64,000 bases of DNA from Bdellovibrionales bacterium (GTDB lineage: Bacteria > Bdellovibrionota > Bdellovibrionia > Bdellovibrionales > JAUICD01). The stretch covers positions 352,001-416,000 of the forward strand of contig CBDANC010000015.1 of NCBI GenBank assembly GCA_965197425.1. The letters are read 5' to 3'. The first letter of the stretch is position 1. The number at the start of each line of letters is the position of its first letter. The translations under genes and the position numbers were made by a program. The notes beneath the pieces were generated by a model, which saw only the letters and a program-made list of their open reading frames with translations, had not been told where the DNA came from and did no database searches. Shown here piece after piece: positions 1-64,000 of this stretch.

Positions 1-21
1 AAACTTACCTTAAATATTCCC

Positions 22-717
22 GTGTCCTCATCTATACCAATTCAACCTAAAAAAACAAACATGATGGGTGGTACTTCGCAACCAGGTCAGCATAATAAAC
101 CACTATTTAAAAATCACGCTAGTACGCAAAAGCAACTATCCTCTCATGCTAACTCGTCTAGTAACACACTAGCTCCTTTTAAAGATCGTTCTGTAAAATT
201 CTCTGAGTTAAGTAGTAAAGATAGGGAAGTTTCTAGTTTGTTGGATAATAAAGTTTCATCTAATGTTGGTGTTAAGTTTCATGAAGTTGAGTGTTCACAT
301 AGTTTTACTGCTTTGGTATTTGATTTCTTTGTAGTTTCTGGTTTGTTTTTGACTGCTTCTTTTATGTTATTTGTTGTTACTGATTTAAATATGGATGTAT
401 TTTTAACAGGGCTTGCTCGTGATCCTATTACTCAGGGTATGATGGCCACTTTGTTTTTTTCTATTTCAATATTTTATTTGGTTCTGTCTAGAAGTGTAAC
501 TTTTTGTACTTTGGGTGAGTGGGCATTGGATATGAAGCTGGGCAATGAAAAACACAGAAGTAGTGTATTTTATCCAATTAAAGTATTCCTCAGAAGTTTT
601 ATTATTTTGATAACAGGAGTGTTACCCATCACCTTGTTAAGCCTTGTTAGAAGAAAAGATTGTTTAAGAAGAATACTGCCTTTAGTTAAAACTGTACCAT
701 CAAACAATAAATCTTAA
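22..717 (+). CDS. RDD-family membrane protein (C-terminal RDD-like domain; start uncertain, may extend off window)
   Basis: Hydrophobic helices with ALVFDFFVV...TLGEWALDMKL...LRS pattern typical of RDD domains. Confidence 0.6.
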   Translation: MSSSIPIQPKKTNMMGGTSQPGQHNKPLFKNHASTQKQLSSHANSSSNTLAPFKDRSVKFSELSSKDREVSSLLDNKVSSNVGVKFHEVECSHSFTALVFDFFVVSGLFLTASFMLFVVTDLNMDVFLTGLARDPITQGMMATLFFSISIFYLVLSRSVTFCTLGEWALDMKLGNEKHRSSVFYPIKVFLRSFIILITGVLPITLLSLVRRKDCLRRILPLVKTVPSNNKS

Positions 718-893
718 ACCAACACTGGTTGGATCGGGCAGGCAGGCAATCCGGCAATCCGGCAGACAGGCAATCGGGCAATCAAGCAGACAGGCCATCC
801 GGAATTTGGCAATTGTCTCCTTTTTTAAAAAAATATTTCCTCCTAGGTAAAAACTATAGAGCAAATATTTTTTCTAAAAAAAGGAGACAACTT

Positions 894-1253
894 ATGAAAA
901 AATTAAAAACATACCAACTAGCTATTAAATTCTATAAAAATTCTAGAGACCTTCACCTAAAGGAACCACTTAAGGATCAGTTCCAAAGAGCTACCCTAAG
1001 CATTGTACTAAATATTGCAGAAGGAAGTGCCAAACCGACCGCAGGGAGGTTATTTCAATTGGAAAATATAAAGATTTATCCCGTGAGCCAATTGAACCAA
1101 CCCACAACAAAAGATAGAAGAAAGTATTATAGAACCAGCCTCGGCTCACTCAGAGAAACACAAGCAATACTAGAAATCATAAACCACAAAAACCTAATAG
1201 AAGAAGCAAATATACTCGGAGGATATCTATACAAACTGTGTAAGAATACATAG
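894..1253 (+). CDS. Four-helix-bundle protein (23S rRNA IVP/Avd-like), copy A, with 22-aa in-frame insertion
   Basis: QFQRATLSIVLNIAEG...SLGSLRE motif; ATG 894 after AAGGAG matches the starts of the paralogs; ORF-track start at 729 is repeat-derived. Confidence 0.85.
   Translation: MKKLKTYQLAIKFYKNSRDLHLKEPLKDQFQRATLSIVLNIAEGSAKPTAGRLFQLENIKIYPVSQLNQPTTKDRRKYYRTSLGSLRETQAILEIINHKNLIEEANILGGYLYKLCKNT
1035..1100 (+). repeat. 66-bp hairpin miniature element, copy 1 (in-frame inside copy A gene)
   Basis: Absent from the four paralogous genes; 64/66 identical to reverse complement of 10157-10222; internal TTCAATTGG/CCAATTGAA inverted repeat. Confidence 0.85.
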
Positions 1254-1339
1254 GATAGAGCAGGCAATCGGGCAATCGGGCAATCGGGCAATCGGGCAAT
1301 CCGGCAGTCGGGCAGACAGTATCAGGTATCTAGCTTCTT

Positions 1340-1470
1340 TTAATTTTTCCAAAAAAATTAAGGATATTACGGGTGCCTGGTGGCGGATGTCAGATGCAGA
1401 TAACAGATCCCGGAGTGCCAGATCCCAGAGCTGATTGGGTAAATCGGACAATCAGACAGGCGCAGATAAG
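1340..1470 (-). repeat. Gene-less (solo) cassette leader, heptamer type, after the stop of the convergent gene
   Basis: Reverse complement GATCTGGCACTCCGGGATCTGTTATCTGCATC...CCGTAATATCCTTAATTTTT resembles 48734-48806 upstream of copy E. Confidence 0.7.
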
Positions 1471-1478
1471 TGAAGTAG

Positions 1479-2696
1479 TTAAGTTTGTTCTGGAGGCGGC
1501 GGAGTTTGTTCTGGCGGCTTATTTGCTTCCTTATGTTTTTCTAGTAGATCAGCTATAAATGATTGTGCTTCACTTGCAATTGTTCTTAGCTCACCTTCAG
1601 AAGACTGGGATATTTTTTCCAATTTTTCTGTCATCGTTTCATATTCGGAGGTGTCTATCTTAGTTTGCTCGTTTACACTAGAGATACTTCTTTGTTGTGT
1701 CTCTTCAGAACCTTCTTGTGTAGGCTGATCTTCTTCGTGAGAAGCTAGGTTTCTTTGTGCTAATTTTTTTCCAATTTTGATGGCTTCTATTTTTACAGAG
1801 AAGTCTTCGTCATCCAAAACTTGGTTTATTATGCTTGCGTGTTTATATGACGAAGTATACTGTTCTAATGATTCACTTGCCTTACTTACTACATAGTCAA
1901 ATGGTGAGTTATTTTTTTGATAAGCTAATTCTTTAAAACTTCTTGGGCTTGGAGTTTGTGATAAAGCGAGAAGGCCATGCTGCCTTACCAAGGCATTTTC
2001 ACTTTTTAATGTGTTAGATATTATAGAATAAAATGTTGCAGCGGATACTTCACCAGCGTGAAACGCGTCTATAAACCTTTTTGTTGTTTTCAGCGATGGA
2101 GAGCTTAGTAGTGATTTGGACCAGTGACCTGTGTTGTTGTCCACTTGGTTTGGGGTGTTAGTTTGATCATACATAGGGCTTACAGCTCCACCAGCTACAT
2201 AGCCGGGGAATGCGTTGTTTGCTTGTGGAGATGAATCATCGAAATCTGCATCTTCCGTATCTCCTAACATAGCTGTTTGATCATGTGGGGCTATTGGCGC
2301 TCCACCTACTACTCTTACAGCAACAGTATTTTTTGCTTTTTGACTTCCTTTTTTCTTTTCAGCTTTCTTGTTGTCATCAGTTTTTTTCTTTTCAGCTTTT
2401 TTTGCACTTCTCTTTTTTTCTTTTTCTTCGTCCTCGTCTTCTTGTGGTTTTTCTACCAATGGAGGTTGTTCAGGCTCTTTTTTTTCTCTGGTTGTTTTTT
2501 TAAACGAAATGGATTTATTAAGCCATACCTTTTTCTCTAGGGTAGTTCTTTTTCCAAGAATACCCAGGTCTCTTTTTTCCTCGTGTATCTCTCTGGTATT
2601 GTTTGCAGAAAATATCATACCAATGGCTCCAACCATTACAGTTGTAACCACAATAAATGCTATCTTTTGCTTCTTGGAAAACATGCCAAAACCCAC
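1479..2696 (-). CDS. Hypothetical membrane-anchored protein with Lys/Glu-rich linker and helical-repeat-like C-terminus
   Basis: 405-aa ORF with N-terminal hydrophobic helix; no family recognised. Confidence 0.6.
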   Translation of the reverse strand: MGFGMFSKKQKIAFIVVTTVMVGAIGMIFSANNTREIHEEKRDLGILGKRTTLEKKVWLNKSISFKKTTREKKEPEQPPLVEKPQEDEDEEKEKKRSAKKAEKKKTDDNKKAEKKKGSQKAKNTVAVRVVGGAPIAPHDQTAMLGDTEDADFDDSSPQANNAFPGYVAGGAVSPMYDQTNTPNQVDNNTGHWSKSLLSSPSLKTTKRFIDAFHAGEVSAATFYSIISNTLKSENALVRQHGLLALSQTPSPRSFKELAYQKNNSPFDYVVSKASESLEQYTSSYKHASIINQVLDDEDFSVKIEAIKIGKKLAQRNLASHEEDQPTQEGSEETQQRSISSVNEQTKIDTSEYETMTEKLEKISQSSEGELRTIASEAQSFIADLLEKHKEANKPPEQTPPPPEQT

Positions 2697-2855
2697 CCTC
2701 TAGACAAATACACCACTTTAGGATCATACAAAGTGGCAACTTTCTCAACAGGCCTTTAGCCCTGAATACTAATATCGGAGCTTTTTTATGGATCTATAGT
2801 TTAGTGTGCTAGGCATTTTGGAGATGTGGTTTTTAAATATGCTCTGTGATAGCAT

Positions 2856-3707
2856 TTGTTAATGTTAGAGACTTTAGATTTGCTCTGTAAAAAAGCAGGT
2901 ACTGATCAAAGATCATTTTCTGAATTGTTAACTTTTATTGAAAATGTAGGCCCTAAGGTTCTTGCTTCCTCCTATCTGCTAAGACCTAAGAGTATGGCAT
3001 TTAGATTGGGTATTACAGGTCCTCCTGGAGCTGGAAAATCAAGTTTAATAGATTGTTTTTTGAACAATTTGACTGAAAAAAAAGTTGGAGTTCTAGCAAT
3101 AGACCCAACCAGCCCATACTCAAATGGAGCTCTGTTAGGAGATAGAATCCGCTATCAAGGCCATAAAAATGTATTTGTTAGATCTATTGGAACCAGAGGA
3201 GATGTTGGTGGAATCTGTGCTGTAAGCTATTTAATGTTGAGGGCTTTTGACTGTGCTGGTTTTGACATAGTATTTGTTGAAACAGTTGGAGTGGGTCAAA
3301 CTGAATGGGAAATCATGCATGCTGCAGATGAAGTAGGAGTGGTACTAGTCCCTGAAAGTGGGGATGGAATTCAAGCTATGAAGGCAGGGCTTATGGAAAT
3401 AGCAGACTTTTTTATTGTAAATAAATCAGATAGAGGTGGTGCAAAATCCCTAAAAAATGAGCTTGTGAATATTTCTAAAAATGGAAAGCATCCTCCAGTA
3501 TTTGAAACTTCAACTGTTTTAAATAAAGGGATAGATGAGGTTATGGAGCATATTTTAGGGCCCAAGGAGTTTAAAAGAGATACTCCTGACAGAATAAGAG
3601 CAGAAGCGCGCGCCCTTTTTAGATTAAATGTAACAAATGATCTTTTAGAAAAAACAAAAAATATTACAGATCTAAAATCGCTAAAAAACTTTTTTGTAAA
3701 TACTTAG
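2856..3707 (+). CDS. meaB: MeaB/ArgK-family GTPase (methylmalonyl-CoA mutase chaperone)
   Basis: GITGPPGAGKSS, AIDPTSP, GALLGDRIR, ETVGVGQ, NKSD motifs. Confidence 0.9.
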   Translation: MLMLETLDLLCKKAGTDQRSFSELLTFIENVGPKVLASSYLLRPKSMAFRLGITGPPGAGKSSLIDCFLNNLTEKKVGVLAIDPTSPYSNGALLGDRIRYQGHKNVFVRSIGTRGDVGGICAVSYLMLRAFDCAGFDIVFVETVGVGQTEWEIMHAADEVGVVLVPESGDGIQAMKAGLMEIADFFIVNKSDRGGAKSLKNELVNISKNGKHPPVFETSTVLNKGIDEVMEHILGPKEFKRDTPDRIRAEARALFRLNVTNDLLEKTKNITDLKSLKNFFVNT

Positions 3708-3711
3708 TGGA

Positions 3712-3751
3712 ACGGGATCAGCATCGTGTTCCAGAGCTGGGGAAGACCTTA
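3712..3751 (+). repeat. Minimal (empty) form of modular GAAGACCTTTA repeat
   Basis: ACGGGATCAGCATCGTGTTCCAGAGCTGGG joined directly to GAAGACCTTA; the same ends flank longer interiors elsewhere. Confidence 0.7.
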
Positions 3752-3754
3752 AAT

Positions 3755-4363
3755 TTAGTTTTGTTCTCGATCTGGTTCGATAATTTCTATCATAACGAGA
3801 CCATTTTCTCTTGATTTAGCAATCGCAAGTCCTACTTCCTCTGAGTCATCAAATAAAGTAAACTCTTCTGTTAATTCACCTTCATCAAAGTTTTCAGAAG
3901 CAAGTTCTATTGAATCAAACTCGACATGCCAAATTTTTCTGTGTTTTTTTATAAATTTTCCTCTGTCCTGTACTTCCATCATATCTGCATCTTGGCTTAA
4001 GTGTACCTGTGATATTTTATTAAGTTCTCTCTTTATGGTGTACTGTCCATATAGTACACCAAACTGAAATTGCTCAAGCTGATTGGCTCTTCTGCCAACA
4101 GAGTATAGAGTTTTGGAAGATTTTCTAGCAAGCCTCCTGAGCTGCTTTGTTCCCTCTTGTGACTCTTCAAAATTTGCAATTGCTCTTTTTTGATCAGGAT
4201 CATCAGTTGTATTTAGGACGTTTAGCATTGGAACAGCAAACAAAGTAAATACAATAGCAAAACATGCTCCAACCTGCTTGGCTCTCAAATAGTTTCTTTT
4301 TGGTTTGTCCCTGACAACAGTTGGAAATTTAACTATGTTGTTATTACTTTTTTTCTTTTTCAA
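3755..4363 (-). CDS. Hypothetical single-pass membrane protein
   Basis: 202-aa ORF with one hydrophobic segment. Confidence 0.55.
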   Translation of the reverse strand: MKKKKSNNNIVKFPTVVRDKPKRNYLRAKQVGACFAIVFTLFAVPMLNVLNTTDDPDQKRAIANFEESQEGTKQLRRLARKSSKTLYSVGRRANQLEQFQFGVLYGQYTIKRELNKISQVHLSQDADMMEVQDRGKFIKKHRKIWHVEFDSIELASENFDEGELTEEFTLFDDSEEVGLAIAKSRENGLVMIEIIEPDREQN

Positions 4364-4516
4364 TTAAAACCTCTAAATTTTCCTAATATTTAAGTTTACC
4401 AAATACTGGATTCCCCAAGCTTATCGGCAAAACTAGTGTAAGTAAGAGAGCCTAAAGTATACTAACCACCATCTTAACAGATTGACCAGAGTTTGCAAGA
4501 CCAAGGTATTATTTTC

Positions 4517-5019
4517 AGGCAATCAGGCATTCTGGCAATCCGACATTCAGGGATCCGGTAATCAGTTATCGGTTAGCAGATAACAGATCTCAGATAACTG
4601 ATTGCCGGATCAAGTGTTTTTCCATAATTGGTATAAGAATCCCCCTAATGTATCTATTTCCTTTACGAGGTTTTTGTTGTCTATGATATCTAATATGGCC
4701 TGTACTTCTCTAAGGGAGCCTAGGCTTATCGCATAGAATCTTTTTCTATCTTTTGGTGTTGGTTTAGCACTTCCTTCTGCAATATTAAGGACAATGCTTA
4801 GAGTAGCTCTTTGGAATTGATTTCTAAGAGGTTCTCTTAGACAAAGCTTTTTTGAGTTTTGATAAAACTCTTTAGCTAGTTGGTATGTTTTTAATTTTTT
4901 CATAAAAAATTTCCTCCTTACTATCTTTTGATGGGAGGAAATTTTTTTGAAAAAATTAAATCAGTTGCCTGGTTACCGATATCAGTTCCCAGATAACAGA
5001 TCTAATCGATCATTCCGGA
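4517..5019 (-). mobile_element. Four-helix-bundle cassette copy B (heptamer-type leader)
   Basis: Begins at putA stop; ATCTG-type repeats; hairpin AAAAAATTTCCTCC/GGAGGAAATTTTTT abutting ATG; downstream 18/19-bp inverted repeat 4552-4570/4593-4611. Confidence 0.65.
4610..4903 (-). CDS. Four-helix-bundle protein (IVP/Avd-like), copy B
   Basis: 97 aa, NQFQRATLSIVLNIAEGSAK...SLGSLREVQ, ends LWKNT. Confidence 0.85.
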   Translation of the reverse strand: MKKLKTYQLAKEFYQNSKKLCLREPLRNQFQRATLSIVLNIAEGSAKPTPKDRKRFYAISLGSLREVQAILDIIDNKNLVKEIDTLGGFLYQLWKNT

Positions 5020-7917
5020 TTAGAAGAGGGAAGGGGAATGAGATGTCTGTGGAGCAAATCCTCTTCTAGTGCTATTTTCGGTGATACATATTGGTTCCAA
5101 AAATTGTAACAAATAATCTTTACCACCAGTTTTACTACCAACACCAGATAATTTTATTCCACCAAATGGGTGTCTGTTTACCATTGCTCCAGTTATGTTC
5201 CTGTTTATATAAATATTACCAGCCTCCAAGTGTTCTGTAACATATTCTATATTCTTAGGGCTTCTGGAATATATTCCACCTGTGAGACCATAGATAGTGT
5301 GGTTGGCAATATCAACTGCATGAGAAATGTTATCTGCTTTTAGAACAGATAATACTGGTCCAAAAATTTCAATTTGTGCTACAAAACAGTCCTTTGATAC
5401 ATCCGTGAAAATAGTTGGAGGAACATAAAATCCACCTTCAATTTTTTCTCCCCGATAGCTTATAGTGTTTTTGGTTTTTTCAATAATAGAGTTGATTCTA
5501 TCAAAAGCATCCTGACTTATTACAGGTCCTAAATGTACCCTGGGATCGGATGCATTTTCTTGAACCAAACTTTTTGTGGTGTTAATCAATCTATCCACAA
5601 ATTTTTGGTAAATTTGGTCGAATACAATTACTCTGCTGCAAGCTGAACATTTTTGACCAGAAAATCCAAAAGCAGAAGTTACAACTCCATCCACTGCTTC
5701 ATCCAGGTCTGCATTTGAATCGACAATTATAGAGTTTTTACCACCCATCTCTATTATACATTTCTTAACACCCCTCTGCCCCTCCTTAGTTTTAGAGGCA
5801 GCATCAGCCATTGCCAAACCAACTTCTTTAGAACCTGTAAAAGCGATTAAACTCACATCCTTATGTTCAACCAAGGCCTTACCTATTGTTTCACCTACTC
5901 CAGGTAAAAAGTTTATCACTCCTTTAGGTAACACTTCATTTGCAATGTCCATAAACATAGAGGCAATAACAGAACTTTCTTCAGCAGGCTTCATCACGAC
6001 TGTATTACCCGAAACTACACTAGCAGCAGTCATACCAGAAAGTATAGCCAACGGAAAATTCCAAGGAGCTATAACAGCACAAACTCCCTTAGATAAATAT
6101 TTATATTTTGTATACTCTCCCTTTATATCTCCAACAAAAATATCACCGTCCAAATGTCTCATGTGTTTAGCGTAATATCTTAAAAAATCTATGGCTTCAG
6201 TGATATCTGCATAGGCTTCTTCCCATGGTTTTCCAACCTCTAGTGTCTGTATGGTTGCAAAATCAAATCTACTTTCTAATATTTTGTCAGCTAGTTTATC
6301 TATAAGATCTGCTCTTGTAGATACACTCTCATTTTTCCACAATTTGTGTGCCTTTTTAGCTTCTTCCACGGCATGATCCACATCTTCTATTCTAGCTAAG
6401 TGGATTTTTCCTACAATCTCGTTAGTTTTTGATGGATTTATACTATCTAGAATTTGACCTGTCTTTATATGCTTGCCACCAATTACTAAGGGGCACTCTT
6501 TGATCTGCTTTTTGTTTCTTTCCAACGCTTCTAAGAATAACCGCCTGTTTTTTTCAATAGTAAAATCTAAGATTGGTTCATTTTCAAAAATTTTTGGTTT
6601 TGGATCAGGTTCTTCGGTGAAAGTAGGTTTATTTAATAGAAGATTATTATCCTGCTTTTGCTCAAACTTACTTAACAAAAATGACTCATTGGAAGTATTT
6701 TCTAAAAGCCTTCTTACTAGATAAGCCATTCCAGGAATAAGTTCTCCTATAGGGACATACTCTCTTATCCGTACTTGTTTTTCTACTAAAGCTCTTTTTA
6801 TTTCATCAGCCATTCCGTATAGCATCTGAATTTCTATTTCTACCTTCTTTTGATTAGCATAAGCAATACCATGTGATATTGATCTCACATTGTGAGAACC
6901 AATCGCAAGATTCATATATTCGTGATTATCTATTATTAACTTTGTACACTCTTCAAAATTAAAATCAGAGTTTCCCTTAATAGTGTAAACAGGGATAGGC
7001 CAATTTCTCTGGTCAGCCATTATAATCTCATGATCCCAATAAGCTCCCTTTACCAACCTAACTGTTATAGGAGTTTTTCTTTCGTTAAGTATTTGGATTA
7101 ACTTTTCTATATCTGAGAATGAAGATTTTAAATAAGCCTGTATCACTATTCCTAAGTGTGGATACGCTTTAAACTCATCTTCCATTATTATCTCTCTAAA
7201 CACTTCTAAAGTAATGTCTTTTAGATCAAAATGTTCCATATCTATGTTTATAAAAACATCATTTTTAATTGCGTCTGCTAAAATTGGTCTTAAACTTTCT
7301 TTGATTCTATTTTTTGAATCTTCCCAAGCAGCTACTTTTATGTGATCACAGATGGAACTTAGTTTTACTGATAAATTGGTTTGTGGGATTTTTTCATTTT
7401 CCTGTTTGAACTCTTTTTGCTTTGAAAAATATTTAATTAAACTCAGGTATGCACTCTGATACATCAGAGCTTCTTCTTTATTTAATGTGGCTTCCCCCAA
7501 TAAATCCAGGGTAAAATGCAAATTATTTTTTCTTCTCTTAAGCAAGGTTTTTAAGGCATCCTTTTCATCTTTACCTGCAATAAAAATTTTGCCCATTTGA
7601 TTTACTTGCCTCTTTACACCAGCAGCTACGGCAGCGGGTAGTAACTTGCCCACACCTAAGCCAAGGCCAAACATTTTTGGTAAACCACCATCTTGGGCGA
7701 AGTATTCGTGTAAAGTATTATAGATCTCCTCACTAGTAGTTAAACTAGGAAGTACATCCACAAACCTAAACATGTTAGTCTTGATGGTTTCATTTTTTAC
7801 ACACATTCGCATCATTTGGCCATACCACCAGTCTTTATTAAAAAAAGACTTTGTGTCATCACCCATTAGCTTAAAAATTTCTAAGCCAGTTTGTTTTGTG
7901 TAGTACTCAGTATCCAT
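5020..7917 (-). CDS. putA: Bifunctional proline dehydrogenase / P5C dehydrogenase
   Basis: RLVKGAYWD, AYLVRRLLEN, FTGS, EMGGKN, GQKCSACSR, EIFGP motifs. Confidence 0.95.
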   Translation of the reverse strand: MDTEYYTKQTGLEIFKLMGDDTKSFFNKDWWYGQMMRMCVKNETIKTNMFRFVDVLPSLTTSEEIYNTLHEYFAQDGGLPKMFGLGLGVGKLLPAAVAAGVKRQVNQMGKIFIAGKDEKDALKTLLKRRKNNLHFTLDLLGEATLNKEEALMYQSAYLSLIKYFSKQKEFKQENEKIPQTNLSVKLSSICDHIKVAAWEDSKNRIKESLRPILADAIKNDVFINIDMEHFDLKDITLEVFREIIMEDEFKAYPHLGIVIQAYLKSSFSDIEKLIQILNERKTPITVRLVKGAYWDHEIIMADQRNWPIPVYTIKGNSDFNFEECTKLIIDNHEYMNLAIGSHNVRSISHGIAYANQKKVEIEIQMLYGMADEIKRALVEKQVRIREYVPIGELIPGMAYLVRRLLENTSNESFLLSKFEQKQDNNLLLNKPTFTEEPDPKPKIFENEPILDFTIEKNRRLFLEALERNKKQIKECPLVIGGKHIKTGQILDSINPSKTNEIVGKIHLARIEDVDHAVEEAKKAHKLWKNESVSTRADLIDKLADKILESRFDFATIQTLEVGKPWEEAYADITEAIDFLRYYAKHMRHLDGDIFVGDIKGEYTKYKYLSKGVCAVIAPWNFPLAILSGMTAASVVSGNTVVMKPAEESSVIASMFMDIANEVLPKGVINFLPGVGETIGKALVEHKDVSLIAFTGSKEVGLAMADAASKTKEGQRGVKKCIIEMGGKNSIIVDSNADLDEAVDGVVTSAFGFSGQKCSACSRVIVFDQIYQKFVDRLINTTKSLVQENASDPRVHLGPVISQDAFDRINSIIEKTKNTISYRGEKIEGGFYVPPTIFTDVSKDCFVAQIEIFGPVLSVLKADNISHAVDIANHTIYGLTGGIYSRSPKNIEYVTEHLEAGNIYINRNITGAMVNRHPFGGIKLSGVGSKTGGKDYLLQFLEPICITENSTRRGFAPQTSHSPSLF

Positions 7918-8042
7918 TAATGTTTATGTCTCTAAAACAAAATTTCAGGATGTTGATTTACCACTTTGCTCTGTCAGTTGTCAATTTAAGCCTTAAGGCA
8001 CAGGCTATGGTTTATGACCTTTTTTCTTGTAAAGTTAAATAG

Positions 8043-8963
8043 TTAAGTAGTTTTAGTTCTTAAAAAAGTTTCTTTAGCTTTTTCTATATCGCTTTCTATT
8101 TGAGCTATTAGATCTTTTGTTGAATTAAACTTTTTCTCTTCTCTTAGGTAATTATAGAAATCTAATTTAACTTCGGAGCCATAAATATCTTTATTGAAAT
8201 TCATTAGGTGTGTTTCAACATGTTTTTTGTTTTCTTCCGAAAAAGTTGGTCTGTGACCAATATTAGTAACTGAATTATAGGAACGGTTCTCAACATATGT
8301 TTTTGTGACATAGACTCCGTTTTTAGGTAATAAACTTGTTGTGGTTTTTAGGTTCATGGTAGGAAAACCTAGCAATTTCCCTCGGTTTTCACCCCTGATG
8401 ACCGTGCCTCTTATTGAATATGGTTCGCCTAAAAGATCGTTTGTAGATTCTATATTTTCCAGAATGGTTTTTCTTATCAAGGTACTTGAAACAATGTGAT
8501 CATTTATTTTGAATGGTTCTATGAGCTTTAGTTCGAAGTTAAACTTTTTTGCAAAATTAGTGAGGCTGGAGGTATTACCTTCCCTTTTATGTCCAAACGC
8601 AAAATCATGACCTATCACCAAACACTTTGGGTTAAGTGATCCTACGATAAGTTTAACAAAATCTTCTGCACTAACTTGAGATAGCTCTTTATTAAATTTT
8701 AATACCACAAGATAATCTATGCTTTGGTTTTTGATTTTTTCTTTCTGTAATTTTAAATCAGTGATTCTTAAAATTTTTCTGTTAAAAAATTCACCAGGAT
8801 GAGGATCAAATATTATAACTACACTAGGTACATTGTAATAAGCACTTTTAGTTTTTAATTTAGAAAAAATGTACTTATGACCTTTGTGAACTCCATCAAA
8901 AGAGCCAATAGTTACAACCGAAGAATGCAGTAGTTTGTCTTTAAGGCTGGTTATGATTTCCAA
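8043..8963 (-). CDS. ribF: Bifunctional riboflavin kinase / FAD synthetase
   Basis: GSFDGVHKGH, SSTLIR, GFPTMN, GVYVT, LREEKKF motifs. Confidence 0.95.
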   Translation of the reverse strand: MEIITSLKDKLLHSSVVTIGSFDGVHKGHKYIFSKLKTKSAYYNVPSVVIIFDPHPGEFFNRKILRITDLKLQKEKIKNQSIDYLVVLKFNKELSQVSAEDFVKLIVGSLNPKCLVIGHDFAFGHKREGNTSSLTNFAKKFNFELKLIEPFKINDHIVSSTLIRKTILENIESTNDLLGEPYSIRGTVIRGENRGKLLGFPTMNLKTTTSLLPKNGVYVTKTYVENRSYNSVTNIGHRPTFSEENKKHVETHLMNFNKDIYGSEVKLDFYNYLREEKKFNSTKDLIAQIESDIEKAKETFLRTKTT

Positions 8964-9179
8964 TTTATGAATCCCAGTTAAAAAAGTTGTAAATTACTTT
9001 GTAAGCTTGGTAAAAACAAAACATTTTAAAGATGTAATCTTGATTGCTGTGTGTCAAGCTTGGTTTTTATCTATTCATCTTCAAGGCTTGGCGAATTTTG
9101 TTGCCAGATCCCAGACTGCCAGTTTGCCTGAGTGCCTATCTGGTGAAGACCTTTAGTAACTTAAGTCATATTATACCTA

Positions 9180-9277
9180 CAGAGCTGGGCAACCCTGATA
9201 CTGAAAGTACCTTAGCTACACTTGTGCTTCGCACTGCACTTCGCTAAGGCAACTTTCAGTTTCAGTGAAGACCTTTA
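9180..9277 (+). repeat. Modular GAAGACCTTTA repeat with type I hairpin interior
   Basis: CAGAGCTGGGCAAC...ACTGAAAGT...ACTTTCAGT...GAAGACCTTTA; closely similar inverted copy at 9991-10089. Confidence 0.8.
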
Positions 9278-9337
9278 GTGTCATATTTTTTATTTGCATT
9301 TTGAGTGGTGGTGAGCGAAGAGTTTTGTTTGTGTGGG

Positions 9338-9380
9338 ACGGGATCAGCATGTGTCCAGTGTTGGATTAGGAAGACCTTTA
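9338..9380 (+). repeat. Short form of modular repeat ending at the exonuclease start codon
   Basis: ACGGGATCAGCATGTGTCCAG...GGAAGACCTTT-ATG. Confidence 0.65.
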
Positions 9381-9988
9381 TGTTTGTAGCGTTTGATTTA
9401 GAAACTACCGGTTTTATGCCTGGGGTTGATCGTATAATTGAAATAGGAGCAGTTAAATTTGATGGGCTAAAGCCTATAGATGCTTTTGTAAGCCTCGTAA
9501 ATCCTAGAATGGAAATACCACAATCATCAACCGACATAACCGGCATTACGAACGAAATGGTAAAAGATAATCCTCCTATAGAAAATTTGCTAGATGGGTT
9601 TGCCAAGTTTTGTAGCGGGCATCTGATGGTTGCACACAACGCCCCATTTGATTTTCAGTTTTTGGTAGAGGACATAAAAAGATATGAATCAAATTCACCC
9701 ACCAACTATATATTTGATACCTGCTCTATTTCTAGAAAAGTTTTTCCAGGGCTTATTAACTATAAATTAGGAACACTCACACATTATCTAAAAATTAAAT
9801 CCTCTGGATTTCATCGAGCAAAACAAGATGCAACCCTATGTGGGTATGTATTTGTAAATATCTTAAAAAAGATTAAAATGGAAGACTCAAGCATTGAGCT
9901 TTTTGATGCTTTAGCTAAACTTAGTAAAAATCCTCCACTAAAATTCCCTAAAATCCATAAAATTCATAAACAAGCCACATTATTTTGA
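9380..9988 (+). CDS. DEDDh 3'-5' exonuclease (DnaQ/PolC-exo-like)
   Basis: FVAFDLETTG, AHNAPFD, HRAKQDA motifs; start placed at ATG 9380 because the longer ORF reads through a repeat. Confidence 0.9.
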   Translation: MFVAFDLETTGFMPGVDRIIEIGAVKFDGLKPIDAFVSLVNPRMEIPQSSTDITGITNEMVKDNPPIENLLDGFAKFCSGHLMVAHNAPFDFQFLVEDIKRYESNSPTNYIFDTCSISRKVFPGLINYKLGTLTHYLKIKSSGFHRAKQDATLCGYVFVNILKKIKMEDSSIELFDALAKLSKNPPLKFPKIHKIHKQATLF

Positions 9989-9990
9989 TA

Positions 9991-10271
9991 TAAAGGTCTT
10001 CGCTAAAACTGAAAGTTGCCCAGGCGAAATGCAGTGCAAAGCACAAATGTAGCCAAGGTACTTTCAGTATTAGAGTTGCCCAGCTCTGGACACTGATGCC
10101 GATCCCGTTACATAAGGTCTTCCGAACGAGACAAAAATAAGGAGGCTACGCCTACTTTGGTTCAATTGGCTCACGGGATAAATCTTTATATTATCCAATT
10201 GAAATAACCTCCCTGTGGTCGGTTTTTTATCCGAGTGGTTGCCCGGCTCTGGAACAAGATGCTGATCCCGT
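9991..10271 (-). repeat. Two tandem modular repeats (9991-10108 type I; 10113-10271 type II carrying the 66-bp element)
   Basis: Each unit reads ACGGGATC.GCATC..T.TCCAGAGC.GGGCAAC...GAAGACCTT on the minus strand. Confidence 0.8.
10157..10222 (-). repeat. 66-bp hairpin miniature element, copy 2 (nested in modular repeat)
   Basis: Reverse complement 64/66 identical to 1035-1100; absent from equivalent repeat at 54449-54539. Confidence 0.85.
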
Positions 10272-10497
10272 CACACAAAGATTTTCCTATGTCCGTCTGA
10301 CTGATTGTCACTGTTCCCAGCCTGCCTGTTTGCCAGATCCAGAGATCATTTATTTTTAGTTGATTATTTGGTTGGATTTGTGTATGGATTTGTTCTGGTT
10401 ACATATTTTTGTAACTTTCCCTTGGCTTCCCTTGATTTTGTTATATTTGTTTTCGGTGGTCTGTGAGCCTCTGGGTTTTATTATTTTGGTGTTGTAT

Positions 10498-10998
10498 ATG
10501 GATTTAAGGCAACTAATAGAAGGTGTTTGTAAGGATGTGGGTGTACTATTGTATGATTTTCAATCTGTCTATTTGAAGGGTGGTACTAAGAAGTTGATGG
10601 TTTATTTGGATAAGGATGATCCTAAGGTTAGTGGTATTACAGTTGATGATTGTGCCACCGTCTCCAGACAAATAAGTTCAAAGCTGGGCGCCTTAAAAGA
10701 GCCTAGGGATAACTATTCTTTGGAGGTATCCAGCCCTGGGATCGATAGGATCCTCAGAGAATCTTGGCACTTTAAGAGAGTTATTGGTAGAAGTGTGACT
10801 GTTGAAACTTCTGCTAATATTGCGCTGGATGGTAGAAATTGTCGTAAGTTTAAAGGTAGGTTACTTCAGGCAGATGACAATGAAATAGTTGTCTCTAACG
10901 GAGGTGTGAAATTAACGATTCCGATTGTCGACATTAAGAAAGCTAGATTAAACGGGCAAGAGGAACTTAACAAGAAAGGATTATCTTATGTCAGCTGA
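10498..10998 (+). CDS. rimP: Ribosome maturation factor RimP
   Basis: GITVDDCATVSR, YSLEVSSPGIDR; upstream of nusA; start placed at MDLRQ. Confidence 0.9.
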   Translation: MDLRQLIEGVCKDVGVLLYDFQSVYLKGGTKKLMVYLDKDDPKVSGITVDDCATVSRQISSKLGALKEPRDNYSLEVSSPGIDRILRESWHFKRVIGRSVTVETSANIALDGRNCRKFKGRLLQADDNEIVVSNGGVKLTIPIVDIKKARLNGQEELNKKGLSYVS

Positions 10999-12505
10999 AT
11001 TTTCTGATTTAGCAAAAATGATCGATACAATAGGTAGGGAAAAGGGCATTGACCGCAACCTTATAGTAGATGCCATCTCTCAAGGTATGCTAATGGCAGC
11101 AAGGAAAAAGTATGGCACTTATAGAGAGATAGAAGCTTCTTATAACGAAGAGATGGGAGAAGTTGAACTATATGAGTTTAAGGAAGTTGTAAAGCCTGAG
11201 AATTTTGTAGACGAAGAAGTTGAGATAAAGTTAGAGGATGGAAGAGAACTGGATCCGGAGTGCCAGGTTGGAGATTATATAGGTGTTAAACTAGATTCAT
11301 CTGATCTAGGTAGAATTGCAGTTCAAACTGCAAGACAAATTATTACTCAGAAAGTACGTGATGCTGAAAAGGATATAATCTTTCAAGAATTTGAAGAACG
11401 TCGAGGTGAAATAGCTTCCGGTACCGTTAGAAGAGTCGAAAGAAGGTATGGCTCTACCACAGGTGGAACTGTGATAATTGATTTTGGAAGAACCGAAGCT
11501 TATCTACCTCAAAGAGAACAAATTCCAGGGGAGATTTACAAGCAAGGAGACAGAGTTCAAGGGTATATTGCCGATGTTAGGCAGGCTACCAAAGGCCCTC
11601 AGATTATAATGTCCAGAGCTGATGAACAGTACATGGTAAAGCTTTTTGAAATAGAAGTCCCTGAGATACACGACGGAATAGTCGAAATAGTCTCTGCTGC
11701 TAGGGAACCTGGTGCTAGAGCAAAAATTGCGGTTATATCTAAGGACAGTGCAGTGGATCCTGTAGGTGCATGTGTTGGAATGAAAGGTATTAGAGTACAA
11801 AATATTGTTCAAGAGCTACAGGGTGAAAAGATAGACATCATCCCATATGATCAAGATGTCACTAAGTTTGTGTGTAATGCTCTTCAACCTTCTGAAGTAT
11901 CTAAGGTTTTTATAGACGATGAAAATAAAGAGATGGAAGTTGTTGTTCCTGATGCTCAGCTAAGTTTAGCTATTGGAAAGAAAGGGCAGAATGTTAGGTT
12001 AGCCGCAAAACTTACAGGTTGGCATATAGATATAATTTCAGAATCTGATGTAGCCCTTAGACAAAAAGAAGCCATATTTAATTTGATGATGTTGCCTGAT
12101 ATGACAGAAACCATGGCTCAAAGTATATATCAATGTGGATTTAGTACATTTGAAATATTAGCCCATTCAAGTTTGGAAAATGTGCAGACCATACCCGGCT
12201 ATAACGAAAAATCAGCTCAAAAATTAATTGAAGATGCCAAAGCTTTAATTAAAAAATTCGAAGATGAAGGTAAGGAAATTCCAACCCTTGTAAAAGAAAG
12301 TGCCCCTGACAAATCTGAGGAACAAACTAAAAAGGAAAAAGAAGCAAAAGCCACAAAAACCTCAGATTTAGGAAGTAAAAATGGTTCTAATAGCACAGCC
12401 AGTGCAGATGCCAAGGAACAAGCTGAAGAGCGATTGAGAGAAGATATCAAAAATACTGAAGAGAGTAATAAAATAAAAGAAGCTGAAGAGAGTAACAGCA
12501 ATTAA
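10988..12505 (+). CDS. nusA: Transcription factor NusA
   Basis: GRIAVQTARQ, AREPGARAKIAV, GACVGMKG, AIGKKGQNVRLA. Confidence 0.97.
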   Translation: MSAEFSDLAKMIDTIGREKGIDRNLIVDAISQGMLMAARKKYGTYREIEASYNEEMGEVELYEFKEVVKPENFVDEEVEIKLEDGRELDPECQVGDYIGVKLDSSDLGRIAVQTARQIITQKVRDAEKDIIFQEFEERRGEIASGTVRRVERRYGSTTGGTVIIDFGRTEAYLPQREQIPGEIYKQGDRVQGYIADVRQATKGPQIIMSRADEQYMVKLFEIEVPEIHDGIVEIVSAAREPGARAKIAVISKDSAVDPVGACVGMKGIRVQNIVQELQGEKIDIIPYDQDVTKFVCNALQPSEVSKVFIDDENKEMEVVVPDAQLSLAIGKKGQNVRLAAKLTGWHIDIISESDVALRQKEAIFNLMMLPDMTETMAQSIYQCGFSTFEILAHSSLENVQTIPGYNEKSAQKLIEDAKALIKKFEDEGKEIPTLVKESAPDKSEEQTKKEKEAKATKTSDLGSKNGSNSTASADAKEQAEERLREDIKNTEESNKIKEAEESNSN

Positions 12506-12518
12506 GGTAGGAGACCTA

Positions 12519-15308
12519 GTGCAAGGTAAGAAAAAAGTTTATGAATTAGCCAAAGAACTTGGTATTGACAGTAAGAGTTTGATGCAAAAGCTTGCAAATA
12601 TGAAACTTGCGGTAAAAAGTCACATGTCTTCTCTAGAACCTGATGTGGTAAAAAAGGTATCAGAGTCTTTAAAACAACAAGACAAACCAAAAGCAATCAA
12701 AACAAAAAAAGTAAAAACAAAACAACCCAAAAAAGTTGAAACCAAAAAAACCAAAAAAACTAAAAAAATTAAAAAAATTAAAAAAATTAAAAAAACTAAA
12801 GCAAAAACTACTAGTAAGGATGTAGTAGTAAAGCCAAAAACATCTTTTGAAAAAAAGAAGGTTTTTGAGCTAGCCAGAGAAATTGGCTTAGACACCATCA
12901 CTTTAATGGGCAAGCTTAAAGCTTGGAAGTTAGCACCCAAAAGTCATATGTCTGTTTTGGATAGTGAAACCCTGGGAAAGGTATATGAGCTACTAGAGGA
13001 TGAAAAAGATAAAAAGGTAGAAGTTAAAAGAGTCGTAAAGAAAGTTGTAAAGAAAATTTCCAAGAAGGTAATCAGAAGAACAGCTAGCAGTGTTCCATCA
13101 GTAAAACAGGCGGAAGAAAGAGCAAGAAAGCAAAAAGAAATAGAAGAGGCACAGAAAGAGGCAGAAGCAGAGCCAGATACTAAAACAGAAGATAGATCTA
13201 AAACTCGAACTACCAGAAAAAATATTGTAGGAAAAATTGATTTAAGTCGTGTAGCAAAACCAGCTAAAAAAGATTCTGAAAAAGTAAGGGCTGGTAAGCC
13301 TTATTCAAAAGCCAATGTCCCAGTTCATCCCTCTCCTAGCTCTGATAAAAGAGATACTAAAAAACGTACATCTAGCTTAGATAAGAATGTAGAGACCACT
13401 GTAAGTCAAAAACGAGAAGAAGAAGTCCCACAGTTTGTAGGCTCTGAGTTTAGAAAAAGAGAAGTTCTGTTTCAACCAAAAAAAAGAAAAATGGTTTTAA
13501 ACAGAGAGTCTAAAAAAACCCTGATTACCACCCCTTCTGCTAAAAAAAGGGTTGTAAAAATTTATGGAAGTATAACAGTGGCAGAACTTGCAAAAAATAT
13601 GTCTGTTAAAGTGCCTGAGTTAATTTCTGTTTTGGCTAAAAATGGAGTAGAAGCAAATATAAACTATGAGCTTGATTATGATACAGCAAGCTTAATTGCT
13701 CCAGAGTTTAAGCATGAAGTTGTGAATGTTAAAAGATCCCTTGAAGATATAACAGACATTGCTGCTTTTGGAGATTTAGATGCCAAAAAGGTAAAGAGAT
13801 CTCCCATTGTGACAGTAATGGGACATGTTGATCATGGAAAAACAACCCTACTAGACACAATCAGAAAGACAAATGTAGCTTCGAAGGAAGCTGGTGGTAT
13901 CACTCAGCACATAGGTGCTTATTCAGTTGATCTTGGTGACAATAAACAAATAACTTTTGTAGATACTCCTGGCCACGAAGCGTTTACTGCAATGAGAGTT
14001 CGTGGTGCAAATGTAACAGATATAGTTATAATTGTGGTAGCGGTCGACGACGGCTTTATGCCTCAAACTGTAGAAGCCATAAACCATGCAAAAGCTGCCA
14101 ATGTTCCTATAATAATTGCTATCAATAAAATGGATAAACCAGGAGTAGATGTAGAAAAGATCAAACAAAAAGCTACGGAGTTTGAGTTGGTTCCTGAAGA
14201 GTGGGGTGGAACTACCATGTTCTCTCCTATAAGTGCCAAAACAGGTGATGGTGTAAGTGATCTATTAGAACATATTGTACTTGTAGCAGAGATGGCAGAG
14301 CTTCGCTGTAACCCTAAAAGATCTGGTGTGGGAGTGGTTTTGGAAGCCCAAGTTAAATCTGGTAGAGGTAATGTAGCTACCTTGTTGGTACAAGACGGCA
14401 CTATTAGTGTGGGGCAATATATCTGTGCTGGGACCATTAAAGGTAAAGTTAGAGCTATAATAAGTGATAAGGGTAAAAATATTAAATCTGCAGGCCCTGG
14501 TAAGCCAGTGGAAATTTTAGGCCTTGATCAAACTCCAAGTGCTGGAGATAAATTTTATATCTGTAAAAGTGAAAAGGGCGCCAGTTTAATTGTGGATAAG
14601 ATGAAGGAAGGTGTTAGTAAAGATGCTGTGCCTGACTCTAAAATGTCATTGGATGATTTATTTTCAAAGATAACTTCTTCTGACATGATCACCCTGCCCA
14701 TTGTAGTAAAAACTGATGTTGCTGGTACCGGTGAAGCTATTAAACAAGTGCTAAATAAAATATCTAATCCAGAAGTGCAGGTTAAAGTTGTACACAGTGC
14801 GGTTGGTGGTATAAGTGAGTCTGATGTTTTGCTAGCTTCTAGTGTTAAAGGCATAGTAGTTGGTTTTAATGTTAGACCAGACTCGGCGGCCCTCAATATC
14901 TCAAGTGCTAAAGGTATTGAAATAAAAACATACAATGTAGTGTATGAACTATTAGATGATATTGAAAAAGCAATACAAGGACTACTGAAACCAGAAATAA
15001 AAGAAAATATCGTAGGACATCTGGAAGTAAGAAATGTGTTTTCAGTTCCAAAAACCGGCACAATAGCAGGATGTTTTGTGCTAGATGGTAAAGTAAATAG
15101 AACCTCCAAACTAAGACTAATTAGACAAGGAAGTTCTATCTACGAAGGAAATGTTGGAAGCTTAAAAAGATTTAAAGATGATGTGAAAGAAGTGCTCACA
15201 GGATTTGAATGTGGGGTAAAAATCGAAGGATATAACGATATTAAAGTAGAAGACACAATAGAAGCTTACGAAATGATAGAAACCCAACCTACGGGTGGAG
15301 GCATTTGA
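12519..15308 (+). CDS. infB: Translation initiation factor IF-2
   Basis: [36 protein letters not shown]. Confidence 0.97.
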
Positions 15309-15368
15309 TGGAAGTTAAAACAGACATTATATTTTGTATTCTACCAATTAAATACCTGCACCTGTAAG

Positions 15369-16355
15369 GTGCCAGTGAGTACAGGTTTGCGTTTTACGGA
15401 TAAGAAAATATGTCAGAATGTAATTCATCAGTCCAAATCTGGAGAAGCTAGCATTTTGACTGATTCTATCAATGTTGGAGGTATCCTACTTTTTGATAAG
15501 CCTAGTGGAATGTTGAGTCATGATGTGGTTAAGCTTGTAAGGAGAGTATTTGGTATTAAGGCTGTGGGGCATTCTGGCACATTAGATCCGTTGGCTTCTG
15601 GTTTAATGGTTATTTTGTTAAATCGTGCAACAAAGCTTTCCGATTTTCTTTTGAATTCGGACAAAACTTATAGAGTAAAGGTTTTATTAGGTGTTAGTAC
15701 TGACACCTACGATGCTGACGGTAGTATAATTAGCGAATCTAATGTGAGTGTCAGTGGAGATGATATTAAGCTTGCTATAAAAAAGTTTTCTGGGCCTGTA
15801 GATTTGTGTGTTCCTCCTTATTCTGCAACCAAGTATAAAGGTAAGAAGTTGTATGAATATGCAAGAGCAGGTCTTAAGGTACCCAAGATTATCAAGCCTA
15901 TGAATTTTAAAGATGTTAACTTAACTGCTGTAGGGGAGAATTATTTTGAAGCAAGTTTAAGTGTTTCGAAGGGTACCTACATTCGGTCTTGGGCACATGA
16001 GATCGGAAAATGTTTAAAAACTGGTGGTATTGTGAAGGAACTTAGGAGGCTTGGATCATATCCTTATGATGTGAAGAATGCCATAACAACTCAAGAATTA
16101 AAAAATCATGACATAGATAAAGGGTTTATACCTATGAATGATGTTTTAGAGCATGTACCTGAGTACTATCTCAGGGGTGGATGGAAAGATTTGGTGATAA
16201 GAGGTAGTATGCCAGAAGGTGTGATTTGGGAGGTAAAAAACTTGATGCATAGTAAAAATTGCAATGTAGTTAGGTTTAAGAGTGCTAATGATAGAAGATT
16301 GATAGGACTTGTGGCTTTAAGAGATAATAATTTTGTGACTTGTATTTTTAGATGA
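15369..16355 (+). CDS. truB: tRNA pseudouridine-55 synthase (true start probably somewhat downstream)
   Basis: GHSGTLDPLASG, PPYSA, LYEYAR, SKGTYIRS. Confidence 0.93.
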   Translation: MPVSTGLRFTDKKICQNVIHQSKSGEASILTDSINVGGILLFDKPSGMLSHDVVKLVRRVFGIKAVGHSGTLDPLASGLMVILLNRATKLSDFLLNSDKTYRVKVLLGVSTDTYDADGSIISESNVSVSGDDIKLAIKKFSGPVDLCVPPYSATKYKGKKLYEYARAGLKVPKIIKPMNFKDVNLTAVGENYFEASLSVSKGTYIRSWAHEIGKCLKTGGIVKELRRLGSYPYDVKNAITTQELKNHDIDKGFIPMNDVLEHVPEYYLRGGWKDLVIRGSMPEGVIWEVKNLMHSKNCNVVRFKSANDRRLIGLVALRDNNFVTCIFR

Positions 16356-16393
16356 ACATTAGTAGGTTGTTCCCTAAAATCTGTGGAGGATTG

Positions 16394-16660
16394 ATGTTAG
16401 CGAGAGATATTAAGCGTAAGTTGATAGATGAATATAAGGTAGCTGAGAATGACACTGGTAGTGTTGATGTTCAAGTTGCCATTTTAACAAAAAGAATAAA
16501 CAGTTTGATAAGCCATTTTGATGCTCATAAAAAAGATAATCATTCTAGGCGTGGGCTTATAAATATGGTGAATAAGAGAAAAAGCCTTATCAGTTATTTG
16601 AAAGACAAAGATTCCAAGCGATACTCTGAATTAGTATCCAAACTTGGTCTTAGGAAGTAG
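16394..16660 (+). CDS. rpsO: 30S ribosomal protein S15
   Basis: DTGSVDVQVAILT, HKKDNHSRRGL, LGLRK; GGAGG upstream of ATG 16394. Confidence 0.95.
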   Translation: MLARDIKRKLIDEYKVAENDTGSVDVQVAILTKRINSLISHFDAHKKDNHSRRGLINMVNKRKSLISYLKDKDSKRYSELVSKLGLRK

Positions 16661-16668
16661 AGGACAGC

Positions 16669-18759
16669 ATGAAAAATACTAAATTAAATATATCCCTTGG
16701 TGGAAGGGAACTAAGTTTGGAAACAGGGGTATATGCAAAGCAAGCGCATGGTTCTGTTGTTACCAGGTGTGATGATAACATTGTTCTAACCACGGTTGTT
16801 TCTTCTAAGAATTCTTCCAATCTGGATTTTTTCCCAATGACAGTTGAGTTTCAAGAGCGATTTTATGCAACTGGCAAATTTCCTGGTGGTTACTTTAAAA
16901 GAGAGGGTGGACGACCTGGAGAATTTAATATATTAACCTGTAGGTTGACTGACAGATCACTTAGACCTCTATTCCCTGATGGTTATAATTTTGAAACTCA
17001 GATTGTATCTACTGTTTTAAGTTCTGATGGTTCATTTCCATGTGATATTTTGGCTTGTATAGGTGCAAGTTCTGCTCTTCACATTAGTGATATTCCTTTT
17101 GGAGGTCCCGTTTGCACTTTAAGGCTGGCTAAGATTAATGGCAAGTTTGTGATAAACCCTGGTCTTGATGAAGTTAATGATTCCAAAATGGACATGGTGG
17201 TTGCTGGTACTAGTAAGGGCTTATCGATGGTTGAAGGGGGTGCTAAATTTATATCTGAGGATGAAGTTTTAGAGGCCTTACAATTTGCTTACTCTTCATT
17301 TGCTCCTGTTTTAGAGGCTCAAGAAGAGTTAAGAAAAAAGGTGGGAGTTGATAAAAGGGAATTTGTTCCTAGCAAAGTGGATGATAGTTTTAGATCTAGT
17401 ATTGAGAATGAAATTAGTAGCAAGGTATCAGAGGCTCTTAAGGTAAAAGTTAAAACAGACAGATACGCAGAGTTTTCTAAAATAAAAGATGAAGCGTTAG
17501 ATAAGTTTGTAACATCAGAAGATTCCGATGAAGCTTCTGAACAAAAAAAGAATGTTTCAAAGGTATTTGAAGATCTTAAGTATAATTTATCTAGAGACAT
17601 GATTTTATCTGGGCGTACTAGGATTGATTCTAGAAAGTGCGATGAGATTAGGCCCATTACTTGTGAAGCAGGCCTATTGCCAAGAGCTCATGGTTCTGGA
17701 GTATTTACCAGGGGTGAGACGCAGGTTTTGGCGGCCGTAACTTTGGGTACTTCTGACGATGCTCAAACAATAGATACTATAAATGGTTATGTGACTAAAG
17801 ACTTCATGTTACATTATAACTTTCCACCTTTTTGTGTTGGAGAGACTGGGCGTTTAGGTGGTCAGAGCAGAAGAGAGATTGGTCATGGATTTTTGGCTGA
17901 AAGATCTCTTAGTGCAGTTTTACCTTCGGTAGAGAAGTTTCCTTATACCATTAGGTTGGTAAGCGAGGTATTGGAGTCTAATGGTTCCAGTTCTATGGGT
18001 ACAGTTTGTTCTGGAATGTTATCTTTGTTGGATGCTGGTGTTCCTGTGAAGGGTAATGTAGCTGGAATTGCTATGGGTTTGATTAAAAAAGGTGATAAGG
18101 TTGAGGTGTTATCAGACATACTTGGTGACGAGGATCATCTTGGGGACATGGATTTTAAAGTAGCTGGTAGTAGGGATGGTATCACTGCTTTACAGATGGA
18201 CATAAAAATTGATTCTGTTTCATTTGATATTTTAAAGACTGCATTGGCACAAGCTAAGGTGGGTAGATGTCATATATTAGATGAGATGGAAAAAGTTATT
18301 TCTACTACTAAAGCAAATTTATCTGAGTATGTTCCTAAAATTGAAACTGTGACAATAAAGCAGGACAAAGTTAGGGATGTAATAGGTCCTGGTGGTAAAG
18401 TGATAAAAGAAATTATAGCTACTACTGGTGTAAAGATGGATATAGGTGATGATGGTGTGATTAAAGTAGCATCAGCAGATCCAGATGCTAGAGCTAAAGC
18501 TCTTAAGATGATAAGTGATATTGTTGCAGAGGCTGAAGTAGGAAAGTCATATACAGGTAAGGTGGTAAAGATTTTAGACTTTGGAGCGTTTGTAGAGGTT
18601 TTGCCTAATACCACAGGTCTTTTACATATATCTGAAATTGATCATAAAAGAGTAAGACATGTTGAGGATTATATGAAAGAGGGTGATGAAGTTAATGTTA
18701 AGGTTTTGGATGTAGACAGAACCGGGAAAATAAAACTCTCCAGAAAAGCTCTCTTATAA
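16669..18759 (+). CDS. pnp: Polyribonucleotide nucleotidyltransferase
   Basis: RREIGHG, SNGSSSM, DHLGDMDFKVAG, KH and S1 domains. Confidence 0.97.
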   Translation: MKNTKLNISLGGRELSLETGVYAKQAHGSVVTRCDDNIVLTTVVSSKNSSNLDFFPMTVEFQERFYATGKFPGGYFKREGGRPGEFNILTCRLTDRSLRPLFPDGYNFETQIVSTVLSSDGSFPCDILACIGASSALHISDIPFGGPVCTLRLAKINGKFVINPGLDEVNDSKMDMVVAGTSKGLSMVEGGAKFISEDEVLEALQFAYSSFAPVLEAQEELRKKVGVDKREFVPSKVDDSFRSSIENEISSKVSEALKVKVKTDRYAEFSKIKDEALDKFVTSEDSDEASEQKKNVSKVFEDLKYNLSRDMILSGRTRIDSRKCDEIRPITCEAGLLPRAHGSGVFTRGETQVLAAVTLGTSDDAQTIDTINGYVTKDFMLHYNFPPFCVGETGRLGGQSRREIGHGFLAERSLSAVLPSVEKFPYTIRLVSEVLESNGSSSMGTVCSGMLSLLDAGVPVKGNVAGIAMGLIKKGDKVEVLSDILGDEDHLGDMDFKVAGSRDGITALQMDIKIDSVSFDILKTALAQAKVGRCHILDEMEKVISTTKANLSEYVPKIETVTIKQDKVRDVIGPGGKVIKEIIATTGVKMDIGDDGVIKVASADPDARAKALKMISDIVAEAEVGKSYTGKVVKILDFGAFVEVLPNTTGLLHISEIDHKRVRHVEDYMKEGDEVNVKVLDVDRTGKIKLSRKALL

Positions 18760-18877
18760 AAATCTTTTATTATAGGTTTATAGTTTAGTTACTGTTTGTA
18801 TTGGTTGACATTTACAAAACATTGATTATATAACCAGATTGTTATGGCTGAAATCTTTCAGATAACGGAGGTACTTA

Positions 18878-19129
18878 ATGACAAATGACGCTGCTGCAAA
18901 GGCAGAAATAGGAAAAACATATACTGGTAAGGTGGTTAAAGTTGTAGCTTTTGGGGCATTTGTAGAGGTGTTGCCTAATACTACAGGTCTTTTACATATA
19001 TCTGAAATTGATCATAAAAGAGTAAGACATGTTGAGGATTATATGAAAGAGGGTGATGAAGTTAATGTTAAGGTTTTAGATGTTGATAAAACTGGAAAAA
19101 TAAAACTATCTAGAAAAGCCCTTTTGTAG
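18878..19129 (+). CDS. Stand-alone S1-domain protein duplicated from the PNPase C-terminus
   Basis: Near-identical to the last ~75 aa of pnp; GGAGG SD upstream; TTGACA at 18805. Confidence 0.8.
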   Translation: MTNDAAAKAEIGKTYTGKVVKVVAFGAFVEVLPNTTGLLHISEIDHKRVRHVEDYMKEGDEVNVKVLDVDKTGKIKLSRKALL

Positions 19130-19163
19130 CCTCGCAGTTATTTTATATTTTTACTACATTTGT

Positions 19164-19610
19164 TTATTCTTCAATTAGAACAGCTCTAACAACAACTTTC
19201 CTTCCTACTTTTTGAATCACAAAGTTGTCTGTTATTCCTGGATTCATAGTGCCTATATTACCTGGGTGGCCTAAACGACCTGGGTTTATAGAATTGTCCC
19301 TTACACGTACTTCTTTTGCTCTAATTGAGCTGTCAATGATAAGAGCATTTGCTCCACAACGACAAGCATATTTTTTAGTCCGATCAACAGCTTGTGCTAA
19401 AGAATCAGACGCACCAATTTCAGAGTCTATTAAACATACAGCTTTATATGGCTTGTTGATTTCTTTACCACTAGTGTAAACACTAATCCTACAGTTATCT
19501 TTTTTTGGAGGATAATAATGACCACCTAATCTTATTGATCCAGGTTCTGGAGTGATACATCCAGTAAGTAAAAACGCTATACTTATTGTAATGATATGGC
19601 TTTTGTTCAT
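19164..19610 (-). CDS. Hypothetical lipoprotein
   Basis: Lipobox LLTGC; ACRCGANALII segment. Confidence 0.65.
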   Translation of the reverse strand: MNKSHIITISIAFLLTGCITPEPGSIRLGGHYYPPKKDNCRISVYTSGKEINKPYKAVCLIDSEIGASDSLAQAVDRTKKYACRCGANALIIDSSIRAKEVRVRDNSINPGRLGHPGNIGTMNPGITDNFVIQKVGRKVVVRAVLIEE

Positions 19611-19686
19611 CTTTTACCTCCAAGGAAAAGAGGGAGAGGATGGGTCAATATTTTTAACTGCATGTTACACGCCCCCTATTGTGAAC

Positions 19687-20475
19687 CTAGTTGTTTTGGT
19701 TAGCAGCATTAGCGGCATTATTGGTTTCATTTACAAACATCCTGATTAAATGGATTCTATCATTATTATCCAATTTAGGATCTAGGACATGATTTCCTAA
19801 ATCAATAATGATTTCATTTTCGGGTCGGGCGGTTCCTCCCCGGAGCTTGAAGATGTCATATATGCTCTTTGCAACCAAAATTACTGACGCCCCCCAGAGT
19901 ACCCTATTTGCCATAAGTAATCCCGTTCGCGTCCTCCCAACAAGCCGCTGAGATCCCATAATAGCTTTATCTATAAAGGTAAATAACCCGAGGCCTGCTA
20001 GACCCCCAACTAGTTGTTCTCTTGTTCCAAGAACCCCGTGTCTTCTTGCATCAATGAGTTGCCTAATATTGCCTTCAAGATTGAAATGAATCTCTATTTG
20101 TTGCTCGCGATTAAGCGAACCAAATATTTCAAGTGCACGTTCATTTTGAGCTACTATAAAAAGAATCTCACAAGCCGGAATTTCTCTTAAATCTTTATAA
20201 CTCTGGCAGGTGGATTCATAAAGAGCCACAGCTCTATTTACACATTCTGGATTTTCTATTTTCATTCTCCCAGAAGTATCTTTTTCCATGAGTTTTTCCC
20301 AAATAGCTTTTTCATCTCTACTTTCAACTTCAAGGATGTCTGATACAACCTCACACTCAGCTACCAGTGCATCTGCGGCATTTTGTGTTCTTGCGACAGA
20401 GCTTAGTTCTCTTGTTCCTTGGGTAGTTGTACAGGAAATTGTAAACAGACTTGTAAGTAAAATTAAACTTTTCAT
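19687..20475 (-). CDS. Hypothetical lipoprotein-like membrane protein, paralog 1
   Basis: MKSLILLTSLFTISC signal/lipobox after GGGGG SD; two Gly-rich hydrophobic segments. Confidence 0.65.
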   Translation of the reverse strand: MKSLILLTSLFTISCTTTQGTRELSSVARTQNAADALVAECEVVSDILEVESRDEKAIWEKLMEKDTSGRMKIENPECVNRAVALYESTCQSYKDLREIPACEILFIVAQNERALEIFGSLNREQQIEIHFNLEGNIRQLIDARRHGVLGTREQLVGGLAGLGLFTFIDKAIMGSQRLVGRTRTGLLMANRVLWGASVILVAKSIYDIFKLRGGTARPENEIIIDLGNHVLDPKLDNNDRIHLIRMFVNETNNAANAANQNN

Positions 20476-20628
20476 TTTATCCCCCTTTGATCTGACTTTC
20501 AGTTTTACATGAGAGGGGGGGGGGTGCATCAACATTTTAATTACCAGTTTTTTTAAAAGCTAGACTGGCCACAACCCACACCCTGCTTATAGTGCAAGCA
20601 TCTAAGCAAAATGTGGCTGTGTGGGCAG

Positions 20629-20883
20629 TTAATTTTTCATCAAAGCTTCATTAATAACGCTTTGGTATCCAACTTTTCTTTTCTTTGCTTCTTTTTTAGC
20701 CCATTTGATAATACTAGGGTGTAACCTGATAGAAATTGGAATGTATTTGTCCTGCTTCAAAGGACGTCCCCGTGAGGGGCGTTTTTTGCCAGTTACTTTT
20801 TCGATAGCTTTTCTGGCCGAGCTAACTTCTTTTTTTGTAATTCGTCTTGCTTTTTCAAATGAAAATTCTTTTATATTTTTCAT
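20629..20883 (-). CDS. brnA: BrnA-family antitoxin
   Basis: GRP...ISIRL...GYQSVINEAL; overlaps upstream BrnT-like gene. Confidence 0.8.
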   Translation of the reverse strand: MKNIKEFSFEKARRITKKEVSSARKAIEKVTGKKRPSRGRPLKQDKYIPISIRLHPSIIKWAKKEAKKRKVGYQSVINEALMKN

Positions 20884-21145
20884 ACCTATCCCTCTCTTTT
20901 TTGTTTGCTTTTCTAGCACTGATGATGCGGTAAACACTTTTAAATCTGATAGTGAAAATCACTACAAGAATGCCATCATCAGATTCTCCTATAATCCATT
21001 CCCTTACTTCATCCTTGGCAGAATGTTTTATATCAGGAGCAACAAGTGCAAAAGGATCGTCGAAGACAGTTACTGCTAAAGAAAAATGTATTCCGTGCTT
21101 CTTGACATTTTGCTTTAACTTATTTTCGTCCCATTCAAATTGCAA
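20855..21145 (-). CDS. brnT: BrnT-family toxin
   Basis: FEWDENK...NVKKHGIHF, RIISARKANKKE. Confidence 0.88.
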   Translation of the reverse strand: MQFEWDENKLKQNVKKHGIHFSLAVTVFDDPFALVAPDIKHSAKDEVREWIIGESDDGILVVIFTIRFKSVYRIISARKANKKERDRYEKYKRIFI

Positions 21146-21271
21146 AATTCACCCTACCGAAAACACCATACCAACATTTTCAGTATATACTAAAAATCTA
21201 CAAAGTCAAATGCTTGAGAGAGAGATGGAACACCCTCTGGTTTTTCTATTGTGTTTTACCAATTAGCTGGA

Positions 21272-22074
21272 TTAGCGAGACTCATCTTGATTTTGTTGGT
21301 TGGCATTATTAGCGGCATTGGTGTCATTTACAAACGATCTGATCAAGTAAAGCCTATCCTTAGTGTTTAATCCAGGATATAGAACAGGATCTCCTAAAGT
21401 AACATCGGTTCTATTTTCAGCTCGTCCAATTCCTGATCTGGACGCATCAAACAGGCCTTTTCCAAGTAACATCAATCCTGCTCCAACGATTACACGACTT
21501 GCAATTCTCTTCTTTAGGGTGTTTGCCCAACCAAGAAGATAGAATCCTCCCCCCGCACCACCTGTCAGACCTACAAAACTTTGTGTATATCCAGCACTCT
21601 CTAATCTTTCAGCATCTGCCGATTTTACACCGACTAACTGCCTAACTCTTTGTTCAATGTTGGGAACCCCTATTTTTTGCTCATCAGTAAGAGCATCAAA
21701 CGTCTCAAGGGTATGGTCATACGGTCATTTCGATCAGTTACAAATAATACCTCACAAACCGAATTTGTTCTAAAATCCTCATAACTCTGACAGGTCTCTT
21801 CGTAAAGAGATATTGCTATATCTATACATTCTGGTTTCGCTATTTTCATTCTTCCAGAAGCATCTTTCTCTGTGATTTTTTCCCAAACAGCTTTTTGCCA
21901 AATAACGTAGTCATCCTCTTTTTGTATTTGAAGAATTTCTGATATAACCTCACACTCAGCTACCAGTGCATCTGCGGCATTTTGTGTTCTTGCGACAGAG
22001 CTTAGTTCTCTTGTTCCTTGGGTAGTTGTACAGGAAATTGTAAACAGACTTGTAAGTAAAATTAAACTTTTCAT
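21272..22074 (-). pseudogene. Frameshifted paralog 2 of the 19687-20475 lipoprotein
   Basis: Identical N-terminus; 8-bp duplication at 21713-21728 shifts frame; downstream frame LETFDALTDEQ...LIRSFVNDTN matches paralog. Confidence 0.8.
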
Positions 22075-22255
22075 TTTATCCCCCTTTGATCTGACTTTCA
22101 GTTTTACATGAGAGGGGGGGGGGTAAATCAATATTTTAATTATGTATTGTGTGTTTCTATGGCATTTATATTCTGAACTAAAATCGAATTGCCTATAAAA
22201 GTATCTTTAAATGGTTGTGAAATTTAATACATTGATTGTATAATTGCCGGCACAG

Positions 22256-22633
22256 ATGGCTAAAATCTTTCAGACAACAGAAGCACCCAAACCAATAGGT
22301 CCTTATTCTCAGGCAATAGAGTCCGGTAATCTGGTGTTTTTTTCTGGTCAAATTCCTATTGATCCAAAAACAGATAAGCTGGTGGATGAGGACATTGGAG
22401 TTCAAACTACTAGAGTAATGGAAAATATTAAAGCTTTGCTTAAGGCATGCAAGTTAGATCTATCAAGTATAGTTAAAACCACTGTTTATCTGACAACCAT
22501 GGATCACTTTACTGAGATGAATACTGTTTATGCCAAGTATTTTAGTGAACACGAACCTGCAAGATCTTGTGTGGCTGTGGCTGGTTTACCTAAAAACTCT
22601 TTGGTAGAGATTGAAATCATAGCTTCTAGATAA
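22256..22633 (+). CDS. ridA: RidA/YjgF enamine deaminase
   Basis: APKPIGPYSQA, SGQIP, PARSCV, VEIE. Confidence 0.92.
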   Translation: MAKIFQTTEAPKPIGPYSQAIESGNLVFFSGQIPIDPKTDKLVDEDIGVQTTRVMENIKALLKACKLDLSSIVKTTVYLTTMDHFTEMNTVYAKYFSEHEPARSCVAVAGLPKNSLVEIEIIASR

Positions 22634-22646
22634 GAGACCTCCCATG

Positions 22647-22715
22647 GAGCTGGGCAACCACTCGGCAAAAAGGAAAGCAAAGCTTCTCTTATTTGCCTCG
22701 TTAGGAAGACCTTTA
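22647..22715 (+). repeat. Modular GAAGACCTTTA repeat, type II interior, ending at next start codon
   Basis: GAGCTGGGCAACCACTCGG...CTCGTTAGGAAGACCTTT-ATG. Confidence 0.75.
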
Positions 22716-23317
22716 TGTTAAATCCTTTTAAGTATTTAAAATTAAATGAAATAAAAACATGGTTCTTCCTGGGTATTTTTTTAAGTGTATTTATACTCAT
22801 AGTTTTTGGTTTGTTGTCTTATAGAGAGGTTAATAGAATTTTATCTACTAAGCCTACTTCTTGGACAAAGGATCACAGGGCTGATTGTGGTGTTGTTTTA
22901 ACTGGTGGTTCTTATAGGGTGAGGGAAGGGTTGGATTTGTTAACCCAGAAGAATATCAGGAAGCTGATAATATCTGGAATTTACCAAACCACTACCTTGG
23001 ATGATATTTTTCCAGAGATTCCTTTTTATGGTGATATTAGAGTTGAAGATATTGTCTTAGAGAACATGTCTGAGACTACTTATGGCAATGCAAAAAAAGT
23101 TTTTGTGTTAGCAGAGGAGTTGGACTGTAGTGATATTGTGTTGATAACCTCAAGACTTCACATGTACAGAGCTTATAGAACCTTTAGAGCTGTGTTTCCA
23201 AAAGATTATAAAATCCAACAGAGGGCAGTAATATCTGGAAACTTAAGACCTAATAAGTTAAATATTTTATATGAAGTTGCAAGCTCAATATTATATAGAC
23301 CACTATGGCTACTTTAA
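22715..23317 (+). CDS. YdcF/DUF218-family protein
   Basis: VVLTGG..RV, LIISG, SETTYGNA, ITSRLHMYRA. Confidence 0.85.
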   Translation: MLNPFKYLKLNEIKTWFFLGIFLSVFILIVFGLLSYREVNRILSTKPTSWTKDHRADCGVVLTGGSYRVREGLDLLTQKNIRKLIISGIYQTTTLDDIFPEIPFYGDIRVEDIVLENMSETTYGNAKKVFVLAEELDCSDIVLITSRLHMYRAYRTFRAVFPKDYKIQQRAVISGNLRPNKLNILYEVASSILYRPLWLL

Positions 23318-23332
23318 ATATAGTTATTTTAG

Positions 23333-24514
23333 ATGTCTTTTAAGTTTTTTATTCGTTATTTATTTTCCAAGCAGACAGGAGTGTTAATACGTTCCATTTC
23401 ATGGTTGTGTCTTTTAGGGGTTGCAACTGGTGTTATGGCTATGATTGTAGTTCTAAGTGTTATGACTGGTTTTGGAGATAATTTAAAGAGCAGGCTTTTG
23501 TCAATTGAACCTCATATATTGTTTTATGAGGATAAAAAAATTGATGAACTTATGAAAAAGTTTGAACAAGAAAAAGAAGCAGAGAGTTTTTACTTCGAAC
23601 AACAGGATTTATTGTTAAAAACATCGGAGGGTATATATACTGGAGCAATCTCAAAGGGTTTGGATGAAGAAAAAATAATAGAACTTTTTAATGAATTGAA
23701 TATTGTTGTCAATGAAGAACCTTTGGAGAGTTTAGGTGATTATGAAATACTCATGGGTTTTGATTTGGCTAGGAGTATGAATGTTATAGAAGGAGATAGT
23801 GTTGTTGCCATTGCCCCTGAGAGTATTTTACTGCCTCCTTCTGAATTGCCTAGATTTACGAAGGTCAGAGTAAAGAGACTTTTTAGGTCTAAGAATGCAA
23901 ATTTTAACTCTAAATTTATTTTATATAAAAAAGGCAAAACATTTAGGGTTTTGGGAAAAACAAAATCTTTTGCAAGGGGAGTGCAGGTTACTTTAGATGA
24001 TCCTGAACAGTATGACTTTTATTTACAAAAATATAGTGAGTATAGTGGTGAGAGTTGGGCTAGTAGAAACTCATCATTATTATACTCTTTAAAAATGGAA
24101 AAACTAATGATGACAATTTTTTTAGGCCTAACATTATTAATAGGTTCATTTTCCATAACCACAGTGCTTGTATTGTTGGGTGTGCAAAAGAAAGTTGATA
24201 TGGGCATTTTGATGTCTATAGGACTGTCGCATAAGAAAACTCAGTTTCTCATAACAAAAATAGGTGTGTTGTTATCTTCATCTGGTATCCTGATTGGTTT
24301 ATTACTTGGTTTAGGTATTAGTTTTTTGTTAGAACACAATATAGCCATATCACTACCTGATATTTATTATGATGATAAGATTCCTATTAAGCTAGAGTAT
24401 CAGGGTATTTTGTTGGTATTATTTTTATCAGGTGTTGTCTCATTCTTAGCATCTTTCGTTCCCCCGTACATAAGTGCATCAAGTTCGCCATCGGATTGTC
24501 TCAAAAGTCAGTAA
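23333..24514 (+). CDS. LolC/E-family lipoprotein-releasing ABC permease
   Basis: GVMAMIVVLSVMTGF, LKMEK, GILMSIG, FtsX-type C-terminal helices. Confidence 0.85.
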   Translation: MSFKFFIRYLFSKQTGVLIRSISWLCLLGVATGVMAMIVVLSVMTGFGDNLKSRLLSIEPHILFYEDKKIDELMKKFEQEKEAESFYFEQQDLLLKTSEGIYTGAISKGLDEEKIIELFNELNIVVNEEPLESLGDYEILMGFDLARSMNVIEGDSVVAIAPESILLPPSELPRFTKVRVKRLFRSKNANFNSKFILYKKGKTFRVLGKTKSFARGVQVTLDDPEQYDFYLQKYSEYSGESWASRNSSLLYSLKMEKLMMTIFLGLTLLIGSFSITTVLVLLGVQKKVDMGILMSIGLSHKKTQFLITKIGVLLSSSGILIGLLLGLGISFLLEHNIAISLPDIYYDDKIPIKLEYQGILLVLFLSGVVSFLASFVPPYISASSSPSDCLKSQ

Positions 24515-24621
24515 TCCTTAGGTTTTTCTTGAAGAAGAGTATCCTACAAAATATTTTGCCCCCTCTTATAGTTACAGGGATATTGTGAATTTTTTATACT
24601 ATGTTGGAGATAATTTTTAGC

Positions 24622-24659
24622 TTGACTTAATTGTTTTAATGTCTTATATATGAGACATT
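24622..24659 (+). promoter_or_regulatory. Putative sigma70 promoter with overlapping operator palindrome for TA operon
   Basis: TTGACT-17-TATATA; AATGTCT...AGACATT inverted repeat across the -10. Confidence 0.55.
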
Positions 24660-24678
24660 ATTTCGGGTAAAGCGTTTT

Positions 24679-24996
24679 GTGGACATTGGTATAATAGATT
24701 CTTGCAAAAAGGAATTGAAGTACTTTCCAGAAGAAGTTTTAAAGGATTTCCTTGATGCAGTGGCAAAATTGAAAAATGGACTTACTTTAAGTATGCCTCT
24801 TTCAAGAAAAGTTGTTACATCAATATCTCATGTTTATGAACTTCGATTGAAGGACAGAACTAGGCAGTACAGAGTTATTTATTTTCTTAAAAAGAAACAG
24901 CGCATTTATATTGTTCATGCATTTGTTAAAAAATCTGCAAAAACGCCAAAGAAAAACTTGGGTTTAATAGAAAAAAGGATCAGGAGGTTAAAATGA
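24679..24996 (+). CDS. HigB/RelE-family (Gp49-like) toxin
   Basis: MPLSR, YELRLKD, YRVIYF, VHAFVKKSAKTP. Confidence 0.85.
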   Translation: MDIGIIDSCKKELKYFPEEVLKDFLDAVAKLKNGLTLSMPLSRKVVTSISHVYELRLKDRTRQYRVIYFLKKKQRIYIVHAFVKKSAKTPKKNLGLIEKRIRRLK

Positions 24997-25283
24997 AATC
25001 AACAAGATACAAAAAAGTAAGCGATTTAGCTAGGAGTTTAGGCATTGATTCTAAGTATGGTGAGTTAGCGGAATTGAAGGCAAAACTTACTAAGGAAATT
25101 ATCAGGGCTATTAAAAAACAAGAGCTTACTCATCTTGAAGTTTCAGAATTATCAGATGTGCCTCGTTCTGCTATAACTGGAATTGTAAATGGCAGTTTAC
25201 AGAGAGTTACTATAGATAGACTGATCAGAATATTGTCATCCCTTGGAAAAAGTATTTCTGTCAAAGTAAAAAATGTAGCTTAA
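24993..25283 (+). CDS. XRE-family HTH antitoxin (HigA-like)
   Basis: HTH LTHLEVSELSDVPRSAIT; VTIDRLIRIL; ATGA overlap with toxin. Confidence 0.82.
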   Translation: MKSTRYKKVSDLARSLGIDSKYGELAELKAKLTKEIIRAIKKQELTHLEVSELSDVPRSAITGIVNGSLQRVTIDRLIRILSSLGKSISVKVKNVA

Positions 25284-25292
25284 AAATATTTT

Positions 25293-26096
25293 TCATGGTG
25301 TGGGAATGGCATCTAAAAGTGCATACATATATCTGGATTGCTCTGGGTTTTTATCAGGGTATTGTGGAAATAATATAACTCCATCTTGCGGTGCTAGTAT
25401 GTCTTTTCCTTCTAGGCTTCCTATTATTTGATTTTTTTGAATTGGGTCAAAGTTTACAAACTTTTTTAAGTTAATATCTTTGTTGTATTTTTCTAAGTGT
25501 TTATATTCAAATATTGAAAGTGGAATTTTATCCAATGATTCTAAGTCATTGTCTTCAAGTTGGTTTGCTATTTTTAGTGTTTTAGTTAATACCTTGAATG
25601 TGTATTCATATGACATACTATTTTTTCCTTTAGGTCCTACATAGACTTCTAGGGATGGTATGTTGTATGTGGTTGTCAATTCATTCAAACTACCGTTTTC
25701 TTGTGTATCTAAAGTATTTGTAACAAGTGTGTTTAAGCAGGCTAGGCATTGAGATAGTAGGTGTGAGTTTGTGTTATATTTTGTGTGGTAGAATGGAATA
25801 AGGGTTCTTGTGTTGGTTTGTTTAAATTCTAGCATTAAGTTTGATTGTTTGATGATATTTGTGATATTGGAGAATTGATTTTTGTTTTTTAGTATTAGGG
25901 TCCATTTTCCTTTAAACGGTGTTCTTTTTGATACAAAGTGCTCGAAGAGTTCTAAATTTGCCAAAGTGGTTGTTAAATTGTTGTCATGGGGGCATATGGT
26001 GATTAGATGGAAGTTATCTCCATGTGAGTGTGTTAGGGAGTTTGGTATTGGACCTTTAAATGATTTTTCTAAAAGTTTGTATTTTTCATTATCCAT
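25293..26096 (-). CDS. Divergent succinylglutamate desuccinylase/aspartoacylase-like protein
   Basis: FVNFDPI...APQDGVILFPQYP C-terminus; canonical Zn-binding HGNE not evident. Confidence 0.4.
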   Translation of the reverse strand: MDNEKYKLLEKSFKGPIPNSLTHSHGDNFHLITICPHDNNLTTTLANLELFEHFVSKRTPFKGKWTLILKNKNQFSNITNIIKQSNLMLEFKQTNTRTLIPFYHTKYNTNSHLLSQCLACLNTLVTNTLDTQENGSLNELTTTYNIPSLEVYVGPKGKNSMSYEYTFKVLTKTLKIANQLEDNDLESLDKIPLSIFEYKHLEKYNKDINLKKFVNFDPIQKNQIIGSLEGKDILAPQDGVILFPQYPDKNPEQSRYMYALLDAIPTP

Positions 26097-26152
26097 AGTT
26101 TACTAAGTGTAAGTTTTTTGGTAACTATTTACAACACCTTGGAGCTTGCAGA

Positions 26153-28525
26153 ATGCCTTATCCACATTTGGAGATAGAGCCTAAATGGCAAAAAACCTGG
26201 GAAGAGCTTAAGGCTTTTAAAGCTTGTGATGAGTCTGACAAGCCAAAGTATTATGTATTGGATATGTTTCCCTACCCATCTTCTCAGGGTTTGCATGTTG
26301 GTCACCCTGAGGGTTATACGGCAACTGATATTATTTCCAGGTATAAGAGGTCAAAGGGTTTTAATGTACTGCATCCTATAGGGTTTGATGCATTTGGCCT
26401 TCCGGCTGAGCAGCATGCAATTCAAACTGGTGTTCATCCTGCCGAGACCACTAAAAAGTCCATTGAAAATTTTAGAAGGCAGCTTAAGTCTCTTGGACTT
26501 AGTTTTGATTGGTCAAGGGAGGTATCTACTTGTGATCCTGGGTATTACAAGTGGACTCAGTATATTTTTACTATTTTGTATGAGAGAGGTTTAGCTTACC
26601 AAACAAGTGTTCCTGTGAACTGGTGTGAAGAGTTGAAGACAGTGTTAGCTAATGAAGAAGTAATAGATGGTAAGAGTGAGAGGGGTGATCATCCTGTTGT
26701 GCGAATTCCTATGAAACAGTGGATGTTAAAGATCACGGATTATGCTGAGAGGCTTATTGATGATTTATCTTTGGTAGATTGGCCTAGAAGGACTAAGGAT
26801 GGACAGATAAATTGGATTGGCAAGAGTGTTGGTGCAATTATTGATTTTGAGTTTGAAGATAAGAGTAAGAGTGGTGACAAGATATCGGTTTTCACTACGA
26901 GACCTGATACTGTGTTTGGTGTGACATTTATGGTGTTACCTCCTGAGCATCCTAATCTTTTGAGTCTTTGTGCTGATGATAAAAAAAGCTTGGTAAAAAA
27001 TTACATTAAGTCTGCTCAAACTAAAAGTGAAATAGAGAGAAAGGCAAACTTAGATAAGACGGGGATTTTTACTGGGAGTTATGTAATACATCCTTTTACT
27101 AAAGAAAGGGTACCTGTCTGGGTGTCTGATTATGTGATCATAAGTTATGGTACTGGTAATGTGATGGGTGTACCTGCACATGATGAGAGGGATTTGGAGT
27201 TTGCGCACAAGTTTGATTTGAAGGTTGCAAGTGTAATTGATGAAAATGGTATAATGATAGGTTCTGATTTTTTAAATGATCTGAACTATAAAAATGCAAT
27301 TTCTAGGGTGATAGAAGAGTTGGAGAGGAGAGAAGTTGGTTATGGTCATACAACTTATAAATTAAGAGACTGGCTTTTTAGTAGGCAAAGATATTGGGGA
27401 GAACCTTTTCCTGTTATACATTATCCCGAGTCTATAAAAACTGTTCCTTTGGAGGAGCTTCCTGTTTTATTACCAGATGTTGCTGATTATAAGCCTAGGG
27501 GTTGTGGAATAAGTCCTTTAGCAAATAACCCAGAATGGTTAAATTATGCAGAAAGTGTAACTCGGGAAACAGATACCATGCCTGTTTCGGCTGGTTCTAG
27601 TTGGTATTTTTTAAGATATACAGATCCTCATAATGATAAAGAGCCTTTTTGCAAAAAAAAGGCTGGTTATTGGATGCCTGTTGATTTGTATATAGGTGGT
27701 CCTGAGCATACTGTTAGTCACTTGTTGTATTCCAGATTTTGGCACAAGGTTTTATATGATGTAGGTTTGGTTGATGCCCCCGAGCCATTTCAAAAGTTGG
27801 TACATCAGGGGATGATTTTGGGTCAGGATGGAGAAAAGATGTCCAAGTCCAGAGGTAATATAATTAACCCTGATTCAATAGTAGAAAAATATGGTGCTGA
27901 TTCTTTGAGAATGTATGAGATGTTTATGGGTCCTCTTAGTAAGGATAAACCTTGGCAAGATAGAGGTATTGATGGAATTTATAGATTTTTATCTAGAGTT
28001 TGGGGTTTATGTGACAACTTAAAAGAAGATAAATTGTCTGATGATATTTCTGATTCTACCAAAAAGTTACTTCACAAGACCATTAAGAAGGTTACCTTGG
28101 ACATAGAGAATATTAATTTTAACACTGCTATAAGTCAGATGATGATCTTTGTAAATGAGTTGTACAAGACAGGTGAGAGACCTGGTTTTGCATTGAAGAT
28201 TTTGGTTAAGTTACTTGCTCCGTTTGCTCCTCATATATCAGAGGAGTTGTGGGAAAAGTTAGGTGAAAACAGTGATGGAAAAAACTTAGTGTGTCTTCAA
28301 GACTGGCCAAAGTTTGATGAAAAATTAGTTGTTGAAAGCAAGGTTACTATTGGAATTCAGGTTAATGGTAAGCTTAGGGCAACTGCTAAAGTAGCGGTTG
28401 ATTTAGAAGAGGAAGAGGCAATTCAGTTGGCCAAAAAAATTAAAAATGTAAATCATTATATAGATGGTAAAGAGTTAAAGAAGATAATTTATATTCCCGG
28501 CAAAATCTTAAATATAATCGTCTAA
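26153..28525 (+). CDS. leuS: Leucyl-tRNA synthetase
   Basis: MFPYPS..LHVGH, FTTRPDT, SRQRYWG, KMSKS. Confidence 0.97.
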   Translation: MPYPHLEIEPKWQKTWEELKAFKACDESDKPKYYVLDMFPYPSSQGLHVGHPEGYTATDIISRYKRSKGFNVLHPIGFDAFGLPAEQHAIQTGVHPAETTKKSIENFRRQLKSLGLSFDWSREVSTCDPGYYKWTQYIFTILYERGLAYQTSVPVNWCEELKTVLANEEVIDGKSERGDHPVVRIPMKQWMLKITDYAERLIDDLSLVDWPRRTKDGQINWIGKSVGAIIDFEFEDKSKSGDKISVFTTRPDTVFGVTFMVLPPEHPNLLSLCADDKKSLVKNYIKSAQTKSEIERKANLDKTGIFTGSYVIHPFTKERVPVWVSDYVIISYGTGNVMGVPAHDERDLEFAHKFDLKVASVIDENGIMIGSDFLNDLNYKNAISRVIEELERREVGYGHTTYKLRDWLFSRQRYWGEPFPVIHYPESIKTVPLEELPVLLPDVADYKPRGCGISPLANNPEWLNYAESVTRETDTMPVSAGSSWYFLRYTDPHNDKEPFCKKKAGYWMPVDLYIGGPEHTVSHLLYSRFWHKVLYDVGLVDAPEPFQKLVHQGMILGQDGEKMSKSRGNIINPDSIVEKYGADSLRMYEMFMGPLSKDKPWQDRGIDGIYRFLSRVWGLCDNLKEDKLSDDISDSTKKLLHKTIKKVTLDIENINFNTAISQMMIFVNELYKTGERPGFALKILVKLLAPFAPHISEELWEKLGENSDGKNLVCLQDWPKFDEKLVVESKVTIGIQVNGKLRATAKVAVDLEEEEAIQLAKKIKNVNHYIDGKELKKIIYIPGKILNIIV

Positions 28526-28678
28526 TTTTTTAAAAGTAAGTGCAACACAATACCTACTCAACCTGAGATTTAAAAATACGCTCTCCTAAACGATATGATT
28601 TCGGGTTTTTATACATTTCTAGTTGGTATTTATACGGAGAACCATTCAAAGTCTCAAGAACAATCTTATTAGACTCAT

Positions 28679-29653
28679 CTATAATGACCGCCGCCTCCTA
28701 AAGTTTGCTTCAGCCCCAAGCTCCATTCTTGAAGCAAAGAAAACTTTAAGCTCTGCTAGTTTTTCCGGGGAAAGTTTGATAAACTCAGAGGAGTTTATTG
28801 CTTCCATTTCTTCTGGTGATAAAGAAGCTTTCCAACTTTCGTAGCGGTCTAAATATTGCTGTTTTCTTTCTTGATATTTCATATAAGGTTGTTTTATCAG
28901 TCCTTTTCTAAAAACATCTTCTAAACCCTCTGAGTGTTCGGGATCCCAAGCCATAATTTGTAACCACCTCCCAACCTCATAAACATCAACTGCACTTTGA
29001 AGCTTAACAATAATCTTATCAAACTCATCACCCTCATATCTGGTATTCACAAACTCCTTAGACTTCCTAGCCTGCTCTAAAGCACTCTTAGCTTTATCTA
29101 AAAGAGGGTCATACTCTTTGTTAATACGAGTAAGAAAGTATTGTTTTTGATAACTGCTTCTCGAGGAAAACATGCGCCAAATATTTGCTTCATCAAATGT
29201 ATTTTTTCTACCCAGAAAAGCCTCTTCTAGACGTAAAGCCCAATCTGATAAAAACATGTCTGTGAAATGGAACTTAAGTGTAGTAGAAGGCTTAATTTCA
29301 ATACCAAGTTTTAATAACCACTTACCAATATAATCCCGAAGAATAACAAAAGGACGAATATCGTATAATAACAGTCTAAGTACCAATGTTTGTGTTTGTG
29401 TACCTGTCAAAGCGTTTAAAGTAGATTCGCCACGAAGTGTATTAAAAGCAATGTTTTCGATGGAATTCATACCCTCCGCATTCTCCTTCATCTGTTTGGT
29501 CGACGTAGGCATGTTGTCCTCAATTAGATCATCCACAAGAGCTTGAAACGCTAAGGTTTCATCGAGAATCTCCTCCTTGCTTGTACCTCTAGATTCCTCT
29601 TCAAAAAAACTTATTACTAGTAACAGCAAGCCAGGAAGTAAAAATTTCTTCAT
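28679..29653 (-). CDS. Hypothetical secreted protein
   Basis: Signal-peptide-like N-terminus, GGAG SD; no family recognised. Confidence 0.6.
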   Translation of the reverse strand: MKKFLLPGLLLLVISFFEEESRGTSKEEILDETLAFQALVDDLIEDNMPTSTKQMKENAEGMNSIENIAFNTLRGESTLNALTGTQTQTLVLRLLLYDIRPFVILRDYIGKWLLKLGIEIKPSTTLKFHFTDMFLSDWALRLEEAFLGRKNTFDEANIWRMFSSRSSYQKQYFLTRINKEYDPLLDKAKSALEQARKSKEFVNTRYEGDEFDKIIVKLQSAVDVYEVGRWLQIMAWDPEHSEGLEDVFRKGLIKQPYMKYQERKQQYLDRYESWKASLSPEEMEAINSSEFIKLSPEKLAELKVFFASRMELGAEANFRRRRSL

Positions 29654-29725
29654 TCATTCCTCCAATCTCATAAGCTTTTTCCACTTAAAGTTGAAATTCA
29701 TTCACAAGACTTTTTATCGGTTCAG

Positions 29726-31072
29726 ATGACGACTTCTTTGATATACTTTATTCAAAAAATCATACAAATTTATCCCAAAACTCCGATAGGAAACTCAGGC
29801 CACAGAAGGAGTTTTGAAATTTTTAGAACTGTATTTCTAGTATTATTAGCTGTATCAATTTGGTACCAAAATACATACGCTTTAGAGGGTACATGGAGAG
29901 GTTTAAAAATAGCAAAAGAAGATAGGTGTAGCGATTACAAAAGAGAAGTCGATTATCCTTATTCTCAGTCAGTTGAACAAAACATTGTAGAATCTCTTGG
30001 GAATAGAATTTACTCTCCCTATTCTGGTAAATTTTTTCAGTCAACCGAAGAAACAGATATTGAACACATTGTTTCTTTGTCTGAGGCACATGACAGTGGG
30101 CTTTGTTCCAGAGACTCTGCTACAAAAATAACATTTGCATCTGACATTAGAAATCTAACCTTAGCTTCGCCCCAAGTAAATAGATACGAAAAAAAGGGAC
30201 ACGATGCCCAAGGTTGGTTGCCAGAAAAAAATCAATGTTGGTTTGTAAAAACCGTTATAGATATTAAATCTGACTATGATCTAAGTGTAGATTCTGAGGA
30301 ACTTGTTTCTTTAGAAAGAGTTATTTCAAATTGTGATTCTTTTGACATGATTGTTTTTAAACAAGAAGAACAATCACGTGATTTAGCATCAGTTAATAGT
30401 TTTGCCTCTGATAGTCCTGCTGTTAAGAAAAGTAGAACAGGTATATGCCACTTAAAACAATCAAGTCCATACTACTCAAGAACAATAAAATTTGTCTCTT
30501 TCGATAATTTACAGTCTTGTCTTAACTCAGGTGGTAGGTGTCCTAAAAGAGATCATAAATGCCTTAACTTAGCATCAAACAGGGAGTTAGTGACAGATGT
30601 TCAACAGCAAGAGTTGGTAGTAATTGAACAAAGTGATCAAGCTAGCAGAGGAATAAATGAAGATAAATCTTTTTTAGAAAACAAAGAAGCAAGCATAAAG
30701 AAAAGCAAATCGGGAATATGTCATATAAGAGGATCAAGTTCGCATTATAACAGGTTAAAGAACTTTACTATTTATTCAGATTTAGCAAGTTGTATTAATT
30801 CTGGTGGCAGGTGTCCGAAGAAAGATCAAAACTGTCATGCATTGACAAAAGAGGGATCTGAAAAAAGTACAGATGAATCTTCAAAAGATCTAGAGAAATC
30901 CAAAAGTGTAAGCGTAAAAAAGAGTCGGTCAGGAATTTGTCATTTAAAAGGATCAAGCTCAAGCTATAACAGACTGAAACACTTTACCCCATATGACTCC
31001 TTAAGCTCTTGCCTTAGTTCAGGTGGCAGGTGTCCTAAGAGAGATAAGTTATGTCAAAAAAGCATCGATTAA
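29726..31072 (+). CDS. Secreted HNH-type (DUF1524-like) nuclease with three C-terminal Cys-containing repeats
   Basis: DIEHIVSLSEAHDSG, FASD..NL....VN..K; three KKS..GICH...SC..SGGRCPK repeats. Confidence 0.7.
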   Translation: MTTSLIYFIQKIIQIYPKTPIGNSGHRRSFEIFRTVFLVLLAVSIWYQNTYALEGTWRGLKIAKEDRCSDYKREVDYPYSQSVEQNIVESLGNRIYSPYSGKFFQSTEETDIEHIVSLSEAHDSGLCSRDSATKITFASDIRNLTLASPQVNRYEKKGHDAQGWLPEKNQCWFVKTVIDIKSDYDLSVDSEELVSLERVISNCDSFDMIVFKQEEQSRDLASVNSFASDSPAVKKSRTGICHLKQSSPYYSRTIKFVSFDNLQSCLNSGGRCPKRDHKCLNLASNRELVTDVQQQELVVIEQSDQASRGINEDKSFLENKEASIKKSKSGICHIRGSSSHYNRLKNFTIYSDLASCINSGGRCPKKDQNCHALTKEGSEKSTDESSKDLEKSKSVSVKKSRSGICHLKGSSSSYNRLKHFTPYDSLSSCLSSGGRCPKRDKLCQKSID

Positions 31073-31373
31073 ATAAACTCAAAGATTGGATAAGGAGGAT
31101 AAAGAAAGGCAACAGAAAACTTTCTCAGGATTCTAGACAAAGATCGGAACTAAACCACGATTTAGCTTTAGTCTATTTGGTAGCTGGGCCCATCGACAGC
31201 ACAGTTGAAAAAAAATTTGTTGAAGACTATTTGGGGTTGAATCGCATAATAGAAAGCACGGTTAAGTTGACACTAATCTATAAGTTCAAAGATTCAGAGA
31301 ACTATAAGGACAAAAAAGGCAAAGCAAAAGAAGCCTTTGAATTTTAAAATGGGGAATGAAACACGGAGCTTGC

Positions 31374-31793
31374 TTAATCACAATAACGCGGTTTGGAACA
31401 CACAGCACATAAAAAAGACTTTCCTTGCTTACCACAATAGTTTGCTACGCACTGTTTGTATTCCATTACACGAGCTAGTTCAAGCTCAATCCTGTCCATT
31501 CTACCAAAAGCAGGTCTGCTTCCTGTAGCATTCTGCGTCAATGCATCCCCTAATTTAGCTGCTGATACGTTCACTGGGTCTGATAACCTTCTTCTTTTTT
31601 CCCATCTCTCTTCCCTTTCAATAGCACAAAGCCCTTTTTTAATCTTTGTGGCAGATTTTTCATCGACTCCATCGAGAGCTTCACCTCTATCGAGAGCTTC
31701 TTCTGCTAACACTTCTTGAACCTTTAAGGGCAGTGAATCAGCAAAACTGCTAGACACAAAAGTAAACAACAGACAAAAAGCCAAAAACTTCAT
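31374..31793 (-). CDS. Hypothetical secreted Cys-containing protein
   Basis: Signal peptide MKFLAFCLLFTFVSSSFA; GGAGG SD. Confidence 0.6.
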   Translation of the reverse strand: MKFLAFCLLFTFVSSSFADSLPLKVQEVLAEEALDRGEALDGVDEKSATKIKKGLCAIEREERWEKRRRLSDPVNVSAAKLGDALTQNATGSRPAFGRMDRIELELARVMEYKQCVANYCGKQGKSFLCAVCSKPRYCD

Positions 31794-32037
31794 AGGTCCT
31801 CCTTCGGATCATTTCATAAAAACTGAGCTGTTTTCTAGGGGGTTGATCTGCCTTAAATTTAATACATATAATCAGGGGACCACTGAATAGTGTCGCTTAT
31901 ATGGATTAATTACAAACTAAGTTGTAGTTATAACTCATTGAATTTATTAAATTATTGTAATTTCAGAGATCTTCCTACAAGTTTTGGCATGTTTTCTTGT
32001 AGAAAATGTCACATAGTAGTATAAGAAATCGTAGAAC

Positions 32038-33285
32038 ATGGCTTCAAAAAAAGAGTTTGAATTTTTAAATAGTGATCTATGGCTGAAATACACCCAGGAA
32101 AGATATGTTCCTCTTGAAGACATAAGATATCGCTTAGAAAAACTTGGTATATCAGCAGGCGATTGGCCTAAAGTGAAAAAAAAAGTTCAAACATTCAGAA
32201 AAATGGGTGCTATACCATTTTTTTTTAATTCACTAGATAAAAAGTTTTGGTATTTTCCATCAGATTCAATTAACAGAAAACTTCATAAAGTTGAAAGCGT
32301 AGGCAATAGGCTTTATGATCTTATCGAAAATCACAATTCCTTTAAAAAAGAATTTTTTACCAATGCAACTATAGAAGAAGCAATTACATCTGCCATATAC
32401 GAAGGTGCAAATACTACTCGAGCTAAAGCTAAAGCCTTAATAGCTTCCAACGAAAAACCTAAGAATAGAGATGAGTTCATGCTTATCAATAACTATGAGA
32501 CTATGAAATGGATCAAAGAGAATACCAAGCATCCAATAACAAATGCATTAGTTTTAAAAATTCATGAAACAGTGTCTGCAAACACACTTGAAGGTGATGA
32601 TGTAAGTTTTTGTGGAAAGTTCAGAAATGATAGTGTGTACATAGGGAATCATGAAGGTGTTTTACACACAAAAATAGAAGAATCTTTAAAAGAGGCGATT
32701 AATCTAACTACAAATAATCCTCGTTTTTTGCATGCTTTAATAAAAGGAATCTTGCTTCACTATTTTATTGCTTATATTCATCCTTTCTTCGATGGAAATG
32801 GACGTACGGCAAGAACATTTTTCTATGTCCAGGCAATAAAAAATAACCTTAAATTTGTTGAACTACTTTCTATCTCTGCAGATCTTAAAGAACACGGCAA
32901 GAGATATGAAAAATCGTTTGATCTCGTGAAAGAACACGAACACGATATGACTTTTTTCATAGATTTCTGTCTTGACTCACTCATTACGGCAATAGCAAAA
33001 GTAGAAAGAAAAATCGATTATCTAAGATCTATAGCTGACTTCATCGAAACTGAGGGGCTCAACAAAAATCAAGTTTCACTGCTTCAACGAATGGCTATTA
33101 ATAAATTTAGCACCATTTCAATCGAAAAACATGCTGAGAACATCAGTAAGTCTAGAGAAATAGCTAGACAAGAATTAAAAGACTTAACAGAGAAAGGTTT
33201 TTTAAGAGAAATTAAACTGGGCAAGAAACATACTTACTACATTAAAAGTAAAAATATAAAGAAAAAGATTTTTTCCAACAGTTAA
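32038..33285 (+). CDS. Fic-family protein with C-terminal HTH
   Basis: HPFFDGNGRTAR; SAIYEG inhibitory-type motif. Confidence 0.9.
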   Translation: MASKKEFEFLNSDLWLKYTQERYVPLEDIRYRLEKLGISAGDWPKVKKKVQTFRKMGAIPFFFNSLDKKFWYFPSDSINRKLHKVESVGNRLYDLIENHNSFKKEFFTNATIEEAITSAIYEGANTTRAKAKALIASNEKPKNRDEFMLINNYETMKWIKENTKHPITNALVLKIHETVSANTLEGDDVSFCGKFRNDSVYIGNHEGVLHTKIEESLKEAINLTTNNPRFLHALIKGILLHYFIAYIHPFFDGNGRTARTFFYVQAIKNNLKFVELLSISADLKEHGKRYEKSFDLVKEHEHDMTFFIDFCLDSLITAIAKVERKIDYLRSIADFIETEGLNKNQVSLLQRMAINKFSTISIEKHAENISKSREIARQELKDLTEKGFLREIKLGKKHTYYIKSKNIKKKIFSNS

Positions 33286-33397
33286 AATCTAGTTTTTGGT
33301 TTTTTCTAAAACTATCTTTTTTTGATATGCCTTTGTTGTTATAGCGTCCATTCTTTTTAAGATGACTATTTTTAAATGAAATGTTAAATAGTATAAG

Positions 33398-34471
33398 ATG
33401 AAAGTAAAATTTTCTCCGAAATTCAAAATCACCAGATCTATTCTCAATCACTTGATGGAGATTGAACAGGCCAGAGGTTTTTTGAAAGCGGCAAACTTAT
33501 CCAATCAATGGATAAAAAAAATTAGTCGCAATGCCTTCCTTTTAGAAACTCATCACACAACTCACATAGAAGGAACTCAACTCACACTTGAACAATCTAA
33601 ACAGATTTTGGCAGGGCGAAAAGTATCAGGTGCGAACAAAGAGGATATAAAAGAAGTAATAAACTATAGAGATGCTTTCAATTTGGTATCTGATCACTTA
33701 AAAAAGAAAAAGGGCATAACAGAAACTTTGATTAAAGATATCCATAGGGAATTGGTTAAAGATGTTCGTGGAGGAAGTGCTAAGCCTGGAAATTACCGGA
33801 AAATACAAAATTATATTGGAAATGTTGTCACGGGAGAAATTATCTATACTCCTCCCAAACCTAAAGAAGTTCCAGCTCTCATGAATGATTTTGTAAGTTG
33901 GATTAACCAAAAGTCAGATATCCATCCTGTTTTAAAAAGTGGTATTATTCAATTTCAGTTTGTTCATATCCACCCATTCGTCGATGGAAATGGAAGAACC
34001 TCTCGCCTACTTTGTACTGCTTATCTCTATGGAGAAGACTATGATTTCAAAAAACTTTTTTCTATTAGTCAATACTATGACAAAGACAGAAGAGGTTTTT
34101 ATGGTGCTATTCAGTCTGTGAGAAAGAATAATATGGATATGACAGGTTGGTTGGAATATTTTGTGAAAGGGTTTTTATTTCAGATGAATGAGATTATGGA
34201 CATTGGAAAAAAAGTTATGTTGAAGGACGCTTTAATACAAAATCATAATTTATCTAAAAGGCAAGAGGTGATCATTGAGCATATTTTGGAGAACGGAAAC
34301 CTTTTACCAAAAGATTTTGAAACACTTATCATTCAAATAGAAAAAATAGATAAAAGTAAAACCACAAGAAGAACATTACAAAGAGATTTAAAAGACATGA
34401 TAGATAAAAAAATTATTAAAACAAAAGGATCAACCCACCAAATATTTTATTGTCTGGCAATCAAAACATAA
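33398..34471 (+). CDS. Fic-family protein with C-terminal winged HTH
   Basis: HPFVDGNGRTSR; THIEG; RRTLQRDL. Confidence 0.9.
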   Translation: MKVKFSPKFKITRSILNHLMEIEQARGFLKAANLSNQWIKKISRNAFLLETHHTTHIEGTQLTLEQSKQILAGRKVSGANKEDIKEVINYRDAFNLVSDHLKKKKGITETLIKDIHRELVKDVRGGSAKPGNYRKIQNYIGNVVTGEIIYTPPKPKEVPALMNDFVSWINQKSDIHPVLKSGIIQFQFVHIHPFVDGNGRTSRLLCTAYLYGEDYDFKKLFSISQYYDKDRRGFYGAIQSVRKNNMDMTGWLEYFVKGFLFQMNEIMDIGKKVMLKDALIQNHNLSKRQEVIIEHILENGNLLPKDFETLIIQIEKIDKSKTTRRTLQRDLKDMIDKKIIKTKGSTHQIFYCLAIKT

Positions 34472-34476
34472 GAAGT

Positions 34477-34520
34477 TTGCGACATGTTTACGACATATTT
34501 GCGACAAACTTGCGACATAG
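34477..34520. repeat. Four 11-bp direct repeats (TTGCGACA core)
   Basis: ttgcgacatgt ttacgacatat ttgcgacaaac ttgcgacatag. Confidence 0.75.
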
Positions 34521-34816
34521 ATAAGGGTAACTAATTAAAATTATAGGTTTTATTTCTTTGATATGTTTGAGTGGTCCCATATTCCTCCGCTTTATTAAGT
34601 CTGGTTTCAGGGCAAATTATTAACAAATAATGCCTATTTATCCTCCCAATAAAATCTTCTACTTTTGATTGGTATAATTTTTTGAAAAACCTACCCTATA
34701 TTATTAGAATAATAGAATTTTTTGTAGATTTATGGGGTAAAATTAAATCTTAAGGCCCTGTTCATACTCGACAAAGACAGGTTTTATAAAAAACAGATAA
34801 TAATACCTTGCAAATA

Positions 34817-34845
34817 TTGACAAACTAAACTAAATAGTGTAATTT
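34817..34845 (+). promoter_or_regulatory. Putative sigma70 promoter of third TA operon
   Basis: TTGACA-17-TAATTT. Confidence 0.55.
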
Positions 34846-34862
34846 GTGTTAAGATTTGCAGG

Positions 34863-35183
34863 GTTGTTAAAAAAACGGTCAAATATTTTGTTACAGAAAA
34901 AGAAACTTCTCCGTTCGAAGATTGGTTTGAAAACCTAGATAAATTTGCAAAAGCTATTGTTATTCGTGCTATCCAAAAGGTTGCTCAAGGTGGTGCCAAA
35001 AAATCTGTCAAGTCTTTAAAAGATGGTATTTTTGAAATCAGAATACCGCATGGCCCAGGTTATAGAGTGTATTTTGCTGAAGGCGGGAATCAAACCATAA
35101 CATTGTTAGTAGGCGGAACTAAGAGAACCCAAAACAGAGATATTGAAAAGGCAAAAAAAATTTGGAGGAATTATGGCAAATAG
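34863..35183 (+). CDS. RelE/HigB-family addiction-module toxin lacking a canonical in-frame start (not in ORF track)
   Basis: Hand translation: KYFVTEKETSPFEDWF...DGIFEIRIPHGPGYRVYF...LLVGGTKRTQNRDIEKAK; stop 35183. Confidence 0.75.
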   Translation, partial: VVKKTVKYFVTEKETSPFEDWFENLDKFAKAIVIRAIQKVAQGGAKKSVKSLKDGIFEIRIPHGPGYRVYFAEGGNQTITLLVGGTKRTQNRDIEKAKKIWRNYGK

Positions 35184-35469
35184 ACATAAAGATTTTGACG
35201 AGCTAGTTGCTTCTCAATTCAGTGATATTGAGTTTGCACAGATTTATATTATGAACCTTATAAATGGTGAAGGCATGAGCCTAGAAGATGCTTTGAAAGA
35301 AACAATTATATCAATGGGGCTTCAAGCTTTTGCAAAAAAAGCTAATGTATCTGTTCAACATATATCTGACTTTATAAATGAACGTAAAAAACTCTCCACA
35401 GATTCAATAGAAAAATATCTGCAAAAAGTATTCGGACTTAAAGTAAGAATGCAAGTTGAAGTGGCGTAA
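35173..35469 (+). CDS. HTH addiction-module antitoxin
   Basis: MANRHKDFDE...EFAQIY...GLQAFAKKANVS; GGAGG SD; overlaps toxin stop. Confidence 0.75.
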   Translation: MANRHKDFDELVASQFSDIEFAQIYIMNLINGEGMSLEDALKETIISMGLQAFAKKANVSVQHISDFINERKKLSTDSIEKYLQKVFGLKVRMQVEVA

Positions 35470-35481
35470 AAAACAAGTATA

Positions 35482-36381
35482 TTAGTTTTTAGTTTTTTCT
35501 AAAACTTCTTTAATTTTTTCTAAAAGTCTTTTTTCTATTTGTCTGGTTCTTTCTCTTGTGATGTTAAATTTATTTCCAATTTCTTGTAGAGTTTTAGGTG
35601 AGTCAGTTAGAAGTCTATTTTCTATAATATAAATTTCTTTTTCATTAAGCTTCTTTTTTAGCTTACCAATATTTTTTCTTACCATGGTTGTTTCTTCTTT
35701 AATGGCTATTTTTTCATCTAAGTTTTGATCTTCGCTGGTTTGTAGATCAACCAGTCGTGTAGAAGGGTCGTCATTTAAGGGCATATCTAGGCTTATATCT
35801 TTGTTTGTCAGTCTTTGTTTCATATCCGTTATTTCTTTTGGAGATGCTCCCAATTTTTGGCTCAATAGTTTTACATCCCCTTCCATTCCTTGGGATTCTA
35901 GTTTTTGTATTTCCGATTTTAACTTATAGAATAGTTTTCGTTGTGTAGTGGTAGTGCCTATTTTTATTTGGGAGTAATTTTTCATTAGATATTCTCTTAT
36001 ATATCCTCTGATCCACCAGACGGCGTATGTTATGAGCCTTGTCCCTTTGTGTGGGTCAAATGCTTTTACCGCATGCATTAAGCCTAAATTGCCTTCTTGA
36101 ATTAAGTCGATAATTCTGGCCTCGAACTTGGAGTATTCAAGGGCTATCTTGACCACAAATCTTAGGTTTGAGGTGACAAGTTTTTTTGCTGCATTTAGGT
36201 CATTTTTCTCAAGGTATCTTATAGATAGCTCTCTTTCTTCTTTTTTGGTTAAGAGTGTATATTGACTAATCTCGCTTAGATACAGAGCAAGGGCATCATC
36301 TGTTGGTCTAATTGTTATGTCAGAAGATTTTTGTGGAAGATTGGTTACTACTTCTGCTTTTAGTTTTTTCTTTTTGCTCAT
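35482..36381 (-). CDS. rpoH: RNA polymerase sigma factor, RpoH/sigma32 type
   Basis: SNLRFVVKIA, DLIQEGNLGLM, YAVWWIR, RpoH-box-like QRKLFYKL, ITRERTRQIE. Confidence 0.85.
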   Translation of the reverse strand: MSKKKKLKAEVVTNLPQKSSDITIRPTDDALALYLSEISQYTLLTKKEERELSIRYLEKNDLNAAKKLVTSNLRFVVKIALEYSKFEARIIDLIQEGNLGLMHAVKAFDPHKGTRLITYAVWWIRGYIREYLMKNYSQIKIGTTTTQRKLFYKLKSEIQKLESQGMEGDVKLLSQKLGASPKEITDMKQRLTNKDISLDMPLNDDPSTRLVDLQTSEDQNLDEKIAIKEETTMVRKNIGKLKKKLNEKEIYIIENRLLTDSPKTLQEIGNKFNITRERTRQIEKRLLEKIKEVLEKTKN

Positions 36382-36511
36382 GTTTGTATGCTCTTTAAAA
36401 TTATATATGCTATCTATTTTGTCTAATAAAAGATTTATAAAATCTTTGTATATTAGATCTTTTGTTTATTATCTTTATTGGGATAGTATATATGTAACAT
36501 GAGAGGCTTTT

Positions 36512-37750
36512 GTGGGCAATAATTTCATAAAATCTGTAAAGGGCATGAGGGATATTTTGCCCTGTGACAGTAGCTTGTTTAGATACATTGAATCTGTTGC
36601 AAGGGATTTAAGTAAGTCTTGTGGTTATTCAGAGGTTAGAACCCCTGTGTTAGAGCAGGCGGAACTTTTTACCAAGGGTGTGGGTGCAGACACTGACATT
36701 GTTAATAAGGAAGCTTATACATTCGTGGATAAAGGGAAGCAGGAACTTACTCTTAGGCCGGAAGGAACGGCAGGTGTTGTAAGAGCCGTAATTCAGCATG
36801 GTCTAATAGAACAACAGAGTATTTTAAAATTATTTTATATAGGTTCTATGTACAGAAGAGAGCGTCCTCAAAAAGGGCGTTATAGAGAGTTTTATCAATA
36901 TGGTTTAGAGGTTTTTGGAATTAACAATCCTATGGCAGATGTTGAGGTTATATCGATGGGCTTTGATTTTTTAAAAGCTCTTGGTATTAGTGATGTGACA
37001 GTGAAGATATCTAGTTTAGGCAATTCAGCTTCCAGAAAACCTTACTTAGAAAAACTAAGTGGTATTTTGGAGCGCAACTTGGAGCTGATTCCAAAGGATT
37101 TTGTGCCTAGGATAAAAACGAATCCTCAGAGAATTTTTGATTATAAGGACGAAAAGCTTCAGGAATTTGTAAAAACCTTGCCTTGTTTGTTAGATAGTTT
37201 GGATAAGGACAGTCAGGATCACTTTGATAGGGTGAAGCAGGGCTTAACTGATGTGGGTACTCCATTTGTGGTTGATCCTTATATAGTGAGGGGTTTGGAT
37301 TATTATTGTCATACTGCATTTGAATATGTACCTGAAAATTTGGATTGGGGTCAAAGTTCTTTAGGCGGTGGTGGTAGGTATGATGGTTTGGTAGAGAATT
37401 TGGGTGGAAAGCCTACAAGTGGTGTTGGTTTGGCTATGGGTCTAGATAGAATAGCTCTTTTGATGAATAAAAAACCTGGAGATTTGCCACTTATTTATGT
37501 GGCTTTTGAGAGTGAATCTTATGCTAGTAAAGCTTTGTGTTTGGCAGGTAAGTTAAGAAAGCCTGGGTTTGTGGTGGAGTGTGAGCTTGAGGGTCGATCA
37601 CTAAAAGGTCAGATGAAAAGAGCAGGGAAGCTTAAGGCAAATTTTGTAATAATAGTTGGTGAAAAATATATTTTGAAGGATATGGATAAAGGTGTACAGA
37701 AGAGTGTGGATGAATCAGCTCTGCTAAAAAGTTCCACTTTTAAAAAATAA
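36512..37750 (+). CDS. hisS: Histidyl-tRNA synthetase
   Basis: LRPEGTA, RERPQKGRYREF, VRGLDYY, GGGRYD. Confidence 0.97.
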   Translation: MGNNFIKSVKGMRDILPCDSSLFRYIESVARDLSKSCGYSEVRTPVLEQAELFTKGVGADTDIVNKEAYTFVDKGKQELTLRPEGTAGVVRAVIQHGLIEQQSILKLFYIGSMYRRERPQKGRYREFYQYGLEVFGINNPMADVEVISMGFDFLKALGISDVTVKISSLGNSASRKPYLEKLSGILERNLELIPKDFVPRIKTNPQRIFDYKDEKLQEFVKTLPCLLDSLDKDSQDHFDRVKQGLTDVGTPFVVDPYIVRGLDYYCHTAFEYVPENLDWGQSSLGGGGRYDGLVENLGGKPTSGVGLAMGLDRIALLMNKKPGDLPLIYVAFESESYASKALCLAGKLRKPGFVVECELEGRSLKGQMKRAGKLKANFVIIVGEKYILKDMDKGVQKSVDESALLKSSTFKK

Positions 37751-37759
37751 AGGGTTTAG

Positions 37760-39523
37760 TTGATGAAAGAGTTTATAAAGGATCTTCGAAGAACACATAT
37801 GTGTGGCAAAGTTGATCTTACAAGTGTTTCCAAAGAGGTTGTATTGATGGGTTGGGTTGATACAGCTAGGGATCATGGTGGAAAGTTATTTGTTGATCTA
37901 AGAGATAGAACTGGGATTGTTCAAATTGTTATAGATGGTGATGTGGCTTGTGCTTCTGAAATAAGATCAGAATATGTGATAGCAGTATTAGGCAAAGTCT
38001 CGAAGAGGCCTTCTGGTATGAAAAATAGTGATTTAGATACAGGGGAAATTGAAGTTAAGGTTAGTAGGGTAGAGATTTTATCTAAATCAAAGGCTATGCC
38101 CATTCAGTTAAATGACAATAGGGTGGGGGAAGACATAAGGCTTAAGTATCGATACTTGGATTTAAGAAGCACAAAGATGCAGAAAAATTTATTAACGAGA
38201 CATAAGTTTTATCAGGTAGTAAGACATGCGTTGTGTGAAGAGAATTTTTTAGAAATTGAGACACCTATTTTATTCAAGAGTACTCCCGAAGGAGCTAGAG
38301 ACTTTTTGGTTCCATCCCATATTTCTAAACACAAATTTTATGCTCTACCCCAAAGCCCTCAGATGCTAAAGCAGCTTTTGATGATTTCTTCGTTTGATAG
38401 ATATTTTCAGATAGCTAAGTGTTTTAGGGATGAGGATTTAAGGTCTGACCGGCAGCCTGAATTTACCCAAATAGATTTGGAAATGAGTTTTGTGGATGTG
38501 GATCAAGTGCTGGAGTTAAGTGAAAAACTTTTGAGAGCTATTTGGGATTCTTTGTTGGGTGTCAAAATAGGGGAGATCGAGAGATTAACTTATGAAGATG
38601 CGATGAATAGATTCGGTACTGATAAACCGGATACTAGGTATGATCTTGAGCTTTTAGATTTATCTAAGGACTTCGAAAGTTGTGGCTTTGGTATTTTTGA
38701 AAATATTTTGTCTAAAGGTGGTGTAATTAAAGGATTGAAGATTTCATGTTCTGTTTCTAGATCAGGGCTGGATAAGTTGACAGAGCTTGTAAAGTCTCAT
38801 GGTGTTGGTGGGTTAATGTGGTGTAGAGATGTTGATGGAAAACATTCTGGTCCTCTTTGTAAGTTTATAAATGATAAGAAGTTAAATGGTGTATTAGACA
38901 AGGTTGGATTTGTGAAAGGTGATTTATTGTTGGTGGTTTCTTCTGACAATTGGCAAGTGGCTTGTAGTGCTATGGGAGCAGTTCGAAGTTTCTTTGCTTC
39001 ACAAAGTAAAGAGAACAAGCGTGAGGAATATAAGTTTGTATGGGTTACTGATTTTCCTCTGTTTGAGTGTGATGATGGAAAATGGAGTGCAAGTCATCAT
39101 CCATTTACAGCTCCAATTGATTCTGATTGGAAGTTGTTAGAAAAGGGTGATTTAGAAAGTTTGGGAAAGGTTAAGGCTAAGGCATATGATCTGGTTTGTA
39201 ATGGAAATGAAATTGCTGGTGGTAGCATAAGGATACACAAGTTTTCTGATATGGAATTAGTGTTTAAGACACTTTCTAAGTTTTCTGGTGTGGATACTTC
39301 GAAATTTTCTTTTTTTACAGATGCATTAAAGTATGGAACACCTCCTCATGGTGGTATCGCATGGGGTGTGGATAGAATAATCATGTTACTGTGTAATGTT
39401 GGTTCCATTAGAGATGTGATAGCTTTTCCAAAAACTACCAGTGGTACATGTTTAATGTCTGATGCCCCAAGTACAGTGGAAGATGATCAGCTACTAGACC
39501 TGGGATTAAAGGTGGTCAGGTAG
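37760..39523 (+). CDS. aspS: Aspartyl-tRNA synthetase (possibly non-discriminating)
   Basis: RDHGG, PQSPQ, FRDEDLR, GGSIRIH, PPHGG. Confidence 0.96.
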   Translation: MMKEFIKDLRRTHMCGKVDLTSVSKEVVLMGWVDTARDHGGKLFVDLRDRTGIVQIVIDGDVACASEIRSEYVIAVLGKVSKRPSGMKNSDLDTGEIEVKVSRVEILSKSKAMPIQLNDNRVGEDIRLKYRYLDLRSTKMQKNLLTRHKFYQVVRHALCEENFLEIETPILFKSTPEGARDFLVPSHISKHKFYALPQSPQMLKQLLMISSFDRYFQIAKCFRDEDLRSDRQPEFTQIDLEMSFVDVDQVLELSEKLLRAIWDSLLGVKIGEIERLTYEDAMNRFGTDKPDTRYDLELLDLSKDFESCGFGIFENILSKGGVIKGLKISCSVSRSGLDKLTELVKSHGVGGLMWCRDVDGKHSGPLCKFINDKKLNGVLDKVGFVKGDLLLVVSSDNWQVACSAMGAVRSFFASQSKENKREEYKFVWVTDFPLFECDDGKWSASHHPFTAPIDSDWKLLEKGDLESLGKVKAKAYDLVCNGNEIAGGSIRIHKFSDMELVFKTLSKFSGVDTSKFSFFTDALKYGTPPHGGIAWGVDRIIMLLCNVGSIRDVIAFPKTTSGTCLMSDAPSTVEDDQLLDLGLKVVR

Positions 39524-39778
39524 GCAGGCAATCGGGCAGTCAGGTAGGCAGGCAATCGGGCAGTCAGGTAGGCAGGCAATCGGGCAGTCAGGTAGGCAGG
39601 CAATCGGGCAGTCAGGTAGGCAGGCAATCGGGCAGTCAGGTAGGCAGGCAATCGGGCAATCGGGCAATCGGGCAATCGGGCAATCGGGCAATCGGGCAAT
39701 CGGGCAATCGGGCAATCGGGCAATCGGGCAATCGGGCAATCGGGCAGTCAGGCAGTCAGGCAGTCAGGCAGTCAGGCA
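39515..39778 (+). repeat. 264-bp octamer-periodic tandem array
   Basis: 6x GTCAGGTAGGCAGGCAATCGGGCA, then 11x ATCGGGCA, then 4x GTCAGGCA. Confidence 0.95.
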
Positions 39779-39953
39779 ATTGCCTCCTTTTTTTAAAAAA
39801 TATTTCCTCCCAGCTAAAAACTATGGAGCAAAAAAATAATCCGGCAGTCAGGCAAACAGGCAAACAGGCACACCGGCAATCCGGGATCTGGTGATTGATT
39901 AAATTTTCTAAAAAAATTTCCTCCCATCAAAGATGGTAAGGAGGAAATTTTTT

Positions 39954-40247
39954 ATGAGAAAATTTAGAACTTATCAGTTAGCGGTTCAATTCTATAATAA
40001 TTCTAAGAATTTATATTTAAAAGAACCGCTAAAGAATCAATTTCAGAGAGCTACCTTAAGCATTGTGCTCAATTTAGCAGAAGGAAGTGCCAAACCTACA
40101 ACCAAAGACAGAAGAAAATTCTACAGAACCAGCCTAGGCTCACTTAGAGAAACACAAGCTATACTGGATCTCATAGATCATAAAAAGCTACTAAATGAAG
40201 CAAATAAACTAGGAGGATATCTTTACAAACTGTGTAAGAATACATAA
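39954..40247 (+). CDS. Four-helix-bundle protein (IVP/Avd-like), copy C
   Basis: 97 aa from ATG 39954 after GGAGG; ends LCKNT. Confidence 0.85.
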   Translation: MRKFRTYQLAVQFYNNSKNLYLKEPLKNQFQRATLSIVLNLAEGSAKPTTKDRRKFYRTSLGSLRETQAILDLIDHKKLLNEANKLGGYLYKLCKNT

Positions 40248-40303
40248 ATCGGGCAGTCGGGCAATCAGGTTTCCCTGCGGGGCTTTTTTGAAGTTAGCAG
40301 CTT

Positions 40304-40426
40304 CACCGCTTTATAACGAAAATTTTAACATGCTCATGGCAATACCTTTAGCCTCGGAGACGCTTCGCTTGGACTCCTCATTAAAGATATTGCCACTTGC
40401 CTGTGTTTTTATGTTTATAGACGGTG
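40304..40426. repeat. Fold-back (MITE/REP-like) segment
   Basis: GGCAATACCTTTA/TAAAGATATTGCC inner and CACCG/CGGTG outer inverted repeats; single copy in window. Confidence 0.5.
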
Positions 40427-40431
40427 TAATT

Positions 40432-40535
40432 GATGGGAGAGGGTGGAGAAATTTTTTTGAAAAAATTAAATCAGTTGCCTGATTACCGATATCAGTTCCC
40501 AGATAACAGATACCAGATAACTGATATCAGATATC
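40432..40535 (-). repeat. Gene-less (solo) cassette leader nearly identical to copy B leader
   Basis: AAATTTTTTTGAAAAAATTAAATCAGTTGCCTG.TTACCGATATCAGTTCCCAGATAACAGAT shared with ~4939-5001. Confidence 0.8.
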
Positions 40536-40606
40536 GGGTAGTATACTCTCCCTTGGTTTAGTTTATTTTATAAAAGTTATGGTCTTTGGGTGTTTGATTT
40601 ATAATT

Positions 40607-42982
40607 TTGAAGATGCCAAGGTTCATCCTTTTATTAGTGTTATCTATCTCTTTTTCATATGTCAAAGTAGAGGCTTATCATCCAGGTGGTATATCCATGG
40701 GGAATATGGGTTGTCCCGTGTCCCAGAAAAAAAAGAGTAGGCTGGAGCATTTACAAGATGAGTTAGACGAGCTGGAAGAAGATTTAGATCATATGGAAGG
40801 CCGTTGTGAAGATCAAGAAGGTGACATAGAGGATTTATTAAGTCAGGTGATAGATGATATTAAGGAAGAAAATGATGATGCTAGCTCTAGTGATAAGATA
40901 GGCGACAATCAAATTAGACAAATAGAAAGACTGTTAGAAGACTATGTATTGAAAAATGGAGATGAAAATGTCAATGTTATAGGATGTGCTGACGGCACAG
41001 GAGGGGTGAGTTTTAGACCTCCTAGTGGTTACGATTTATTAGCAAAACAATTTTCTAGTAGCTATGTTTTAAGAATGTTGCAAGTAGCATTGGGCCCGCA
41101 GGCCTTTGCAATCGAATGTCCTGAAGGCAGAGATTGTTACGAACGAGAATGTTCAGGAGCTGTGTGCAATGAATTATATGCAAGAACTGGTAATTGTTGT
41201 GCCCATCAATCGTACGCAAATAGGTGCGCCAGCGTTTGTGGTGGTGGACCTACTCCTCCTCAACCCCCAGTTGTAACTGATCCAACCGCAGAGGACAGTT
41301 GTAGGCTTCTCATTGATTCGGGTGCTAACTGCGAAAGTTTAAAAGCAGGTGGTTGTTGTGGAACTACTGCTCTTGGAAGTCGTTGTTCGACTCAATGTTC
41401 AGGTTTGACGCCAGTAGGATCAGAATGTGATTTATTGTTTAGAGGATTTGTCTCACCTACTTGTCCACAAATTAAAGCAAAAAACTGTTGTAGTGACTCC
41501 AGGACCCCTAGCGAGTGTAAACAGCAGGGTCAACCCTGTGGTAATCCAGCACCTACACCTACACCAGTTGTACAACCCAGTCGATGTGAACAAGAACATG
41601 TGTGTGAGCAAATAGAGAATCAGGTGGAAAGCTTAGGCCGTGATCTTTTTGATGCTGATGATGACTGTGACGAATTAAGAGAAGAAGTACAAGAGTGTAG
41701 AAGTGATATGGAAAGATTAAGAGGAGAAATAAGAGAACTAAAAAGGTTAGTAAGGCGGGGAGAAAGAAGAGAGAGAAGATCTAGTAGAGACAGAGAAAAT
41801 AGCGGCAGGGATGGTGGAACCTGGTGTGTCGATTGCTCCACTGGTTTTAACAAAACCAGCTTTTTCACAAAACTTGGTGCGTCTATGATAATGGATGGCC
41901 TTGGTATGTACCTAACCAAAGAAGCTCACGATAATGCAGGAGAAGCAGCTGAAGCTATTGGTCATACATACAAACCTCCCCCTACACTTGGTTATGGTTT
42001 TGGAATGACAGCCGGAGCACTATACGGCGGTATGTGGGGCGGCCGCGGAAGAGGTGGCTGGGGCTGTGCAGGTGGAATGTACCCAGGTGGTCCGTTTGGA
42101 CGAATGGGTGGCGGACACGGTGGTATCTACGGACCTGCAGGTGGAATGTTCGGCTTTCCAGGAGGCGGTGGATATCCAACGGGCTTCCCTGGTGGAGGAG
42201 CCTTACTTCCAGGAGCATTTCTTCCTGGTATGGGCAGAGGAGGAATGGGAATAGGAATAGGTGGAATGGGTGGCCTCGGTATGGGCGGTCCATTTGGTGG
42301 AATGGGCGGTGGTCCATTCGGCGGAATGGGTTACCCTGGCTATATGACAGGTCCAGGATTTGGTATGGGCGGCAGGGGTAGTATAGGAATGGGTGCTGGT
42401 ATGGGCGGTCCATTTGGTGGAATGGGCGGTGGTCCATTCGGCGGAATGGGTGGAATCGGAATAGGTGCTGGCATGGGCGGTCCATTTGGTGGAATGGGCG
42501 GTGGTCCATTCGGCGGAATGGGCGGAATGGGCGGAATGGGTGGAATCGGAATAGGTGCTGGTATGGGTGGTCCATTTGGTGGAATGGGCGGAGTAGGAAT
42601 AGGCGGTGGTCCATTTGGTGGTGGTGCATTCGGTGGTATGGGTGGTCCATTTGGTGCTGGAGGAGCTGGTGGTGCGTATATAGCAGCTCAGCAAGCTCAA
42701 GCGCAGGCCAGACTTGAATATCAACAACGCATAATGCAAGCTTACCAACAACAGATGCAGGCGCAGGTCGCAAAGCAACGATCTGTGATGGCACTACAAC
42801 AAGAAATTGGTACTCTATATCAGCGTATGTACAACGTTCAGTATGGTGGTAATATGTACGGGGGAACTGGTTTTGTAGGAGCTGCTACTATAGGAGTAGG
42901 TGGTGTAGTTGGTGGTGGAGCGTCAGTAGGCAGAGGCCCAATACGAGGAAACAGAGGTACTCCTAGACCTAGCGGAAGATAA
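40607..42982 (+). CDS. Secreted Cys-rich / coiled-coil / Gly-Met-rich low-complexity protein
   Basis: Signal peptide, Cys-rich modules, GGPFGGMG repeats, Gln/Ala-rich helix. Confidence 0.75.
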   Translation: MKMPRFILLLVLSISFSYVKVEAYHPGGISMGNMGCPVSQKKKSRLEHLQDELDELEEDLDHMEGRCEDQEGDIEDLLSQVIDDIKEENDDASSSDKIGDNQIRQIERLLEDYVLKNGDENVNVIGCADGTGGVSFRPPSGYDLLAKQFSSSYVLRMLQVALGPQAFAIECPEGRDCYERECSGAVCNELYARTGNCCAHQSYANRCASVCGGGPTPPQPPVVTDPTAEDSCRLLIDSGANCESLKAGGCCGTTALGSRCSTQCSGLTPVGSECDLLFRGFVSPTCPQIKAKNCCSDSRTPSECKQQGQPCGNPAPTPTPVVQPSRCEQEHVCEQIENQVESLGRDLFDADDDCDELREEVQECRSDMERLRGEIRELKRLVRRGERRERRSSRDRENSGRDGGTWCVDCSTGFNKTSFFTKLGASMIMDGLGMYLTKEAHDNAGEAAEAIGHTYKPPPTLGYGFGMTAGALYGGMWGGRGRGGWGCAGGMYPGGPFGRMGGGHGGIYGPAGGMFGFPGGGGYPTGFPGGGALLPGAFLPGMGRGGMGIGIGGMGGLGMGGPFGGMGGGPFGGMGYPGYMTGPGFGMGGRGSIGMGAGMGGPFGGMGGGPFGGMGGIGIGAGMGGPFGGMGGGPFGGMGGMGGMGGIGIGAGMGGPFGGMGGVGIGGGPFGGGAFGGMGGPFGAGGAGGAYIAAQQAQAQARLEYQQRIMQAYQQQMQAQVAKQRSVMALQQEIGTLYQRMYNVQYGGNMYGGTGFVGAATIGVGGVVGGGASVGRGPIRGNRGTPRPSGR

Positions 42983-43020
42983 CGGCAGAGTTTCAAATTA
43001 ATTGCCGATTGGTTTATAAA

Positions 43021-43323
43021 ATGTCTGATTCTAAAAATGGTGTGGAGCTTGAAGTTGTATTAGATGGTGAGTCCCACAAAATTACCTTAAATGAAGGTGA
43101 AACAGTTTTAGAAGCTTCACTCAGAGTTGGGCTTGATGCACCTTATTCTTGTATGTCTGGAGTTTGCACAACTTGTCAGGTAACCGTTCAGTCAGGTGAT
43201 CTGGAAATGGAAAATAACGATGCACTTTCTGATGAAGAAGTGGCTCAAGGTAACTACCTTGCCTGCCAAGCTACACATAAATCCAACAAACCCATCAAGG
43301 TGAAGTATATAAATGAGTGGTAG
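43021..43323 (+). CDS. 2Fe-2S ferredoxin
   Basis: PYSCMSGVCTTC...LACQ. Confidence 0.9.
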   Translation: MSDSKNGVELEVVLDGESHKITLNEGETVLEASLRVGLDAPYSCMSGVCTTCQVTVQSGDLEMENNDALSDEEVAQGNYLACQATHKSNKPIKVKYINEW

Positions 43324-43384
43324 TTGTTTTATTTTCTAAGGTTGGTTGGCTTCATACTTCTTTGACTAGTATAATATTATCAAT

Positions 43385-44143
43385 ATGCTCAGCAGATATT
43401 ACGAAATTATAGTGGTGCTTTTTTCAAAAGAGCTCAAGGTTAGCTACAAGCACAATATATTAGGATACCTTTGGTCTATTGCTAACCCTCTGGCCCATGC
43501 AATATTATTCTACTTTGTATTTGAGCTGGTTGCCAAAATACAAATGGAAAACTTTGCACTGTTTTTAGTAACAGGTCTATTCCCATGGCAGTCTATTAGT
43601 AATTCAATTGTCTCCGCACCTGGACTACTTGTTGGTAACAGAGAGTTAATAAAAAAAGTAGCCTTTCCAAGTGTTCTGATAAATATCTCATCAGTTCTTC
43701 AAATCATGTTTCACTATATCTTATCTCTGCCCATTATTTTTGTATTTGTTTTGTTGTTTAACCAACAACTGTCTTTCTGGTATATATTGGGGATACCTAT
43801 ACTGTGTGTTTTGCACTTTTTGTTGTGTTTATCTATCAATGTTATCTGTTCGTCCTTGAATGTATTTTTTAGAGATTTAGAAAGACTTGCGCAGGTAGCG
43901 GTGCTTTTTTTATTCTATTTCACTCCTGTTGTGTATAGCATGGATATGGTACCGGATAAATATGTGTATTTGATCAACCTAAACCCAATAAGCCCAATTA
44001 TAACTAGCTGGAGAAAACTTTTTTTAGAACACGATATAAACAATCAGTATCTATACTTTTCTATTTTTTGGGTTTTAATTTTGTGTTCTTTTGCATATTT
44101 CATCTATAAAAAACTATCATGGAGATTTGCGGAGTCACTATGA
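43385..44143 (+). CDS. wzm: Polysaccharide ABC exporter permease (Wzm-like)
   Basis: LGYLWSIANPL, IKKVAFP, FRDL, TPVVY, LNP. Confidence 0.88.
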   Translation: MLSRYYEIIVVLFSKELKVSYKHNILGYLWSIANPLAHAILFYFVFELVAKIQMENFALFLVTGLFPWQSISNSIVSAPGLLVGNRELIKKVAFPSVLINISSVLQIMFHYILSLPIIFVFVLLFNQQLSFWYILGIPILCVLHFLLCLSINVICSSLNVFFRDLERLAQVAVLFLFYFTPVVYSMDMVPDKYVYLINLNPISPIITSWRKLFLEHDINNQYLYFSIFWVLILCSFAYFIYKKLSWRFAESL

Positions 44144-44886
44144 AAGATGCTATCAGTTTTTCCAATGTGTATAAGTCTTATCCTCTATATGTCCATCTAA
44201 CTGGTGGTATTAAGAGTGTATTATTCAATTTTTATAGATCACTTAAAATGTTTAGAGGTACCTCCTATAAGGTTTTGAACGGAATATCTTTTAATATAAA
44301 AAAAGGTGAGTGTGTTGGAATTGTAGGTGGTAATGGTGTGGGAAAAAGTACAATGCTTGGGCTTATCGCTAGAGTGTTAAGGCAAGATTCTGGTGTAATA
44401 GAAATAGATGGCAGAGTGACTCCCTTGCTGGAGTTAGGATCTGGTTTTCACCCTGACCTCACTGGTATTGAAAATATAAAACTAAACGGAGTATTGATAG
44501 GACATAGTAGAAAAAAAATACAACAACATCTAGAACAAATCATAGAGTTTTCCGAAATAGGTGATTATATAGACCAGCCAGTAAGAATGTATTCCTCTGG
44601 TATGATTGCCAGACTTGGGTTTTCCATAGCATCTTTTCTTGATCCACAGATTTTACTCGTAGATGAGACCATGACAGTAGGTGATATTGGTTTTCAAAAA
44701 AAATGTTATGACAAACTAGAAGAATTTAAACAAAAAGGTGTTACCGTTGTGGTAGTTTCACACTTAATAGAGGACATCACAAAAGTATGCAATAGAGCTA
44801 TATGGCTAACAAATAAGGGCATAGCTATGGATGGTGAGGTTTCCCAAGTTATCTTGGAATATAAAAAACATTTTAAACATGAATAA
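44140..44886 (+). CDS. wzt: Polysaccharide ABC exporter ATPase (Wzt-like)
   Basis: GGNGVGKST, GFHPDLTG.EN, YSSGM, LLVDE. Confidence 0.9.
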   Translation: MKDAISFSNVYKSYPLYVHLTGGIKSVLFNFYRSLKMFRGTSYKVLNGISFNIKKGECVGIVGGNGVGKSTMLGLIARVLRQDSGVIEIDGRVTPLLELGSGFHPDLTGIENIKLNGVLIGHSRKKIQQHLEQIIEFSEIGDYIDQPVRMYSSGMIARLGFSIASFLDPQILLVDETMTVGDIGFQKKCYDKLEEFKQKGVTVVVVSHLIEDITKVCNRAIWLTNKGIAMDGEVSQVILEYKKHFKHE

Positions 44887-45799
44887 AATAGTTGTTAAAG
44901 ACTCAGATAAAGTTATAGAAATTCCTCAGCATGATATAAATCAAAAAGACATTGAACAAAAAACAGCCTTTTTTAGAGAACAAACTAAAACAAATAATAC
45001 CACAGAACTTATTCCATACATTGACCTAACCAACCTAAATGAAACTGATACAAAAGATGATATTAAAAAACTTGTAAATAAGGCTTTGTCTTTAAAACAT
45101 AAAAATTTACCATCTGTAGCAAGCATTTGTATCTATCCTTCCATGCTAAAGTTTGCAAAAGAAAGACTGGATGGAAACTCCACTTGTAGTGAAAACTCCG
45201 CTCGTAGTGGATACTCCACTGGTAGAAGTAGCAAAATCAATGTGGAAACTCCACTGGTAATTGCTACAGTTACGGGTGGTTTTCCCTCCGGAAAACTTAA
45301 CTTAGAATCAAAGTTGATAGAAACTAAAGAAGCAATCCAAATGGGGGCAGATGAAATTGACTTTACTATTTGTAGAGACTACTGTAAGCCTTCCGAAGCC
45401 CAAAAATTATTTGATGAAATTTACAATATAAAAAAACTAGTGGGAAGAAGACCTCTAAAGGTAATTTTGGAGACAGAAGAGCTACATAGCTATGACAAAA
45501 TAAAATTGGCATCCAACATAGCACTCTATGCAGGTGCTGACTTTATCAAAACCTCAACAGGAAAAATTAAAGGTCCACTTGATCACAAAATAGCCTCTTT
45601 TCTAGTTATTATGGATAGCATCCTAGATTTCTACAACCAAACAAAAAAGCAAGTTGGTATAAAGGTATCCGGAGGTATTAGTGGGGTGGATACAGCCATG
45701 CTCTTTTTTAATATGGTACAAACACAAATGGGGGAAAAATGGGTAAGCCCCAAATTTTTTAGAATAGGCTCAAGTAAACTTATGGATAATATTGTTTAG
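44879..45799 (+). CDS. deoC: Deoxyribose-phosphate aldolase with repeat-derived insertion
   Basis: IDLTNL, GADEID, LKVILET, GADFIKTSTGK, KVSGGI, RIGSS. Confidence 0.92.
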   Translation: MNKIVVKDSDKVIEIPQHDINQKDIEQKTAFFREQTKTNNTTELIPYIDLTNLNETDTKDDIKKLVNKALSLKHKNLPSVASICIYPSMLKFAKERLDGNSTCSENSARSGYSTGRSSKINVETPLVIATVTGGFPSGKLNLESKLIETKEAIQMGADEIDFTICRDYCKPSEAQKLFDEIYNIKKLVGRRPLKVILETEELHSYDKIKLASNIALYAGADFIKTSTGKIKGPLDHKIASFLVIMDSILDFYNQTKKQVGIKVSGGISGVDTAMLFFNMVQTQMGEKWVSPKFFRIGSSKLMDNIV

Positions 45800-46368
45800 A
45801 TCGGGCAATCGGGCAATCGGGCAATCAGTCAATCAGGCAATCGGGCAATCGGGCAATCGGGCAATCAGTCAATCAGTCAATCAGGCAATCGGGCAATCGG
45901 GCAATCGGGCAATCAGGCAAACTGGCTATGGTCTCCTTTTTTTAAAAATATTTCCTCCCAGATAAAAACCATGGAGCAAATATTTTTTTCAAAAAAAGGA
46001 GACTATATACATTATGAAAAATTTTAAAACATATCAATTAGCTGTTCAGTTCTACAATAATTCTAAAGGGATATACCTAAAAGAACCACTCAAAAATCAA
46101 TTCCAAAGAGCTATATTAAGCATAGTATTAAATTTGGTTGAAGGTAGTGCAAAGTTCAGTAACAAAGAAAGACGAAAATACTACAGAACCAGTTTAGGCT
46201 CACTTAGAGAAACACAAGCTATACTAGATCTCATAGATCATAAAAAGCTAACAGAAGAAGCAAGTAGGTTAGGAGGGTATCTTTACAAACTTTGCAAGAA
46301 TACATAATCGAGGAACCAGGCAACGGATCACAGATTCCAGATAACGGATCCCCGATCTAGTCGGGCAA
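45800..46368 (+). mobile_element. Four-helix-bundle cassette copy D
   Basis: 15 octamers (ATCGGGCA/ATCAGTCA/ATCAGGCA) 45800-45919 starting right after deoC TAG; GTCTCCTTTT/AAAAGGAGAC hairpin; gene. Confidence 0.65.
46014..46307 (+). CDS. Four-helix-bundle protein (IVP/Avd-like), copy D
   Basis: 97 aa, ends LCKNT. Confidence 0.85.
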   Translation: MKNFKTYQLAVQFYNNSKGIYLKEPLKNQFQRAILSIVLNLVEGSAKFSNKERRKYYRTSLGSLRETQAILDLIDHKKLTEEASRLGGYLYKLCKNT

Positions 46369-46833
46369 TTATGAGCGTCCAGATCGGATCTTAGATTGCA
46401 TTCGAGCCATGAGACTTACAGCCATTCTTTCATGAGCCTCACACATTCTAAGCTCATCTTTTCTATAACTTTTTTGACTTGGTGTTAGAGCACCCATTTC
46501 TATTTCCATTTCATAATCCAGCTTGTTGGACCTGATGCTTTCCAACTCCTTTGATTGCTGCTTAAACAACTTCACAAGACCACTATTAGGAGCAATCTCA
46601 AGCCACTCCTGCTTGCTCTTATACCAGCTAACCATTCTTAGAAATCTTGCCTTGTTCTTGGCCAGAGTAAATTTAGGATAATCAGACTCATCTAGATGTA
46701 GTATGTTATCCTGTCTCCACCTCTCCTTGTTCTTATCATCACTCCAAGGATTCTGTTTGTCCCAAGGCTTTACCTTCTTTGACAGAGAATCCGTTACAGA
46801 AGGATCCCCTCTATCCGTTTCGATATTATCCAC
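46369..46833 (-). CDS. Hypothetical protein
   Basis: 154-aa ORF with purine-rich SD-like upstream. Confidence 0.6.
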   Translation of the reverse strand: MDNIETDRGDPSVTDSLSKKVKPWDKQNPWSDDKNKERWRQDNILHLDESDYPKFTLAKNKARFLRMVSWYKSKQEWLEIAPNSGLVKLFKQQSKELESIRSNKLDYEMEIEMGALTPSQKSYRKDELRMCEAHERMAVSLMARMQSKIRSGRS

Positions 46834-47032
46834 GCTCTCTCTCCCTTTTAAACACTACGGCTAACCTAAAACAAGGCCTGCCAAAGGGCCATAAAACATT
46901 ATTCTCCTACCAAAAAGCAAGGTAACACTACCATAATGCCATTAACATATCAATCAACTGACAGTGAATAATTTACATTTGTTGGTCATTTATTAGGTAT
47001 ATAAAAATTACTATATATTTATTCTTTGCATT

Positions 47033-48688
47033 TTGTTACGAAGCACCATGGTTTTGAAATTATCTGGTGTTTTGGTTTTTATTTTTGTTGGTGTGGCCAG
47101 TTATATTTATGGCCAGAGTGGTTCTGATGTAGTGGGTAATTGGTATAGTGTGTTGCCCCCTGTATTTGCGGTTACTGTAGCTCTTATTACCAACAATGTT
47201 TTTATAAGTTTAATTGGTGCGGTTCTTCTTGGTGCTTTTTTAATCAAGATGCCTTCTGGTGAATTTCTTACGGGTGTACTTGATTCACTCTACAAGTTTT
47301 TTAGTATTCCTATTCTGGAGTTAACAGATACTTTTAATCTTCAGGTCATTGGTTTTGTTGTATGTGTTTTGGCTTTGATCTCTGTTGTTATAGTTTCTGG
47401 TGGTTTAAAGGCTGTGATTCGGTACATATCGGTTTATGCGAATGGCAGAAAGTCTACTAATTTTGTAACCTTTGTTTTGGGAATTTTGATGTTCATAGAT
47501 GATTATGCCAATACTATGTTGGTTGGCTCTTCTATGAGAGGAGTCTATGATGCAAATAAAATTTCGAGGGAAAAGCTGGCATTCATAGTTGATTCAACAG
47601 CAGCTCCCATTGCTGGGCTTGTTTTTATAAGTACTTGGGTTGGGTATGAAGTTGGTCTTTTGGGTCAGGTAGCGGGTGATTTAACCCTAGGGGTAGGGGG
47701 TTTTTCTATGTTTTTTGATGCAGTAATTTTTAGATTTTACTGCATATTTACATTGGTGTTTGTGTTGGTGAACATATTTTTGGATAAAGATTTTGGACCA
47801 ATGGCCTCTGCTGAGGCCAGTACCACACAGGTTCCTGTTAGTAAAGAAATTCAATCAGACAAAAATGCTGTGCCTAGTGTTATGGTTGCGCTAGTGCCAA
47901 TGGTGTTTTTGGTTTTGTATGTATTTATGGGTCTGTGGATAGATGGTGGAGGAGGTAAGGTTATAAGTGAAAAGTCCGTTTTATCTCTTCTTAGTTTTTC
48001 TGATTGGAAAGATGTAGTATCCGCTTCAGAAAATAATATATTGATACTTTTTCATGCCTCTCTATACGGGCTTATTTTGGCTATGATTTTGGGAATATCT
48101 ATCTCAAAGGTTCATGTAAGAAATATCTTTAAGGGCGCACTACGTGGTGTTAAAAAGAGTATGCTTCCTATTTCTATCCTAGTGCTGGCATGGTCTATTA
48201 AAACAGTTTGTAAAGAACTTGAGACAGGACCGTTTTTGGTATCAATCTTGGCAGACTCTATATCTCCAGTTTGGTTTCCTATAATACTTTTTGTTATCGC
48301 CGGATTAACAGCATTTACTACCGGTACTTCTTGGGGAACCATGGCTATTCTCATTCCATTTGCAATTCCATTGGCAAGTGCATTGGACGGAGGAGCTTAC
48401 GGGCTGGTTACCATACTTTCCGTGGCTACTATTTTAGACGGTGCAATTTTTGGGGATCACTGCTCTCCGATTTCAGACACAACAATTATGAGTTCGATAT
48501 CAAGTGGATGTGATCATATGTCACATGTAAAAACCCAAGCACCTTACTCAGTGGTTATAGCATCTGTAGCTTTGATTGGTTATTACTTATCTAGTATGGT
48601 CCATTTTGTAATAACATTTGCTTTAGGCATTGCTTTAATATTTCTGTTACATAAATATCTATGTAAGCTCTGGAACAAAAATAGTTGA
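47033..48688 (+). CDS. NhaC-family Na+/H+ antiporter-like transporter
   Basis: FIDDYAN, SREKLAFIVDSTAAP, TGTSWGT, GDHCSPISDTT. Confidence 0.9.
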   Translation: MLRSTMVLKLSGVLVFIFVGVASYIYGQSGSDVVGNWYSVLPPVFAVTVALITNNVFISLIGAVLLGAFLIKMPSGEFLTGVLDSLYKFFSIPILELTDTFNLQVIGFVVCVLALISVVIVSGGLKAVIRYISVYANGRKSTNFVTFVLGILMFIDDYANTMLVGSSMRGVYDANKISREKLAFIVDSTAAPIAGLVFISTWVGYEVGLLGQVAGDLTLGVGGFSMFFDAVIFRFYCIFTLVFVLVNIFLDKDFGPMASAEASTTQVPVSKEIQSDKNAVPSVMVALVPMVFLVLYVFMGLWIDGGGGKVISEKSVLSLLSFSDWKDVVSASENNILILFHASLYGLILAMILGISISKVHVRNIFKGALRGVKKSMLPISILVLAWSIKTVCKELETGPFLVSILADSISPVWFPIILFVIAGLTAFTTGTSWGTMAILIPFAIPLASALDGGAYGLVTILSVATILDGAIFGDHCSPISDTTIMSSISSGCDHMSHVKTQAPYSVVIASVALIGYYLSSMVHFVITFALGIALIFLLHKYLCKLWNKNS

Positions 48689-49177
48689 TCGGACAACCAA
48701 GTAGCAGTCAATCGGGTGTCTGATTAGATCTGTGATCTGGCACTCAGGGATCTGATATCTGCATCCGGGATCTGGCATCAAGCATCCGTAATATTCTTAA
48801 TTTTTCCAAAAAAATTTCCTCCCATCAAATGATGGTAAGGAGGAAATTTTCTATGAAAAAATTAAAAACATACCAACTAGCTAAAAAGTTTTATCAAAAC
48901 TCAAAAAAACTCTGCTTAAAAGAACCACTAAAAAATCAGTTCCAAAGAGCTACCTTAAGCATTGTACTAAATATCGCAGAGGGGAGTGCCAAACCAACAA
49001 TAAAAGAAAGAAAAAGATTCTATGTAATAAGCCTAGGATCGCTTAGAGAAGTACAAGCCATACTAGATCTGATAGAACACAAAAACCTAATGGAAGAAGC
49101 AAATATACTCGGAGGATTTTTATACCAATTATGGAAAAATACATGATCCCAGGATGCCAGATCCCAGATCTGGTATT
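48689..49177 (+). mobile_element. Four-helix-bundle cassette copy E (heptamer-type leader)
   Basis: Starts at nhaC stop; GATCTG-type repeats; AAAATTTCCTCC/GGAGGAAATTTT hairpin; gene. Confidence 0.65.
48853..49146 (+). CDS. Four-helix-bundle protein (IVP/Avd-like), copy E
   Basis: 97 aa from ATG 48853; ends LWKNT. Confidence 0.85.
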   Translation: MKKLKTYQLAKKFYQNSKKLCLKEPLKNQFQRATLSIVLNIAEGSAKPTIKERKRFYVISLGSLREVQAILDLIEHKNLMEEANILGGFLYQLWKNT

Positions 49178-50167
49178 CTAGATAGCTTTTTTTAGTTTTT
49201 CTACTATGGTGTTTTTTAGTTTGTGGAAATCATCTTTCACCACCGCACCCGAAGAGTTAAAATGACCCCCTCCTCCAAGCTCTCTTGCAATGTTGAAGAC
49301 ATCAACATTACCCCTACTTCTTAGAGATACTTTATATTGGCTTGGAGCATCTTCTCTGAATAGAACAACGGCTTTCAAAACATCAACTTTCATAATGGAA
49401 TCTATAATATCACCAGTATCATCAATGCTGATATTATGCTCCAGCATAGACTTGCTGCTTATATGTATAATACCAATTTTGTTGTCATGTAGGTATTCTA
49501 AGTTACTAATCGTCTTAGCTAAGAAATGCATTTTGCTAATACTGTAGTTGCCAAATATTTCTCTATGTACTTGCTCAGGATTTTTTTCATATTCTAAAAT
49601 TTCAACTGCAATTTTGTGTGATTGAGAAGAGCCTCTTATATATTTAAACACCTGAGTGTCGAAGCAAACCGCAGTATAAACTGCTCTAGCTATGTCTTTA
49701 TTCATTGGTATGCCCATTTTTTTTATTAAGTGATAAACTACCTCACCAGATGAAGCTGCATCTTTGTTTATTAAAAAGGACACGTTTTCGTAATGTTTGT
49801 CTTTTGAAATATGATGATCAACAAATATTATATGTTTACATTTTTCTTCAAATTCAGAAAATAAATCTCCAACATGGTCTGGATCGTTGGTATCAAATAT
49901 TAAAGCCAAGTCTGTAGGCTCTAAGTTTTTGTGTTTTTGCTTTTTGTTTTCAATTTTATCTGAATGTTTTAAAAAACCATATCTAGGAGGAGTTGGATCC
50001 AGATTCAATATCCTTACCTTTTTCCCCAGGTGTTTAAGTGCATAGTACATGGCCATTTCTGATCCCAGACCATCCCCATCAGGTTCTCTATGCGTACTCA
50101 AAACAACACTATTTGCCTTAGTTATAATGTCAGAAACTGAGTCAAGTTCTAGCTTTAAACTACCCAT
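49178..50167 (-). CDS. nrnA: DHH/DHHA1 phosphoesterase (NrnA-like nanoRNase)
   Basis: HREPDGDGLGS, VDHH, SLRS, GGGH. Confidence 0.88.
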   Translation of the reverse strand: MGSLKLELDSVSDIITKANSVVLSTHREPDGDGLGSEMAMYYALKHLGKKVRILNLDPTPPRYGFLKHSDKIENKKQKHKNLEPTDLALIFDTNDPDHVGDLFSEFEEKCKHIIFVDHHISKDKHYENVSFLINKDAASSGEVVYHLIKKMGIPMNKDIARAVYTAVCFDTQVFKYIRGSSQSHKIAVEILEYEKNPEQVHREIFGNYSISKMHFLAKTISNLEYLHDNKIGIIHISSKSMLEHNISIDDTGDIIDSIMKVDVLKAVVLFREDAPSQYKVSLRSRGNVDVFNIARELGGGGHFNSSGAVVKDDFHKLKNTIVEKLKKAI

Positions 50168-50224
50168 TACCGTACAACTCCTATAAGCTTCTCCCGTCCT
50201 TATCGGATAAAATTCTAAAAAACA

Positions 50225-51577
50225 CTAATATATATTAAAGTATTTCATTGCTATGGTGGCTATACCAAGGAATGATAGAAATCCAAAACAATCGGTTATT
50301 GTAGTCACTAAAACACCACTTCCTGAAGCTGGATCCCATTTTTGTTTTTTTAAAAACAAAGGGATAATAGCACCCATTACAGATGCTACAAATGAGTTTA
50401 AAATCATCGATATGCAGATAATTACACTTACTAACAAATGGCTTTTCCACAAATAGACAATCACTCCGGCACAAATACCGGTTATCAGTCCTAATGAAAT
50501 GCCAACTTTTATTTCTTTTAAGATGGCTTTTGTATGGCTTATAAAATCAAAGTCACCTGTTGCCAGACCTCTGGTTACCACAGTAAGTGTTTGAATGCCC
50601 ATGTTTCCACCTGTGCCAGAGACTATGTTGTTAAGTGTGGCTAGTATGATTAGTTTGCTCATGGTTTCTTCAAAAAAAGAAATCACCAGGCTGATTAGCC
50701 CAGCGAAGATCAGGTTGAGCATCATCCATGGTAATCTATTTTTTATACTCTCTATTGGTCTGGTATATACCTTATCATCTTCTTGAAGCCCTGCTTGTTT
50801 ATATATATTTTTTGTAGCTCTATCTTCAATAATATCTATTATGTCATCTACAGCAATAACGCCCTTCAGTTGTCCCTCATTGTTTAAGACAGGTATGGCT
50901 AACAGATCACTTGTACCTACTAGCTCTGCAACCTCCAAAGTTTTGGTATCGGTAGATGCACTTATCACATCTGTTTTCATAATGTGTTTTATTAAAGTAT
51001 CTTCACTAGCTGTTACCAGGTTTCTTAAAGAAATAACTCCTTTAAATTTATTGTCATTTGAAACACAGAATACATAGTATATAGGTTTTTCTTTTACATA
51101 GCTTCTGACCTGAGAAATAGTTTCTTTTACCGTTATGTCTTCGTTAACTGAGAAAGCATTAAGCTGCATGTCTCTTCCTGCTGTTTTTTCTTCGTAGCTA
51201 AGTATTTGCCTGAGCCTGGTTCTTGTTGCTATTGGAAGTTCATTTAAAATTTTGTTCTGATCATCCTTGTTAAGTGAGCTTATAAAATGTGATGCATGTT
51301 CCTCTGAACTGACACTACAGATTTTTACAAATGTGTGTAAATCTTTGCTAAAAAAATCTCTTATAGTAGGTTCTGGTAATTCCCAAAAAACCTTACCCAC
51401 CTTACCTATTGAGATTAAACCTCTGGTCAGTGTGTCTATTTCTGATTTATTCAGAGCAAAATATAACTTACTAAGCTCCCTAGGCTCGGTTTTAGATAAT
51501 ATTCTCCTCAAAGGTTTCTGACCTTTGGAGTTTAAGAGCCTTTTAATAATAGACATATTGGTATTACTGTTATACAT
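50225..51577 (-). CDS. mgtE: Magnesium transporter MgtE
   Basis: CBS pair, RLPWM, GGNMGIQT, DPASGSG..VTTITD. Confidence 0.92.
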   Translation of the reverse strand: MYNSNTNMSIIKRLLNSKGQKPLRRILSKTEPRELSKLYFALNKSEIDTLTRGLISIGKVGKVFWELPEPTIRDFFSKDLHTFVKICSVSSEEHASHFISSLNKDDQNKILNELPIATRTRLRQILSYEEKTAGRDMQLNAFSVNEDITVKETISQVRSYVKEKPIYYVFCVSNDNKFKGVISLRNLVTASEDTLIKHIMKTDVISASTDTKTLEVAELVGTSDLLAIPVLNNEGQLKGVIAVDDIIDIIEDRATKNIYKQAGLQEDDKVYTRPIESIKNRLPWMMLNLIFAGLISLVISFFEETMSKLIILATLNNIVSGTGGNMGIQTLTVVTRGLATGDFDFISHTKAILKEIKVGISLGLITGICAGVIVYLWKSHLLVSVIICISMILNSFVASVMGAIIPLFLKKQKWDPASGSGVLVTTITDCFGFLSFLGIATIAMKYFNIY

Positions 51578-51685
51578 AGCCCCTTTACTAGCATGCCAGA
51601 TTGTGTTTTACAAACTGAGGCAATTCGAGGGATAGGTAATTCTTCACTAATCTAAAATCTGGCCTATCAAATTTAAGAGGGTTTT

Positions 51686-52165
51686 ATGGCAAATGATCAA
51701 CTTCCTATAACAGAACGTGGTAAAAGGAAGCTAGAAGCCGAGCTGAAAACGTTGATACAAGTTGAAAGATCTAAGGTTGTCAAAGCAATTGAAGAGGCAA
51801 GAGAGCAAGGTGATCTAAGTGAAAATGTAGACTACGATGCTGCAAAAGAAAGACAGGGGTGGATAGAGGCTAGAATTTCAGAAATACAGGGCAGACTAGC
51901 AGGGGCAGAAGTTATAGATCCATCAAAACTTAAATCAGATAAAATTATATTTGGTGCCAAAGTAACCCTGTTAGACTGCGAAGAAGACAAAAAAGTCGTG
52001 TACCAAATCACAGGACCAGAAGAATCTGATGTAAAAGAGGGCAGGATTTCGATACTATCCCCACTGGCTAGGGTACTAATAGGAAAAAAAATTTCAGCTG
52101 TCGTGGAACTATCTACCGCCAATTTTACCAAAGAATATGAAGTATTAGACATAAAATTTGAGTAA
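51686..52165 (+). CDS. greA: Transcription elongation factor GreA
   Basis: GDLSENVDYDAAKE, ISILSPLA. Confidence 0.93.
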   Translation: MANDQLPITERGKRKLEAELKTLIQVERSKVVKAIEEAREQGDLSENVDYDAAKERQGWIEARISEIQGRLAGAEVIDPSKLKSDKIIFGAKVTLLDCEEDKKVVYQITGPEESDVKEGRISILSPLARVLIGKKISAVVELSTANFTKEYEVLDIKFE

Positions 52166-52404
52166 AAACTACCAAATTTATAGTGTAAAAAATTCAATTT
52201 TTATAGCTATTTACTTAGGTTTTGGTATCTGTCGTCCTTAGTTGGTGCCATTTCTATGGCGGTTAGTGTAGTGTCTTTATCAGGTAAGATATGTTATTAT
52301 GGTCTTTCCAGATATAGAGCTGTACAGAGTTTAGGCCAGGTAGCCAACATAGGTGGCTGGTGTGTGTAACCAGACTTCATAGCCTGCTATCTTGGGAGGT
52401 GAGT

Positions 52405-52749
52405 GTGAGGAAGGCAATTAAGTTCATTGGTTTTGAACCGGATAGTGAGCTTGCGGATTACGCTCTTTGTGTTGTAAAGGACTTGAAGATGATGTCTCCT
52501 TCTAGGTCTTTTGTGATGCTCAATTTGAGAATGGTGTCTTGTGGTACCTATGAAGGTTCTGTTGATATAAAATCATTCCAGAAGCATTTTTTTGGTAGTC
52601 TTTCTGCCGGAAGTCCCAATGAGGTCTTGGAGTTGCTTTTCAACAAGTTGAAAAAGCAGATAGATGAATGGAAGGAGATTAGGTTCGATTCTGAGGAACC
52701 TCCCAGCGTAAAAGAACTAGACAGCAGTTTGTACGGCAGTAACTTCTAG
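52405..52749 (+). CDS. Hypothetical protein, possibly HPF/RaiA-like fold
   Basis: GGAGG SD before GTG; short beta/alpha pattern ending KLKKQIDEWK. Confidence 0.45.
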   Translation: MRKAIKFIGFEPDSELADYALCVVKDLKMMSPSRSFVMLNLRMVSCGTYEGSVDIKSFQKHFFGSLSAGSPNEVLELLFNKLKKQIDEWKEIRFDSEEPPSVKELDSSLYGSNF

Positions 52750-52798
52750 TTTAGTTACATCTTCTATTTCATATCATAGTTTTAAGAAAGTATTGTAC

Positions 52799-54436
52799 TC
52801 ATGTGTCTGTGTAGCCAGGGCCGCCACCTCCCTCAGGCGGGACCCAAGAAATATTATTGTGCGGGCATTTTATATCACATGCTTTGCAGTGAATACAGTT
52901 AGTATAATTCACCTGAAGGTTATGCTTGCCTGATTCTTCTACCATCTCATATACATTGGCTGGGCAAAAGAAATGGCAGGGTGAATTAAATGTTTCATAA
53001 CAGCTATCACTACATATCTTAGTATTGTGTACCTTCAAGTGATTTGGTGAATTTTCATCGTGTTTTGTTTTGGTTAAATAGACACTTGAAAGTTTATCTA
53101 AAAATAACTTGCCATCAGGTTTAGGAAGAGAGTTTATTTCTTTTTCTTTTTTGTTACCCCAAACATCTAGAACAGGCAATGTGGTTTTGTAGTCTTTTTT
53201 GACATTTTTTCCACTTTTTAGTTTTTGAAAAAGTAATGATGGTATAGATGAAATAATATTGGGGGTTAGTGAGTGGTGAAAATTTCTAACTTCAAATAGT
53301 TCATCTCTTATGTAGCTGTTATTTACTTTATCTTGGTATTTTTCAAGTTGTTTAGAAAAGTCATTTTTTTTAAGACATTCTACTATTGTTTCAGAGGCTA
53401 GTATTCCTGCTTTCATACCCAGGTGAATTCCTTTTAGTTTCTTGTCATCCACCATTCCTGCAGAATCACCTATAACCAGCATGCCATCTGCAAAAAGCCT
53501 TGGCATGGAGTTATATCCTCCAGAGGGTATGCACCTTGCTGCATACGATACTACCTCTCCACCTTTGATCATCTTGTATATGAAAGGATGAGCCTTTAAT
53601 TGTTGAAGATATCTGTGTGGATCAAATAAAGGGTCTGTTGTGTTTAAGTACCCAACCAAGCCTACTACTAAATCCTGTTTGGATATTGCGTATAGAAAAG
53701 TTCCTCCCACGGATTTTTTTAGTGGATAGCCTAGAGTATGGATTATGGTTCCTGGAATAAATCGGTCTTCGTTTACATGGATGATTTCTTTAACTCCTTC
53801 GGAGTAGGTATCAGGAGATTTTCCTTTTCTTAAATCAAGTTTTTGGCAAACTTCTTGAAAAAGCGAACCTCTAGGTCCTTCTGCAAAAACTGTAACTTTT
53901 GCTTTAAGTTCAATCCCAGGTTCAAAGTTAGATTTTGGTTTGGAGTGTTTATCTAAACCCATGTCACAGGTTTTCACACCCACAACTTTGTCACCATCAT
54001 AGAGAGTTTCTATTGCTGAAAAACCAGTAAAAATATCCACACCTTTTTGAATGGCAATTTCAGAAAGCCACTTGTTAAACTTGGAAACTGATATTACATA
54101 GTTACCTTTATTTTTTAACGATGGTGGAACTGGTATTCTCAGGCTTTTGGACTCAGATAAAAAATAGAATCTTTCTTTTGATACGCCTATGTCCAATGGT
54201 GAGTTTAGATCTTTATGATTTGGAATTAATTCATTCAGAGCAATTGGATTTAACACAGCTCCGGATACGCTGTGTCCTCCAATAGCTTCTGCCTTTTCTA
54301 AAATAGCGACAGTTGGGTTTAAATTTTCCTTGGAAGCCACATTTTTTAAATGAATTGCCAAAGACAGTGCTGCTGAACCACCACCTACTATAAGTACATC
54401 AACACTGATAGGTTCTTGCTTTGTCACAATATTCAC
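52799..54436 (-). CDS. Electron transfer flavoprotein-ubiquinone oxidoreductase
   Basis: DVLIVGGG, SGAV, KGIHLGM, CPANVYE, NCIHCKACDIK, PEGGGGP. Confidence 0.92.
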   Translation of the reverse strand: MNIVTKQEPISVDVLIVGGGSAALSLAIHLKNVASKENLNPTVAILEKAEAIGGHSVSGAVLNPIALNELIPNHKDLNSPLDIGVSKERFYFLSESKSLRIPVPPSLKNKGNYVISVSKFNKWLSEIAIQKGVDIFTGFSAIETLYDGDKVVGVKTCDMGLDKHSKPKSNFEPGIELKAKVTVFAEGPRGSLFQEVCQKLDLRKGKSPDTYSEGVKEIIHVNEDRFIPGTIIHTLGYPLKKSVGGTFLYAISKQDLVVGLVGYLNTTDPLFDPHRYLQQLKAHPFIYKMIKGGEVVSYAARCIPSGGYNSMPRLFADGMLVIGDSAGMVDDKKLKGIHLGMKAGILASETIVECLKKNDFSKQLEKYQDKVNNSYIRDELFEVRNFHHSLTPNIISSIPSLLFQKLKSGKNVKKDYKTTLPVLDVWGNKKEKEINSLPKPDGKLFLDKLSSVYLTKTKHDENSPNHLKVHNTKICSDSCYETFNSPCHFFCPANVYEMVEESGKHNLQVNYTNCIHCKACDIKCPHNNISWVPPEGGGGPGYTDT

Positions 54437-54448
54437 CTTTAGTTACTT

Positions 54449-54630
54449 GATTGGCATCAGTGTACAGAGCTGGGCAACCACGAGTCAAAAAAAAGTAAGC
54501 ATAGCTTCCTTATTTTTTATCTCGTTCGGAAGACCTTTAGTGGAAACAGGCACTCGTCCAAAAAATGTTCTGTCTTCACTTGTACTTCGTATGCTCGTTA
54601 CGCCAGTCCATTTATTTGGCCTCACGAGGC
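54449..54630 (+). repeat. Modular GAAGACCTTTA repeat (type II, 54449-54539) followed by a type III module
   Basis: GGCATCAGTGTACAGAGCTGGGCAACCAC...CTCGTTCGGAAGACCTTTA; then CACTCG..AAAAAATG...CACTTGTACTTCG...CGCCAGTCCATTT similar to 63925-64000. Confidence 0.75.
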
Positions 54631-54636
54631 TCACCT

Positions 54637-54906
54637 TTATATTTCAAATGGTTTCGGGGAGATTAGTTTGGGTTTATTGAACTTAGAATAAGCAGCTATT
54701 CCTGACGGTAGAAGACCTAAATTCCTTGCTCTTTTAACTTCTAAAGACAACTTTTTTTGTTGCCTATAGCTAAGCTTACTTAACCTTGAGGGAATTATCT
54801 TAGCCCCTTCTGCTACAAACCTACGGAGGTCTATTGGATTTTTGTAGTCAAATACAAACCCTATAGGGTAATCCGATCTAAACTGTGTTTTGTTTTCATG
54901 CTTCAC
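54637..54906 (-). CDS. rpsR: 30S ribosomal protein S18
   Basis: DYKN, KIIPSRL, QKKL...VKRARNLGLLP. Confidence 0.88.
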   Translation of the reverse strand: MKHENKTQFRSDYPIGFVFDYKNPIDLRRFVAEGAKIIPSRLSKLSYRQQKKLSLEVKRARNLGLLPSGIAAYSKFNKPKLISPKPFEI

Positions 54907-55014
54907 AAAAACCTCTCAAAGGGTCTATAGCACATGTGTAAGGTGCAGGTCAAATGTATTGACTTATATTGTGTTCCTTGGTAGCTTCCCCGCTTGTTCC
55001 TTTGGAGATTTAAT

Positions 55015-55302
55015 ATGCCGGTATGCGAGCTTAGTAAAAAAAAGCCTGTGGTTTGTAATTTGGTAAGTCATTCTAATATTAAGACCAAATCTAGAAGCAA
55101 ACCTAATATTCAAAGAAAGAAGCTGTACAGTCAGGCTTTGGGGAGCTTTTATACACTCAATATAGCGACCAGTACCCTAAGGGATGTGGAGCATAAAGGT
55201 GGTTTGGATTCTTATATCTTAAAAAAACCAACCTCCTTTTTATCGAAAAGAGCACTTTTGATACAGAAGCGTATTAAAAAGAAATTAAACCACAAAGCGT
55301 AA
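55015..55302 (+). CDS. rpmB: 50S ribosomal protein L28
   Basis: CELSKK..V.N.VSHSNIKTK...PNIQ, GGLD. Confidence 0.92.
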   Translation: MPVCELSKKKPVVCNLVSHSNIKTKSRSKPNIQRKKLYSQALGSFYTLNIATSTLRDVEHKGGLDSYILKKPTSFLSKRALLIQKRIKKKLNHKA

Positions 55303-55330
55303 CACAAGCATTAAACAGGACATAAATTTG

Positions 55331-55597
55331 ATGGCAGGAAAGTTTAAAATTACAAAAGGCGACGAGGTTAAGGTTATTTCTGGATCAGAAAAAGGGAAGA
55401 GAGGCACCGTTTTAGAAATAAATCAGATCCTCATGAGAGTGAAGGTACAAGGCGTAAAACTAGTAAAAAAACATGACAAAAAAGACGGAATACAAACCAA
55501 AGAAGCTTTTATAGATTACTCTAATGTAAAAAAAATATCCGATAAAAAACCAGTCAAAAAAACAGATAAGCAACCAGCTAAAAAAGCAAAAAAATAA
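55331..55597 (+). CDS. rplX: 50S ribosomal protein L24
   Basis: KGDEVKVISGSEKGKRG KOW motif, GIQTKEAFIDYSNV. Confidence 0.88.
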   Translation: MAGKFKITKGDEVKVISGSEKGKRGTVLEINQILMRVKVQGVKLVKKHDKKDGIQTKEAFIDYSNVKKISDKKPVKKTDKQPAKKAKK

Positions 55598-55655
55598 AAA
55601 GCATTTTAAATGAGGTAACTAAGATCAATGTTTGGTTTTAAGTTACCGTGTCAAA

Positions 55656-55722
55656 CCGACCGTAAGGGAGGTTCTTTCAATTGGAAAACATAAAGGTTTA
55701 TCCCGTAAGCCAATTGGATAAA
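55656..55722 (+). repeat. 66-bp hairpin miniature element, diverged copy 3
   Basis: CCGACCGTAAGGGAGGTTCTTTCAATTGGAAAACATAAAGGTTTATCCCGTAAGCCAATTG aligns to 1035-1100. Confidence 0.8.
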
Positions 55723-55746
55723 ACGTAACTAATCAGTCAATTAATG

Positions 55747-57573
55747 TTAGGATTTTATGATAGCTAAAAAAGCTTGTTGGGGAACTTCGACATTACCTAT
55801 GTTTTTCATTCGCTTCTTGCCCTTTTTCTGCTTTTCTAAAAGCTTTCTCTTTCTGGTAATGTCTCCACCATAGCATTTTGCAGTAACATCTTTTCTTAAT
55901 GCGCTTATTGTTTCTCTAGCTATAATCTTGGATCCAATGGCTGCTTGAATAGCTATTTGAAATTGTTGTTTGGGTAGTAGTTCCTTTATTTTTTTAGTAA
56001 GTGCTCTTCCTCTGTAATATGCGTTGTCTTTGTGAATTATAACAGACAGTGCATCCACTTTTTCACCAGCAAGTAAAATATCAACCCTAACCAACTTTGC
56101 TTCTTCAAAACCCATAATTTCATAGTCCATTGAAGCATAACCTTTAGAAATAGATTTAATTTTGTCATAAAAATCTAAAACCATCTCACTCATGGGCAAC
56201 TTGTACTCCAACATTGCTTTAGAATCACTTATGAACTCTAGCTTTTGTTGAGTCCCTCTTCTGTCTTGACAGAGGGCAAGTATTCCTCCTAAGTAATCAG
56301 ATGGTGTGTGTATAGTTATTCTCAAAATAGGTTCTTCAATTTTAGCAATAGTACTAGTATCAGGAAGTTCAGATGGATTGTCCAAGACTACCAATTCACC
56401 ACTTGTTTTGTGAACATGGTATACAACGCTTGGGGCTGTTGTTATAAGATCTAGATTAAATTCTCGCTCAAGCCTTTCTTGTACAATATCCATGTGTAGT
56501 AAACCTAAAAACCCACACCTAAAACCAAGCCCCAAGGCCCCAGAATTTTCCGGTTCAAAACTTAAACTAGAATCATTTAAACAAAGCTTACTTAGACTAT
56601 CTTTTAATTTGGCGTAATCATTTGGATCAATAGGAAAAATTCCAGAGAAAACCAACGGTTTTACTACTTTAAAACCAGATAATGGTGTTGTACATGGTTG
56701 TTTAGCTAAGGTGATAGTTTCACCAACTTTTACATCTCTAATATTTTTTATTCCACAGATCACAAATCCAACCTCTCCAGCATTTAGAGTTTTTTGCTCT
56801 AATGGAAAAGGTGCATTTATACCCAACTTTAATACTTCATAGTCCACGCCAGACGCAGTAAACCTGACCTTATCTCCTACAGAAATCGAACCATCAAAAA
56901 TACGGCACAACACAACTACACCCTGATAGGAATCAAACCAGGAATCAAACACTAAAGCTCTTAAGGATTGTGTGGAATCCTCCTTTGGAGGAGGAATATC
57001 ATTGATTATTGACTCTAGTACGTCATCAATCCCTATATTATCTTTTGCACTAGTGTAGATAGCTTTTGTTGTGTCAATTCCAAGTGTATTCTGAATTTGT
57101 TCCGCTACAGCTTTTGGATTAGCAGAAGGTAGATCTATTTTGTTGATGATAGGAATCAAGTCTAAATTATTTTCGATTGCCAAGTACACATTAGCTAGTG
57201 TTTGAGCTTCTATTCCCTGCGCAGCATCTACTATAAGTAATGCTCCTTCACATGCTGCTAGTGATCGGGATACTTCATAAGAGAAGTCGACATGACCTGG
57301 TGTATCTATTAAATTTAGTTGATAAATTTTTTTGTTTTTGGCCTCATATTGTAATCTTACACTCTGGGCTTTTATGGTTATTCCCCGCTCCCTTTCCAAG
57401 TCCATGTTATCTAAAAACTGGTGCTTCTTTTCTCTATCAGACAGCGAACCTGTTTTTGACAAAAGAGAGTCTGCCAATGTGGATTTGCCATGATCTATGT
57501 GTGCTATTATGGAAAAATTGCGTATATAATCTATAGGTTTTTTAGCTCGTTTACCTTGTTCAATTTTTCCCAT
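55747..57573 (-). CDS. lepA: Elongation factor 4
   Basis: [34 protein letters not shown]. Confidence 0.97.
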
Positions 57574-58676
57574 GTAAACTCTTCCTCATTTCTGCCAAAA
57601 TGCCCATAAGACGCAGTTTTTAGATATATTGGCTTTAACAGTTCAAAGTCATTTATAATTGATTTCGGACTGAAGTTCCAAATTTCTCTAACAGCCTTTT
57701 CAATTTTTGAGACTTCCACTTTTGCAGTGTTATAGTCATTTATCATCAAACTTACTGGGTTTGATTTTCCTATGACATAGGATAACTGTACTAGGCACTT
57801 ATCAGCAAGCTTAGCCCCAACAATATTTTTTGCTATATGACGAGCGAGGTAGGCAGCTGACCTATCAACCTTAGATGGATCTTTGCCACTAAATGCTCCA
57901 CCGCCATGTGCTCCATGACCACCATATGTATCTACCACTATTTTTCTTCCAGTTAAACCGCAGTCTGCCTGAGGGCCTCCTATGGTAAACTTCCCTGTAG
58001 GATTAAATAAAAAATTAACATTACTATCGATCAAGTGTTCTGGTATAACCTGAAGCACAACCTCATTGTAAACCTCTTCTTTTAGTTTTTTAATCGACAC
58101 ACCTTCTTCATGATGCGCACTGATCACTATTGTATCAATTCTCCTAGGCTGGCCATCAATATAGTCAACAGTGACTTGCCCTTTACTGTCCGGAAACAGG
58201 CCTTTTATAATTCCCTTTTTTCTTACCTCAGAAATTCGTTTCATTAACATGTTTGAGTAGTAGATTGAAATGGGCATTAGGTTTGGTGTTTCGTTTACCG
58301 CGTATCCAAACATGATACCTTGATCCCCAGCTCCTTGTTCTTTTTTATCTGATGAATCAACACCCATCGCAATGTCTGCACTTTGTTTTTCGAAGGACAA
58401 AATTATAGGTGCTCTGTTAGAGTCAAAACCAGCAAGTTCATTGTCATAACCAATATCCTTTATTACTTTTCTTACAATGTTAGGATAGTTAATGTCTGCT
58501 GTTGTGGAAATTTCTCCTGCTAAAACTACTAGCTTGGAAGAGATAAGTGTTTCACACGCAACTCTACTGTTTGGATCTTTTTCTAACAAAGCATCCAGTA
58601 TGGCATCACTTATTTGATCTGCTACTTTATCAGGGTGACCCCCAGATACCGATTCACTAGTAAACTTATAGTTCAT
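57531..58676 (-). CDS. metK: S-adenosylmethionine synthetase
   Basis: [27 protein letters not shown]. Confidence 0.97.
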
Positions 58677-58709
58677 GGGTACAGAGGCTTATCACATATG
58701 ATGTGATAA

Positions 58710-59054
58710 TCAAGATGCTTTTTTTGTTCTGTATCTAGAAACTTTCTTGCTCTTTATCTTAGAAAGTTGCCCCAGAGCTTTTTCAATAGCACCATCTACT
58801 GTTTTGTATAGGTTAGAGTTTTGGTTTCTAGAAGCCAGATTTATACCAGGACCTCTTACCACAACCGTAGCTTTATACTGGTGACGCTGTACGCCTAAAG
58901 ATAACAATGCACGCACACGAAGGCTTTGCATCTTATTAATTCTATCAAGCTGACCCAAGATATAACTCTCAATGTTTGATCTATTTAAAACTATGCTTGG
59001 TTGGATATTAATATCACTCACATTATCCACAAGATTGGAAGTTTGATAACTCAT
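58710..59054 (-). CDS. HPF/RaiA-like ribosome-associated protein
   Basis: NLYKTVDGAIEKALGQLSKIKSK resembles the HPF C-terminal helix. Confidence 0.55.
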   Translation of the reverse strand: MSYQTSNLVDNVSDINIQPSIVLNRSNIESYILGQLDRINKMQSLRVRALLSLGVQRHQYKATVVVRGPGINLASRNQNSNLYKTVDGAIEKALGQLSKIKSKKVSRYRTKKAS

Positions 59055-59146
59055 AGAACCCCCTTTTTTGCCCGTTTGGCAGGCAAGACACAGCTCCCAT
59101 TCTAACTCAAAAAAATATAATTTACATGATGAATATGATGATAATT

Positions 59147-60940
59147 TTAAGCTAGGAGGTTATATGTGATTAACATGAGGACATAAGCTAGTACCGTGTA
59201 TGCTATAAACAATAGTATTGGTATTTTGTAGCTTCCTAACTCTTTTCTAATTATGGCCAGGGTTGATACACATTGCAGAGCTATGGCATAGAACACTAAT
59301 AGGCTTAGTCCAGATGCCAGGCTTAAATCTGCTAGATGCTCCGATAGCCCTACCAAGTTATTGTTTATATTTTCTAGGCCGTAGAGTGTTGCCAGTGTTC
59401 CTACAAACACTTCTCTTGCCAAAAAAGATGATATTATTGCTACTCCAAATTTCCAGTCTAAACCTACTGGTGCAAATATTGGGCTAATTAGATGACTAAT
59501 TTTTGCAAGCCACGATGAAGATAAGCTTCCAGCTCCGTTTGGAAAATATCCTAGTAACCACACCACAACAGTAACTGAAAATATTATAAATCCAGCTTTG
59601 AGCACAAATAGCCAAGATTGTTGTAGGCCGGTTAATGTTATTGATTTTAGGTTTGGCATTCTGTAGGGAGGAAGCTCAATAATAAATGGCATATCTGAGT
59701 ATTTTTTTGCAAATGTGTTAGCTAAAAAATACGATATTAACAACGCTGCCACAATTCCTAGAGAATATAACCCGGTAAAGAAGGTACCCTGAAGCCCCAC
59801 AACTCCAAAGAAACTTATATTTGGTATTAACACTGAAATTAGCAGTGCATATACTGGCAGCCTTGCAGAACATGCCATTAACGGAATCGTAAGCATCGTA
59901 AGCAACCTTCTTCTTGGAGAAGCTATTGTTCTAGCTGCAAAGATTGCAGGTATAGCACATGCATGTGCCGATAGAAATGGTATAAAACTTCTGCCAGATA
60001 ACCCAAAAAAACTAAACACTCTATGGCAGAATATACTAGCACGAGCTAAGTACCCCGAATCTTCTAAAAATGATATTATAAAAGTTAGTATAAATATTTG
60101 CGGCACAAATACCAAAAATGATCCACAACCACCAAACAATGCATCTTTAACAAAGTCTTTTAATATTTGGTTTGAAATAAGGTTGGCCGTAGCTGTTCCA
60201 GTTTGTGAAATTAGGGTTTCAATTGCATTCATCAGAGGTGCTGACCAAGTAAAGATAGCTTGAAACAAAATTAACATTGAAGATACAAAGATTACTGTAC
60301 CCCAAAGTCCCGATAGAAAAATTTTATCTAGCTTATTACCTCTTTTTATTAGAAGTCCTGGATTAGACAAAAATGTTCTAGCTACTTTTCTGCTTAAGTT
60401 ATAAATATCATCTTTTGATTCTGGTACTTGTTCTTGTAGTATACCTACGGACTCATCTTTTATTGCTTGTTTTAATTTGTCTAAATTTTCTCCGGTCTTT
60501 GCAGAAATGGGTACTGTATGTGTTTTTAGATCCTTTTCTAATTCTTCAATGGTAATTTTGACATCATTTTTTTTGATTTCATCTATCATGTTAAGGGCAA
60601 AAATAAATCTTTTATTATGTTTTCTGGCTATCTCTTTTGCCTGTAACCCCACCACTAAACTTCTCTCCAACCTGGTGGCATCTAGTACACACACCACAAC
60701 AGACTTTTGGGTTTTTACTCCGTCTATAAATTTGTTTATGGCTACTTCTTCATCACTAGTTATAGGGTCTAAGGAATAGACACCTGGGTAATCTATATAC
60801 GTAATGTTGTTCGAACATCCTGATTTTACTTCTACCGTAACCCCTGGAAAGTTGGATACTTTTTGATTTGCCCCAGCTAGTTTATTAAAAAGAAGGCTTT
60901 TTCCCGTATTAGGTTTTCCAATAAAAAGAGCAGTTGTCAC
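59147..60940 (-). CDS. feoB: Ferrous iron transporter B
   Basis: GKPNTGKS, NFPGVTVE, DYPG, EDSGYLAR, CSARLP, AREVFV. Confidence 0.95.
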   Translation of the reverse strand: MTTALFIGKPNTGKSLLFNKLAGANQKVSNFPGVTVEVKSGCSNNITYIDYPGVYSLDPITSDEEVAINKFIDGVKTQKSVVVCVLDATRLERSLVVGLQAKEIARKHNKRFIFALNMIDEIKKNDVKITIEELEKDLKTHTVPISAKTGENLDKLKQAIKDESVGILQEQVPESKDDIYNLSRKVARTFLSNPGLLIKRGNKLDKIFLSGLWGTVIFVSSMLILFQAIFTWSAPLMNAIETLISQTGTATANLISNQILKDFVKDALFGGCGSFLVFVPQIFILTFIISFLEDSGYLARASIFCHRVFSFFGLSGRSFIPFLSAHACAIPAIFAARTIASPRRRLLTMLTIPLMACSARLPVYALLISVLIPNISFFGVVGLQGTFFTGLYSLGIVAALLISYFLANTFAKKYSDMPFIIELPPYRMPNLKSITLTGLQQSWLFVLKAGFIIFSVTVVVWLLGYFPNGAGSLSSSWLAKISHLISPIFAPVGLDWKFGVAIISSFLAREVFVGTLATLYGLENINNNLVGLSEHLADLSLASGLSLLVFYAIALQCVSTLAIIRKELGSYKIPILLFIAYTVLAYVLMLITYNLLA

Positions 60941-61013
60941 AGCTTATCCAAAAATATTTTTGTTGTAATAGAAAACTTAGATGCTTAACAGTGGATATAG
61001 TCGTTTTTGTTTA

Positions 61014-61268
61014 TTACCTCTGAATAAGTACTTTTTGAGCAAGGTCTTTTGGTAGAGAAATTTGAAAACCTCCAACATTAAACACTTTAGACTTCCCAAA
61101 AGGTATAGTATGTTCACAAATTATCTCTGATTGTAAATCAAGGCCCATGCCCCTAAGCCTATCAACATGGCCATCTGCAAGACCAGAAAAACCATCAACA
61201 TATCCAGTTTCTTTTTTCTTTAAATCCCAAAGGGATGTTTTTTTATCAACTGAAACTTCCGACATCAT
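61014..61268 (-). CDS. feoA: Ferrous iron transport protein A
   Basis: RLRGMGL motif; upstream of feoB. Confidence 0.75.
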   Translation of the reverse strand: MMSEVSVDKKTSLWDLKKKETGYVDGFSGLADGHVDRLRGMGLDLQSEIICEHTIPFGKSKVFNVGGFQISLPKDLAQKVLIQR

Positions 61269-61451
61269 CGTACCTTAAACATCATCACATCTCATCATTA
61301 CACTTCCAAACAGTATCGTTGTTAAGCCAGTATCGTATCTAACATCAGCTATATGATCATCAAATATTCGATAATTACTACCAGCAAAACCAGAAGAGAC
61401 TAGAGTAAAATTACTTGAAATACAATTTTATTCTGGCTAAAACTTTATGCT

Positions 61452-61721
61452 ATGAAGCGCAAAGGTAGTATAAAGGCCAGGTGCAGTGTTCCATTGCTAG
61501 ATCTTCACGGAGTAACTTCGGATGAGGTTTTTGGTTTATTGGATAAATTTTTGTTAGATGCTATGGATGAAGTTGTGGTAAAGGTGATGCCTGGAAAGGG
61601 TACCGGTGTTGTAAAAAATAAAGTGGTGGAATACTTGGAAGGTGCTGGTTACAAATGGAGCTATGAGCTTAAAGGGGATGGCAACTATAACACTGGCGTT
61701 TTATTGGTTAGAATGGCATAG
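61452..61721 (+). CDS. Smr-domain protein
   Basis: LDLHG, GKGTG. Confidence 0.85.
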   Translation: MKRKGSIKARCSVPLLDLHGVTSDEVFGLLDKFLLDAMDEVVVKVMPGKGTGVVKNKVVEYLEGAGYKWSYELKGDGNYNTGVLLVRMA

Positions 61722-61729
61722 GATCTTTT

Positions 61730-62443
61730 ATGGCAAAGAAATTAACTAAGGAAGATTTAAGCACCAAGGGAATATTGCACAATATTGCTCTAGGGTCTTT
61801 GGCATTTTATCAAAATCACAAAAAACTGGTTATATTTTTGCTAGGATTTTTGGTTCTTGGTGGCATTTTTTTTAAGGTAATGTATGACAAAAAAAAGGGG
61901 GCCCTTCTGGAAGGTTTTAAAGCCCTATATGTACCAATGAGTGAACAAGAAAAAATAACTAAGTTAGAACTTGAAAAGGTAGAAGTAAATAGCCAAGAGA
62001 TTAATATAGAAGAAATAAAGTCTCAGGTGAAACTTGATTATGATAAGCTTCTTAGAGAGGAGCATCCAGATCAGGTTATGATTTTTGCTGCCTTGAATTT
62101 GGCAGATATTCACAGGAAAAATGGTGATATAGATGCCGCCATTTCTGCATTTTCAAATGTAAATTTAGATGGTAAATATTTTTTAAGTGGTCTAGGGGCT
62201 ATGATGTTGGCATCCTTGTATGAAGAGTCTGCTAATTGTGATAGAGCTTTGGAGTTATGGGATGAAGTTATAAAAAAGTTTTCTTTTTTTAGAACTGAAG
62301 CTCTGTTGAAAAAAGCTCTTTGTTTAGAAGATAGTGATATGGAGCAAGCTTTGGATATCTACACTAGGTTGTCGGTCGATTCGCCAGATACTTCTGAAGG
62401 TGTTTTAGCAAAAAAGCTACTTATGATTAAGCGTGGGAAGTAA
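61730..62443 (+). CDS. Membrane-anchored TPR protein (YfgM-like)
   Basis: N-terminal TM helix plus TPR-like helices; precedes BamB-like gene. Confidence 0.7.
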   Translation: MAKKLTKEDLSTKGILHNIALGSLAFYQNHKKLVIFLLGFLVLGGIFFKVMYDKKKGALLEGFKALYVPMSEQEKITKLELEKVEVNSQEINIEEIKSQVKLDYDKLLREEHPDQVMIFAALNLADIHRKNGDIDAAISAFSNVNLDGKYFLSGLGAMMLASLYEESANCDRALELWDEVIKKFSFFRTEALLKKALCLEDSDMEQALDIYTRLSVDSPDTSEGVLAKKLLMIKRGK

Positions 62444-63528
62444 TGAATATATTAAAAATTTTGTTATTAGGCTTACTTTTCGTCTCCTGTATTTCTGCTG
62501 GTGAAAAACCTATGGATGGTATGACAAGAAAGTGGATTAGAAGTACTATAAAACCCCCTTACTTAGGCCCCAAGTTATCTCATTTGATGAGTCCTGTTTT
62601 TTTGAATGAACTTGTAATTCAAGGTAATGGTCACGGCTCTTTGGTAGCTATAGACGCTGATAGTGGTAGGATTTCTTGGAAATTTAATGCTAAGCATGGG
62701 GTACATGGTGCCACTGTCTTGGGGGATAAGTTATTTTTTGGTACAGAAGCAGGTTGGGTTGTTTGCTTGGATAATAAGGGCAACCAACTTTGGGATTTAA
62801 AATTAGAAGCTGGTGTCTATTCAAAGCCTACAATACATGAAAACTTCCTTTATTTATTAACCGGCGATAATGCTGTCTATTCAATAAATCTAGATACTAA
62901 AAACATAACTTGGACTTACAGCCGAAACAGCAATGTTTCTATGAGTGTGTTAGGAAGTAGTTCCCCTATACCCTACAAAGATATTCTGTTGGTAGGCCTT
63001 AGTGATGGGTATCTGGTGACATTAAATCAAAAATCCGGTTTGTTAGTCTGGGAAAAAAAACTTAACACTTCAGATAAGTTTAAAGATATAGATGGGATGG
63101 CTTTGGACGGCGATATGTTGTATGTATCAAATTTTGATGCAGATTTACTTGGTCTTAATGCTAAAGATGGCAGCTTGGTATGGAAGAGCGAGAATTCGGG
63201 AGGAGGTAGTGATCCTACAGTAGCGGAAGATATTGTATTGATCTCATCATCTAACGGCGGCGTAGAGGCACTTAAAAAGGCTACGGGCGAAAAGCTCTGG
63301 ACATTTAAACTAAAATCAGGATTTGCAACAAAACCCCTGGTATCAAGTAACACTGTATATTTTGGCCAGAACAATGGTCCTGTTGTTGGTTTAGATATTA
63401 GAGACGGCAAACAACTGTTTTCTTATGCTGTTTCAGGGACATTGGCAACACCTAGTATATCCGGCAATACTCTTTACCTTATCTCTAATGCAGGTAATTT
63501 GAACGCCATAAACACCAACACTGATTGA
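62443..63528 (+). CDS. PQQ-like beta-propeller lipoprotein (BamB-like)
   Basis: Lipobox FVSC; repeated A.D..G...W blades. Confidence 0.8.
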   Translation: MNILKILLLGLLFVSCISAGEKPMDGMTRKWIRSTIKPPYLGPKLSHLMSPVFLNELVIQGNGHGSLVAIDADSGRISWKFNAKHGVHGATVLGDKLFFGTEAGWVVCLDNKGNQLWDLKLEAGVYSKPTIHENFLYLLTGDNAVYSINLDTKNITWTYSRNSNVSMSVLGSSSPIPYKDILLVGLSDGYLVTLNQKSGLLVWEKKLNTSDKFKDIDGMALDGDMLYVSNFDADLLGLNAKDGSLVWKSENSGGGSDPTVAEDIVLISSSNGGVEALKKATGEKLWTFKLKSGFATKPLVSSNTVYFGQNNGPVVGLDIRDGKQLFSYAVSGTLATPSISGNTLYLISNAGNLNAINTNTD

Positions 63529-63597
63529 TCCTGGTCCAACTAAAGCTAGGGAATTTTCATACTCCGCCAATTCACCTTGTTTCTAGCCTCATTAACC

Positions 63598-63694
63598 TCA
63601 CCTTATCTGGTATATTTTTAATTTTTTCATAAGATATGTTGTCTCTCTTTTTTTAAAAAAAGGAGACAATTGCCAGATCCCGGACTGCCCGATC
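63598..63694 (-). pseudogene. Truncated four-helix-bundle cassette copy F
   Basis: GATCGGGCAGTCCGGGATCTGGCAATTGTCTCCTTTT...GAGACAA leader, then MKKLKIYQIR-stop (63630-63598). Confidence 0.75.
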
Positions 63695-63887
63695 TCTATG
63701 TAGTAGGTACTTCTCCTTACGATAATGGATTGGCTGTGAGGGAGACGCAAAAACATGATATTATTTCTACCTCTGATTTGTCGAAAAAACGGAGGGTTTA
63801 CGGGGGACCTTCCGTAACGTAATTCGTCCAGCAAAAATGGAATAAGTCCCATTGTTTGCTGAACGGGAATCAGTGTTGAGCTTTTAT

Positions 63888-64000
63888 GACCGGGATTGGC
63901 ATCTTGTTCCAGAGCTGGGCATCCACTCGGCTAAAAAATGACTTGGCTACACTTGGACTTCGTCTTGTTCGTTCCGCCAATCCATTTTATTAACCTCATT
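63888..64000 (+). repeat. Modular repeat with type III interior (runs off window)
   Basis: GGGATTGGCATCTTGTTCCAGAGCTGGGCATCCACTCGG...CACTTGGACTTCG. Confidence 0.7.

Follow-up and report, generated by a model that had tools for sequence, protein, structure and literature searches.

A cassette of tandem arrays, a palindrome and a four-helix-bundle gene very likely spread as a selfish element in a Bdellovibrionales genome

The window analysed here, a stretch of 64,000 nucleotides from the 1.6-Mb genome (G000, 99% complete) of a Bdellovibrionales bacterium, carries the same small gene repeatedly between short tandem repeats, raising the question of how such a cassette came to be dispersed and which activity, if any beyond its own, moved it. 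Five intact paralogs and a truncated sixth had been proposed, and all six loci were recovered where they had been placed, with the following features.

733-802, + strand: copy 1 left array of 8-mer units, beginning 15 nt past the upstream gene's stop (717)
813-889, + strand: copy 1 palindrome, type A, with the Shine-Dalgarno (SD) sequence in its 3' arm (z -6.05 against shuffles)
894-1253, + strand: copy 1 four-helix-bundle gene, 119 aa, of which 22 aa come from an in-frame insert (97 aa otherwise)
1033-1100 (approximate ends), + strand: copy 1 66-nt insert, belonging to a separate dispersed repeat
1263-1470, no strand assigned: copy 1 right side, with a direct array (1263-1317), a hairpin-deleted centre (about 1341-1362) and lastly an opposite-strand array running to the convergent gene
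4960-5019, - strand: copy 2 left array, beginning at the upstream 965-aa gene's stop codon
4890-4960, - strand: copy 2 palindrome, type B, spanning the SD, the ATG and the first four codons (z -7.70)
4610-4903, - strand: copy 2 gene, 97 aa
4514-4611, no strand assigned: copy 2 right arrays, direct, then opposite-strand
39515-39888, + strand: copy 3 left side, a long array whose start lies in the upstream 587-aa gene's stop codon, with half of a broken type-A palindrome and a further short array
39900-39966, + strand: copy 3 palindrome, type B
39954-40247, + strand: copy 3 gene, 97 aa, sharing 94.5% identity with C15:418263, a locus beyond the window
40455-40535, - strand: gene-less array on the opposite strand, accompanied by one half of a type-B palindrome
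45800-45922, + strand: copy 4 left array, beginning at the upstream stop codon (45799)
45927-46007, + strand: copy 4 palindrome, type A
46014-46307, + strand: copy 4 gene, 97 aa
46308-46368, no strand assigned: copy 4 right arrays, reaching the convergent stop codon
48689-48788, + strand: copy 5 left array, beginning at the upstream stop codon (48688)
48797-48865, + strand: copy 5 palindrome, type B
48853-49146, + strand: copy 5 gene, 97 aa
49145-49172, - strand: copy 5 right array, in inverted orientation to the left array
63598-63694, - strand: truncated copy 6, comprising an array, a palindrome in shortened form and 10 codons, cut off by a modular-repeat piece

The original prediction of one common architecture holds for array, hairpin and gene, but there are two hairpin types, two array dialects (an 8-mer, GGCAATCG-like, and a 6-7-mer, GATCTG(G)-like) and a variable right side. 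Type A is about 80 nt long (copies 1 and 4, and in shortened form copy 6), and type B about 70 nt, extending into the first codons (copies 2, 3 and 5). Similarly, the predicted length of about 97 aa applies to copies 2-5 and fails for copy 1, whose protein has 119 aa because a member of a 66-nt dispersed repeat is inserted in frame; this repeat is found at 53 loci in the genome and occupies the same site in five cassette copies.

The five proteins of the window all scored above the curated cut-offs of PF05635 (48.9-62.5 bits against 33.8) and TIGR02436, in agreement with the family assigned to them beforehand. Structural modelling predicted four helices (pLDDT 97.6) with 2GSC and 2RLD as top matches, corresponding to the TIGR02436 proteins Xcc0516 (Z 15.3; profile comparison E 1e-24) and BT_0352 (Z 13.9; E 3e-11), the closest solved structures, which have five chains per entry and, unlike the cassette proteins, are longer than 97 aa. 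The suggested structural kinship to Avd of diversity-generating retroelements (DGRs) was also supported by the model (Z 11.6-11.8). Residues Q29, R32, S36, N40, E43-K47 and E66 are invariant in 73 sequences, and the 97-aa protein is basic (pI 9.9-10.1) and soluble. The median dN/dS of 0.14 over 74 of 78 pairs indicates purifying selection, which points to the protein as the specificity factor of the cassette.

A nhmmer search of the whole genome gave 21 gene-bearing loci, 13 of them intact, beside which gene-less arrays are present. The window proved to be the densest patch of the genome, with 5/21 gene-bearing loci on 4% of its length, so that the genome-wide total is about 21-25 rather than the very many copies that had been anticipated. 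No locus was found by nhmmer over 1,600,000 of the 1,600,901 bases of G001, a closed genome of the same genus. With an identical set of patterns, derived from the cassette flanks, 50 arrays were detected in G000 and 2 in G001, which excludes a chance origin of the arrays. Phylogenetic analysis placed 18/18 G000 genes in one clade (100/100), a genome-specific expansion, as are nine copies of G002 at 91-98% identity; across the order the family is patchy (72/201 genomes, 0-19 matches), and G000 has the highest density per Mb. The concern that the copies might be assembly artefacts can be set aside because the intact ones share only 68-95% mutual identity, and contigs of sequencing run X1, which may be the source sample, match the 3' junction of copy 4 and both junctions of copy 5 with 0 differences.

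What had been called a hairpin is a palindrome that extends across the ribosome-binding site (RBS) and first codons and shows compensatory changes. Each of the five folded window hairpins was more stable than 200/200 shuffles (z -4.0 to -7.7), and the cost of opening the RBS exceeded the 99th percentile of controls (median 5.1 kcal/mol) at 13/16 starts in G000 and 21/25 in G002 and G004. The outer arm covaries with the first codons (11.5/13 with its own, 10.4/13 with swapped ones, 0/5000 permutations), among copies that are related and not independent. The RBS hairpin is not general, however: in 63 distant relatives the median opening cost is 4.4 kcal/mol, and inverted arrays prevail by 27 to 4. 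In the genomes of six relatives, an RBS-to-RBS palindrome joins nine head-to-head gene pairs, at loci chosen for their opposed neighbours, and its arms are 86-100% alike versus 59-70% for the coding parts. Five remnants have one hairpin-deletion junction in common. Whole-cassette folds, computed with no control set, contained 5-31 long-range pairs.

Each of the 22 sites inspected is located between protein genes or behind a tRNA, none being inside a 23S rRNA gene, and the 64-kb window gave no Rfam match. Convergent gene junctions account for 9/22 sites against 11.6% expected (p 0.0005), and the upstream unit is co-oriented at 16-17/22 sites against 49% (p 0.02-0.006). An array starts within 20 nt of the stop codon at 16/1048 genes in G000 and at 0/1059 in G001, and two copies sit directly after tRNA genes. 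The copies favour the 3' ends of genes and tRNAs, a pattern that may reflect selection instead of targeting.

Comparison with relatives revealed the empty sites expected of a mobile unit. In G001 the flanking orthologs are adjacent at 15/22 cassette sites, with a gap of at most 216 nt at 14 of them and of 7 nt at the site of copy 5. Record 9 (9,395 nt) of sequencing run X3, from a strain 95-96% identical to G000, lacks the gene at both window sites that it spans, those of copies 4 and 5, and differs from G000 by 4-5% outside the gapped stretch. At the copy 4 site, the interval from 45793 to 46369, which encloses 575 nt in the window, encloses 151 nt in X3 and cannot accommodate the gene. At that of copy 5, the only empty site at base level, the 494 nt of 48679-49172 are replaced by 22 other letters, a short replacement rather than a clean insertion and one with no target duplication. 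Circles, cDNA and hairpin ends, as traces of a step of movement, were likewise not observed. Together with the genome-specific expansions, these sites uphold the earlier claim that array, hairpin and gene spread as a unit. Because 21 dispersed places are filled in G000 and the same places are empty in close relatives, the cassette is very likely mobile and has spread as a selfish element; how it moved is what we infer below. The empty alleles of X3 fit a loss in X3 and a gain from another strain equally well, and G001, from which the whole family is missing, gives no indication of which of the two occurred. Between copies 4 and 5 and the paralogs nearest to them, identity is only 81% and 84%, respectively, far below the 95-96% between G000 and X3, and the two are therefore not recent duplicates of a sibling now present in G000.

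These observations also bear on an old burst, in which the copies would have been inserted long ago, kept alike by gene conversion and left to decay, inactive now in this lineage, with the empty alleles of X3 created afterwards when direct arrays and palindrome mediated deletions. Nearest-paralog identities of 79-95%, mostly about 80-85%, would agree with this, as would the many internal deletions and start-less copies, the 151 nt retained at X3 site 4, which could be a solo array, and the flanking arrays, which are more often direct than inverted in 14/17 copies (inverted in 2) and, lying directly repeated on both sides, would favour deletion. Nevertheless, we consider an old burst unlikely given the dN/dS of 0.14 and 13 intact frames, the short array-less spacer at X3 site 5, which resembles the 7-nt gap of G001, the extra letters that X3 carries at junction 52795-52798 where the window has none, and the recent burst in G002 (91-98%); past mobility would still be required.

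The original prediction had invoked an enzyme supplied in trans and had looked to a co-occurring reverse transcriptase (RT) or RAYT. Neither expectation was borne out, and no enzyme was found that tracks the cassette across genomes. RT (PF00078) gave 0 matches in G000, where tblastn with the RTs of relatives also returned nothing, and it is present in only 7/18 multi-copy genomes, G002 and G021 being likewise without a match. Y1/RAYT (PF01797, NF047646) gave 0 matches in G000, G002 and G021, which are among the four genomes richest in copies, and tblastn recovered only a 17-aa piece on contig C11. Tyrosine recombinases, rve and IS110 were not found in G000; the Pfam scan covered all but 74 of its 231 genome-specific ORFs. 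Its IS1634-type transposase, with ends of 14 bp unrelated to the cassette, lies on C11, which looks foreign because it carries duplicate core genes and a G002-type repeat; the other DDE transposases are an IS4-like one on the small unplaced C9 and an IS1595 fragment, and the serine recombinase is common to G001. No terminal inverted repeats were seen, the cassette ends being variable arrays, nor was DGR-type adenine-biased mutation in the copies of G000 (varied third positions: A 51/57, T 21/23) or G002 (A 15/43, T 11/42, C 6/7, G 5/8).

It is accordingly doubtful that the cassette is a non-autonomous passenger moved by a specialised enzyme from another locus (RT, HUH/RAYT, DDE, Rpn or serine recombinase), perhaps lost since or brought in by a phage or plasmid, to which its own protein would be an accessory as Avd is to the DGR RT. 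The Avd fold and basic surface, the start-less derivatives at several loci and Y1-like matches in 15/18 multi-copy genomes are in its favour, as are two other non-coding repeat families of G000 (137 and 53 loci), which are absent from G001 and imply that some mobiliser was active. The Rpn nuclease (PF12784) is present in G000, G002 and G004 and not in G001 or G003, but G021, G025 and G026 are without it, and four genomes that have it contain few cassette copies or none. The uneven occurrence of RT, the lack of Y1/RAYT matches in three copy-rich genomes, the location of the IS1634-type transposase on the foreign-looking C11, and a cassette in which neither terminal inverted repeat, target duplication nor A-biased mutation was seen all count against a passenger.

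Strong RBS occlusion is known from type I toxin mRNAs. A host-useful regulator or addiction module, with a protein acting on host RNA (e.g. arrays at transcript 3' ends) or serving as a hairpin-repressed toxin and copies kept for their function, would suit this occlusion, the purifying selection and the location at transcript ends, but is very unlikely for a family that is absent from closed G001 and most of the order and variable between near-conspecific strains, whose protein is basic and soluble instead of a short hydrophobic peptide and whose Coxiella homolog did not slow E. coli growth. A type I toxin-antitoxin locus is not indicated by the product, a 97-aa basic helical bundle (pI 9.9-10.1) and no toxin peptide. 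A diversity-generating retroelement is not supported either, with no RT found in G000 and no adenine-specific mutagenesis seen, nor is a REP/RAYT element, Y1/RAYT having given no match in G000, G002 and G021. REP/RAYT elements and MITEs are intergenic and palindromic, lie near gene 3' ends and have more gene-less derivatives than full ones, all of which the cassette shares; it differs in that no Y1/RAYT or matching DDE transposase was found, its protein is without a nuclease fold, and terminal inverted repeats and target duplication were not seen.

We therefore favour, with a probability of about 0.5, a selfish cassette consisting of array, palindrome, four-helix-bundle gene and, in most cases, another array. 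It very likely reached the 3' ends of genes and tRNAs by spreading, probably by means of its own Avd-fold protein and host DNA enzymes and not a transposase or RT, the role of the protein being the part that we infer. The palindrome would be the core of the element. As RNA, it may block protein synthesis from read-through transcripts of host genes; as DNA, it would fold back on itself, which would explain the head-to-head dimers, the arms that stay alike despite gene divergence and the repeated hairpin loss between two short direct repeats. With its pI of about 10, the basic protein may attach to the palindrome or to the arrays, probably forming a pentamer as do its structural kin Xcc0516 and Avd, and bring host DNA enzymes to the structured ends. 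New copies could arise through fold-back or strand-switch DNA synthesis and be integrated at the short arrays, with host repair or recombination doing the joining, which would yield array-gene-array units, partial tandem copies, gene-less arrays and start-less derivatives moving in trans. Movement in trans, or exchange, is suggested by a tract of 80-83 nt that is identical in three copies otherwise 77-84% identical, and by the truncated chimera of copy 6, which is present at two loci, its junction recurring at C15:99940; gene conversion across the genome could account for such common tracts, mobility not being required.

No description of this cassette was found in the literature, and it is best read as akin to the ORF-bearing 23S rRNA intervening sequences (IVSs). 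According to one account (PMC4990558), these possess a stem structure, are patchy and horizontally acquired and have been termed selfish; the Coxiella burnetii IVS (helix 45) has a PF05635-family ORF behind variable tandem heptamers, a role of the ORF in mobility was proposed, citing Ralph and McClelland 1993, and never shown, and this Coxiella homolog of the cassette protein did not slow E. coli growth. The cassette resembles the IVSs of C. burnetii and Leptospira (S23p) in protein family and in short tandem repeats upstream of the ORF. Unlike them, it is found between ordinary genes or behind tRNAs and numbers about 21 copies, its stem appears to be a palindrome covering the RBS of the ORF instead of terminal repeats around the ORF, its flanking arrays are mostly direct, and its ORF is under purifying selection whereas the IVS ORF is decaying. 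Avd of Bordetella phage BPP-1 (PDB 4DWL, 8UB7) is, according to bioRxiv 10.1101/2023.10.23.563531, pentameric, binds an RNA stem-loop and is required by the RT; the cassette protein shares its four-helix-bundle fold and basic character, but with 8-9% identity, no RT found in G000 and no adenine-biased changes. The TAACTGA arrays of Beggiatoaceae (PMC4679880) and the GGGAATC arrays of Xanthomonas (PMC4692102) are intergenic heptamers of unexplained mechanism, for which term searches of the two main texts revealed no link to four-helix-bundle genes; like them, the cassette arrays are intergenic 7-8-nt tandem repeats, lineage-specific and often in inverted pairs, but are tied to a gene and absent from a relative without it.

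A wider reading, tentative at this stage, is a class of bacterial mobile elements that encode no catalytic enzyme for their movement, in which an Avd-like pentamer on a palindrome-centred element recruits host polymerase for fold-back copying, builds arrays and inserts at transcript 3' ends. It would also mobilise gene-less arrays and other small repeats of the host, account for 23S rRNA IVSs and for the surplus of heptamer arrays seen in bacteria, and be the likely source of DGR Avd. The cassette joins three old puzzles, namely the function of S23p/TIGR02436 proteins, the spread of 23S rRNA IVSs and the origin of lineage-specific 7-8-nt arrays, and if its protein is the mobility factor, it would represent a transposase-free class of elements and a plausible origin of DGR Avd. 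G000 is an unusually clean test bed, being small, with the highest copy density among the 201 genomes of the order, no RT, HUH or tyrosine recombinase found, a relative whose closed genome is empty, and alleles that differ between strains in being filled or empty, and the palindrome provides a defined cis element for mobility or binding assays.

All six loci of the window, five intact and a truncated sixth, were borne out as originally described, and the proteins of the five intact copies all scored above the curated PF05635 and TIGR02436 thresholds. The shared gene of about 97 codons held for the others, while copy 1 encodes 119 aa owing to an in-frame 66-nt repeat insert. The predicted structure of the copy 5 protein is a four-helix bundle (pLDDT 97.6), for which the best solved-structure matches were Xcc0516 (Z 15.3) and BT_0352 (Z 13.9); its match to Avd (Z 11.6-11.8) lies within the range usual for helical bundles. 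Homo-oligomer prediction with four chains of the cassette protein scored 0.31 against a mark of 0.42. The protein is under selection, with a median dN/dS of 0.14 (74 of 78 pairs computable) among the 13 intact 97-aa frames of the source genome, which share 68-95% DNA identity.

The genome-wide check for gene copies with nhmmer gave 26 hits, corresponding to 21 loci (five of them split by inserts) in the 1.60-Mb source genome (99% complete), beyond which at least three shorter gene remnants were found. A pattern set derived from the cassette flanks detected 50 tandem arrays in this genome, about one third without a gene nearby, versus two in G001, a genome of the same genus. Phylogenetic analysis placed 18 genes of the source genome in a single clade (100/100) and nine copies of the relative G002, 91-98% identical, in a separate one; those of the source genome have dispersed from one founder. 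Of 201 genomes of the order, 72 contain the family; matches range from 0 to 19 per genome, and their density per Mb is highest in the source genome. Metagenome contigs searched for close strains gave only distant relatives (36-56% identity).

Filled and empty alleles of the cassette exist. G001 (a single contig, 93% complete, its orthologs 69% identical at the median) contains no copy in the 1,600,000 of 1,600,901 bases searched. In the empty-site comparison proposed with the original prediction, 22 sites with a cassette or remnant were examined; at 15 of them the orthologs of the flanking genes lie next to each other in G001, with a gap of ≤216 nt at 14 of these; the other seven sites are non-syntenic there or hold other genes in between. 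Strain-level evidence came from sequencing run X3, whose strain is about 95% identical to the source genome and in which one 9,395-nt contig spans 44001-52794 of the window, with three long pieces differing by 4-5%. The copy 4 site measures 575 nt in the window versus 151 nt in X3, and the copy 5 site 494 nt versus 22 other letters. At 52795-52798, where the window holds nothing, X3 has 69 and 76 unaligned letters, and therefore an insertion. Pieces of other cassette copies are present in X3 and X5; runs X4 and X5 yielded short pieces only, and a joint at 63604-63733 in X5 was left out of account, being probably derived from a paralogous repeat. Assembly artefact, which would have undone the prediction, was checked with contigs of run X1, possibly the source sample, which cross three cassette junctions with zero differences. 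We estimate a probability of about 0.9 that the cassette is or has been mobile.

The nearest paralogs of copies 4 and 5 in the source genome are only 81% and 84% identical, which counts against recent copying, so that either a loss in X3 or acquisition from a different strain has to be allowed for. That the copies represent an old burst, now decaying, is unlikely. Between G002 and G004, usable synteny was lacking at the one locus tried. In G002 the ends of the cassettes are crowded on either side by other repeats, which left no target duplication definable.

Cassettes favour the 3' ends of genes. Convergent junctions account for 9 of 22 sites against 11.6% expected from 913 junctions of G001 (p 0.0005). 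At 16-17 of the 22 sites the unit upstream is oriented towards the cassette, against 49% expected (p 0.02-0.006). Arrays start ≤20 nt from the stop codon, often overlapping it, in 16 of 1048 orthologous genes of the source genome versus 0 of 1059 in G001, while a start codon was involved in one case only; tRNA-Arg and tRNA-Trp are each directly followed by a copy. Selection alone could explain this bias.

No dedicated mobility enzyme was found for the cassette. Six-frame family searches of the source genome revealed no reverse transcriptase (RT), Y1/RAYT, tyrosine recombinase, rve integrase or IS110, and tblastn with the RT and Y1 proteins of relatives added only a 17-aa piece on contig C11. 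PF00589 tyrosine recombinases, present in 14 of 14 control genomes, were found in neither the source genome nor G001, and therefore no XerC/XerD was found either. In a Pfam scan of 138 of 231 ORFs specific to the source genome (19 cassette ORFs skipped, 74 unscanned), transposases turned up on C11 (IS1634-type) and on the small unplaced C9 (IS4-like), along with an IS1595 fragment and a single Rpn nuclease. The ends of the IS1634 element are unlike those of the cassette. Contigs C11, C1 and C4 look foreign, since core genes are duplicated on them and a repeat of the G002 type is present, and probably belong to another organism of the G002/G004 kind; they also carry cassette-type arrays and the IS1634 transposase with 14-bp inverted ends. 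The original prediction had invoked an enzyme supplied in trans. RT occurs in 7 and Y1-like hits in 15 of 18 multi-copy genomes, and neither in the source genome, G002 or G021; the sole serine recombinase of the source genome is also in G001, and Rpn does not follow the cassette across 31 genomes. As none of these, nor tyrosine recombinase, rve or IS110, tracks the cassette, movement by such an enzyme is improbable.

In folding, the palindromic hairpin of each of the five intact window copies outdid all 200 of its shuffled sequences. These hairpins pair the Shine-Dalgarno sequence, type B additionally pairing ATG and the first four codons. The cost of opening -14..+3 exceeded the control 99th percentile (12.8 kcal/mol; median 5.1, 150 genes) at 13 of 16 starts in the source genome and 21 of 25 in G002/G004. 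The outer arm co-varies with the first codons (own 11.5/13 versus swapped 10.4/13, 0 of 5000 permutations; 19 distinct combinations, from related copies). On the opposite strand the upstream arm is a mirrored Shine-Dalgarno and start, of which the second gene remains in relatives as head-to-head pairs. Nine such pairs in six genomes, from 22 loci mostly chosen for opposed neighbours, form a near-perfect ATG-to-ATG palindrome of 76-160 nt that differs in sequence in each genome, with arms 86-100% and genes 59-70% identical; two more were unscorable, and one start is off by a base. At L200 (G025:C165) the head-to-head pair is enclosed by direct repeats of about 32 nt, one on each outer side. In five remnants of the source genome, hairpin and ATG have been lost at one shared junction, which lies between two short direct repeats. 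For 14 of 17 copies there, the two flanks agree better in direct orientation, as is also visible in G002, and each of these genomes holds a partial head-to-tail dimer (C15:418593 in the source genome). The family as a whole does not share the palindrome: the median opening cost at distant metagenome loci was 4.4 kcal/mol (63 scorable of 80). Of these 63 loci, 31 have tandem arrays within 200 nt, predominantly inverted (27 versus 4), compared with 1 of 170 control windows.

We propose, with about even odds for the scheme as a whole, that the cassette moves by its own protein, palindrome and arrays together with host machinery. The protein would itself give the element its specificity, as a basic oligomer that binds nucleic acid and resembles Avd but has no RT partner. 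As RNA, the palindrome may silence translation of read-through transcripts; as DNA, it may fold back, priming or marking copying and giving head-to-head dimers and homogenised arms. The arrays would provide joining ends for host recombination or repair, which could yield array-gene-array units, solo arrays and start-less derivatives. Strain-level polymorphism and the palindromic core make this mechanism open to direct testing.

There are also signs of exchange among copies. Three copies share an identical 80-83-nt tract over the 66-nt insert and are 77-84% identical elsewhere. The junction of truncated copy 6 with a modular repeat recurs at C15:99940. Four-gamete incompatibility reached 51-77%, part of which recurrent mutation in a star tree could supply, and it was therefore not taken as evidence of recombination; DGR-type A-mutagenesis was rejected, the substitutions being ordinary transitions without adenine bias. 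Loci of the 66-nt and modular repeats are as follows.

Dispersed repeats of the source genome (window coordinates)
1033-1100, 66-nt repeat
10150-10225, 66-nt repeat
55654-55728, 66-nt repeat
about 50 other loci of the source genome, 66-nt repeat (53 in all)
9144-9289, modular intergenic repeat
9987-10289, modular intergenic repeat
22647-22733, modular intergenic repeat
54433-54639, modular intergenic repeat
63727-64000, modular intergenic repeat

The 66-nt repeat, absent from G001, is nearly always nested in the modular repeat; five of the four-helix-bundle genes carry it as an in-frame insertion, all at one site. The modular repeat has 137 loci in the source genome and none in G001, and was not found in G002-G004 or G021; at 54433-54445 X3 is longer by about 126 nt, with a 13-nt stretch repeated on either side of the addition, so module number varies between strains. 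A different hairpin repeat of 130-170 nt forms nested clusters both beside and inside four-helix-bundle genes, often at the same codon, in G002 (L183-L196) and G004 (L203-L222), and was not found in G003 in one locus search.

Among described elements, the ORF-bearing intervening sequence (IVS) of 23S rRNA comes closest. In the parts consulted, the Coxiella IVS encodes the same protein family, its ORF lies behind variable tandem heptamers, RNase III cuts it, and the paper cites, as an idea not yet put to the test, that the ORF takes part in mobility (PMC4990558). The cassette resembles it in make-up and is not a member because it lies outside rRNA and is multi-copy. It is a real and very likely mobile cassette, a variant of the IVS-type selfish element. 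The Coxiella IVS is described there as non-toxic in E. coli (PMC4990558), and retention of the cassette for a host-useful or addiction role appears very improbable. Compared with diversity-generating retroelements (Avd background in passages of 10.1101/2023.10.23.563531 and PMC10053308), neither RT nor A-mutagenesis was found for the cassette, and compared with REP/RAYT no RAYT was found. Members of the family are noted in cas loci in the part of PMC3936711 consulted, and the passages searched of PMC4679880 and PMC4692102 describe unexplained heptamer arrays with no mention of the gene. A literature search, covering main texts and not supplements such as Supplemental Table 7 of PMC4679880, found no repeat-flanked or palindrome-centred four-helix-bundle cassette outside rRNA.

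Other features of the source genome were recorded. Five related blocks of 8-10 kb are present, and the one looked at encodes two large proteins, of 1200 and 1533 aa, neither of which matches a Pfam family.

Related 8-10-kb blocks in the source genome
C6:46655-54707
C12:75206-83106
C13:281076-288771
C14:350427-360899
C15:151461-160853

A 791-aa ORF at window 40607-42982 contains Gly-Met-Pro repeats (42196-42673) and matched nothing in Pfam. Many genes of C13:99000-200000 are absent from G001, and the region holds one Rpn nuclease alongside CBASS-like (SMODS and patatin), DarT, HipA, BrnT, ParE and ankyrin genes. At C15:344777-347488 (L239), between two tRNA genes, three adjacent proteins consist of repeated HTH units of the transposase type and lack a catalytic domain.

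Follow-up and report, generated by a model that had tools for sequence, protein, structure and literature searches.

Four-helix-bundle cassettes at gene 3' ends in a Bdellovibrionales genome: a placement probably shaped mainly by the survival of insertions

The window analysed here, a 64,000-nucleotide stretch of a Bdellovibrionales genome (G000), holds five of the 20 copies in this genome of a cassette composed of a 97-aa four-helix-bundle ORF (PF05635/TIGR02436, Avd-like), a palindromic leader and arms of 7/8-nt repeats. Behind an RDD-family gene (stop codon 715..717, + strand) a 5' array of 8-nt, ATCGGGCA-like units begins 14 nt downstream (732..812, +) and is followed by a long palindromic leader with a GGAGAC ribosome-binding site on both strands (813..889), a PF05635 ORF of 119 aa with a 66-nt in-frame insert near 1035-1100 (894..1253, +), and a 3' array with an inverted, collapsed leader remnant (1260..1470) ahead of a convergent stop (1479-1481). 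The putA cassette lies on the - strand: its 5' arm (4963..5022) starts inside the putA stop TAA (5020-5022), its short palindromic leader (4891..4962) covers the ribosome-binding site, the ATG and the first codons, the other arm being readable on the opposite strand as a mirror start, and its 97-aa ORF (4610..4903) is followed by a 3' arm (4515..4611) for which pairing with the 5' arm is predicted. At aspS a 264-nt array (39514..39777, +) provides the stop of the host gene (39521-39523), and AspS is two residues longer than its counterpart in the same-genus genome G001. Next come a truncated long leader, a second array and a short palindromic leader (39783..39968, +), which represent nested cassettes, then a 97-aa ORF (39954..40247, +) with 94.5% identity to the copy G000:C15:418263, and finally a 3' array, a 168-nt non-coding module present in four copies in the genome, and an inverted leader remnant (40247..40538). 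The deoC stop (45797-45799) is a TAG overlapping the GATC of a 128-nt 5' array (stop and array, 45797..45926, +), behind which lie a long palindromic leader (45927..46005), a 97-aa ORF (46014..46307, +) and a 3' arm reaching up to a convergent stop at 46369-46371 (46306..46371). The nhaC stop TGA (48686-48688) overlaps the opening GATC of the 5' arm and is formed with it (stop and arm, 48686..48795, +); a short palindromic leader over the ribosome-binding site and ATG (48796..48866) and a 97-aa ORF (48853..49146, +) precede a 3' arm that is the inverse of the 5' one, a spacer of 5 nt and the convergent stop of a DHH gene at 49178-49180 (49145..49180).

The five junctions at the putA, deoC, nhaC, aspS and RDD stops reported in the first-pass annotation are all present, as is the co-orientation of the five ORFs with the upstream gene, although the description of all five copies as intact does not hold for the RDD copy with its insert. 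The GATC noted at several left ends is there, but GATC/AATC is the opening of the repeat unit itself: units open with (T)GATC or (T)AATC, as do arrays away from stops, and a cassette terminus that begins in this way can therefore provide TGA, TAA or TAG. GATC as a Dam-like or otherwise special target was rejected, as it belongs to the repeat unit and is similarly frequent in cassette-free G001 (10786 vs 11050). The leader is a two-fold palindrome whose opposite arm is readable as a mirror start on the other strand, and in other Bdellovibrionota it carries twin back-to-back genes. Covariation between arm and codons was rejected as proof of RNA structure, since the arm also provides a twin gene with its mirror start. 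Folding predicts strong leader stems (z of -4.9 for nhaC, -6.8 for putA, -6.8 for RDD and -7.2 for deoC) and, in the three of 20 copies folded for it, pairing between the arms of nhaC (z -5.7) and putA (z -5.6) and weakly of deoC (z -2.4); some copies have arms that are direct repeats. Nested leaders are present in the aspS and RDD cassettes, and many copies in the genome are decayed.

The encoded proteins score above the curated cut-offs of the PF05635/TIGR02436 profiles (5/5 window ORFs at 47-63 bits vs 33.8; 3/3 tested at 49-63 bits vs 24). Typical members of this family adopt a four-helix fold and form pentamers. Residues 25-73 match 2GSC at E=6.6e-5, a match of sequence only, and the available text of PMC10053308 describes Avd, the partner of the reverse transcriptase of diversity-generating retroelements, as a related four-helix-bundle protein. 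Purifying selection acts on the encoded protein (median dN/dS of 0.11; 78 pairs, 13 ORFs), which most likely binds the repeats or the palindrome of the element and so serves to spread it.

Protein or tRNA genes flank all 20 copies (gene calls were made with custom scripts), and none of the copies lies inside 16S or 23S rRNA. Eleven sit in convergent, five in tandem-sense, two in tandem-antisense and two in divergent gaps, so that 18/20 gaps include one or more gene 3' ends. The gene-3'-end placement in the earlier interpretation thus stands; its further step, insertion aimed at mRNA 3' ends, is not supported, in view among other things of the 4/20 copies without a co-oriented upstream gene (C6:2369, C14:346130, C13:259487 and C15:163753), three of which have uninterrupted 97-aa ORFs. 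Convergent gaps make up 15.5% of 1359 gaps, against which 11/20 is a marked excess if gaps are chosen at random (p=5e-5), and a borderline one under several other nulls (P=0.011-0.096) or once promoter zones are excluded (P=0.011-0.091). The second repeat family of the genome has 17/111 gaps convergent (p=3e-4 against the cassette), which indicates that repeats fare differently under plain tolerance. Co-orientation with the upstream gene, proposed as a genome-wide check, exceeds the expected 50% (16/20, p=0.006), but not once gap type is given (tandem 5/7, two-sided p=0.45). A cassette in a convergent gap is automatically co-oriented because either orientation agrees with one neighbour, and three of the five window cassettes (RDD, deoC and nhaC) sit between convergent genes.

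At finer scale, the upstream stop is overlapped at five protein-gene junctions (putA, aspS, deoC, nhaC and C15:204822), one junction abuts a tRNA CCA end, and 2/20 copies begin 0-4 nt behind a tRNA. Median distances to stops were 4.5 nt for 5' ends (n=16) and 9.5 nt for 3' ends (n=10), with p=0.43, a value that predates the correction of three ends misplaced by the regex end-finder (C12:103355, putA and nhaC), after which the 5' median is ~2-4 nt. Promoters are spared: all eight ends facing a start codon lie at least 37 nt away from it (p=0.0005), and at C13:259487, C15:163753 and C6:2369 the promoter side matches G001, with the cassette, as judged by eye, ending on or close to a hexamer (TTGACA-like or TTGCTT).

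Empty sites allow the original gaps to be seen. In G001 no tblastn match to the cassette was found and the syntenic sites are empty, with gaps of -12, 2, 7, 18, 32 and 110 nt at the counterparts of sites occupied in G000 (6/10 sites matchable); unoccupied syntenic convergent gaps there have a median of 1.5 nt (n=50). At putA, also empty in G001, the junction lies ~9 nt at most from the stop though the gap is 106-110 nt. In a ~95%-identical relative, represented by runs X3 and X5 of one study and compared read by read over window positions 40000-57000, the whole nhaC cassette is absent and the gap is 17 nt; comparison of the two alleles at this one site shows no visible target duplication, with ~12-14 gap bases missing. 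Both runs also skip 40457-40538 in the 3' part of the aspS cassette, and run X3 has 151 letters between the two genes at the deoC site vs 575 here.

Among more distant genomes, the 37 copies in the family-level relatives G002 and G004 comprise, for tandem gaps, 13 sense and 12 antisense, together with seven convergent and five divergent; stricter gene calling gives tandem ratios of 14:11 and 11:10. Only 1/17 measurable arrays has the upstream stop no more than 20 nt away. The 33 distant single copies comprise 13 convergent, 16 sense, four antisense and no divergent (16:4, p=0.012), and 12/33 follow a tRNA or tmRNA in sense at a distance of up to 500 nt, although a single tRNA-Leu site, shared by related genomes, accounts for six of the tRNA cases. 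Pooled tandem counts of 34:18 give p=0.036 with kin that are not independent, and a broader distant count of 21 sense to 7 antisense over 48 loci was discarded because 15 of the 48 contain two opposed copies. The expectation that every copy would be sense to the upstream transcript fails across these sets (16/20 in G000, 20/37 in G002/G004 and 29/33 distant singles).

In line with the earlier remark that the leaders show no obvious promoter, 19 leaders contain two sigma-70-like sites where shuffles expect 3.3, compared with 54/157 control upstream regions, although the test is a weak one. Taken with the distant sense lean of 16:4, the lack of a promoter-like excess makes it plausible that cassettes rely on host transcription. 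In a read-through transcript the ribosome-binding site is predicted to be folded into the stem, and read-through alone would therefore not yield translation.

We favour, with moderate confidence, the explanation that the stop-codon position of these mobile cassettes is set mainly by the survival of insertions in a gene-dense genome and not by aiming at mRNA ends. Three kinds of site hold cassettes, whichever way these point: the space separating a stop from the following promoter, the space flanked by two stops, and the space flanked by two back-to-back promoters. Insertions into genes, promoters and ribosome-binding regions would be purged, whereas those in or just before a stop would survive because the cassette end restores a stop. 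The remaining gap would then be trimmed by short local deletions, and old arrays would serve again as landing sites, giving nested copies. More tentatively, the promoterless cassette may be transcribed by host read-through, with the leader blocking translation until its stem is opened or cut, which might impose a soft bias for retaining sense copies. Precedents exist in insertion sequences, whose convergent-gene excess in 68/116 genomes was credited to selection (PMC2942039), and in the stop-encoding repeats that, in the available text of PMC4679880, accumulate at ORF ends in Beggiatoaceae.

A DNA-level insertion bias towards transcription ends or collisions, such as convergent ends and tRNA/tmRNA 3' ends, acting in either orientation and merely sharpened by selection, is in our judgement unlikely but deserves weight. 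It would account for the convergent excess over the second repeat family, for the frequency with which tiny empty targets were struck, for the absence of divergent contexts among 48 classifiable distant loci, and for the copies behind tRNA and tmRNA genes; however, the convergent (7/37) and divergent (5/37) shares in G002 and G004 are close to the gap proportions of G000, two copies in G000 itself sit in divergent gaps, and the tRNA cases are inflated by the single tRNA-Leu site.

More speculative, and distinctly doubtful, is the picture of a promoterless, two-fold symmetric element that itself encodes neither a transposase nor a reverse transcriptase, whose palindrome would keep the ribosome-binding site locked to read-through from either side, whose stem processing would switch on the Avd-like protein, and which would home to transcript ends (stops, tRNA/tmRNA 3' ends and rRNA helices). 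The intervening sequences of 16S/23S rRNA genes, whose ends pair into a closing stem and which RNase III excises from the RNA, would be one case of it. If true, transcript-end homing would give bacterial genes a new way to move. As to helper enzymes, G000 (99% complete) has no match to RVT_1, nor have G001 and G002 (90% complete), while G003 and G004 have matches; G000 also has no match to Y1_Tnp, IS110, ISL3 or rve, and no RAYT-type (Y1) transposase was found in it. The single DDE_Tnp_1 gene of G000 was rejected as a helper, its flanks matching elsewhere on its own contig only and not the cassette loci.

It is improbable that gene-end copies are retained as host-beneficial terminators or stabilisers of mRNA 3' ends, as their strong predicted stems and the convergent 3'-end bias and mRNA stability effects of REP and SPRITE elements (PMC3184786, available text) might suggest, since close relatives have empty sites, many copies are decayed, and a terminator scan of the sense strand matched nothing inside the deoC and nhaC leaders or arms. 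Least probable is the strong form of the earlier reading, in which the cassette integrates as RNA at stops or mRNA 3' ends and is then copied back to DNA, always in sense: the overlapped stops, the tRNA CCA junction, the absent duplication at nhaC and the kinship with Avd would suit it, but the four copies noted above and 17/37 in G002/G004 are not sense to the upstream gene, no single sense can be assigned to twin head-to-head cassettes, neither G000 nor G002 has an RVT_1 match, both cassette ends lie similarly close to stops, and the overlap with stops is a consequence of the TGATC/AATC terminus, which also opens arrays elsewhere. The analysis thus separates the part of the stop pattern due to geometry and selection from a small remainder (convergent excess, sense lean and tRNA/tmRNA neighbours) that needs a mechanism.

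Our literature search, largely confined to papers open without subscription and to their main texts, found no account of such cassettes outside rRNA, or of their placement. The ORF-bearing intervening sequences of 23S rRNA (S23p/PF05635), as far as the available text of PMC4990558, on Coxiella, and PMC11270868, on CPR rRNA inserts, describes them, share with the cassettes a protein of the same family above curated cut-offs and a small promoterless unit in or behind a host transcript, and some cassette copies likewise have arms predicted to pair; here, however, the 20 copies are intergenic, with tandem-repeat arms and a two-fold palindromic leader, and whereas the ORF of the Coxiella intervening sequence is reported in the former source to be decaying, the cassette ORF is under purifying selection. 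With intergenic insertion sequences (Plague 2010, PMC2942039) the cassettes share the convergent excess, there ascribed to selection against promoter and RBS disruption, and with insertion sequences and MITEs presence/absence at orthologous sites, but they have no transposase, show no target duplication at the one resolved site and end in repeat arrays. IS200, in the available text of PMC4513863, codes for a Y1 transposase and carries a terminator that guards against impinging transcription; in contrast to its left end, the cassette stem is palindromic at the DNA level and includes a mirror start, in a genome without a Y1_Tnp match. REP/BIME, SPRITE and BOX elements (PMC3184786) and the Beggiatoaceae TAACTGA repeats (PMC4679880), as far as the text available describes them, are likewise gene-3'-end repeats with convergent bias and repeat-supplied stops, but are without a four-helix-bundle gene, and no RAYT-type transposase accompanies the cassettes here. 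Finally, the protein is homologous to Avd of diversity-generating retroelements (PMC10053308, in part), whereas the cassettes are multi-copy and stand alone in a genome without a reverse transcriptase match. For the spread of the very large IVP/Avd-like family outside retroelements, this genome offers dated, nested and empty sites of a transposase-less cassette.

The short ORFs at all five cassette loci in the window, each locus named after its upstream gene (RDD, putA, aspS, deoC and nhaC), score above the curated cut-offs of PF05635 and TIGR02436 and weakly match the sequence of structure 2GSC. In the window's own 1.6-Mb genome, G000, tblastn identified 20 cassette loci. Nucleotide identity among the 13 full-length, uninterrupted ORFs is 68-94.5% and median dN/dS is 0.11 (78 pairs), so purifying selection has acted on the protein during the spread of copies. 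A palindromic leader accompanies each ORF, and the arms consist of 7/8-nt units beginning GATC, AATC or AGTC, direct in some cassettes and inverted in others; at least 21 additional G000 gaps carry arrays or leader remnants with the ORF missing. Collapsed leaders, with the palindrome arms joined and the RBS and ATG gone, occur at C12:103355, C12:118507 and C13:84594 of G000 and at window 1330-1360. The first-pass annotation called the five window copies intact, but the RDD ORF carries a 66-nt in-frame insert (1035-1100). This module, also at 10157-10225 and 55665-55723, has 60 BLAST matches in the genome and interrupts 5 of the 20 cassette ORFs at an identical codon, keeping the frame; because these five are scattered on the tree, repeated insertion at one site is likely.

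Contigs from two sequencing runs of one study (X3 and X5), ~95% identical to the window, join position 48678 to 49173 with 22 other letters, and the nhaC-DHH site is therefore empty there. In this empty allele the two stops are just 17 nt apart, and NhaC ends W-N-K-S-G-stop, as against W-N-K-N-S-stop in the window, at the same codon position. By comparison the filled allele lacks ~12-14 gap bases, and no target duplication is visible at this one site. The deoC site has 151 letters in X3 versus 575 in the window, and in X5 the deoC stop is joined to a short array and module as seen at window 40248, which suggests the same array carrying other cargo. Within the order the cassette is patchy, with a match in 12 of 31 genomes; the same-genus genome G001, syntenic with G000 at 779 of 1291 gaps, gave no tblastn match to the cassette protein. 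The cassette is thus mobile.

An inverted leader palindrome carries in its loop the 168-nt non-coding module at 40269-40436 (four genome copies), which X5 apparently has behind deoC. Within deoC, an in-frame insert of 18-nt units (45155-45260) is missing from X3 and X5; its family has 28 BLAST matches, 18 within called genes. A 791-aa ORF without a Pfam match (40607-42982) contains a Gly-Met-Pro-rich repeat region (42242-42931) of variable length in other runs, and local duplications at 18508-19128 and 20137-22142 involve the pnp end (251 nt, 87%) and the ends of two paralogous ORFs (251 nt, 92%).

Re-reading the window sequence confirmed the five junctions behind upstream stops, and all five cassettes are co-oriented with the upstream gene, with the caveat that three lie between convergent genes. 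From this arrangement the first-pass annotation had proposed insertion aimed at mRNA 3' ends or terminators, with cassettes dependent on host read-through. Across G000, with genes called by its own hexamer model and ARAGORN, 11 copies are convergent (between two stops; the call at C13:84594 depends on a 58-aa ORF), five tandem-sense, two tandem-antisense and two divergent, against gap totals of 210 convergent, 940 tandem and 209 divergent. The upstream gene is co-oriented in 16 of 20 cases (p=0.006 versus 50%), but 11 of these are automatic, being in convergent gaps, and the 5:2 sense lean in tandem gaps is not significant. Nearness to stops is largely forced because empty convergent gaps are so short: a median of 1.5 nt for unoccupied ones in G001 (n=50), and -12 to 110 nt for the G001 counterparts of six matchable occupied gaps. 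Leaving aside six 3' ends for which the unit was not found, cassette ends facing a stop lie a median of 4.5 nt (5' end, n=16) or 9.5 nt (3' end, n=10) away, with no difference between them (p=0.43), and all eight ends facing a start codon are at least 37 nt off. Where the copy is antisense or divergent, G001 has the same sequence on the promoter side and, by eye, the cassette stops just short of a -35-like hexamer; the copy on C6 lies, also by eye, between two back-to-back promoter regions. Overlap with stop codons arises because TGA or TAA results when a terminal T precedes GATC or AATC; arrays far from stops open with TGATC too. At aspS the array displaced the old stop, the new one coming two codons later than in G001.

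The convergent excess drops to P=0.011-0.091 once promoter zones are excluded, and is P=0.018-0.096 when transcription-unit boundaries alone are counted. A second, larger REP-like family (window 9180-10290, 54435-54690 and 63890-63940) occupies more than 100 gaps across the genome, is almost lacking in G001 and is even across gap types; 17 of its 111 gaps are convergent, far below the cassette's share (p=3e-4). This difference may reflect greater polarity in operons of a larger, hairpin-rich insert, or else a real insertion bias. Ordinary selection and geometry probably account for most of the stop-codon pattern and leave a modest residual bias; survival of insertions would then determine visible placement.

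In the family-level relatives G002 (14 loci) and G004 (23 loci), where leader and units are the same as in G000, the loci comprise 13 sense, 12 antisense, 7 convergent and 5 divergent contexts (sense:antisense 14:11 and 11:10 with stricter ORF rules). Of 17 measurable arrays there, just one begins within 20 nt of the upstream stop, although many of these copies are damaged or sit inside other repeats and might mask a signal. In a wider scan, 544 stretches were confirmed and the best 80 of them kept; after removal of 8 duplicates, 48 of 72 were classifiable, and 15 with two opposed copies were set aside. The remaining 33 singles from these best 80 comprise 13 convergent, 16 sense, 4 antisense and no divergent sites (sense lean p=0.012; 9:4, p=0.27, without tRNA/tmRNA sites), with Pfam support for 41 of 54 flanking ORFs at 28 tandem loci. 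Among the 33, twelve (L198, L200, L201, L208-L211, L214-L216, L219 and L220) follow a tRNA or tmRNA in sense at a distance of at most 500 nt; in six of these cases it is tRNA-Leu in related genomes. In-sense copies also lie directly behind tRNA-Arg (C13:28040) and tRNA-Trp (C14:311152) in G000, the latter array beginning at the CCA end. The sense lean and tRNA/tmRNA neighbours of the distant singles favour the 3'-end reading, which as a whole is partly supported.

Of the distant loci, 62 had sufficient flanking sequence, and in 18 of these (L145, L147, L148, L150, L154-L156, L158, L159, L164, L167, L170, L171, L174, L181, L182, L185 and L188) a near-perfect palindrome lies between two head-to-head family genes, 45-69% identical in 14 aligned pairs; L147 contains two consecutive pairs. 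Inverted repeats of at least 18 nt occur at 16 of 18 twin loci, whereas the 44 singles include 6 such loci and the 57 control stretches none. Eleven of 19 G000 leaders reach 18 nt, and their other arm reads, on the opposite strand, as an RBS with a truncated start. The cassette core is therefore two-fold symmetric, without built-in orientation, and single copies are likely one-armed forms.

Searches for RVT_1, Y1_Tnp, IS110, ISL3 and rve gave no match in G000, nor in G002 despite its 14 cassette-protein matches. The one DDE transposase gene in G000 (C11:5853-7499; 548 aa, among duplicated ankyrin-like genes) was rejected as a helper, its flanks being unrelated to the cassette. At distant locus L218 two tandem four-helix-bundle genes adjoin an opposite-strand group II intron-type reverse transcriptase. 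The cassette protein is predicted to serve the element's spread, probably by binding the repeats or palindrome, and old arrays are likely reused as landing targets, because leaders are nested at aspS, RDD, C13:69754 and C15:418263.

The leaders had been described as lacking an obvious promoter, and a weak test agrees: sigma-70-like sites are not in excess, at 2 in 19 leaders against 3.3 expected (54 of 157 controls), and the deoC and nhaC leaders have no such site on their sense strand. The predicted leader folds are stems of 25-30 pairs that enclose the RBS and, in one type, the ATG as well (z -4.9 to -7.2), so that read-through RNA would lock the RBS in a stem and could be translated only once that stem had been opened or cut. 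Our literature search found no published description of PF05635-type cassettes outside rRNA. RNase III excises the Coxiella IVS, which carries a PF05635-family gene, according to PMC4990558, and by analogy RNase III may act on the cassette leader stem. The leader of IS200, as described in PMC4513863, likewise locks its RBS, a feature shared with the predicted cassette read-through RNA.
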